Source: Candidatus Nanohalobium sp. (GTDB lineage: Archaea; Nanohalarchaeota; Nanosalinia; Nanosalinales; Nanosalinaceae). Taken from it: DNA of 25,941 bases. The notes beneath the pieces were generated by a model. That model saw nothing but the letters and a program-made list of their open reading frames with translations. It did not search any database and was not told the DNA's origin. Position numbers and translations under genes: made by a program. The stretch lies in the NCBI GenBank assembly GCA_042216335.1, contig JBDGTY010000006.1, forward strand, positions 1 to 25,941, written 5' to 3'. Shown here piece after piece: positions 1 through 25,941 of the stretch (position 1 is its first letter; each line of letters begins with the position of its first letter).

Positions 1-80
1 TTAGGCCCGTCTAGGAACTTGATTATTTTTTGTCTTTGATCGGATCGCTTGACCCATCCGAATTTTTCCCAATCAACCAT
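1..80 (-). CDS. Partial (5' end only) winged helix-turn-helix regulator, ArsR-like
   Basis: Not in ORF track. Reverse strand from ATG at 80 reads MVDWEKFGWVKRSDQRQKIIKFLDGP and runs off the window. Resembles the N-terminus of small archaeal wHTH regulators (W..hg.V..S..R..hh..L..GP); a TTTTAT TATA-like box lies about 25 nt upstream. Confidence 0.6.
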   Translation of the reverse strand, partial: MVDWEKFGWVKRSDQRQKIIKFLDGP

Positions 81-183
81 GTGTTGAGAAATTGTTCAGA
101 GGGATAAAACCAGTTATTTAGAAAGGATTTAGAAACAACTTACAAACTATTTAAAGAGGTAGTGGCAATTTGGGATTATATTT

Positions 184-1002
184 ATGTCCGAGCTTGTTGA
201 GAGGTTTGATAGGCTTAATACGCATAAAAAGGCCACTTTGGTATCGTTCTCGCTGATTATTTTGTTATTTGCAGGCTCTATCACTAATAGTATTTTGACT
301 CCGAACACTACTCCCAGTGATGCTGTCCAAATAAATTCAGTTGACTGGTCCGTTGTCCACCCTAATAGTGAGGAGGCTACAGGAGTTGTTGAAGTTGTTG
401 TAGAGGCTCCGGTAAGCAATAGTCAGGATGTAACTGTGTCAAGTTCATACGGTACGACTGAAGAAATGTTTAGTGATACTAGAGATGTAGAAAAGGTTCT
501 TCCTCCAGGCGAGGAAGCTACTCTTACTTTGGCTAAAGGTGACTGGGATAATCCTGAACAGCCTACTATTTGGTATGAGTATGATAGTCGTAGTTCTCAA
601 AGTAAAGAGGTGAGGGTGCCTCCACCTTCTTTAGGAGATGTAAGGCTTCAGGACAATCAAAGGATTACGGTTAGAACAGGTATAGATTCTTATGGAGATA
701 AAACTACTAATGGTTCGGTAATTGTCGAAAATACTGGAGGTACTGCTGTGGCAGTGACTTTAACCGAAGGTAGAGCTTCGGGTATGCAGTATGATATAAA
801 CTTGAAGCCTAAGAAAAGAAGCTATCTAATTCGGCCGCATTCACAGAGAGTAGTTAGTTTTGATGTAGAGATTAGTCGGCAAGTATCAAATTCAGATGAT
901 TATAGCAGGACCACTACTGTTAAAGTACCTATTAGTTATGGATCTATCTCTGAAGATCTTAATGTCCCAGTAGAGATAGTTAGAATAGGTCCTGAAAATT
1001 AG
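184..1002 (+). CDS. Hypothetical membrane-anchored exported protein (N-terminal TM helix, beta-rich S/T/V ectodomain)
   Basis: 272-aa ORF with a hydrophobic stretch TLVSFSLIILLFAGSI after a basic patch; TTTAAA at ~150-155 upstream. Confidence 0.75.
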   Translation: MSELVERFDRLNTHKKATLVSFSLIILLFAGSITNSILTPNTTPSDAVQINSVDWSVVHPNSEEATGVVEVVVEAPVSNSQDVTVSSSYGTTEEMFSDTRDVEKVLPPGEEATLTLAKGDWDNPEQPTIWYEYDSRSSQSKEVRVPPPSLGDVRLQDNQRITVRTGIDSYGDKTTNGSVIVENTGGTAVAVTLTEGRASGMQYDINLKPKKRSYLIRPHSQRVVSFDVEISRQVSNSDDYSRTTTVKVPISYGSISEDLNVPVEIVRIGPEN

Positions 1003-1004
1003 AA

Positions 1005-1838
1005 TTATTCTATTTTGCTTTTGATTTTCTTGTATAATTCTGGCCATTTTTCCTTTATTCCATTTAGCTCTTCCGCATATTCCGAGGCCTTCTCTTCAGT
1101 AGTGAAACCCTTTTTAACGATATCAGGAATTTCTCCGTGTTCTACTACTTTATGCAACTCTTCTATATCTAACTCTCCTGTCTGTATATGAGGTATTTGT
1201 GTCCCAAAGAAATCAGGATTTTCTGGGAATAGCTCCCAAGCTTTTTGTCCTTCTTCCTGAACTCCTTTTAGAATTGATATAGATTTTATGTGCTGGTTCA
1301 TAAGTAGTTGCCAGTTGATTTCAGTCTTCCAGAGTTTTTTGTCCCTTTTATCTTGTGATTCTCTGGCCTCTCTTATTTCGTCTAGTATCAGTTCTCTGGA
1401 CATAAGTTTTTCTCTAAATAGTCCGGAATCGAAAAATTCTCTTAGTCCTTCTTCATTTGTTTTCAGGAATAGATGCCAGTTGATATCGAAGTTATCTAAT
1501 TCTTTATCTCCTTCTTTTACTGCTTTATCTTCTTTTCTTGAGAGCTCTACTAAGTCTGCTAGCCATTTGGTATTTGATCTTACTATTGTTCTGTTCTTTG
1601 TGCCTCTACTTGTTTCTATTATGCCTAAGTCAGAAAGATATTCTCTATAAAGTTTGTCTGGTTTACTGTCGTCATATCTGAATACAGGTTGTGAGAACAC
1701 ATTTGTGTCTCCTATCTCCCATTCTTTCTTTATTTTGGGAACTCCTATCTCCGATTCTATTCCCGATATCCACATGATGAAGGCGGGAAAATCTTTATTG
1801 AATAAATCTATTACTTCTTTTAAGGTATCTTCTTCCAT
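1005..1838 (-). CDS. Hypothetical acidic cytoplasmic protein (possible wHTH-like segment LSDLGIIETSRG)
   Basis: 277-aa ORF; own TATA-like TTTAATAA at 1869-1862, ~24 nt upstream of ATG; convergent with 184..1002. Confidence 0.75.
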   Translation of the reverse strand: MEEDTLKEVIDLFNKDFPAFIMWISGIESEIGVPKIKKEWEIGDTNVFSQPVFRYDDSKPDKLYREYLSDLGIIETSRGTKNRTIVRSNTKWLADLVELSRKEDKAVKEGDKELDNFDINWHLFLKTNEEGLREFFDSGLFREKLMSRELILDEIREARESQDKRDKKLWKTEINWQLLMNQHIKSISILKGVQEEGQKAWELFPENPDFFGTQIPHIQTGELDIEELHKVVEHGEIPDIVKKGFTTEEKASEYAEELNGIKEKWPELYKKIKSKIE

Positions 1839-2001
1839 GTTTCAAGGTTCGTGCTTGTGTGTTATTAAACCAAAGTACGAGGAGTATCTTTACTGGTTGT
1901 GTGATACTCCGTAACTTGTACCGGATTAGTAGTACTCTCTGCACCATACCGCACTATCATGCATTCACAGAAGTAGTGACTGTGTGGTCACACAATCAAT
2001 T

Positions 2002-2099
2002 AAAAAAGTCGGGGATAATAATCCACCATGAGATAGAATTATTGCTTAAACTGAGAGAGAAGGTGAAGCGGCAGCTACGAACCACCGCCCACTGACCAT
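2002..2099 (-). ncRNA. Candidate small RNA (or leaderless 17-aa peptide mRNA, MVSGRWFVAAASPSLSV)
   Basis: Starts 23 nt from CTTAAG (2122-2127). 5' hairpin GTGGGCGGTGGT-TCGTA-GCTGCCGCTTCAC pairs only on the minus strand (G-U wobbles); 3' hairpin GGAT-TATT-ATCC is followed by T6 (2007-2002). Confidence 0.4.
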
Positions 2100-2117
2100 A
2101 ATTGGGTTAATGGTTCT

Positions 2118-2140
2118 AAGTCTTAAGTATCTATTGACTT
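2118..2140. promoter_or_regulatory. Palindromic TATA-like CTTAAG (probable bidirectional promoter) overlapped by inverted repeat AAGTC-N13-GACTT
   Basis: The same CTTAAG element with the same 23-nt spacing precedes the DUF433 ATG at 5506; the flanking 5-bp inverted repeat could be an operator. Confidence 0.45.
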
Positions 2141-2196
2141 CAACTAGCCGTTACGCTGCCAATCATGCTTCTCCTCAGCTCAAAAGGTGAACAATA

Positions 2197-2714
2197 TTGG
2201 CAGAACTAGTTATAGACATCGAAACGACAGGTTTAGAACCAGACGAAAACCACATAATCTGTATAGGAGTCCGAGATCTTCAAAGAAAGAGGACTTATTG
2301 CTTCGAGAATAGCGATGAGGAAGATATGTTGGAACTATTTTTCTCTTTTATTGAGGCTAGAAGGCCGGAACGGTGGATTGCGTATAATACCACTTTTGAC
2401 AGAAGGTTTATCTTCGTTAGAGCTGCGAAATACGATTTAGATTGTAAAGGTTTTTTCTCTATAACCTACGAAGATCTCATGCCTATACTCACAAATGGTG
2501 GTTACTGTTATTCTTCTAATGAGCCTAAAGGACTAGGTGAATGGGCTGAGTTCTTTTTGGGAGAAGGTAAGATGATGGATAACGGAAGTGTTCCTGAAAA
2601 ATATGAAAAAGGCAAAATTCAGGAGATTAAGGACTACTGCCGGACGATGTACAAATTACAGCTAAAATCTGGAGGCAAGTCAACTCAATAACAGAAGGAG
2701 AAGGGTTCCGATAA
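2197..2714 (+). pseudogene. DEDDy 3'-5' exonuclease (RNase H-like, YprB/RNase_H_2 type) with a 1-nt frameshift at ~2641-2643
   Basis: ExoI DIET and ExoII YNTTFD are present. ExoIII YC..D is completed only in the shifted frame (YC-R-DDVQITAKIWRQVNSITEGEGFR, TAA 2712-2714). SD AGGTGA at 2185-2190 precedes the TTG start. Confidence 0.75.
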
Positions 2715-2717
2715 TCC

Positions 2718-4196
2718 ATGGACTTCAATACTGATAGAGAGGATGTAGCAAGGGATAAACAGGTTATTGAGGAAGAAATTGAAGATCTTTTTGTAGAGAT
2801 AGATTATGAAGTACTTCCTTCAGAATTTCTAAGCAGACTTGAGCTCGAACCTATTGAAGATAGACTTGATGAAAATTTTGATCGAAGAACCAAGATCAGC
2901 AAACAGTCTTTGGGAATCGCCAGGCTTCTAGTTTACAAGGAGCTAAGAGGTATAAGCCAGTTATCAGAGACTTTGAAACTGGTTATTGATAACATGGATA
3001 TAGCAGATAACCTTGGCTTAAGCATGGCCGATATGCCAAAAAGAAGAAACCTACACCAGTTCAAGAAAGAGAGAATTGACCCTCCACTTAGGAAACTGGT
3101 TAATTACACAGCAGAACAAATCGAAGAGAAGGATACGGGAATACTTCAATATGGTCTGCCTAACGAGAAAAAACCTCTTGAAGTCAGAAGATTAGAAAAT
3201 AAGCAAGATGTAGAGAAACTTAGAGAAGGCCAAGAAAGAGACTGGTCGAATTACAATGCCGCCCGTACCAACGAAAAAATGTACTTCAATAAGCTGGCTA
3301 AGGAATTAGCGAATTTTATTAGGCAATCCGATTTGGAAACAGAGGGTAGAGGCCGTTCAGGCTACGATTTAGGGCAACAAATATATGTACTACTAAGGCA
3401 CGCATACGAAGATAAAGGAAGCAGAAGTTTTGTGTCCGAACTCAAGGAGGAAGACCCGGAGATACTGGATAATATACCTCACTTCAACTCTGTAACAAAC
3501 TTCTACGATAACTGTAAGCTAACTGATGTGCTGAAACAATTGATTACTATCTCGGCAGAGCCACTAGCGGAAATGGAGCAGGAACTTGCAGCAGATGCTT
3601 CAGGTTGGTCGACTAGAACATACGATCAGTGGTTGGAAGATCGTACAGGTGCTGCTGAAGCCAAGAGGCAGTATAAGAAGGCTCACATCATGGTCGGAGC
3701 TAATACGAATGTAATAGTATCTGCTACTGTTACAGCAGGTACAAAACATGATTCTCCTGAGTTCACAGAGCTTATGGAACGAGCCAAACCTTTTCTCCCT
3801 ATAGCTACTGTATCGGCTGATAAAGCATACAGCAGTAAAGAGAATCTTAACATTGTAGATGATAGCAACGCCTTGCCAATTATTCCATTCAAAGAGAATA
3901 CAAGCGGAAAGGCCAGAGGCGACACATTATGGAAGAAGATGTACCAGTACTTTAGAAGGCACAAATCTGATTTTAAGAAGTACTACCACCAGAGAAGCAA
4001 CGCTGAAACTACATTCTACATGATTAAAGAAAAGCTCAACAGCAGGCTTAGAACTAAGAAAGAGGTTTCGCAGAAAAATGAGCTACTAGCTAGGTTACTG
4101 GCTCATAATCTAATGGTTCTTGAACAACAGATGTTCGATTCAGGTATAAATCCTGAGTTTAATTTTTGTGCAGAAGCAACCCCTGCACAAAAATAG
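2718..4196 (+). CDS. IS4/IS5-superfamily DDE transposase (DDE_Tnp_1-like) with a long N-terminal extension
   Basis: Catalytic motifs AADASG, SADKAY and YHQRSNAETTFYMIK (exact Y-x2-R-x3-E-x6-K signature); also KKAHIMV, HDSPEF and LLAHNL. Confidence 0.92.
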   Translation: MDFNTDREDVARDKQVIEEEIEDLFVEIDYEVLPSEFLSRLELEPIEDRLDENFDRRTKISKQSLGIARLLVYKELRGISQLSETLKLVIDNMDIADNLGLSMADMPKRRNLHQFKKERIDPPLRKLVNYTAEQIEEKDTGILQYGLPNEKKPLEVRRLENKQDVEKLREGQERDWSNYNAARTNEKMYFNKLAKELANFIRQSDLETEGRGRSGYDLGQQIYVLLRHAYEDKGSRSFVSELKEEDPEILDNIPHFNSVTNFYDNCKLTDVLKQLITISAEPLAEMEQELAADASGWSTRTYDQWLEDRTGAAEAKRQYKKAHIMVGANTNVIVSATVTAGTKHDSPEFTELMERAKPFLPIATVSADKAYSSKENLNIVDDSNALPIIPFKENTSGKARGDTLWKKMYQYFRRHKSDFKKYYHQRSNAETTFYMIKEKLNSRLRTKKEVSQKNELLARLLAHNLMVLEQQMFDSGINPEFNFCAEATPAQK

Positions 4197-4217
4197 GCGG
4201 CATTATTGTGCAAGGTC
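4162..4217. repeat. Probable right transposon end: perfect 12-bp inverted repeat plus a third motif copy
   Basis: ATTTTTGTGCAG (4162-4173), 9-nt spacer, CTGCACAAAAAT (4183-4194), then ATTATTGTGCAAGGTC (4202-4217) at the composition boundary. Confidence 0.7.
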
Positions 4218-4282
4218 GGCGTTGGTCGACGAAGCCAGTCACAGGTTGAGGAGGTGAGAAGGGAAAGTCTGTAAAAAGGCCT

Positions 4283-4612
4283 CTAGTTTTCGAGAGAGTC
4301 TATGATTTCTTCTGCGAACTTCCGGAGTTCTTGCTGGTGCTTTGGAACTGTTATCTCGGTAGTCTCTCCTTTTTCACGCGTCAGTACTCTTTCGTCCCTG
4401 TTTTCTCCGTAAACTTTGTCGCTTACGTTTTCTACGTGGTAGACCTCAGCTTCCAGCGAGGTGATGTCGTATACTTCCTGCATGGAGTATTCTCCAGGTA
4501 CGTCGGCATTTTCCCATATCTCGACCCTCAGCTTCCCGAAAGGCGGGCCCTCAGTGATGTCATCGGACTCCACCATGTAGCTTACACCCTGGTAACTTCC
4601 CTGCTCGCTCAT
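4283..4612 (-). CDS. Hypothetical acidic protein
   Basis: 109-aa ORF with host-like codon usage and composition; divergent from the MBL gene. Confidence 0.7.
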   Translation of the reverse strand: MSEQGSYQGVSYMVESDDITEGPPFGKLRVEIWENADVPGEYSMQEVYDITSLEAEVYHVENVSDKVYGENRDERVLTREKGETTEITVPKHQQELRKFAEEIIDSLEN

Positions 4613-4681
4613 GATGACTTCACCAGAGTTGAAATCTTATATCTAGAACAGTTTTAGAATCTTTCCGGGAAAAGACTAGGT

Positions 4682-5461
4682 ATGAAACTGACTTTCCTGG
4701 GAACATGCGGAGGAAGATACGCCACCGGCCTCCAGACACGGCAGACCGGAGGAATAGTACTTGAAACAGAGGAGACACAGATCCACATCGACCCAGGGCC
4801 CGGAGCACTCGTCCACAGCCACAGCACCCTGAAAGAGCCGCTGGAGACCGAGACAGCCATCGTTTCTCACGGCCACCCGGACCACTACAGCGACGCAGAA
4901 GCCATCATCGAGATGATGGTTGAGGCCTCCGACAAGCCAGGAGCACTGTTCGCCCCGGAATCAGTTCTCTCCGGCTACGGCGAGATAGAGAAATCGGTCA
5001 GCGACCACCACCAGGACCTATGCATGACAGTCAAGCAACTTGAGGACGGCTCCAGCTTCGAGTTCAAGGACCTGAAGATCGAGTCCCAGGAGATGTTCCA
5101 CAGCGACCCAAAAACTCAGGGCTTCAAAATCTCAGATGGCGAGAAGACCTTCGGGTTCTGGACCGACACAGAATACAGCGAAGAACTCGTCGAATTCTAC
5201 CAGGGCTGTGACACGCTCGTCGTCTACTGCACCCGGCCGAAAGGCAGAGGAGTAAGAAGCCACACAGGCATCAGCGACGTGCCGGAGATCGCGGAGGAAA
5301 CCGGAGTAGACAACATCATCCTGACACACTTCGGCCAGGCACTTCTGAACTCGGATATGGAAGAACAGAAAGAATGGCTGAAAGAAGAGACAGAAGCCAA
5401 GGTTACTTTCGCAGAGGACGGCATGGAGTACCCAGGAAATCGAAGTCTGGGAGACTTCTGA
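4682..5461 (+). CDS. MBL-fold metallo-hydrolase (RNase Z/ElaC-like)
   Basis: MKLTFLGTCGG start, IDPGPG, SHGHPDH (HxHxDH), WTDT and ILTHFG motifs. Confidence 0.9.
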   Translation: MKLTFLGTCGGRYATGLQTRQTGGIVLETEETQIHIDPGPGALVHSHSTLKEPLETETAIVSHGHPDHYSDAEAIIEMMVEASDKPGALFAPESVLSGYGEIEKSVSDHHQDLCMTVKQLEDGSSFEFKDLKIESQEMFHSDPKTQGFKISDGEKTFGFWTDTEYSEELVEFYQGCDTLVVYCTRPKGRGVRSHTGISDVPEIAEETGVDNIILTHFGQALLNSDMEEQKEWLKEETEAKVTFAEDGMEYPGNRSLGDF

Positions 5462-5505
5462 GTTAAAACACTATCTTCTTAAGTTTCCACGAGCAATCCT
5501 TATAC

Positions 5506-5739
5506 ATGAACATAGTTGAAGATTCGGACCACAGTCAGGGCGCACCGACTGTGGAGGGCACCGGCATCAGAGTAGTGGATATCGCCGAGGCCTACGAGCA
5601 CAGCGGCTACAGCCCAGACGAGATCACCGAGCTTTACCCAGGTCTTTCTCTCAGTGATGTACATTCTGCCCTAGCTTACTACTACGAAAATATCGATGAT
5701 CTCCGCTCCGAACTCTCCGAACCAGGCGTCTCCGCATGA
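5506..5739 (+). CDS. DUF433 protein (putative antitoxin)
   Basis: GAPTVEGTGIRVVDI...GYSPDEITELYPGLSLSDVHSALAYY; ATGA overlap with the downstream PIN gene. Confidence 0.9.
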   Translation: MNIVEDSDHSQGAPTVEGTGIRVVDIAEAYEHSGYSPDEITELYPGLSLSDVHSALAYYYENIDDLRSELSEPGVSA

Positions 5740-6056
5740 AGACAGTTTACCTAGACGAGTCAGTCTGGATGCCCGTTGCTAAAGGACTTCGACAGAGAGG
5801 CTGGGAAGTCAAAACCACCCATGAAGAAGAGACCTTGGGTGATACCGATAGAGAACAGCTCCAGCTGGCAGTCGAGAAAGACTATATCTTACTGACCTTT
5901 GACGACGACTTTCTCTCGCTGGTGGAAGGCAAAGGCCTGAAACACCGTGGAATAATCTATGTCAATCAGTCCGGAAAGAAGATTGGAGAAGTAGTCAAGA
6001 AAGTAGACAAATGCCTGAACAAGAACCCAGAACTTTCAGACATCCACTACCTCTAG
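5736..6056 (+). CDS. DUF5615 PIN-like protein (putative toxin, VapC45-like)
   Basis: YLDESV...LRQRGWEV...DREQL...ILLTFDDDF...HRGII; the usual partner of DUF433. Confidence 0.88.
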   Translation: MKTVYLDESVWMPVAKGLRQRGWEVKTTHEEETLGDTDREQLQLAVEKDYILLTFDDDFLSLVEGKGLKHRGIIYVNQSGKKIGEVVKKVDKCLNKNPELSDIHYL

Positions 6057-6856
6057 GAATACCTCGAGATACCTTCCTCAGTGTCCAGGACCCAGACAGT
6101 GTTCAAACCAGTGTTCAGGCATTCAGTTTCTCCGATCGTTTCCTGACCTTCTCCCTCATGCATGTGGCCAGCGACGGAGTAATCCGGGGAAAACTCCTCG
6201 ATTAACTCCCTGACGACCACGGAGCCGTAGTGCCTGCCATGGACCGGACTGTCCGGGTTATCCACCTCATCCAGCGAAGTATCCTGTGGAACATTGTGTG
6301 ACAGGAACACGGTTTTCCCTTCCGTGAAAAGTTCGGAAAGCTCCTGCTTCTTCTCCCTGTATTCCTCTCTGATCTCCCTCATCTCCTCTTCTGAACTGGG
6401 TTTATCATCCTCATACTGCGGAATCTCCGGGCCGCTGCAAGGGCCGTAGCCGACTATTTTCCAATCCTCTATCGAAAAAGTGTCAAAGTTCAGGTTGTGG
6501 ACGTTTTCGAACTCCTCCAGCATCTCCGGATAGCCTTTTCCTTCCAGGAATGCCCAGTCCGAGTTCTCGCCCGTCCAGTCCCAGTTACCAGGAACCACGA
6601 GGACAGGAACTCCGAAATCGTTAAGTTGCTCAAGTATCTCTTTACCCTCCTCGATGGAGTTCTCCACTGCCTCCCTGGCTTCTTCCTCCCCGAAGACCTC
6701 GTACCACTCCTTTTCGGTATCCATCGCCTCGAACATCGCGGACCGCATCTCGTCCGTTCCACCGCAGATATCGCCCACAGCTAGAACCAGATCGAATCCT
6801 TCATCCGGGATTTCCGGTTTTTCTCCATGGCAGTCTCCTATTATCAATGCTTTCAT
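6053..6856 (-). CDS. Metallophosphoesterase (calcineurin-like)
   Basis: GDCHG, VGDIC, PGNWD, LSHNVP and GHMHE motifs. Confidence 0.9.
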   Translation of the reverse strand: MKALIIGDCHGEKPEIPDEGFDLVLAVGDICGGTDEMRSAMFEAMDTEKEWYEVFGEEEAREAVENSIEEGKEILEQLNDFGVPVLVVPGNWDWTGENSDWAFLEGKGYPEMLEEFENVHNLNFDTFSIEDWKIVGYGPCSGPEIPQYEDDKPSSEEEMREIREEYREKKQELSELFTEGKTVFLSHNVPQDTSLDEVDNPDSPVHGRHYGSVVVRELIEEFSPDYSVAGHMHEGEGQETIGETECLNTGLNTVWVLDTEEGISRYS

Positions 6857-6910
6857 ACTGAGTTTTTCTTTGGGAAGCTACAAAAGCTCTACTATTTATT
6901 CACCCTGAAC

Positions 6911-7146
6911 TCATCCTTCCGCTTCTGCCTCAAGTTCTTCCGGAGTAAGAAGTTCGTCCTCGCTGTAGTCAAGGCGCCCGTTCAGCTCTCTGACGGCTTC
7001 CCTGAAAAGTCTTTCATCTCGTCTATTCAGAAGCCTCCGGACAGCGCCCCGGATAAGTCGGATGTAGAAGTATAACTGCCTTCCTCTACAGCATCTTCGA
7101 TCCTTTTCTTCAGGTTCGACGGGATCTCGACACCGGTCGTCGGCAT
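6911..7146 (-). pseudogene. Ribbon-helix-helix (CopG/Arc/MetJ, ParD-like) protein split by a 1-nt frameshift at ~7055
   Basis: MPTTGVEIPSNLKKRIEDAVEEGSYTSTSD in one frame continues as IRGAVRRLL...LTPEELEAEAEG in another; joined, they give the G.Y.S.SD.IR.AVR.LL RHH motif. Confidence 0.75.
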
Positions 7147-7408
7147 ACCAACGACATACAAACGAAAACTCAAAAACCAATATGGGAAAACCGGCAGAAC
7201 CAATAAAACAGTTGCCGCCGCATCCGAAATTACCATGAACCCAACTAAGGGTGGCCGATTTGTACGGCACAAGGCGCATTTGTAAACTTACTCAAGATCT
7301 TCTAACATCCAGCTTCAGCTTTAAGTTCCGGCTCAGTAGGGCAGAGCTATGCCTGAAAAATGGATTTAAAGCTACGCGGGAAGCGTTTTCTATGAGGTTT
7401 AACTGAAA

Positions 7409-9988
7409 ATGGAAGGCGATTACAACGCGGAAGAAGTCGAGGAGAAATGGCAGGAAAAATGGGTTAACGACAAGACTTACGAGTATCCAGGTGCTGAGGA
7501 TAGCGACGAAGTTTTTTCGATTGATACGCCGCCGCCGACGGTTTCTGGAAGCCTTCACATGGGCCACTTGTACGGTTTCCAGTTGATGGATTTCCAGGCC
7601 CGGTTCCAGAACATGCAGAGCGAGAAGGTGTTCTTCCCTTTCGGCTTCGACGACAACGGGATCGCCTCCGAAAGACTGACCGAGGACGAACTCGGTATAA
7701 GGCATCAGGACTTTACCAGAAGGGAGTTCCAGGAGAAGTGCCGTGAAGTCTGTAAAGAGTACGAGGAGCAGTTCACGGAGAACGTCCAGTCGCTGGGAAC
7801 GGCGATGGACTGGAGCAACACCTACAAGACGATAGAGCCACGCGTACAGCGCATCTCCCAGCTTTCCTTCATCGATTTGTACGAGAAGGATAGGGAGTAC
7901 AGGAAGAAGGCTCCTGCGATCTGGTGCCCCGAATGTGAGACAGCGATCTCACAGGTCGAGACGGAGGATGCGGAACGGGATGCACACTTCAACGACATCG
8001 AGTTCGACCTGGCATCGGGCAACGGCTCGGTTATAATCTCCACGACACGACCCGAGCTCCTTCCCGCGTGTGTGGCGATCTTCGTCCATCCGGACGACGA
8101 GATGAATGAGAACCTGGTCGGCGAGAAGGCAGAGGTCCCGCTTTTCGGACATGAAGTACCGATCATCGAGGATGAACGGGTCGACATGGAGAAGGGCTCC
8201 GGCGTCGTCATGTGCTGTACCTTCGGAGATCAGACAGACATAGAATGGTACAATGCTCATGATTTAGATCTGAAGGTTGCGATCGACGAGTCCGGAACGA
8301 TGACGGAGTTAGCCGGAAAGTACGAGGGAATGAGTACCGGAGAGGCCCGTGAAGCCATCGTCGAGGATCTTGATGATGAAGGCGATCTGCTGGATCGTGA
8401 AGCAATCACTCACACGGTTCAGGTCCACGAGAGATGCAGTGAGGACATCGAGTTCCGGGTCACCGAGCAGTGGTACGTCAAGCTGCTTGACAGGAAGGAA
8501 GAGTACCTGGAAGCCGGTAGAGACATGGAATGGTACCCTGAGAAGATGTTCTCCCGTTACAAGCACTGGATCGAGGGACTGGAGTGGGACTGGTGCATCA
8601 GCCGTCAGAGAGACTCCGGCATACCGTTCCCCGTCTGGTACTGTCAGGACTGTGGGAAAGAAGTACTGGCGGATAAAGAAGATCTGCCTGTCGACCCTAT
8701 CGAGGACGAACCACCTGTCGATGAATGTCCGGAATGTGGAAGCTCTGAGTTCGAGGCAGAGGAAGACGTATTTGACACCTGGGCCACTTCCAGTCTAACG
8801 CCACTGGTCAATGCGCGCTGGGACTGGGATGAGAAAGACGGGGAGTTCGAGATGGGAAGGCCGGAGCTCTACCCCTTCGACCTGAGGCCGGAGGGCCACG
8901 ACATCATCTCTTTCTGGCTCTTCCACACCGTAGTCAAGTGTTACGAGCACACCGGAGAGGTTCCGTTCGACGGCGTCATGAACCACGGACACATCCTCGA
9001 CGAGAACAGAGAGAAGATGTCAAAGTCGAAGGGTAACGTCGTTGCACCGGCAGAAGTACTAGAGAAATTCCCGGTTGATGCGGCACGTTACTGGGCCGCA
9101 GGCGGCAAAGTAGGCAACGACTTCCCGTTCAAGGAACAGAAGCTGGAATCCGGCGAGAAACTGATGCGGAAACTATGGAACGCATCCAAACTGGTCGACG
9201 AACTAACGGAGGAGAAGCCGTCAAGGCCGGAAGAACTTGACGAGATCGATGCCTGGCTACTGGCAGAACAGGACGAGGTCATCGACGAGGTCGCGGAGTA
9301 CATGGAGAACTACGAGTTCATGAAGGCCCGCGACAGGCTAAGAAGCTTCTTCTGGCACACCTTCTGCGACGACTACCTGGAGATCGCCAAGCAGAAGGAG
9401 ACGGACTCCGCCAGGCACACTCTACGGAACGCTCACAGAAAATTCCTGAAGCTGTTCGCTCCGTTCCTCGCCCACATCACCGAGGAGATATGGAACCAGA
9501 TGTACGCGGAGAAAAGCATCCACACCACAAGCTGGCCTGAGAAATCCGGAGTAGACGCAGACCTTGAAGCAGGCGAGAACGCCATGGAGGTCATCTCGGC
9601 ACTGAGGAAGCACAAGACCGACAACCAGATGGCGCTCAACGAGGAAATCGAAAGCATCGGTATCTACGGCAACGTCTCAGGCATGGCAGAGGCCATCAAG
9701 GAAGTCATGCACGTCCAGGAGCTGGAAGAGCTTGATGAAGAACCAGAAATGGAGAAGCAGATAGTCGAGATCTCCCTGGACTACTCGAAGGCCGGGCCGA
9801 AGTACGGCGACAAGGTAGGAGAGATCGAGGAAGCACTTGAGAACCAGGAATGGATGCTGGAGGACGGCCGACTGGAAGTCGCTGGAGAACACTTGAAGCC
9901 TGAGGAATTCGAGGTACGGGAAGAGAAGACCTACCAGGGCGAGGGAGAGATGCTCGAGCCCGGTGACGCAATGGTTATAGTCCGGTAG
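7409..9988 (+). CDS. valS: Valine--tRNA ligase (archaeal type)
   Basis: DTPPPTVSGSLHMGH (HIGH), STTRPEL, DWCISRQR, KMSKSKGN and zinc-binding CxxC pairs. Confidence 0.97.
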   Translation: MEGDYNAEEVEEKWQEKWVNDKTYEYPGAEDSDEVFSIDTPPPTVSGSLHMGHLYGFQLMDFQARFQNMQSEKVFFPFGFDDNGIASERLTEDELGIRHQDFTRREFQEKCREVCKEYEEQFTENVQSLGTAMDWSNTYKTIEPRVQRISQLSFIDLYEKDREYRKKAPAIWCPECETAISQVETEDAERDAHFNDIEFDLASGNGSVIISTTRPELLPACVAIFVHPDDEMNENLVGEKAEVPLFGHEVPIIEDERVDMEKGSGVVMCCTFGDQTDIEWYNAHDLDLKVAIDESGTMTELAGKYEGMSTGEAREAIVEDLDDEGDLLDREAITHTVQVHERCSEDIEFRVTEQWYVKLLDRKEEYLEAGRDMEWYPEKMFSRYKHWIEGLEWDWCISRQRDSGIPFPVWYCQDCGKEVLADKEDLPVDPIEDEPPVDECPECGSSEFEAEEDVFDTWATSSLTPLVNARWDWDEKDGEFEMGRPELYPFDLRPEGHDIISFWLFHTVVKCYEHTGEVPFDGVMNHGHILDENREKMSKSKGNVVAPAEVLEKFPVDAARYWAAGGKVGNDFPFKEQKLESGEKLMRKLWNASKLVDELTEEKPSRPEELDEIDAWLLAEQDEVIDEVAEYMENYEFMKARDRLRSFFWHTFCDDYLEIAKQKETDSARHTLRNAHRKFLKLFAPFLAHITEEIWNQMYAEKSIHTTSWPEKSGVDADLEAGENAMEVISALRKHKTDNQMALNEEIESIGIYGNVSGMAEAIKEVMHVQELEELDEEPEMEKQIVEISLDYSKAGPKYGDKVGEIEEALENQEWMLEDGRLEVAGEHLKPEEFEVREEKTYQGEGEMLEPGDAMVIVR

Positions 9989-10014
9989 TTCGGGCTCATT
10001 TCTCTTTTTTGTTA

Positions 10015-10368
10015 TTATTTGAAGTAACCCTGATATTCTTCCAAGTCCTGTTCTCTGCCATACACCTGAACATATTGATCATCCTCAGAGATTTGATCAA
10101 ACTTACTCGGCACATCGTCAATCCCTTCCTCATCAAGTATAGAATACTCACAATGTTGAAGCAGTTGTTTTATTCCTCTAGGCGAATCTTCCGAGAACTC
10201 GTTCTCCCAGAATACATGGGTGAAGTGTCTTGAAGCATATTCTCCATCCTGACTCTCGTCAAGAACCGCAATGCTGTTTCTACCATCCAACCTGTAATCA
10301 TCAGCCAAATCCAGAGCCTCATCAACTATATCCGACTGAAACGGATACAGTGATACAAATACGCTCAC
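10015..10368 (-). CDS. Hypothetical acidic protein
   Basis: ORF track gives 10404, but that 5' part overlaps a TTTTTATA TATA-like box; GTG at 10368 is the more likely start. Confidence 0.6.
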   Translation of the reverse strand: MSVFVSLYPFQSDIVDEALDLADDYRLDGRNSIAVLDESQDGEYASRHFTHVFWENEFSEDSPRGIKQLLQHCEYSILDEEGIDDVPSKFDQISEDDQYVQVYGREQDLEEYQGYFK

Positions 10369-10469
10369 GTACTCGATCACAACCTTAATTATAAAAATCC
10401 TCATCTAACTGCGACAGAAAACCCATAAATCCAAAAGATATAAACCTTCTGCATACATTACAAGTATAC

Positions 10470-10670
10470 ATGAGTACGACTATCCGCGTCGGTGAAGGTT
10501 TGAGGGACAGGCTTGAAACTTTGAAGCAGGAGAGGGAGCTGGCTTCCTACGAGGAGTTGATCGAGGAGTTGCTGGAGAAGGAGTCGGAGAGACTGAGTAT
10601 GTTCGGTGCCGACGAGGAGCTGGATGCCTGGGACAGGGAAGAGGATAGAGCCGGTTTCGAGGACGAGTAA
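10470..10670 (+). CDS. vapB: VapB-type antitoxin (archaeal)
   Basis: MSTTIRV...RDRLETLK...SYEELIEELL...SMFGAD, 2 nt upstream of a PIN gene. Confidence 0.8.
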   Translation: MSTTIRVGEGLRDRLETLKQERELASYEELIEELLEKESERLSMFGADEELDAWDREEDRAGFEDE

Positions 10671-10672
10671 AG

Positions 10673-11068
10673 ATGGAGAAAGCAGTACTGGATACATACG
10701 CCTGGATCGAATACTTCCGCGGCACTGAGGAGGGAGAGAAAGTCCGGGAATATGTTGACGGAGACAGCAGAATCCTGACGCCTTCCGTGGTCGTGGCCGA
10801 GCTCCGGGACAAGTATGTCAGGACAGGCCTGGAGGAGAGGTGGAGAACCCGGAAGCACTTTCTGAAGATGAAATCCGATATACTTGAACTGGAGTTTGAT
10901 GTGGCAGATGAGGCCGGAGGACTGAAATGGGATCTGAGAGAGAAATTTGACGACGTCGGGCTGGCCGATGCCATCATCCTCTCTCATACAATCCAGGAAG
11001 ACGCTACACTCCTTACCGGCGATGACCACCTGACGTTCAGGAAAGAAGTAATGGATATCTCCAGCTAG
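10673..11068 (+). CDS. vapC: VapC PIN-domain toxin
   Basis: VLDTYAWIEYF, VVAEL, LADAIIL and LLTGDDH acidic PIN tetrad. Confidence 0.9.
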   Translation: MEKAVLDTYAWIEYFRGTEEGEKVREYVDGDSRILTPSVVVAELRDKYVRTGLEERWRTRKHFLKMKSDILELEFDVADEAGGLKWDLREKFDDVGLADAIILSHTIQEDATLLTGDDHLTFRKEVMDISS

Positions 11069-11079
11069 TCTTCAACCTC

Positions 11080-11817
11080 TTAAGTTCCCTCATCATCTTC
11101 TCCCTCTTCTTCTGCTTCCCCTTCTTTGTCTTCTTGCTGTACTTTTCCGACCAGGAAGATGCTTATCTGGTAGAGGCCGATGACGGGCAGTGTGACAAGG
11201 GCCTGAGATATGACATCTGGGGGTGTTACGAAGGCGGAGAGTACCAGCACTGCGATTATGAAGTGGGCGCGGTACTCCTTCATCATTCCGACATCCATGA
11301 CGCCGGCCCTGCCAAGTATGACGGAGACAATTGGAAGCTGGAAAACTATGCCGGTGAAAGCGGATAACCGGAGGGCGAAGCTGACCGTGTTCTGCAGGCT
11401 CCACAGCGCCTCCACCTCCGCAGCCCTGGCTGTCCCCTGGAAGAAGTTGAGGCTGGCCTTGACCACGAACTCGTACGCGAAAACAGCACCTATCGCGAAG
11501 AGGACCACGGAGAAGGGAAGGTAGTTCCGCATCACCCTGTACTCGTGATCCTTCAAACCCGGCCGCATGAACTTCAGCAACTGGAAAAGCACCACGGGAA
11601 GACTGATCAGGAAACCACCAAGCAAGGCGATCATGATCTCCGTATAGAAAACCTCATAAGCCGACAAGGCATTCAGGTCAAAACCTAGGTCAGCCTGAAC
11701 CCAGTTCAGTATATCAGCAGAATAATAGAAAACAAAACCGGTAGAAGCCAGCAAAAAGACAGAGACTACCTTCAAACGATTCCGTAGCTCGACGACATGG
11801 TCCTCAAGACTCTGCAT
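11080..11817 (-). CDS. tatC: Twin-arginine translocase subunit TatC
   Basis: SLEDHVVELRNRL, FMRPGLKDHE, FQLP, TPPDVISQ; about six TM helices. Confidence 0.95.
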   Translation of the reverse strand: MQSLEDHVVELRNRLKVVSVFLLASTGFVFYYSADILNWVQADLGFDLNALSAYEVFYTEIMIALLGGFLISLPVVLFQLLKFMRPGLKDHEYRVMRNYLPFSVVLFAIGAVFAYEFVVKASLNFFQGTARAAEVEALWSLQNTVSFALRLSAFTGIVFQLPIVSVILGRAGVMDVGMMKEYRAHFIIAVLVLSAFVTPPDVISQALVTLPVIGLYQISIFLVGKVQQEDKEGEAEEEGEDDEGT

Positions 11818-11823
11818 ACAGCA

Positions 11824-12030
11824 TCAAGCTTCTTCTTCCTTCACGTCCTCGATCTCTCCCTCAACATCAGGCTTGACATCCTCAGCAAAGTCCTCAGCCT
11901 CCTTCATCGACTTCTTGTACTCCTTCTTCGACTCACCCAGAGAACGAGCAAGCTGAGGAAGCTTCTTCGGACCCATAATCAGGGCAACCAGTGCCGCACC
12001 AATCAAAACCATCTCAGGCAATCCAATCAT
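11824..12030 (-). CDS. tatA: Twin-arginine translocase subunit TatA
   Basis: MIGLPEMVLI...GPKKLPQLARSLGESKKEYKK; own TTTTATA box at 12059-12053, 23 nt upstream of ATG 12030. Confidence 0.93.
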   Translation of the reverse strand: MIGLPEMVLIGAALVALIMGPKKLPQLARSLGESKKEYKKSMKEAEDFAEDVKPDVEGEIEDVKEEEA

Positions 12031-12071
12031 AACCAAACATTACACTACAGACTATAAAACCCTTTCGCCAA

Positions 12072-14480
12072 CTACTCCACCTTGACCGAGACCCATCCAC
12101 TCTCTGAAGAGTTCAACGCAGTACCGAACGACGCCTCCAGACAGTTCTGATTAACCGTCAAAGAGTTGATCGCCTCCGCCAGCTCCTTACGGGACGAATC
12201 AGCCGAAACCCGTGGAACACTTCCAGTATCACATGCGACCGCCGTGCCGAACCTTCCTGAAGCGACCTCATCACCTTCCTCGATCTCCTCACCCGGGGCA
12301 ACACGTACAGGCACCTTACCCTCCAGTGCCACACGTACACCTTCAGCATTCGAGTTCAGTACATGGCCGGGATTACTGGAGACGACTCCAACAGCGTCCT
12401 CGAAACGGGCCTCAGTCGCCTCAACCTCAGCCTTCCCGTCAGAAACCTTCACAACAGTACCTGGAGCCGGATCACCCTCAGCGCTGTAGATTTCGGCCAG
12501 GTCAGCACCGCTCGTGTAAACGTTGCCGTACACCTTCAAACTGTCATCAATACTAACGTTCGCACCATTATTATTTGTGATATTATAGTCCTTCATATTC
12601 AGGTTCGCACCAGCATTGTTTCCAGCCTGCATGGTTTCGGAAAGATTCTCAACACTTCCACCGCCACCACAACCGGTACAACTACCCTTCACAGTCAAGT
12701 TCTGCACAACAGTAGAAGTACCGTGAACCGTCAAATTACCGGTGACATTCACATCCAACTCCTCACCGTTCAAGTTGCCGAAAGTGGCCTCGTACGCGTT
12801 GGGGGCTTTGGCTTTGTTGCCGATTGCGACCGCACCAAAGCCGGAGGCAGAACTGGCAGGGCCGAGCGCCACAGTATTTTTGGCGGAGGCTTTACTAAAA
12901 TCGCCGAGCGCCACCGCATAATTACCGGAGGCTTCACTGGTAGAACCAAGCGCCACCGTATCTTGACCAGAGGATTGGGCTTGGTATCCGAGTGCTGTGG
13001 CGCCGGTTCCGTTTGCTTTTGCGTCGGTGCCAATTGCTGTTTCGTTACCGAACCCGGAGTTGTACGGTGCGTCTGCTTGTGCTCCGCGCCCGATTGCGAT
13101 GTCGGTATTGTTGTTGGTGTTGGTGGTGGAACCGCCGATCTGTATTCCTTGTTCTTTGTTGAAACCGTATCGGATGGTCCGGTTAGCCACGTTCCCAGCC
13201 GCCAACGTCTCGGAAAGATTATCGGCCTGAGTGGTAGAACTCAGTTTGTTGCAGTTATAGCTCCCGTTTGGATAGATCGTCTTGATAGCTTCATCGCTAG
13301 CGCACTGCGTCTGGTTGAAGAACCCTCTGATCTCGCTTATCTCGGAAAGAGAATTGTTCTCGAAGTCTACACCGGCATCAACATCTATTTCTTCAGAGCT
13401 CAGAATGTTGAAGCCATCGTATACGGCCGAGACCGAATTCTGGGAGTTCGCGGCCATGAATATTCCCCATCGACCAAAGGAATAACTGGTGTCTGTTCCC
13501 CGTACTTGTGCAACCCTATTACCGGAGGAAACATTATAGAGCTCCGCATTTATAGTCCCATTTAGTTTCCAGTCAACAACAAATCTGTAGTAATTGTTCT
13601 TGATAAGGTTAACACTTGTATTGTCAATTCTTCCATCATTGTTGGTTCCCAAAACCGTATCCAGAAGAAGCCGATCATTCTGTATGTCCAAGTCTAACTC
13701 ATAGGCACCCGGATCATTAGGTTGTTCCGCAAATATAACTGAAGGCCCTCCAGCGGAAGAAGTGGCCTTGATATATCCCTGGAACTTGTCTCCACGTTCA
13801 GGTCCGTCAGAACCCGATTGCACTAGTGCTCCGTAAGGCTGACTATATGGCTTGTTCGAGAACGTGACCTCTGTAGCCGCACTTCCTTCTTGAACCCCTG
13901 AGGTAACCTGAGAAGCACTAACACTTCCCACGCCGTTATCCTCTACCAGCTGATACTCATCAACATCCCCATCGTCCCAAGAATCGTACATCGGAGAAAC
14001 CGGCTTCGAAGTAATCCTGTTCACACGGGCGAAAGTACCTTCGCCACCAAGAGTAAAGTTAGAGCCGAGAATGAGATTGCCGCCGGAAGGATTTAATTCG
14101 GAGAGATTATCAATGTTATTGCCGTCGAAATCAATGCTCTGATTCGCAACATTACCCGCAGCCAGTGTCTCGGAAAGGTTTTCTGCCTGTGTTGTGGTTG
14201 AGAGTGTGTTGCATTTGAAGGTGCCGTTCGCGTATATTTCTTTGATTGCTTCGTTGGCGTCGCAGTCGTTGGTGTCGAAGAAGTTCCGGATTTCTTTGGC
14301 TTGCATGTTGACGCCGCCGTTGTTGGTGATGTTGAATATGGTTCCTCCTGTACTGTTTTCGAATACCAGGTTGCCGCCTGAGTCGGAGAACGTGGAGATC
14401 TGGGCGGATGTGGTGGCGGCGGTGAAGAGCAGGAGGGTGACTGCGGTTGCTGCCTTGATTTTCCTTGAGAAATCCTTCAT
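12072..14480 (-). CDS. Secreted trimeric fibre/adhesin A: signal peptide, Cys-neck/ENLSETL repeats, beta-sandwich insert, YadA-head repeats, C-terminal Peptidase_G2-like intramolecular chaperone
   Basis: Signal MKDFSRK...TSAQ; 14-residue repeats (ATALGYQAQSSGQD/TVALGSTSEASGNY/AVALG...); C-terminus GADLAEIY...GTVV...VGVVSSNPG...VALEGKVPVRV...IEEGDEV; many N-x-S/T sequons. Confidence 0.8.
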   Translation of the reverse strand: MKDFSRKIKAATAVTLLLFTAATTSAQISTFSDSGGNLVFENSTGGTIFNITNNGGVNMQAKEIRNFFDTNDCDANEAIKEIYANGTFKCNTLSTTTQAENLSETLAAGNVANQSIDFDGNNIDNLSELNPSGGNLILGSNFTLGGEGTFARVNRITSKPVSPMYDSWDDGDVDEYQLVEDNGVGSVSASQVTSGVQEGSAATEVTFSNKPYSQPYGALVQSGSDGPERGDKFQGYIKATSSAGGPSVIFAEQPNDPGAYELDLDIQNDRLLLDTVLGTNNDGRIDNTSVNLIKNNYYRFVVDWKLNGTINAELYNVSSGNRVAQVRGTDTSYSFGRWGIFMAANSQNSVSAVYDGFNILSSEEIDVDAGVDFENNSLSEISEIRGFFNQTQCASDEAIKTIYPNGSYNCNKLSSTTQADNLSETLAAGNVANRTIRYGFNKEQGIQIGGSTTNTNNNTDIAIGRGAQADAPYNSGFGNETAIGTDAKANGTGATALGYQAQSSGQDTVALGSTSEASGNYAVALGDFSKASAKNTVALGPASSASGFGAVAIGNKAKAPNAYEATFGNLNGEELDVNVTGNLTVHGTSTVVQNLTVKGSCTGCGGGGSVENLSETMQAGNNAGANLNMKDYNITNNNGANVSIDDSLKVYGNVYTSGADLAEIYSAEGDPAPGTVVKVSDGKAEVEATEARFEDAVGVVSSNPGHVLNSNAEGVRVALEGKVPVRVAPGEEIEEGDEVASGRFGTAVACDTGSVPRVSADSSRKELAEAINSLTVNQNCLEASFGTALNSSESGWVSVKVE

Positions 14481-14553
14481 ATACCTTTATGGGTTTCTAC
14501 CGGTTTTTAATCTGTCGGTAGGTGAGGCATCTTTCAGAGGATAGGGTAGTCTT

Positions 14554-14751
14554 TTAGTGCTCTCTGAGGTATTTTGCTGCCTCTTCACAAAAGTAATCGG
14601 ATTCATCCACGGACTCATCAAGGTACACCGCCAAGTCAACATCGCTGAGCTCACCGGCTTCTCCACGGGCCACCGAACCGAACACGTAAGCCAGTCCGAC
14701 ACCATCCACATCCCTGAAAACCCAGGCAACCTCCTCAGAATCCACATCCAT
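14554..14751 (-). pseudogene. Truncated minimal nucleotidyltransferase (MntA-like antitoxin)
   Basis: LAYVFGSVARGEAGELSDVDLAVY (GS-x10-DxD) but only ~65 aa, lacking the C-terminal VDLV strand. Confidence 0.75.
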
Positions 14752-14802
14752 CAAGAAAAAGGAAACTCCTACCTTTCAAACCAGTTACGGGCCTACTATC
14801 CA

Positions 14803-17800
14803 TCAACCACAGACCTCAGCCCCAGGATTATCCTCACAGACCACGGACTTCAAGCCCTGAACCGTCTCCTGCAGCTTCTGTATCTTACGTTCCTGCCTCC
14901 GGTTCTCCCTCTTCAGCTCCTGGAACCTTCTGATGGTCTGGACATCCGACTCCACAACTTTCTCAGCTGTCTCCCTGGGTCTGTCCTTGTCGAAGTTCTC
15001 GGACTTCTTCACGAAGAAGCTGGACTGGTTCTCCGGAACCGAAACCTTACACCACTGGCTTCCCTTCGAACACTGGACGACCGGCGACTTGGCCGTCAAC
15101 GTATTGTAGTAGATCTTGGAAGCATTGATGTCACCCGGATCAAGGCCCTTATTGGTGTTACTGCCGAAAGCCGCACTACCATCAACACTCAGGTTTCCTG
15201 TGACCTCCACATCCAGCTCCTGGCCCTGACTGTTACCAAACCTCGCCGTGTAAGGCTGGGTGCTTGACGCGTTGTATCCTATGGCTACCGCCCCTTCTGC
15301 ATTCGTTGTGGCACTCTGGCCTAGAGCTATCTGGTTGTAGCCATAAGCGCTCGCGGAGTTACCGTAGTTGATCGTGACACGGTCAAGCTCAGGAGTATCG
15401 GTGGAATCACCAGCCATAGTTACGTTGAACCTGGCATACCGGGCACTTATGCCCAGCAAAGATGACTCGGTGCCCCCATCCAGTTCTAGCTTCTTCACGA
15501 AACTGCCGCTCATATCCGAAGAATTAGACAGTTCAACGGAGACATTCACTTCTGTACCACTAGGAAGGAAGGAAGTGACCTCAAAATCCGGGAAAGGGTT
15601 CACGCTTCCCGTATCAAACACGTTGCCCGTATAGCTTCCCGACTCATGATATGTTACGACGTTCTTGAACTTCGCCAGGTTATTCGCGTCACTTACTGTA
15701 TAGATTTCATCTCCGCTGACCGTTACATCGTTCCCGTTACCAGCCAAGGACTTATTAAATTTCTTAGAAACAGAACTGCCTTTATCAATATACTTGACCA
15801 ATAGATTTTTGACATTGCCGTAGAAGACGTTATATCCGGTTACGGCATATATTTCCCCATTTTCAACCGTTATCTTAGTGATATAGACCGAGGGATAAGT
15901 ATATTTCCAAACCTGTGTTGCGGAAGATCCCTGATCTTTATACTTAAAAAGGCCACTATAATCATTACTGCCATAGACGAAATTTCCTTCTACAGCGACG
16001 GAGGTTGTAGAATCTGCACCTATCGATCTATTCCACTTCTGAGTTCCATTAGCATAGAAAGCCTCTATATATCCTGACGAAGCTGTGTAAACACTTTGAT
16101 TTTTTACCGCTACATCCATACCATTACCTCCACCGGAGTTAAGGCTTTTATTCCAGACCTCAGAGGCATTATTGCCATTATCAATATACTTTATCAGCAG
16201 GGGATTATCCGTAGTTACATAAACTTTGTTTCCTTCTACGCTTACACTCTTACCATTCTTAGGAAGAGATTTATTCCATCCCTCGGTAGCACTACCTCCT
16301 TGATCAGTATATTTAATCAGTTTGTTGCCTTGTGTGACCACGAAGACCTCATTTCCTGTGACAGCGATACCGTTTCCAGTGTTAGAAAGGCTCTTACTCC
16401 ATACCTTGCCTCCCGTCGCGTCGTACTTTGCCACCTCATTGCCGGATGCAACGTAGAGATTTCCGTTCTGAATATCTACGGCATTACCGTTTCCGTTTGT
16501 ACTTGAGTTCCACACCCAGTTCGCCTTATCTCCTTTGACGCCGAGTTCCAGATTGGTTCCATCGATACTGAGATTGCTTTTGATGGTTCCGTTGTTCTGC
16601 CACTCCTGTTCAGTATCTACTGTAAGGTTGCTTGCCGGAGCTACGTTTTGCTGGCCAGTGTAGGTGTCTTCACTTCCTATCTCTATTCCGCGGGTGAACT
16701 CTATGTTATTCACGGAGGTGATCTTGTCGTTTCCTACGTTCAGGTCTCCACCGAAGTTGGTGGATGCTCCGGAAGGATTGATGAATCCTACCTGCCGGAG
16801 ATCATTACCCTGAAGGTTGATATCACTTCCTATCTTGAGTCCTCCGGATATGCTGGAGTTCCCGACAATCAACTGGTTATCACCGAGATTAAGGTCACTG
16901 TTGAAGCTGATGACGCCATCCGTACCTGAGACACTGTAGATGTTGTTGATGGAGTTACCATTCATGTCGATGCTATTTGAGCCGGCGCTATTACCTTGTT
17001 CGAGCGTAGCCGCCAGATCCTGCCCAGCTACAGCAGCATCAGCTGATATACATTCATAGCTACCATTCGGATAGACCCCTGCTACAACATAATCATTCTG
17101 GCACTGAGTTTGGTTGAAGAAATTTACGATACTGCCGTTCCTCAAGTCGAGTTGCTGGCCATAAATGCTTGCGTTGCCAGTAATATTGAGGCTTACTCTG
17201 TAAGAATTTTCAATAGATCCAAAGACCGCTTCGCCCGAGTCATCCGTCTGAGCATACGAACCTATGGCAATAGAATTTTTAGCTGAAGCATTCGCGAAGG
17301 GTCCAATGGCTATAGCTGGCGCACTGTACTTGCCCGAAGTATCTGCTATTGAACTATATCCGATAGCAATTGAACCATAACCTCCTTTTACCTTGGCTCC
17401 ATTACCTATTGCTACTCCTTGAACAGTTTTAGCGGAAGCAGAGTTACCCAAGGCCACAGGACTACCTCCGGACCTCGCTAATGAATTCTTTCCCAAAGCA
17501 ACTCCATCAACGGTGGAAGCACCGTCACCCACAGCCACACCAGCAGGATCATCTACCTCGGCGCTCTCGCCAATTCTTATACCGCTGTTTTTGAAACTTA
17601 TCTGAGCCGAGCTATTTATCAAATTGATACCTCCGGCACCGTGAACTGTCAAATTACCAGTAATGTTAACATCAAGTTCTTCGCCATTAAGATTTCCGAA
17701 AGTGGCTTCGTAGCTGTCATTACTTAAAGATTTGACACCGATCGCCACAGCCCCTTCCTTCAGGGCAGCAGCTCTAAACCCTACAGTAGAACTGTAAAGG

Positions 17801-18420
17801 CCTGAAGCAGAGCTTTCCGACCCTAAAGCCGTAGCACCATTGGCACTACTACTGCTTTTAGTGCCTAGAGCGACACCCAGCTGTCCTGCAGAAGTATTAT
17901 GACCTATCGCCACGCCACCCACTTCAGCATTGCTGTTTGAACCGAAAGCAGATGCATATCCTCCGGCTGTTGAGTTGTAGCCGACGGCCGTTTCTCCGAA
18001 TTTCGGGGTCGGATCTGGAGCCATTGCCAGAGATCCAGATCCTATAACCACGTCCTTCCAGTCATTACCTGAAGCGCCTTCCCCCAGTAGAATCGAACTG
18101 TTGAAAGATATGTTGTCCGCGCCAAGCAGCGAGTTACTGCTCAGGTTGATCGCGTATCCACCGGCGGAGTTGCCCTGGGCCAACGTCTCGGAAAGATTTT
18201 CAACACTGGAAACAGAATCCACACTCACACAGCTGTAGCTTCCGTTCCTGTAAACTCCCTGAACTACCTTACCAGAACCACAGGCAGAACTGAAGAAGTT
18301 GGTGATGTTGTTGCCGTTGGCGTTGAAGGTGGCGTTGTCGTACAGTTTGATTCCCTGTGTCTGTGCTGCGGCCCCGGAGATGAGGAGGAAGCCGATGATT
18401 ATCAGTGTTTCTAGTTTGAT
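14803..18420 (-). CDS. Secreted trimeric fibre/adhesin B (~1205 aa): signal peptide, Cys-neck repeats, three YadA-head blocks, 7-bladed beta-propeller inside a split beta-sandwich, C-terminal coiled coil; start codon anomalous
   Basis: The frame stays open upstream of the tracked GTG (18228) to a TGA at 18448-18450, encoding IKLETLIIIGFLLISGAAAQ (signal peptide) and a neck repeat NFFSSACGSGKVVQGVYRNGSYSC. Confidence 0.8.
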   Translation of the reverse strand: MKLETLIIIGFLLISGAAAQTQGIKLYDNATFNANGNNITNFFSSACGSGKVVQGVYRNGSYSCVSVDSVSSVENLSETLAQGNSAGGYAINLSSNSLLGADNISFNSSILLGEGASGNDWKDVVIGSGSLAMAPDPTPKFGETAVGYNSTAGGYASAFGSNSNAEVGGVAIGHNTSAGQLGVALGTKSSSSANGATALGSESSASGLYSSTVGFRAAALKEGAVAIGVKSLSNDSYEATFGNLNGEELDVNITGNLTVHGAGGINLINSSAQISFKNSGIRIGESAEVDDPAGVAVGDGASTVDGVALGKNSLARSGGSPVALGNSASAKTVQGVAIGNGAKVKGGYGSIAIGYSSIADTSGKYSAPAIAIGPFANASAKNSIAIGSYAQTDDSGEAVFGSIENSYRVSLNITGNASIYGQQLDLRNGSIVNFFNQTQCQNDYVVAGVYPNGSYECISADAAVAGQDLAATLEQGNSAGSNSIDMNGNSINNIYSVSGTDGVISFNSDLNLGDNQLIVGNSSISGGLKIGSDINLQGNDLRQVGFINPSGASTNFGGDLNVGNDKITSVNNIEFTRGIEIGSEDTYTGQQNVAPASNLTVDTEQEWQNNGTIKSNLSIDGTNLELGVKGDKANWVWNSSTNGNGNAVDIQNGNLYVASGNEVAKYDATGGKVWSKSLSNTGNGIAVTGNEVFVVTQGNKLIKYTDQGGSATEGWNKSLPKNGKSVSVEGNKVYVTTDNPLLIKYIDNGNNASEVWNKSLNSGGGNGMDVAVKNQSVYTASSGYIEAFYANGTQKWNRSIGADSTTSVAVEGNFVYGSNDYSGLFKYKDQGSSATQVWKYTYPSVYITKITVENGEIYAVTGYNVFYGNVKNLLVKYIDKGSSVSKKFNKSLAGNGNDVTVSGDEIYTVSDANNLAKFKNVVTYHESGSYTGNVFDTGSVNPFPDFEVTSFLPSGTEVNVSVELSNSSDMSGSFVKKLELDGGTESSLLGISARYARFNVTMAGDSTDTPELDRVTINYGNSASAYGYNQIALGQSATTNAEGAVAIGYNASSTQPYTARFGNSQGQELDVEVTGNLSVDGSAAFGSNTNKGLDPGDINASKIYYNTLTAKSPVVQCSKGSQWCKVSVPENQSSFFVKKSENFDKDRPRETAEKVVESDVQTIRRFQELKRENRRQERKIQKLQETVQGLKSVVCEDNPGAEVCG

Positions 18421-18627
18421 CCTAACACCTCTTTTTTCCGGATGTGTTCAGTACTGTAACGGGTTTTCTCGGTTTTCATGTTGAGTTGTTGGGCCTCCGG
18501 TGTTTAAACTACTTGAGTTAGAAGTTCTCCCTTCTTGTCACTGAATTGGTATCCCTTTGTTTATATTATGTTTGAAAGCCCGGGAAAAAGAGGCATTATT
18601 TTAATCTCCATCGGGTTAACCGTAGGT

Positions 18628-19953
18628 GTGAGAAAACACTTTTTGCTCCTGGCGGTGCTGGGCATGGCTTTCCTCGGGGGTGCGACCGTTGAGATAGGTC
18701 CGGGCGTCAGGATATTCCAGTACGACCAGCCGTCGAACATCAACTTTTCACAGCCTCAGAACTACAGTTTCATCGGCGTAAGAAGCCTCAGGACCGACTT
18801 CGGCAGTACTAACTTCACCGTGTCTCCAAAGTCAGATGCCGCAGCCGAGCTCGACTTCCTGAGGCCGCTGGCCGGGAGGCAGAGTTATGTTTCCAACTTC
18901 ACTGCCTTTGCGTCGCCTTCACAGCATGTTTCTTTCAACATCACTGATCTGCCGTCCAGTGATTTCTACGAGGCTTTTTTCTCGGACAACGGTTCAAGGA
19001 TCTTCATCGGTTATGCGGATTCCCCGGATGATATGTTCAACTTCTCCGCGAAGCTTCAGAACGTGGATATTTCGATCTTCAACTACGGTGAGAAAGGTGT
19101 AGAGGCGGAGAACATCAGTTTTAACGATACGAATCCTGTCGAGGACAATACTCTGAAGGTGGAGGCGAATATCTCGAATGAAGGAGTTGTTGACCCGGAA
19201 TCCCCGAACACGACAGTCAAAATCGAGACTTTCAACGGGACTCGGTGGGTTTTCAGGCAGAACATTTCGACCGTCGACACCGTGCCTGTGAACGGTTCCG
19301 TCCTTGCAAATGTTTCCTGGACCGTTAAGCCAGGGCCGTGGCGCTTCACCTCTGTCGCCGACCCCGAGGATGAGATCAAGGAGACGAACGAGTCGAACAA
19401 CCAAGCTTCGGAAATCCTGAACGTGGATTCGTACCAGATACTGTACGGTGAGAGCAATTCGAGCCTTGTTCTGGGTGCCGGTAACCGGGAGATCTACAGC
19501 TGGAATCCGGGTGAGAGCCAGGGTAACCTGTTCTTCTACGATGCTGATGCATCCTTCGATTACGGCGATCTTGAGCCGGTGAATTCGTCGGATCTCGTGG
19601 AGCTTGATGAAGCTTTGAGGATGCGTGGGCATAATGATTCGATCCAGGAGCTCTGGGACGATAACGGAGATGGGAGCATCGATCGTTTCGAGTCGATGAA
19701 GGTCGGGGACAGAACTTTGAGTGTCCCGGTTACCAATACCACGGCGGACAGCCCGTTTGATACCGGGATTCTGTACGATTCGGGAGATGGAACAGGTTTT
19801 GACGGCAGCCAGGACCTGGTGTTTGTGACGGAGCTGAAGTTTGAGAGAACCGGGAAGTACGGGACCTATGATTACGAGGTGCGTCTGCCTTTCTACCTTG
19901 GCGATCTTCGTGCCGGCGTGGATAAGGTGTCGGTTGACTTCCAGTTGACCTAG
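18628..19953 (+). CDS. Secreted CARDB-domain surface protein with a C-terminal domain paralogous to 23055..23741
   Basis: Likely start GTG 18628 (MRKHFLLLAVLGMAFLGGA), ~25 nt after ATTTTAAT; CARDB motif VEANISNEG...VSW....G......ADPEDEIKETNESNN. Confidence 0.8.
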   Translation: MRKHFLLLAVLGMAFLGGATVEIGPGVRIFQYDQPSNINFSQPQNYSFIGVRSLRTDFGSTNFTVSPKSDAAAELDFLRPLAGRQSYVSNFTAFASPSQHVSFNITDLPSSDFYEAFFSDNGSRIFIGYADSPDDMFNFSAKLQNVDISIFNYGEKGVEAENISFNDTNPVEDNTLKVEANISNEGVVDPESPNTTVKIETFNGTRWVFRQNISTVDTVPVNGSVLANVSWTVKPGPWRFTSVADPEDEIKETNESNNQASEILNVDSYQILYGESNSSLVLGAGNREIYSWNPGESQGNLFFYDADASFDYGDLEPVNSSDLVELDEALRMRGHNDSIQELWDDNGDGSIDRFESMKVGDRTLSVPVTNTTADSPFDTGILYDSGDGTGFDGSQDLVFVTELKFERTGKYGTYDYEVRLPFYLGDLRAGVDKVSVDFQLT

Positions 19954-19999
19954 TCTTTAATACGGGGAGTGTTCAAATAGACTTAAGGGCTGATTCTCG

Positions 20000-21139
20000 G
20001 TGGTGGAAAAGGACAGGATCCAAGAGGTGATGGATGAGATAGACGATGCTTCAGTTGAGGATATCGCTGAAGGCCTCGACGTAGATGAGGAGGAAGTTAT
20101 GGATGTTAAACTTGATGATATAGAGAATAATGCCGAGGAGCAGCGCCACGAGATGGAGGAGTTCGAGGAGCGCGTCGAGGAACACCAGAAAGCGTTCCGG
20201 GAGCTGATAGACGAGATCCAGGAGGTCATAGTTGGGCAGGAGGATGTTGTGGAACACGTCATCACTGCCATCATCTGTGACGGTAACGTATTGCTTGAGG
20301 GTGTTCCAGGCCTCGGTAAGTCGCTTCTTGTCGAGTCTCTGGCAGAGACAATTACTGATACCGAGCACAACAGGATCCAGTTCGTTCCGGACATGCTTCC
20401 ATCCGATATTCTTGGTCAGAGAGTGTATAACCAGGGTCAGGGCGAGTTCCACATCAACAAGGGCCCGGTTTTCACCAATTTCCTGCTGGCGGACGAGATC
20501 AACCGTGCGCCGCCGAAGACCCAGGCCGCATTGATGGAGGTCATGCAGGAGAAGAAGGTTACTATAGGAGAGGAGACTTTCCAGCTTGAGCCTCCGTACA
20601 TTGTACTTGCGACGCAGAACCCTGTCGAGCAGAAAGGAACGTATCCACTGCCGGAGGCTATCATGGACCGTTTCTTCATGAAGCTGGAGCTTAACTACCC
20701 GGACAGGTCAGATGAAAACCTGATACTTGAGAGAAACTCGATCCGCGACACCAACATCTTCGACCGCCTGGATCAGGTGATGGACAAGCAGCAGATACTG
20801 CATGCACAGGAGGATGTCAGGGACATACACCTTTCGGAGGAGGTCCGGGACTATATTACCAGGCTGATCACTACGGCGAGAGGTGAGACGGATCAGAAGA
20901 TCGACATGATCAAATACGTTGACTATGCTCCTTCGCCACGTGCCTCCATCTGGCTTTCGATGGGTGCTTCGGCCCAGGCGATGCTCGACGGCAGGACCTA
21001 CGCTACTCCAAAAGATGTGAAGGATGTCGCAAAACCTGTTCTACGGCACAGGATCGACGTGAACTACGAGGGAAAGCTGAAGGAAATCGATTCAAATCAG
21101 ATCGTGGATGCCCTGCTTGATTACGTGAAGGCAGAATGA
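20000..21139 (+). CDS. moxR: MoxR-family AAA+ ATPase
   Basis: Walker A LLEGVPGLGKS, RIQFVPDMLPSDI, Walker B LLADEINRAPPKTQAAL, ATQNPVEQKGTYPLPEA, SPRA, VLRHR. Confidence 0.95.
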   Translation: MVEKDRIQEVMDEIDDASVEDIAEGLDVDEEEVMDVKLDDIENNAEEQRHEMEEFEERVEEHQKAFRELIDEIQEVIVGQEDVVEHVITAIICDGNVLLEGVPGLGKSLLVESLAETITDTEHNRIQFVPDMLPSDILGQRVYNQGQGEFHINKGPVFTNFLLADEINRAPPKTQAALMEVMQEKKVTIGEETFQLEPPYIVLATQNPVEQKGTYPLPEAIMDRFFMKLELNYPDRSDENLILERNSIRDTNIFDRLDQVMDKQQILHAQEDVRDIHLSEEVRDYITRLITTARGETDQKIDMIKYVDYAPSPRASIWLSMGASAQAMLDGRTYATPKDVKDVAKPVLRHRIDVNYEGKLKEIDSNQIVDALLDYVKAE

Positions 21140-22017
21140 GCCAGCTACACCTGGACAAGGAGGATATAATCGAGGAAGCCAGAAGGAACAGCTTCAGGAT
21201 GGAAGATAGGATAAGAATACTTATTCTCTACAAGAAGATCGTCACAGGTGCAGGATTGGAATTCGACCGACTGAGGAAGTACGTACCCGGCGACCAGGCA
21301 AAGATGATCGACTGGAACTCCTTCGCCAGGACAGGAAACCTCTACACCAAGATATTCGATGAAGACAGGTTGCTGAACGTTTTGATTATCCAGGATTTCT
21401 CGGATTCGATGAAGGTCGGAACCACTGACATACTGAAGCATGATTACGCCTCGATTATATCGACGACGCTTGCAATAACTGCTCAGGATGCCGGTGATCA
21501 GGTCGGTTTCGTTGCGTTTTCCGACGACATCAAGGAGAGCGACGCTCCCTCACTCGACGAGGAGATACCTTACAGGATAGCCGACAAGACTGAGAACAAG
21601 GAGATCTACAGCGAGGAGGCGGACTGGGAGTCTCTCGCCAACCATGTACTGCCGAACTTCGAGTCGGAGACCTTCGTCTTCGTTATCTCGGACTTCGTCG
21701 GGGACATGGAGCCGGCGGAGAAGTTCCTGATACAGGCGGAGGAGAAGTTCCACGGCGTCTTCACAGTCATGGTCCGCGACCCGCTCGACTCCGAGCTACC
21801 AGAAGGTGTGGGACAGGCCTACCTGGGAAGCCCGTCCTCCAGCGACAATGTATTAGTGAATGTTGATAAGATCCGTGAAGAATACAACGAGAAGGCGGCG
21901 GAGCAGGAGGCCAGGATCAAGAGCAGGATGGAGAGCCTGGGACAGGACTTCATGCTGACGCACACCGACGAGGAGTTCACAAAATCACTTGCAGCATACC
22001 TTGACAGGAGGTACTAG
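21136..22017 (+). CDS. DUF58 protein (vWA-like MoxR partner)
   Basis: GAGLEFDRLRKYVPGDQAKMIDWNSFAR, DFSDSM, GDQVG, VISDF, DPLD; ATGA overlap with moxR. Confidence 0.9.
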   Translation: MSQLHLDKEDIIEEARRNSFRMEDRIRILILYKKIVTGAGLEFDRLRKYVPGDQAKMIDWNSFARTGNLYTKIFDEDRLLNVLIIQDFSDSMKVGTTDILKHDYASIISTTLAITAQDAGDQVGFVAFSDDIKESDAPSLDEEIPYRIADKTENKEIYSEEADWESLANHVLPNFESETFVFVISDFVGDMEPAEKFLIQAEEKFHGVFTVMVRDPLDSELPEGVGQAYLGSPSSSDNVLVNVDKIREEYNEKAAEQEARIKSRMESLGQDFMLTHTDEEFTKSLAAYLDRRY

Positions 22018-22019
22018 AC

Positions 22020-23009
22020 GTGGTAGAGATAGGTATAGGCCCGATAAACCTTATCCTGAAACTGAGCCAGGCGGACGCCCTGATGCTTCTGTTCCTCATC
22101 GGTTTGACCACCGCGTCCTTCTACCTGATGCGGAGGATGCGGAAGGATCGCGTCACCAAACTAGGGAACTACCAGACACTGAAGGAGGTGCACGATAGCA
22201 TTTCGATCGGAAGCCCGGTCATACTGGCTGCGAAGATCCTCCTGGTCACGATTTTATTCTTGACAGCTACCGAATCCATCCAGATCGAGGCACAGCAACC
22301 AGTCACCGATGTAAACTATGCTATAACGGTCGACTCCTCACAGTCGATGCTTATCCCGGACTACGAGCCGGACAGACTGGGCTACGTCAAGAAAAGACTG
22401 GTCAACTGGGTTCAGAACCTTCCCGTCCGCGCAGATCTATCGGTTGTCAGCTACTCTAGCCAGGCCGAGACCCATGCATTGCCGACCAAAGACACTGGCA
22501 GGATAGTCAAAGCCATAAGGAGTATAGAGGTCAACCTGAACCGCTCCGGAACAGACCTGAGCGCCGGACTTACCGCGGCGCTGGAGAACGGAAACAATAA
22601 CAAGAAGAGGGTCATCCTCGTGACTGACGGGAGAAATATCAGGGACAGGGAGATACAGCAGTCTATCGAGATCGCCCGAAACACCTCCGCCCAGATATAC
22701 ATCTTCGAGCTGCCGAGGAACAACCAGACAGAGCAGCTTTACCAGCAGTTGAATCTTTCCCTTGCCGAGGCCAACCTGAAAGGTGGGGTACGGGAAGAGG
22801 TCGTCAACTCCGGTTTGCGGCGTATCGCCGAAATCACCGGAGGAGGATATTATGAGGTGGACAACAGTGAGTTCTTCCAGGCCGCTCTCGACGACACGAC
22901 GACAAAAGAGAAGAAACTGGGGATAAACTCGAACTTTTACATCCTGATATTTATCTCGTTCTTCGTGATATTCGAGATGCTCCTTTACAGCAAATACGGC
23001 GCCCTCTAA
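22020..23009 (+). CDS. BatA-like membrane vWA protein
   Basis: Two N-terminal TM helices, MIDAS DSSQS...GT...VTDG, LRRIAEITGGGYY and a C-terminal TM helix. Confidence 0.88.
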   Translation: MVEIGIGPINLILKLSQADALMLLFLIGLTTASFYLMRRMRKDRVTKLGNYQTLKEVHDSISIGSPVILAAKILLVTILFLTATESIQIEAQQPVTDVNYAITVDSSQSMLIPDYEPDRLGYVKKRLVNWVQNLPVRADLSVVSYSSQAETHALPTKDTGRIVKAIRSIEVNLNRSGTDLSAGLTAALENGNNNKKRVILVTDGRNIRDREIQQSIEIARNTSAQIYIFELPRNNQTEQLYQQLNLSLAEANLKGGVREEVVNSGLRRIAEITGGGYYEVDNSEFFQAALDDTTTKEKKLGINSNFYILIFISFFVIFEMLLYSKYGAL

Positions 23010-23054
23010 AACCCAGGCATTTTTTAAACCAGAAATATCAAGTTATTAGTATTC

Positions 23055-23741
23055 ATGAGAAAATCATCCAAAGTGAATCTCCTATCTCTGACAATTATAG
23101 TTAGCCTGATGGCTTTTTCGGCTGCAGGTCAGCCGGAAGCAGCACAGACAGCAGCCGGAAGCAATCAGTCAATTTCCGGGAGCCAGCCCAGCAACGTCAC
23201 TATAAACGCTGGAGCTGTCGTCAACAGCAATGTTTCACAGTCCACAGCGACGGATAAGTGGGCAGGTTTCTTCGGTACCATCTCTGCTTCCAGGGTACTT
23301 GGTTCACCCTCAGCAACTCTCTACAAGTGGACAGCCAGTACACTGACGAACGCAGAAGTCATAGTGACTCCTCAATCGAGTCCGGTTCCTACAACGCTTT
23401 CGCAGGTCAGTAATCCGGATACATTCCTGGGATCAGGATACAAAAACGGGCCGGCGGCCGCGAGCAAGACGTTTACGGAGACCGAATCCATACAAACGAT
23501 GAGCCAGTCTAAGTCAACTGTTTCAGTAGATCTCTATGGCAGCAGTGGAAGTGCGAACGAGACATTTACAACGCTGCTCTACAACGATGGTAACGATGGT
23601 TCAGACGATCCTGTCTACGTTGCCAACGGCACGAGCACCACGACTGGATTCGACGGCAGCACAGTCAATTACCAGTTGCTTGTCGGAGTAGGAGATTCGA
23701 ACGCCAGGAAGACTTTCACGTTCTACCTTTCGATCCCATAG
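23055..23741 (+). CDS. Secreted Ser/Thr-rich beta-strand protein without membrane anchor (candidate major filament subunit)
   Basis: Signal peptide MRKSSK...SAAG; WAGFFG..S....LG.....LYKW motif; own TTTTTTAAA box (~23020-23028) and own terminator. Confidence 0.8.
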   Translation: MRKSSKVNLLSLTIIVSLMAFSAAGQPEAAQTAAGSNQSISGSQPSNVTINAGAVVNSNVSQSTATDKWAGFFGTISASRVLGSPSATLYKWTASTLTNAEVIVTPQSSPVPTTLSQVSNPDTFLGSGYKNGPAAASKTFTETESIQTMSQSKSTVSVDLYGSSGSANETFTTLLYNDGNDGSDDPVYVANGTSTTTGFDGSTVNYQLLVGVGDSNARKTFTFYLSIP

Positions 23742-23743
23742 AT

Positions 23744-23772
23744 ACCGGTTTTTATCCGGTTTCTTCTTTTTA
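23744..23772 (+). terminator. Hairpin plus T-tract terminator
   Basis: ACCGG-TTTTTAT-CCGGT followed by TTCTTCTTTTT directly after the stop of 23055..23741. Confidence 0.6.
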
Positions 23773-23813
23773 TTCCCCAACATTCTTTTAAGGAAATCTG
23801 CCAAAGATTAGGT

Positions 23814-25535
23814 GTGAGAAACCAAAAACTGTATCTCGTGGCCACCTTTCTTTTCTCTGCAGCATTTCTAATCGGTACGGGTTCCGCTACCTACCTGGTG
23901 AACTCCCAGGAATGGGAGGATGTGTACTCTGCATCTTACTACTCCTACAGCCAGAACCAGACACCGTACTTCCTGCGGAACGATAACCTGGGAGTGTTCA
24001 ACGTTATGCCTTACGGCGAGGAAGTGAATATAGTCGAATCGACGGACTCTCCTGTTGTCTCCGACGTGGCTAGTCAGGCCCGTGCCAGGGGCTTCCAGGT
24101 CGGAGAGGTGACGATGGTCGAAAACGCGAACCTTGAGCTTGCACCCGACAGTCCCGAAAGGCTTGTGGTCGTGCCGAGGGATTATCCTGCGGCGGCCGTG
24201 GCTGCCGCTCCCTACGCACGTGTAACGGATTCATGGGTTTTGATCGCGGGCGAGGACAACGTTGAGAGAGTCGAGCAGTTGATGCAGGAGGCATCGAGGA
24301 GCGTAATGATAGGTGACTTCGGAAGAGTCCTCTCCAACAACCTCGGAGATGAGGCCGATGAGAAAATTCTTTCCCCCAGCAAGTTCAACCTCTCCGTTCA
24401 GGTGGCGAAGGCCTACCTGGAGAGGAAAGATAGTAAGAAGGTCAGGGTTGCCAGCGGGAACTTTATCAGTCGGAGCATAGTCAGAGGTAAGTCTCCGGTG
24501 CTCCTGACAGGCACGAACTATCTTCCGGATGTCACCAGGAAGTTCCTTTTCGAGGAGCCTTCACACAACATATCCACCGCTATCATGATCGGCAACGAGA
24601 TGACTTCTGTCGGTGAGGATATCAGAAAGTATAATTTCACGCGGAACAACAGGACGACGGATGAAAAGATGACTGTATTCGTGAAGTACGGTCAGGCCCG
24701 GGGGGACTCGAGTCAGATCTACGCCATCAGCCTCTTCCCTCTTCCAACCGGCGACATATCGCTGAGCATCCCACGGGTGACTTACAACCCCGAGAGCGGA
24801 GAAGTCCTGATCACTTACCGGAACACAGGCGAGAGCAGGATGTACGAGTTGACAAGCTTCGAGGTAGTGTCGGACGGAGAGGTAGTGGCTACGGGAAGCG
24901 ACATGAACCCGGTTTTCATCGGCGGTAACTCCAACAGGACCGTCAGCTACGATACCAACATCAGTCAGTCGGTTCGTGATGCGTACGTCGAGTTTTCAAC
25001 GACCTACGGTGCCTCTCCCCAGCAGCTCGACACCTACCTGACGGAGGCAGGCCAGTTCAGTCCTCCTCTCAGGAAGAACCTGACAATCAAGCAGATAACG
25101 GACAGTTCCAACATGAGCGTGGAATCGGTGAAGTACTTCAAGGGTCTGGACAGGTTCAAGGTGAAGATCGTCAACCATCGAAGCCAGGAAGGGTTCGCCC
25201 AGGTAAGGTTGACGGATGTCATGGTGACCGGAGAAACCCAGTCCTTCGGCAGTGAGAGGAAGAAAGTTCCCGGAGATTCAAGCCAGACTTTCTACATGCC
25301 GGCAGAGCTTGACAGGATCGACCTGGGGCAGAACCAACGGGTCAACACGGTACTATCCTACGGCGAGGAAAGAAATCTTCTGGTCAAGACCAGTACATCC
25401 TCCCGTGAACTCAAAGTAGTGGAAAGGACGATAACACCGGTTATGATAGGAGTCGCCGCGATACTGTTGATTCTCATCGGCGGAGCGTTCCTGGCCTACC
25501 GCAGACTCGACATAGAGATCGAGGTAAACTCATAG
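23814..25535 (+). CDS. Membrane-anchored surface protein: CWB2-like alpha/beta repeats, two Ig-like domains, C-terminal TM helix
   Basis: Signal peptide; DYPAAAVAAAPYARVTDSWVLIA resembles the cell-wall-binding-2 repeat; ITYRNTG and VKIVNH beta domains; C-terminal VMIGVAAILLILIGGAFLAYRR. Confidence 0.75.
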   Translation: MRNQKLYLVATFLFSAAFLIGTGSATYLVNSQEWEDVYSASYYSYSQNQTPYFLRNDNLGVFNVMPYGEEVNIVESTDSPVVSDVASQARARGFQVGEVTMVENANLELAPDSPERLVVVPRDYPAAAVAAAPYARVTDSWVLIAGEDNVERVEQLMQEASRSVMIGDFGRVLSNNLGDEADEKILSPSKFNLSVQVAKAYLERKDSKKVRVASGNFISRSIVRGKSPVLLTGTNYLPDVTRKFLFEEPSHNISTAIMIGNEMTSVGEDIRKYNFTRNNRTTDEKMTVFVKYGQARGDSSQIYAISLFPLPTGDISLSIPRVTYNPESGEVLITYRNTGESRMYELTSFEVVSDGEVVATGSDMNPVFIGGNSNRTVSYDTNISQSVRDAYVEFSTTYGASPQQLDTYLTEAGQFSPPLRKNLTIKQITDSSNMSVESVKYFKGLDRFKVKIVNHRSQEGFAQVRLTDVMVTGETQSFGSERKKVPGDSSQTFYMPAELDRIDLGQNQRVNTVLSYGEERNLLVKTSTSSRELKVVERTITPVMIGVAAILLILIGGAFLAYRRLDIEIEVNS

Positions 25536-25941
25536 ACGACGTAGCCCGCGGCCAGAAACACCATCATGATTATCAGAACCACGATCAACAGAGTATAGCT
25601 CGGACGGGATTCCTCCTCTACCTCCTTCACGTCTGAGTAACTGTACTGGTTTCTGAACTCTCCCTGGAAAACCTTATAGCTCTCAGCACCTTCAAGATTC
25701 TTGATGACATGCCTTCCGGTTTCACCTACTGGAATCTTTACGCGAGACATACCCTCTCCGGCCTGGACCATAGTCCACACCGGTTCCTTCCCGTTATTCC
25801 TGAAAGCAACTTCAAGCCTTCCCTGCGAACTGTTGAGGCTGACAACCTCCAGATCCGTTACAGGTCCGACTGTCGACCCCGGAAGGTCCTCAGGCCGGAG
25901 GGTCCTGGAAACAGGTTCCGTTCTCTCAGTCGAGTAGTTGA
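25496..25941 (-). CDS. Partial (3' end) membrane-anchored surface protein with Ig-like domain and C-terminal TM helix
   Basis: The frame is open from the window edge (NYSTERTEPVSRTL...LEVAFRNNGKEPVW...) to the TM YTLLIVVLIIMMVFLAAGYVVY; 40-bp convergent overlap with 23814..25535. Confidence 0.75.
   Translation of the reverse strand, partial: NYSTERTEPVSRTLRPEDLPGSTVGPVTDLEVVSLNSSQGRLEVAFRNNGKEPVWTMVQAGEGMSRVKIPVGETGRHVIKNLEGAESYKVFQGEFRNQYSYSDVKEVEEESRPSYTLLIVVLIIMMVFLAAGYVVYEFTSISMSSLR

Follow-up and report, generated by a model that had tools for sequence, protein, structure and literature searches.

The window analyzed here (the whole stretch of 25,941 nt of a Candidatus Nanohalobium sp. 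contig) has a GC content of 39.2% over positions 1-4217 compared to 51.1% over positions 4218-25941, and the low-GC part, of at least 4,217 bp, carries four ORFs in addition to a transposase gene. As the preliminary description had observed, the AT-rich composition continues to base 1 through three of these, namely cargo ORF1 (184-1002, forward strand, 272 aa in the ORF list), cargo ORF2 (1005-1838, reverse strand, 277 aa in the same list), which is divergent from the exonuclease gene described below, and the mere start of a further cargo ORF (1-80, reverse strand), whose 26 codons were translated from an ATG at 80-78 and which runs off the contig start. Cargo ORF1 has no match in Pfam, NCBIfam, PADLOC or PHROGs and no homologue in the G033, G042 or L127 elements discussed below; its Atlas structure rows are CARDB/S-layer-like proteins with TM 0.40-0.50, below the bar for naming; that it encodes a surface protein made of beta-sandwich domains of the Ig-like type is possible, which we give as a lead only. 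Cargo ORF2 has no family match in the same four collections; its Atlas rows are ArsR-type (TM by query 0.26-0.32, model pLDDT 0.40), and the N-terminal ~110 aa may possibly form an ArsR-like winged helix, again a lead only.

The transposase gene (2718-4196, forward strand) encodes a 492-aa DDE transposase of the IS5 family that matches DDE_Tnp_1 (PF01609) at 8.7e-22 and is present in a single copy in the genome. An N-terminal domain of ~170 aa with a weak match to DUF772 is followed by the catalytic core, where the triad D293, D368 and E430, invariant in the alignment, is present together with Y423, R426 and K437. The NCBIfam model transpos_IS5_2 scored best of six IS-family models, with 121.5 bits against a cut-off of 140, and a score under the cut-off indicates a distant rather than a canonical IS5 member.

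Upstream of the transposase gene, at 2197-2714 on the forward strand, lies a gene for a DEDDy 3'-5' exonuclease (PolB-exo/DnaQ-like) with a 1-nt deletion at 2643. As a plain ORF it extends from TTG at 2197 to TAA at 2689-2691; the intact near-twin P0087 matches this frame (frame 1, 2197-2643) at 85% over residues 1-149, and its residues 150-172 match at 83% in the next frame (2643-2714), which stops at TAA 2712-2714. The two frames overlap at base 2643, and therefore one base is missing between an Arg and an Asp codon. The deletion falls in the third catalytic motif (Y-x3-D) and puts the Exo III Asp in the other frame, so that Exo I (D-x-E), Exo II (D) and Exo III (Y-x3-D) are not found in one reading frame in the window copy. 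The window copy is a family member (RNase_H_2 7.1e-10, DNA_pol_B_exo2 2.4e-8), but one broken as assembled, next to an intact transposase gene. In 10 relatives the catalytic D, E, D, Y and D do not vary, and the copies of G033 and G042 differ with a dN/dS of 0.02. Strong purifying selection acts on the exonuclease, a companion specific to this lineage.

A model of the G033 exonuclease (pLDDT 80.6) matched the DnaQ domain 8h2f and archaeal family B polymerases in Foldseek with probability 1.00 and TM by query of 0.64-0.74, and the predicted fold is RNase H-like. The closest solved relatives are DnaQ/DEDDh trimmers associated with CRISPR integrases, followed by archaeal PolB exonuclease domains. 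In PADLOC the exonuclease matched 'DEDDh, CAS-associated' (6.7e-10) and no further system model. It has no N-terminal extension ahead of the first catalytic motif, and the protein is for this reason probably not secreted.

The corrected exonuclease stop at 2714 and the transposase start 3 nt further on, both proposed in the preliminary description, are borne out by the two-frame match to P0087: the transposase ATG occupies 2718-2720 and the spacer TCC is too short to hold a promoter. The exonuclease of G033 ends in a TAA that directly abuts the transposase ATG, and P0089 is a partial fusion ORF of an exonuclease C-terminus and a transposase N-terminus. At locus L127 the order is exonuclease, a 166-aa ORF and transposase, with a right end as in the window, and in G042 an intact exonuclease is followed by a ~25-codon remnant resembling the transposase N-terminus, a stop and the contig end. 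With stop and start codons 0-3 nt apart a single transcript is most likely, and exonuclease and transposase are probably a conserved, co-expressed pair; in the lineage of the window the two would form a unit in which the exonuclease gene comes first and the transposase gene second. Its transcript would start beside divergent genes for small DNA-binding regulators in G033, G042 and L127. Linkage among homologues, which had been proposed as a check on the coupling, was found in part: it is conserved in the close lineage (G033, G042, P0089 and L127), but among 160 wider relatives the exonuclease is missing from the examined DNA of 158 (for 118 of the 160 loci this DNA reaches 1.5 kb or more upstream and 60 nt or more downstream). 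Only one of the 160, L127, has the gene beside its transposase, and L112 has a weak exonuclease match ~5.7 kb upstream.

The right terminal inverted repeat (4203-4217, forward strand) reads ...TTATTGTGCAAGGTC and terminates at 4217, 21 nt past the transposase stop, where the element ends and the GC content jumps. This candidate end, noticed from the window itself, gains support from G033 and from L127, which belongs to another phylum, since the motif has the same position in both (aligned ends ...TTATTGTGCAAAGCC and ...TTATTGTGCAAAGCC, respectively). Subterminal repeats, an inverted pair of the end-motif core TTTTTGTGCAG and its complement, are located at 4163-4193 within the last transposase codons, an arrangement shared with G033 (L016 127-155). 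Within positions 1-6000 the core TTGTGCA/TGCACAA occurs at 4166, 4184 and 4206 only. The earlier statement that 1-2717 holds no matching left end is upheld and extended, as no left-end motif was found anywhere in 1-4160, including upstream of the transposase or the exonuclease, and GACCTTGCACAAT with up to 3 mismatches matched only itself and 8733-8745 (2 found, 6.2 expected by chance).

The window starts with the first base of its contig and there is accordingly no upstream sequence. Positions 4218-4226, the right copy of a 9-bp target-site duplication (GGCGTTGGT), are identical in 9 of 9 bases to the extreme end of contig C5 of the same genome (C5 bases 1-9, reverse complement). In genomes G049 and G047 the counterparts of the window genes at 4283-5461 have neighbours that show synteny to the start of C5 (C5:43-890 onward), which places C5 next to the window contig on the chromosome. 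The duplication shared with the C5 end therefore puts the left end of the element beyond base 1, in unassembled sequence, where the left junction would bear the ACCAACGCC copy. Of the left end and target duplication that the preliminary description proposed to look for, the duplication was thus found, but no end similar to GACCTTGCACAA (the window right end as complement) occurs elsewhere among the 74 contigs of the genome.

A complete element of ~5 kb is present in G033, with 12-nt perfect inverted ends (GGCTTTGCACAA / TTGTGCAAAGCC) and five cargo genes; it interrupts a host ORF and is flanked on either side by the 9-bp duplication CTTGAAGGC. Its GC content is 41% inside and 54% outside, and it encloses an abutting exonuclease-transposase pair as in the window. 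Apart from this pair, the window, G033 and G042 carry different cargo. Across the wider family of transposases, inverted ends with a perfect 9-bp duplication were found at 37 of 160 loci, compared to 1, 1 and 1 of 160 in permuted controls, and 32 of the 37 have GGCTTTG (IS903-type) ends. These 32 elements measure 2,140-9,537 bp (median 4,374), and the distance from transposase stop to right end has a median of 21 nt in the delimited relatives. DNA methyltransferase or restriction genes are carried by 13 of 28 elements scanned and MazF or HicAB pairs by 3, and cargo carriage is a family trait of this transposase clade in archaea and bacteria.

Although the preliminary description recognized no named family for this architecture, the window transposon groups with the IS903-type members of the IS5 family by its transposase, its 9-bp duplication and ends of the GGCTTTG type. 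ISAba10, annotated as an IS5-like element, has GGCTTTG ends and a 9-bp duplication; a duplication of this length is found in the window and G033, and ends starting with GGCTTTG in G033, L127 and the 32 relatives. The window transposase also resembles IS903-type enzymes in its DDE_Tnp_1 domain and Y-x2-R-x3-E-x6-K spacing. In contrast, the window end reads GACCTTG, with two changes, and the transposase is only 22-30% identical over the core to IS5-family plasmid transposases, has the extra N-terminal ~170 aa and is coupled to an exonuclease gene. IS903-group elements have direct repeats of 9 bp and in canonical form are ~1.05 kb long with one ORF (PMC3281130, Table 2), whereas the window element has at least 4.2 kb and several passenger genes.

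Insertion sequence derivatives with passenger genes form a described category, transporter IS or tIS (PMC3129680, PMC9330008). As in these, a single transposase and a single set of two inverted ends enclose genes unrelated to transposition in G033 and in 32 of 160 relatives, with a target duplication; the window shows the right end and both duplication copies, its left end being absent from the assembly. The tIS passages of those two papers give no IS903-type example and name no exonuclease, and tIS are occasional derivatives, whereas across the whole transposase clade studied here elements with cargo are the rule.

Positions 1-4217 are thus very probably the right-hand part, at least 4.2 kb long, of an IS5-family unit transposon or 'transporter IS' with IS903-type ends, best explained as inserted at an intergenic site of a nanohaloarchaeon-like chromosome (a salt-lake archaeal contig) with a 9-bp target duplication. 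The single DDE transposase at the right edge would move everything between the two inverted ends. A larger cargo transposon with one transposase had been suggested from the window alone, and the duplication linked to C5, the synteny in G049 and G047 and the complete G033 element all strengthen that suggestion. It is very unlikely that a compact IS5-type element (transposase with or without exonuclease) sits in an unrelated low-GC island to which the genes in 1-2196 belong: the canonical one-ORF format of the IS903 group (PMC3281130) would fit such an element, and C5 likewise has a low GC content (41-44%) over its initial ~900 bases, for which reason composition alone is no marker of the element, but there is no left-end motif upstream of transposase or exonuclease, the left duplication copy lies outside the window at the end of the syntenic neighbour contig, the inverted ends and duplication of G033 enclose five further genes, and all 32 delimited relatives have at least 2.1 kb. 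An assembly or binning artefact, with foreign DNA joined chimerically at ~4217, is extremely improbable; the genome was binned from a metagenome assembly as 74 contigs and the stretch with deviating composition lies at a contig end, yet 99% of sampled words of 1-4217 are present in a public run, the boundary coincides exactly with a transposon end, the 9-bp duplication next to it has its partner on the syntenic neighbour contig, and G033 shows the same junction logic.

The best overall explanation, which we hold with moderate confidence, is a unit transposon with the exonuclease as lineage-specific helper. The helper role in transposition, taken by itself, falls somewhat short of probable; the enzyme would act on free 3' ends of DNA, for instance to clean up the ends of donor or target or the gaps of 9 nt. 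Nearly all relatives lack the exonuclease and it is therefore dispensable for the basic chemistry, and we know of no obvious step for a 3'-5' exonuclease in textbook DDE cut-and-paste transposition. Both the latter point and the 158 loci without the gene count against the overall explanation, as do the transposase remnant in G042, the broken exonuclease and whole transposase of the window, by which each gene can persist without the other, the position of the L127 transposase in a different subclade from that of the window, with nearest neighbours lacking the exonuclease, and the lack of a recognizable L127 left end within 10 kb. On the side of the element, the failure to find a second end among the 74 contigs and the public-run contig of the main strain, which likewise terminates at C5 base 1, also count against it, and so does the breadth of the exonuclease family, with 71 cluster representatives at profile level (E<=1e-30) that include large proteins with PEGA and CarboxypepD_reg repeats, and with the G043 copy described below.

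It is possible, if rather doubtful, that in such a cargo transposon the exonuclease is itself cargo, a nuclease that serves the host or the element in ways unrelated to transposition (for example in defence or counter-defence, in repairing DNA, or in salvaging nucleotides where the host genome is reduced), and stands beside the transposase merely as the oldest or most tightly kept passenger. The prevalence of nucleic-acid conflict genes among the wider-family cargo (the 13 and 3 of 28 elements above) and the rarity of the exonuclease there agree with this, as do the intact, strongly constrained G042 gene beside a truncated transposase, the many stand-alone family members and surface-protein fusions, and its occurrence in two separate transposase subclades, as for a shuffled module. 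A 29% identical homologue in G043, with no transposase nearby, adjoins a pair of small genes and a restriction system of type I. Against exonuclease as cargo stand its constant position in the window and G033, immediately upstream, on the same strand and 0-3 nt from the transposase, the fusion ORF, the retention of the pair while all other cargo changes, the restriction of the PADLOC match to CRISPR-associated DEDDh and the probable non-secretion.

A bolder form of the helper reading, which we consider unlikely, would make the DEDDy exonuclease a dedicated subunit of an IS5-type 'trimmer-transposase', translated with the transposase from one regulated transcript and acting on transposon or target 3' ends, in parallel to Cas1-Cas2/DEDDh. 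It would belong to a clade of IS903-type unit transposons, widespread but as yet undescribed, by which genes for restriction-modification, toxin-antitoxin and other functions are carried between DPANN archaea, other archaea and several bacterial phyla. In Tn7, the TnsA protein encoded beside TnsB is a separate nuclease that completes end processing, a restriction-enzyme-like endonuclease that cuts the 5' strands. The arrangement here is similar in idea, with a nuclease encoded next to a DDE transposase, but the window protein is a 3'-5' exonuclease of PolB-exo/DnaQ fold, and its interaction with the transposase is hypothetical.

The third motif of DEDDh enzymes, as the matched structure entries and PADLOC call them, contains H, whereas here it is Y-x3-D (DEDDy). 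This sets the exonuclease apart from a CRISPR-associated DEDDh trimmer (Cas2-DEDDh), which is fused or adjacent to cas1/cas2, the resemblance being one of fold and sequence only; no cas-family genes were found in the 33 ORFs of window positions 1-7000 or among the window proteins scanned against Pfam. The Cas1-Cas2/DEDDh 'trimmer-integrase' and the DnaQ domain of Streptococcus thermophilus CRISPR adaptation (PMC10284694, PMC10470216) gave the best profile and fold matches among solved structures (8h18/8h2f, 8fyc, 8fy9). There as here, a small 3'-5' exonuclease of the DEDD type has a genetic link to an enzyme that inserts DNA, Cas1 in the trimmer-integrase and a DDE transposase in the window.

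The stretch from window position 1 to 4217 stands at the start of contig C56 (80,729 nt), which belongs to a 1.02-Mb genome bin of 74 contigs, and the only public run containing it is a salt-lake metagenome. It holds five ORFs: the start of one (26 codons; 80-3, minus strand), ORF1 (184-1002), ORF2 (1005-1838, minus strand), an exonuclease gene beginning at 2197 with matches to RNase_H_2 and DNA_pol_B_exo2, and a transposase gene (2718-4196) with a match to DDE_Tnp_1. The top NCBIfam model for the transposase is an IS5 model, at 121.5 bits, below the cut-off of 140. The GC content is 39.2% in 1-4217 vs. 51.1% in the remainder of the window. The gene pair and the right end noticed at the contig start in the preliminary description were both confirmed.

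The element ends on the right in ...TTATTGTGCAAGGTC, the last base being 4217, and a matching end, ...TTATTGTGCAAAGCC, follows the transposase stop codon in G033, a genome of another genus of the same family, and in the euryarchaeal locus L127. Pattern searches for the complement of this motif gave nothing in window 1-4160 or the rest of the bin, and since window base 1 is also the end of the contig, no upstream contig sequence exists. In two genomes of the same genus (G047 and G049), genes matching window 4283-5461 adjoin genes matching the start of C5, another contig of the bin. Read towards the window, C5 terminates in GGCGTTGGT, and window 4218-4226 is GGCGTTGGT too. Because all nine bases match at both predicted positions and the contigs are neighbours by independent synteny, the repeat is the target-site duplication whose search had been suggested earlier, and the element therefore reaches leftwards past window base 1. 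The left end would be GACCTTGCACAA-like, adjoining the C5 copy of the duplication; the missing part, left end included, is not in the bin, and when public contigs of the run were aligned to C5:1-2500, those of the main strain also stopped at C5 base 1.

The only near match in the bin, outside the window, to the 13-nt end motif (one mismatch) is at 8217-8229 of contig C44, the start of which is likewise low in GC; by our own estimate about one such match per 1 Mb is expected by chance. A low-depth contig of the run has an IS-end-like ...TTTATTGTTCAAAGC, followed by 12 nt and then by a 38-nt stretch similar to C5:12-49 (3 mismatches), and this hints that a variant strain has a related end at the C5 site. 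As the 38-nt stretch is repeated in several contigs of the run, this contig was not counted as evidence. In C5 itself the stretch (L198) lies just upstream of the first gene. Several low-depth contigs have copies of it that differ at about 3 positions, and it may represent either a promoter region present more than once or a favoured target. Immediately to the right of the insertion site, at window 5506-6056, a DUF433 gene (77 aa) overlaps a DUF5615/PIN-like gene (106 aa), which looks like a toxin-antitoxin-type pair.

A relative with both junctions present was found in G033, split across two contig ends. Its left end, GGCTTTGCACAA..., is followed by three more copies of the core TGCACAA/CGCACAA, its right end reads ...TTGTGCAAAGCC, and CTTGAAGGC flanks the element on both sides, the host reading frame running on across the site. 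The element is about 5 kb long, with assembled parts of 4,471 nt and 179 nt and about 137 transposase codons missing from the assembly. From the left end it encodes a small ORF, an FAD-dependent oxidoreductase, a SAM-dependent methyltransferase, a winged-helix protein, a protein with weak AbrB/MazE likeness, an intact exonuclease of 185 aa and the transposase, whose ATG directly follows the exonuclease stop TAA. No empty-site allele was found in G032, a complete genome of the same genus, where the interrupted gene lacks an orthologue. An uninterrupted paralogue of that gene (L015 8976-9392, contig C33 of G033; 91% identity across 139 aa) is found 4.5 kb from it on that contig and diverges ahead of the insertion site.

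The genome G042 has a module consisting of the same small ORF, winged-helix gene and AbrB/MazE-like gene and an exonuclease gene 93% identical to that of G033, followed by a remnant of about 25 codons resembling the transposase N-terminus, a stop and the contig end. No inverted end was recognised upstream of this module; a tRNA-Ser (GCT) gene (L195 8432-8515, contig C4 of G042) is located 145 nt upstream of it. Neither ORF1 nor ORF2 of the window has a counterpart in G033, G042 or L127, and thus the exonuclease-transposase pair is constant while the other genes vary.

For wider relatives, an alignment of nine transposases was used as query, yielding 80 metagenome and 80 genome loci (L027-L185) from DPANN archaea, Thermoplasmatota, methanogens, Hadarchaeota, Chloroflexota, Acidobacteriota and others. 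Inverted ends of 14 nt (at most 4 mismatches) adjoining a perfect 9-bp duplication were found in 37 of the 160 loci, vs. 1, 1 and 1 of 160 in three controls in which upstream DNA was exchanged between loci. GGCTTTG-type ends are present in 32 of these matches, and the remaining five were set aside as chance. The 32 elements span 2,140-9,537 bp (median 4,374), with 8-240 nt (median 21) from transposase stop to right end; examples are L110 2527-10996, L148 2568-11021 and L120 4403-11029. A Dehalococcoidia chromosome has three identical 3,574-bp copies, comparison of which confirmed a unit of this kind.

For the cargo, 174 ORFs were predicted in 33 elements and the 148 of at least 85 aa were kept; 108 were run against Pfam. 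Left out were 28 transposases, together with 12 ORFs, for the most part antisense calls, belonging to five elements. Genes for DNA methyltransferases or restriction occur in 13 of the 28 scanned elements and MazF or HicAB genes in three, with further cargo including GmrSD, PD-(D/E)XK, HNH, AAA and transport genes. Cargo carriage is the rule in this transposase clade. The earlier proposal of a cargo transposon is supported by the 9-bp duplication, the synteny of C5 and the G033 element.

The annotated compact IS5-like element ISAba10 has GGCTTTGTTGCA ends and a 9-bp duplication, and the GGCTTTG-type ends and 9-bp duplication are common to it and the 32 relatives. IS903-group elements of Paracoccus are 1,050-1,054 bp long with 9-bp repeats (PMC3281130, Table 2), whereas the 32 delimited relatives here measure 2,140 bp or more. 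To judge by these ends and repeats, the window element is probably an IS5-family member of IS903 type. The preliminary description had not recognised the architecture as a named family; the family is known, and is here in a new and larger form. Insertion sequences with passenger genes also have a category name, transporter IS (PMC3129680, PMC9330008). The IS903-type clade, whose 2-9.5 kb units often have restriction-modification and toxin-antitoxin genes in DPANN archaea, Thermoplasmatota, methanogens, Chloroflexota and Acidobacteriota, offers a simple, trackable vehicle of defence-gene exchange in poorly studied lineages.

As assembled, the exonuclease gene of the window is interrupted by a frameshift. 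Its uncorrected ORF stops at 2691, but the intact near-twin P0087 matches it at 85% over residues 1-149 in the frame of that ORF and at 83% over residues 150-172 in the following frame, which terminates at TAA 2712-2714, 3 nt upstream of the transposase ATG. The corrected stop given earlier was therefore right. One base is absent at 2643, where the Arg and Asp codons of the Y-x3-D motif meet. A programmed frameshift was ruled out, as all 10 aligned relatives have a single frame, and hence it is a lesion or an assembly error. Residues D16, E18, D77, Y156 and D160 are invariant in the 10 aligned relatives, and comparison of the G033 gene with that of G042 gives a dN/dS of 0.02, the synonymous sites being saturated. 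The predicted structure of the G033 protein (pLDDT 80.6) has its best match in the CRISPR-associated DnaQ domain from Streptococcus thermophilus, followed by exonuclease domains of archaeal family B polymerases; DnaQ, DEDDh and Cas2-DEDDh top a profile search of solved structures, and PADLOC labels the protein "DEDDh, CAS-associated".

How widely the two genes are linked was assessed by tblastn and profile searches of the 160 loci, both of which gave a strong exonuclease match in L127, a weak one in L112, some 5.7 kb ahead of its transposase, and none elsewhere. The order in L127 is a divergent winged-helix gene, the exonuclease, a 166-aa ORF without similarity to the N-terminal domain of the window transposase, and the transposase. 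No left end was found within 10 kb, the genome has a single copy, and the element may be decayed. Among the 70 genomes of the phylum searched, eight have transposase matches, mostly fragments with stops, and eight have exonuclease matches at E≤0.001, the strong ones being the window genome, G033 and G042. Eleven transposase loci of the phylum were examined with flanks of 1.5 kb; only the one in G033 has the exonuclease, and the others are also missing the transposase N-terminus.

Ten close relatives of the exonuclease came from a word-indexed protein search. In one ORF, P0089, the exonuclease C-terminus is joined in frame to the transposase N-terminus; no long fusions of the two were found, longer matches having PolA-type polymerase domains, and the viral contigs searched held no relative of the exonuclease. 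The proteins P0082 and P0004 are both on contigs of length 4,194, which is a hint only. In a tree of 153 rows, from which 16 of the 160 loci had been left out because their matches were short or interrupted, the window transposase, four full-length homologues and a 335-aa group form one clade with support 100; L127 falls in another, whose other members are without the exonuclease. The linkage is thus real but confined: upheld among homologues by G033, P0089 and L127, it is missing from nearly all of the 160 loci. Either it is old with many losses, or the module moved between related elements.

The spacing of 0-3 nt suggests that exonuclease and transposase are co-transcribed, and the pair would be controlled by the divergent regulators that recur in G033, G042 and L127. 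It is quite possible, if short of an even chance, that the exonuclease is a helper in transposition, because its position is fixed and the genes are coupled. That it is instead cargo is only slightly less likely; this fixed position and coupling speak against it, but the exonuclease is absent from nearly all transposase relatives, either gene of the pair decays independently, and profile searches show the exonuclease to be of a broad family (2,525 representatives at E≤0.001, 71 at E≤1e-30). To our knowledge, the textbook chemistry of DDE transposases has no obvious step for a 3'-5' exonuclease, and we know of no earlier case of an IS4/IS5-type DDE transposase recruiting a proofreading-type exonuclease.

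For the helper role the nearest analogy lies in CRISPR adaptation, where 3' overhangs are trimmed for the integrase (PMC10284694, PMC10470216). There too a DEDD exonuclease is tied to a DNA-inserting enzyme. If the exonuclease is indeed a helper, this would be the first such recruitment by an IS4/IS5-type DDE transposase known to us, and DEDD trimmers would have been paired with DNA-inserting enzymes a second time, independently; one could then test what restricts end processing or gap repair following insertion in hosts whose genomes are very small. Literature searches, covering few subscription journals and with ISfinder outside their scope, turned up no description of a DEDD exonuclease in such a pairing with an IS5-type transposase, nor any of IS903-type cargo transposons in DPANN archaea; the words "exonuclease", "passenger" and "IS903" never occur in a 2026 survey of archaeal insertion sequences.

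Relatives of the exonuclease also occur in other settings. In P0118, P0168, P0172, P0195, P0229 and P0189 close profile relatives form the C-terminal domain of proteins of 393-1,233 aa, the upstream part of which consists of PEGA and CarboxypepD_reg repeats; this domain composition suggests that they are cell-surface nucleases. A 33%-identical gene in G067 adjoins one for a 1,402-aa surface-type protein. In G043 a distant homologue (29% identical, 188 aa) has on one side the S and M genes of a type I restriction system and on the other two small ORFs, antitoxin/toxin-like by eye; this context (L196 492-5883, contig C40) is a defence island without a transposase.

Follow-up and report, generated by a model that had tools for sequence, protein, structure and literature searches.

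A candidate cell-surface assembly locus of nanohaloarchaea with a Bat-like operon and a modular beta-rich domain

What might be built by a block of genes in which YadA-head fibres, a MoxR-DUF58-vWA operon and secreted or membrane-anchored beta-rich proteins lie side by side? The question is raised by the window, a stretch of 25,941 nucleotides from Candidatus Nanohalobium sp., where a sequence-only reading had proposed an undescribed appendage for host attachment. Genes are called by their start coordinates (Table 1), and "X domain" denotes the beta-rich domain common to 23055 and to the C-terminus of 18628.

Table 1. Features of the block, with coordinates in the window
Feature	Coordinates	Strand	Support or remark
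Fibre 1, 802 aa	12072..14480	-	Pfam YadA_head 4.8e-17
Truncated nucleotidyltransferase (MNT-like) ORF, 65 aa	14554..14751	-	Between the two fibre genes
Fibre 2	14803..18426	-	Pfam PQQ_2 1.3e-20, YadA_head 8.4e-14; ORF list: 14803-18228
CARDB-X protein, 441 aa from GTG 18628 (ORF 18535/18628)	18628..19953	+	Pfam CARDB 4.4e-7
MoxR-type AAA+ ATPase, 379 aa, cytoplasmic	20000..21139	+	AAA_3 5.1e-58, AAA_lid_2 6.2e-15
DUF58 protein, 293 aa, without TM segment	21136..22017	+	Pfam DUF58 2.2e-33
Membrane vWA protein, 329 aa, BatA/BatB-like	22020..23009	+	Pfam VWA_2 5.8e-16
TATA-like element TTTTTTAAA	23021..23029	+	Direct reading; 26-34 nt before the 23055 ATG
X protein, 228 aa	23055..23741	+	No Pfam, NCBIfam or PHROG family
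Terminator-like hairpin and T-rich tract	23744..23775	+	Terminator scan and direct reading; directly after the 23055 stop; hairpin with T-run read at 23744-23770
CWB2/Ig membrane-anchored protein, 573 aa	23814..25535	+	Family-profile match to Cwp6 (5j72); no Pfam family itself
25496, convergent gene seen over its last 147 codons	25496..25941	-	ORF list; cut by the window end

Gene content of the block

All the genes listed by the sequence-only reading were found at or near the positions it gave them, with strong family matches in Pfam, CARDB, MoxR, DUF58 and a vWA protein with three TM segments among them. As it had claimed, no pilin, archaellin or capsid family was matched among the ORFs scanned (sets of 9, 13 and 4). 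The secreted or anchored proteins have 25 (the 802-aa fibre), 38, 20 (18628), 5 and 9 N-glycosylation sequons; the MoxR and DUF58 proteins have none. The block has the same GC content as the adjoining housekeeping genes; elsewhere, the window contains a low-GC island at positions 1-4200, and an IS-type transposase.

Both fibres carry YadA-head repeats and are anchorless as described, with no C-terminal TM segment and no match to YadA_anchor, nor to stalk or neck Pfam domains. Fibre 1 (PDB matches: YadA head structure 1p9h, 3.3e-8; BpaC, 4.1e-8) consists of a signal peptide, repeated NFF...C...NLSETL neck-like modules, a central domain at about 150-370 that received no family assignment, YadA-head repeats at about 473-561, and a C-terminus only weakly resembling an intramolecular chaperone (IMC). 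The chaperone that had been proposed for the fibres is only weakly indicated here, by Peptidase_G2 (E 0.0097, 15.8 bits, under the 25-bit cut-off) and by the weak PHROG matches phrog_22593, a phage family of unknown function (2.6e-7), and the tail-fibre phrog_19602 (0.0011); none was found in fibre 2. The latter (1p9h, 1.4e-4) combines YadA-head repeats with a central PQQ-type beta-propeller and a coiled-coil-like C-terminal tail. In the ORF list it comprises 1141 aa from GTG 18228; the open frame extends to about 18426 (about 1207 codons), through an upstream stretch which encodes a signal peptide and contains no ATG, GTG or TTG start. Its N-terminus aligns from residue 1 with an ATG-started 661-aa protein of L001, a locus fetched from a second nanohaloarchaeal MAG. 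The 65-aa ORF between the fibre genes matches Polbeta (3.6e-11) and NTP_transf_2 (1e-10) in Pfam, covering profile positions 3-49 of 93, and is probably a remnant that stands outside the system.

The operon is tight, the DUF58 start overlapping the MoxR stop by 4 nt. The MoxR protein has an acidic N-terminal extension and a Walker A motif, GVPGLGKS, at residue 101, and the DUF58 protein a DFSDS motif at residue 87. In the vWA protein TM-like segments are found at about 9-37 and at 63-81, near the N-terminus, and at 306-324, near the C-terminus; the MIDAS motif DxSxS is intact (DSSQS at residue 105), and all 4 sequons fall at 174-245, between TM2 and TM3. The vWA domain probably faces outward. 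The match to NCBIfam VWA_BatB_Lepto (1.7e-9) is far under its cut-off, at 37 versus 350 bits.

From its N-terminus, 23814 has a signal peptide and a CWB2-like (cell-wall-binding) module some 250 residues long; two beta-sandwich domains of Ig-like type follow, and the C-terminal TM segment lies at 543-561. A profile of its family aligns with CWB2 of C. difficile Cwp6 (5j72; E 1.2e-14), Pfam CW_binding_2 was matched in 4 of 24 family members, and its structural neighbours in the Atlas are all CWB2 proteins, at TM about 0.4-0.45; an ArlF-like Ig match in NCBIfam (1.1e-5) remains under cut-off. DUF4350, the arCOG01314 signature, was not among 25 of the 29 Pfam families matched by the 24 members. 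The convergent 25496 overlaps the 3' end of 23814 by 40 nt, has one C-terminal TM segment (117-135) and shows weak similarity (E 1e-4) to an equally placed 553-aa protein of L001. Of the two TM-anchored Ig-like proteins previously described, both 23814 and 25496 have the C-terminal TM segment; 23814 has the Ig-like domains and also bears CWB2, and 25496 is putatively Ig-like. The suggested membrane base agrees with the TM anchors of 23814, 25496 and the vWA protein.

The X domain and its predicted self-association

Two proteins of the block are secreted and contain the X domain, with no TM segment beyond the N-terminal signal-like one. In the smaller, 23055, the all-beta X domain follows a Sec-type signal peptide and an extension some 40 residues long; 18628 is composed of a signal peptide, an N-domain without family assignment, a CARDB Ig-like domain and a divergent C-terminal X domain (about 267-422). 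The profile of the 23055 family matches residues 267-422 of 18628 with an hhalign probability of 91% (E 1.1e-6), and hmmsearch finds the domain there at 3.9e-12, a value obtained on a small database; the claim of paralogy between the two proteins is borne out in this form. A common X domain fits a scheme of subunit plus adaptor.

The position of TTTTTTAAA before the ATG of 23055 would result in a leaderless transcript. Similar CATTNTTTTAA elements precede 18628 and 23814, though the motif count is statistically not significant. The putative promoter and terminator that 23055 has for itself are signs of a high-output structural gene.

Among 1.84 billion representatives, 681 clusters match the X family at E<=1e-3, 161 of them still at E<=1e-10, and they are reported as archaeal/DPANN; neighbouring clusters in the Atlas are 91-100% Archaea (Woesearchaeota, Nanobdellota, Microcaldota). 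No Pfam family is common to its members (119 members compared), and the best match of the profile to PDB sequences has E 0.21. The domain occurs in various architectures: four proteins contain it in L001, one of them, of 794 aa, joining an X domain at its N-terminus to a beta-helix and a C-terminal TM anchor, and 6 of the best 150 of the 681 matches are proteins of 350-3145 aa where the domain ends at most 3 residues from the C-terminus. The X domain is a real, large, previously undescribed and modular family. The AF2 model of 23055 (pLDDT 88) gave no Foldseek match at E<=0.001 in PDB and BFVD, with a best TM of about 0.2; no type IV pilin, TasA/Abp, thread, CanA or chaperone-usher protein was matched, CanA (7uii) appearing only at E 1.9.

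The ability of 23055 to self-associate was analysed by predicting a trimer. The ipSAE values were 0.60, 0.60 and 0.59, the best control giving 0.00; at least 94% of the contacts were common to the runs, and partner pLDDT was at least 76. In calibration on solved structures, 20 of 30 homo-pairs and 1 of 23 single chains scored at or above the ipSAE mark; the 23055 prediction, unlike the calibration, used an alignment of our own making and three copies, and the score expresses model confidence. The predicted trimer is open, asymmetric and head-to-tail, which agrees with the oligomer expected from the sequence-only reading. The interface residues are 65-94 and 202-228 in copy 2, 45-73, 131-139, 158-165 and 199-209 in copy 3, and only 82-84 and 89 in copy 1. 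All 8 invariant or nearly invariant columns of the family (W69, G74, G53, T66, G71, L82, W92, T139) are in these lists; the inter-chain contacts, such as those of 82 with 69-71, may mirror intra-chain hairpin contacts. On this model 23055 is a candidate polymer subunit.

Conservation and described relatives

In L001 the core is kept in the same order from CARDB-X to the 23814-like gene, with protein identities of 49% (CARDB-X), 71% (MoxR), 67% (DUF58), 50% (vWA), 46% (X) and 49% (23814-like). Three of the five non-self relatives of 23055 are on contigs equal in size (4415, 24205, 207354) to contigs with 23814 relatives. In Ca. Nanohalococcus occultus the order hyp-hyp-vWFA-DUF58-MoxR-hyp (SVXNc_0241-0246) is known from annotation only (PMC10266531, Supplementary Table 1). 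This cross-genome evidence is thin, consisting of one fetched locus, three coincidences of contig size and one annotated order, and the MoxR/vWA context of the X family covers Nanohaloarchaea only. The fibres adjoin the core in two loci, the window and L001, where a divergent fibre-like gene lies upstream; 19 non-self fibre relatives are on contigs matching in size none of the 25 contigs with 23814 relatives. Position is all that links the fibres to the core, and the earlier proposal that they are the tips of a 23055 filament gained no support; they are probably adhesins of the same surface, in a variable slot beside the core.

The closest printed description is the MoxR-vWA "putative secretion system" of Makarova, Galperin and Koonin 2015, a prediction of such complexes for archaea (PMC5898192, section 3.2 and Table 2). 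The arCOG01314 complex predicted there likewise joins a MoxR/GvpN-family ATPase to a vWA protein; a further component combines a signal peptide and a large alpha/beta ectodomain with one TM segment at the C-terminus, and Ig-like surface proteins occur beside them. Its anchored protein is DUF4350/GldG-like, whereas ours is CWB2-like, its vWA protein is a secreted Ig-vWA fusion, whereas ours is BatA-like, and DUF58 and the X domain are outside the scheme as given in that section and table. Bat modules (the Bacteroides Bat operon; Borrelia BB0170-BB0176) share the tight operon of an AAA_3 MoxR, DUF58 and a BatA/BatB-like vWA protein, and Borrelia BB0173, whose three TM helices leave its vWA domain facing the periplasm (PMC5700661, abstract and passages), offers a precedent for the topology. 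Unlike them, the present operon has no BatC/D/E-type TPR or SH3 proteins, is flanked by X-domain proteins and a CWB2/Ig anchor, and reaches only the low BatB score given above.

The fibres have the left-handed beta-roll repeats of YadA-family trimeric autotransporters. They differ from these in the absence of the YadA_anchor beta-barrel and of stalk or neck Pfam domains, in their C-termini (weakly IMC-like in fibre 1, a coiled-coil-like tail in fibre 2) and in belonging to an archaeon without outer membrane. By its description, SVXNc_0803 of Ca. Nanohalococcus occultus is comparable, being TAA-like, next to lectin-domain proteins and proposed as a host-interaction factor; such proteins were already noted in a cultivated nanohaloarchaeon (passages of PMC10266531). 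The claim of an undescribed system needs qualifying, as MoxR-vWA surface or "secretion" complexes had already been predicted and TAA-like proteins already noted in print; the X domain has no known relatives.

The ectodomain of the 23814 family is homologous at its N-terminus to the CWB2 module of C. difficile proteins (Cwp6, SlpA), although 23814 is archaeal, is anchored by a C-terminal TM helix and has Ig-like domains instead of an enzyme. PSII-type polymers are not known from these archaea. Chaperone-usher pili with FimH-type adhesins, archaeal threads, bundling pili and cannulae serve as a working analogy only: 23055 is, like the subunits of subunit-exchange filaments, a secreted, beta-rich protein some 200 residues long, whose N-terminal extension belongs to the predicted interface, and larger proteins carry the X domain at one end, as a tip adhesin or anchor would. 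The X proteins show no similarity of fold or sequence to those filaments, and the locus, known from its genes alone, has no usher, chaperone or sortase.

What the locus may build

We tentatively favour, at somewhat less than even confidence, a conserved nanohaloarchaeal (DPANN-type) cell-surface assembly locus whose X polymer is a thin extracellular fibril. Its parts would be a tight Bat-like operon, encoding two cytoplasmic proteins and a three-TM protein with an outward, MIDAS-bearing vWA domain, and flanking genes with putative promoters of their own, encoding secreted X-domain proteins predicted to be heavily N-glycosylated, together with two proteins anchored by C-terminal TM segments, namely 23814, with its glycan-binding CWB2 module and two Ig-like domains, and 25496. 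After export by Sec, 23055 would polymerise head to tail outside the cell into the fibril, its N-terminal extension and conserved hairpin packing against the next subunit in a donor-strand-like manner; multi-domain X proteins such as 18628 would enter the polymer through the X domain, serving as adaptors or as its ends; tethering or nucleation at the membrane would fall to 23814 and to the outward-facing vWA domain; and MoxR and DUF58 would act on the vWA protein from the cytoplasm, remodelling or licensing it, MoxR possibly, by analogy, as assembly ATPase. We infer a fibril rather than a lattice, as well as these roles of the vWA protein and MoxR. Against the fibril, the X fold resembles no known filament subunit in Foldseek, and a two-dimensional lattice could be built just as well by the predicted head-to-tail contacts; an S-layer-like lattice fits the data about as well as a filament. 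Against a common machine, MoxR-DUF58-vWA operons are widespread and of obscure mechanism, and one may lie beside surface-protein genes for regulatory reasons or by chance.

A wall locus of S-layer type, where 18628 and/or 23055 would be the main lattice-forming envelope glycoproteins, is rather doubtful. In it 23814 would be the membrane stalk through CWB2, and MoxR-DUF58-vWA would aid the assembly of a housekeeping wall, with no dedicated host-attachment appendage. CWB2 is the module that anchors the S-layer of C. difficile by holding SlpA (compare SlaB, which holds SlaA), and the homology of the 23814 family to it speaks for a wall, as do the predicted self-association of the X domain, the wide occurrence of its family in DPANN and the many sequons of its proteins. 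Mature 23055, of about 200 residues, has the typical size of a filament subunit and is below that expected of archaeal S-layer proteins; the open, asymmetric trimer is unlike the closed symmetric oligomers that usually build lattices; and the fusion of X paralogues to different modules, as in L001, suits a shaft, adaptor and anchor. The surface of nanohaloarchaeal cells is regular and S-layer-like, its protein going unnamed in the passages covered of PMC7443923, and in the Ca. Nanohalococcus transcriptome table SVXNc_0246, flanking MoxR, reaches 55,024 expression units, above EF-1alpha (41,878) and far above the genes annotated as S-layer (3,458 and 747) (PMC10266531), its putative assignment following gene order. 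Mere juxtaposition, a Bat-like operon with its own stress, envelope or housekeeping role, of the sort proposed for Bat operons of bacteria, inside an island of surface proteins, is unlikely. Such triplets occur in many bacteria and archaea in varied contexts (passages of PMC5700661; PMC5898192, section 3.2), Ca. Nanohalococcus has a second MoxR-DUF58 pair beside two vWFA genes in another context (SVXNc_0844-0849), and the fibre slot is variable, with a nucleotidyltransferase remnant; 23055 and 23814 have promoter-like elements of their own, which means no single operon with MoxR. Chance neighbourhood is opposed by the order and spacing from CARDB-X to the 23814-like gene, kept in two lineages at only 46-71% protein identity and recurring in the annotation of a third genome, and by the same rare X domain on both conserved flanks of the operon.

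Export or membrane remodelling of the arCOG01314 kind, with MoxR-vWA and anchored ectodomains as exporter and the fibres and X proteins as cargo, seems improbable: anchorless fibres and X proteins do flank the operon on both sides, and the described system has the same kinds of components (MoxR/GvpN ATPase, vWA, anchored ectodomain and Ig-like proteins; PMC5898192), but every secreted protein here has an ordinary Sec-type signal peptide, which makes a special exporter unneeded. TM prediction gives no polytopic channel-like membrane protein in the cluster, DUF4350 is absent from the 25 of 29 Pfam families of the 23814 family, and the vWA protein is of the BatA kind, unlike the secreted Ig-vWA fusion of that system. 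A degraded mobile element, viral or tailocin, whose receptor-binding tail fibres with intramolecular chaperone would be the present fibres, is very improbable. The weak C-terminal matches of fibre 1 point that way, along with the combination of YadA_head and Peptidase_S74 in some distant fibre relatives and the transposase and low-GC island of the window. At E<=1e-5, a tblastn search of the fibre against 50,697 phage records found nothing, the ORFs scanned do not match any capsid, portal, terminase, baseplate or integrase family, the GC content is that of neighbouring housekeeping genes, and the fibres have Sec signal peptides.

Should SVXNc_0246 be the positional counterpart of 18628, no product would be more abundant than the "adaptor", and a major wall or shaft protein would then fit better than a tip. 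Host attachment is suggested as the function by analogy and by the lifestyle of the organism. The locus may build a new kind of cell-surface structure.

The X domain and its predicted self-association

The X domain, an all-beta domain found in the 228-residue protein 23055, falls outside all named families, and no known filament subunit resembles it. The protein matches no family in Pfam, NCBIfam or PHROG, including the models available there for type IV pilin/archaellin, TasA/Abp, thread, CanA and chaperone-usher subunits, and its signal peptide (MRKSSK, a hydrophobic core, SAAG-Q) is, by reading, Sec-like and not class III. Five non-self relatives, 45-48% identical, were retrieved by a word-indexed search; a profile search over 1.84 billion representatives yielded 681 clusters at E<=1e-3, of which 161 reach E<=1e-10. 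No shared Pfam family was found among 119 aligned members. The Atlas neighbours of 23055 are archaeal, the commonest phyla being Woesearchaeota, Nanobdellota and Microcaldota; the nearest named cluster, WxL, stands at only 0.78 and was taken as a lead, not as evidence. The fold was predicted by AF2: an alignment of 6 sequences gave a pLDDT of 43.7 and was discarded, while the 119-sequence alignment produced a confident all-beta model (pLDDT 88). Foldseek comparison of this model with PDB and BFVD returned no match at E<=0.001 (best TM about 0.2), and the best match of the family profile among PDB sequences had an E value of only 0.21.

A match to the X profile was also obtained for a C-terminal stretch of 155 residues in 18628, the CARDB protein (hhalign 91%, E 1.1e-6; hmmsearch 3.9e-12); this explains, and bears out, the paralogy of the two proteins proposed in the sequence-only reading. 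The fibres, the vWA protein and the anchored proteins 23814 and 25496 gave no match to it. Four matching proteins were found in L001, a second nanohaloarchaeal locus; one of them, 794 residues long, has its X domain at the N-terminus, besides a beta-helix and a transmembrane (TM) anchor at the C-terminus. Among the best 150 of the 681 matches, six carry the domain at the extreme C-terminus of proteins of 350-3145 residues.

As a side observation, four long DPANN surface proteins with a C-terminal X domain (P0071, P0112, P0128 and P0154) show sub-threshold matches to the Nup98-96 autopeptidase S59 (best 3.9e-6, 27.5 versus 28.4 bits), each with an HFS/HFT motif about 25-45 residues C-terminal to the matched stretch. 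These proteins may self-cleave into two pieces that stay associated.

The sequence-only reading had assigned 23055 to a filament, and its self-association is indeed predicted by modelling. Three copies of residues 26-228, submitted with the 119-row alignment, reached ipSAE values of 0.60, 0.60 and 0.59, against 0.00 for the best of three controls. Of the solved structures used for calibration, 20 of 30 homo-pairs and 1 of 23 single chains reach the ipSAE mark; for 23055 this holds only roughly, because a purpose-made alignment and three copies were used. At least 94% of the contacts were common to the runs, with a partner pLDDT of at least 76. The predicted interface is asymmetric: one face of copy 2, with residues 65-94 and 202-228, contacts a different face of copy 3, made up of the N-terminal extension (45-66) together with 68-73, 131-139, 158-165 and 199-209, and copy 1 adds only 82-84 and 89. 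From this we infer that the copies would lie in an open head-to-tail arrangement and not in a closed ring. All eight invariant or near-invariant positions of the family fall within the interface lists; these may be core residues as well, and some of the inter-chain contacts may mirror hairpin contacts within a chain. The prediction supports binding of 23055 to itself, without demonstrating it.

The MoxR-DUF58-vWA operon, the anchor protein and their conservation

The MoxR, DUF58 and vWA genes are closely packed into one operon, separated by -4 and +2 nt. MoxR is an AAA_3 ATPase (PF07726, 5.1e-58) with a Walker A motif, GVPGLGKS, at residue 101; the DUF58 protein (PF01882, 2.2e-33) is encoded directly 3' of it, with a 4-nt overlap. 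The vWA protein (VWA_2, 5.8e-16) has an intact MIDAS motif, DSSQS, at residue 105, two N-terminal TM segments (9-37 and 63-81) and a C-terminal one (306-324), and scores only 37 of 350 bits against the NCBIfam BatB model. N-glycosylation sequons, which abound in all proteins predicted to be extracellular and do not occur in MoxR or DUF58, number four in the vWA protein, all located between the second and third TM segments. This placement is consistent with an outward-facing vWA domain, as reported for the similarly built BB0173 of Borrelia (PMC5700661). Compared with the Bat module, the ATPase, the DUF58 protein and a TM-vWA protein of the BatA/BatB type are all present, and no ORF of the block matched a family of BatC/BatD/BatE-type TPR, BatD or SH3 partners. 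In L001, the MoxR orthologue (6396-8072) is extended N-terminally by about 230 residues, versus about 75 acidic residues in the MoxR under study; the extension matches no family at E<=0.001.

Two other assignments were discarded on architecture: gas-vesicle GvpN, and the MoxR-vWA-beta-propeller ternary conflict system (PMC7159879). A conflict system of this type calls for a cytoplasmic vWA protein with effector domains and for a beta-propeller partner. Here the vWA protein is membrane-bound and BatA-like, MoxR scores 44.8 bits with bpMoxR (PF20030) versus 195 bits with AAA_3, and the sole beta-propeller of the cluster sits inside the secreted second fibre.

For the anchored protein 23814, 25 non-self relatives were found, one labelled Candidatus Nanohaloarchaea. 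Positions 111-282 of the family profile align with the CWB2 module in Cwp6 of C. difficile (5j72) at an E value of 1.2e-14; 4 of 24 members match Pfam CW_binding_2 (PF04122, best E 3.1e-4), the protein of the window itself has no Pfam match, and the Atlas structural neighbours of its residues 29-280 are CWB2 proteins without exception. Judged from these comparisons, the module is homologous to CWB2, with a putative polysaccharide-binding role. The remainder consists of two Ig-like domains, by a sub-threshold ArlF match, and a C-terminal TM helix; the earlier description as a TM-anchored Ig-like protein is correct but leaves out CWB2. DUF4350 (PF14258) is absent among the 25 listed of the 29 Pfam families to which the 24 members showed matches at E<=1. 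The 3' ends of 23814 and of the convergent 25496 overlap by 40 nt (25496-25535), within the codons of both C-terminal TM tails; the equivalent convergent pair of L001 also overlaps (12391-12513).

A scan of genome contigs with the X alignment returned one locus: L001, from a MAG titled Candidatus Nanohaloarchaea. Gene order is identical, with identities of 49% (CARDB-X), 71% (MoxR), 67% (DUF58), 50% (vWA), 46% (X) and 49% (23814-like), so that the clustering expected from the sequence-only reading holds for the core genes in this one locus. A fibre-like gene lies upstream, divergently transcribed, and further surface-protein genes lie downstream. Moreover, three of the five non-self relatives of 23055 are on contigs identical in size to contigs bearing relatives of 23814.

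In Ca. Nanohalococcus occultus, SVXNc_0241-0246 are annotated as hypothetical, hypothetical, vWFA, DUF58, MoxR and hypothetical (PMC10266531, Supplementary Table 1). The unannotated SVXNc_0246 has the highest expression value among the table rows listed: 55,024 units, versus 41,878 for EF-1alpha and 3,458 and 747 for two genes annotated as S-layer; the main text does not mention it. It corresponds to 18628 by position only and is a candidate major surface protein.

The fibre genes and the surrounding sequence

Both fibres contain YadA-head repeats (PF05658; 4.8e-17 in the 802-residue fibre, 8.4e-14 in the second) and match the YadA head structure 1p9h (3.3e-8 and 1.4e-4, respectively); the second also carries a PQQ-type beta-propeller (1.3e-20). 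Neither has a YadA_anchor match (PF03895) at E<=0.01, or at E<=10 when the C-terminal pieces were scanned, nor a C-terminal hydrophobic segment, so that their description as anchorless YadA-head fibres stands. Relative to trimeric autotransporter adhesins of the YadA family, the head repeats are present in both and the beta-barrel translocator is absent. A TAA-like protein adjoining lectin proteins was previously reported in a nanohaloarchaeon (PMC10266531). For the intramolecular chaperones mentioned earlier, the signals differ between the fibres: the C-terminus of the 802-residue fibre gives a sub-threshold match to Peptidase_G2 IMC (PF11962, E 0.0097, 15.8 bits, below the 25-bit cut-off), a match to phrog_22593 (2.6e-7) and no informative PDB sequence match, and the C-terminal piece of the second fibre has no match of the Peptidase_S74/Peptidase_G2 type. 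A ConA/LamG lectin-like appearance of residues ~150-370 of the 802-residue fibre was dismissed as an unsupported impression, since searches of this central domain against PDB sequences gave nothing informative.

The reading frame of the second fibre extends about 66 codons 5' of its first ATG, GTG or TTG. In this upstream stretch, which contains none of these codons, a good signal peptide and a neck module can be read; the module has homologues at the N-termini of the 802-residue fibre and of the L001 fibre. GAGGTG precedes a GTT/AGG/ATC stretch, at which the L001 homologue starts with ATG. The missing canonical start could reflect a non-canonical start, an error of assembly, or a start-codon mutation that would leave the gene silenced or phase-variable. 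A nucleotidyltransferase remnant between the fibre genes suggests that the fibre slot was rearranged in the past.

Relatives of the fibres align over just 10-31% of the query and lie on contigs none of which matches in size those bearing relatives of 23814 or of other core families. Inclusion of the fibres in the core system, as initially proposed, is not borne out: their linkage is one of adjacency only. In L001, the outer fibre position is occupied by an unrelated Ig-repeat protein.

Features of the surface-gene cluster and of the sequence upstream
Feature	Position	Strand	Remarks
Low-GC island	1-4200		Two unassigned ORFs besides the next two genes
PolB-exonuclease/RNase H-like gene	2197-2691		Within the low-GC island
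DDE_Tnp_1 transposase	2718-4196		Within the low-GC island
PIN-type nuclease genes	5736-6056 and 10673-11068		DUF5615/PIN_10 and PIN matches
802-residue fibre	12072-14480	-	YadA-head protein
Truncated MNT-like ORF	14554-14751	-	65 aa, between the fibre genes; Polbeta/NTP_transf_2, N-terminal half only, 3.6e-11
Second fibre	14803-18228	-	YadA-head protein; listed start GTG at 18228
Frame extension of second fibre	18229-18426	-	End at 18426 approximate
MoxR	20000-21139	+	
DUF58	21136-22017	+	
vWA protein	22020-23009	+	
23055	23055-23741	+	X protein
23814	23814-25535	+	CWB2/Ig anchored protein

The genes upstream of the cluster are of housekeeping and mobile type (ValRS, TatC, the PIN-domain genes and the DDE transposase). 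The proteome of the window is strongly acidic (D+E 23.5% in Val-tRNA synthetase and 21.9% in MoxR) and its GC content is about 0.5, apart from the low-GC island (0.36-0.42), probably an inserted mobile element. Small ORFs adjoining the PIN genes could encode antitoxins. ARAGORN found no tRNA and the Rfam search no family in the window, where sigma-70 and terminator scans performed overall no better than chance. The promoter motif CATTNTTTTAA has three matches, each immediately 5' of 18628, 23055 or 23814, a count that is not unusual, as at least three were obtained in 19 of 100 shuffles; the motif was, in addition, derived from those same sites. Every gene of the earlier inventory is present as stated; overall, the observation is confirmed with corrections and its interpretation partly supported.

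Possible assembly of the surface structure

The arrangement that we favour, which as a whole stays somewhat short of even chances, is an X-protein fibril tethered by the CWB2/Ig anchor and the vWA protein. X-domain glycoproteins would be exported by Sec and would join head to tail, outside the cell, into a polymeric fibril, with multi-domain X proteins as adaptor or end subunits; the polymer would be held by the CWB2/Ig anchor and the outward MIDAS domain of the vWA protein, on which MoxR and DUF58 would act from the cytoplasmic side. A strong rival, in itself rather unlikely, is an S-layer-like lattice built in place of the fibril. The CWB2 module of 23814 speaks for it, as do the very strong transcription of the gene next to MoxR in Nanohalococcus (PMC10266531) and the S-layer-like coat of unidentified protein borne by nanohaloarchaea (PMC7443923). 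The fibril is favoured over it because the subunit size suits a filament, the N-terminal extension takes part in the interface and the predicted arrangement is open and asymmetric.

That a Bat-like operon lies beside surface genes by incidental juxtaposition is improbable; such a reading has to be set against the gene order kept in L001, and the fibres are linked to the core by neighbourhood alone. In print, the arCOG01314 'secretion or membrane remodelling complex' (PMC5898192) comes closest; it likewise joins a MoxR/GvpN ATPase and a vWA protein to an ectodomain protein with signal peptide and C-terminal TM segment and to Ig-like partners. It differs in its signature DUF4350, in place of CWB2, and in an Ig-vWA fusion, in place of the BatA-like vWA architecture. 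An export apparatus as conceived by Makarova et al. is very improbable here. A viral origin of the fibres is hardly credible: the phrog_22593 match of the 802-residue fibre speaks for it, and the lack of a tblastn match of this fibre among 50,697 phage records at E<=1e-5 against it. The cluster was described in none of the publications found outside the subscription literature on nanohaloarchaeal or DPANN MoxR, vWA, DUF58 or YadA genes, and the DPANN cryo-tomography and cell-surface papers examined do not mention it.

What appears new is a MoxR-vWA-linked surface module around an undescribed, possibly polymerising DPANN domain. Host attachment is a plausible function, because of the lifestyle and the YadA heads. 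To our knowledge, every cultivated DPANN archaeon must attach to a host cell, and few of the molecules that build its surface and make contact are known; MoxR-DUF58-vWA modules, frequent in bacteria and archaea, pathogens included, are likewise, as far as we know, without a known mechanism. The locus points to a large unnamed DPANN-associated family of extracellular domains without structural relatives and tied to this module, whose mechanism a structural substrate would open to testing. The self-polymerisation hypothesis is concrete and cheap to test, only one protein of 228 residues having to be expressed. The locus could also give sequence access to the strongly transcribed 'hypothetical' gene beside MoxR in a cultivated nanohaloarchaeon, a possible major surface protein. 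A broader proposal, which we regard as unlikely, is that the X domain provides the subunit fold for a new class of archaeal surface filaments, widespread in DPANN archaea and dependent on MoxR-DUF58-vWA, with multi-domain X proteins and the neighbouring YadA-head fibres as exchangeable host-binding parts. If true, the X filament would be unrelated to type IV pili, threads, bundling pili or cannulae, the MoxR-DUF58-vWA module would gain a concrete job in filament assembly or anchoring, and the filament would be the attachment organelle of these obligate symbionts.
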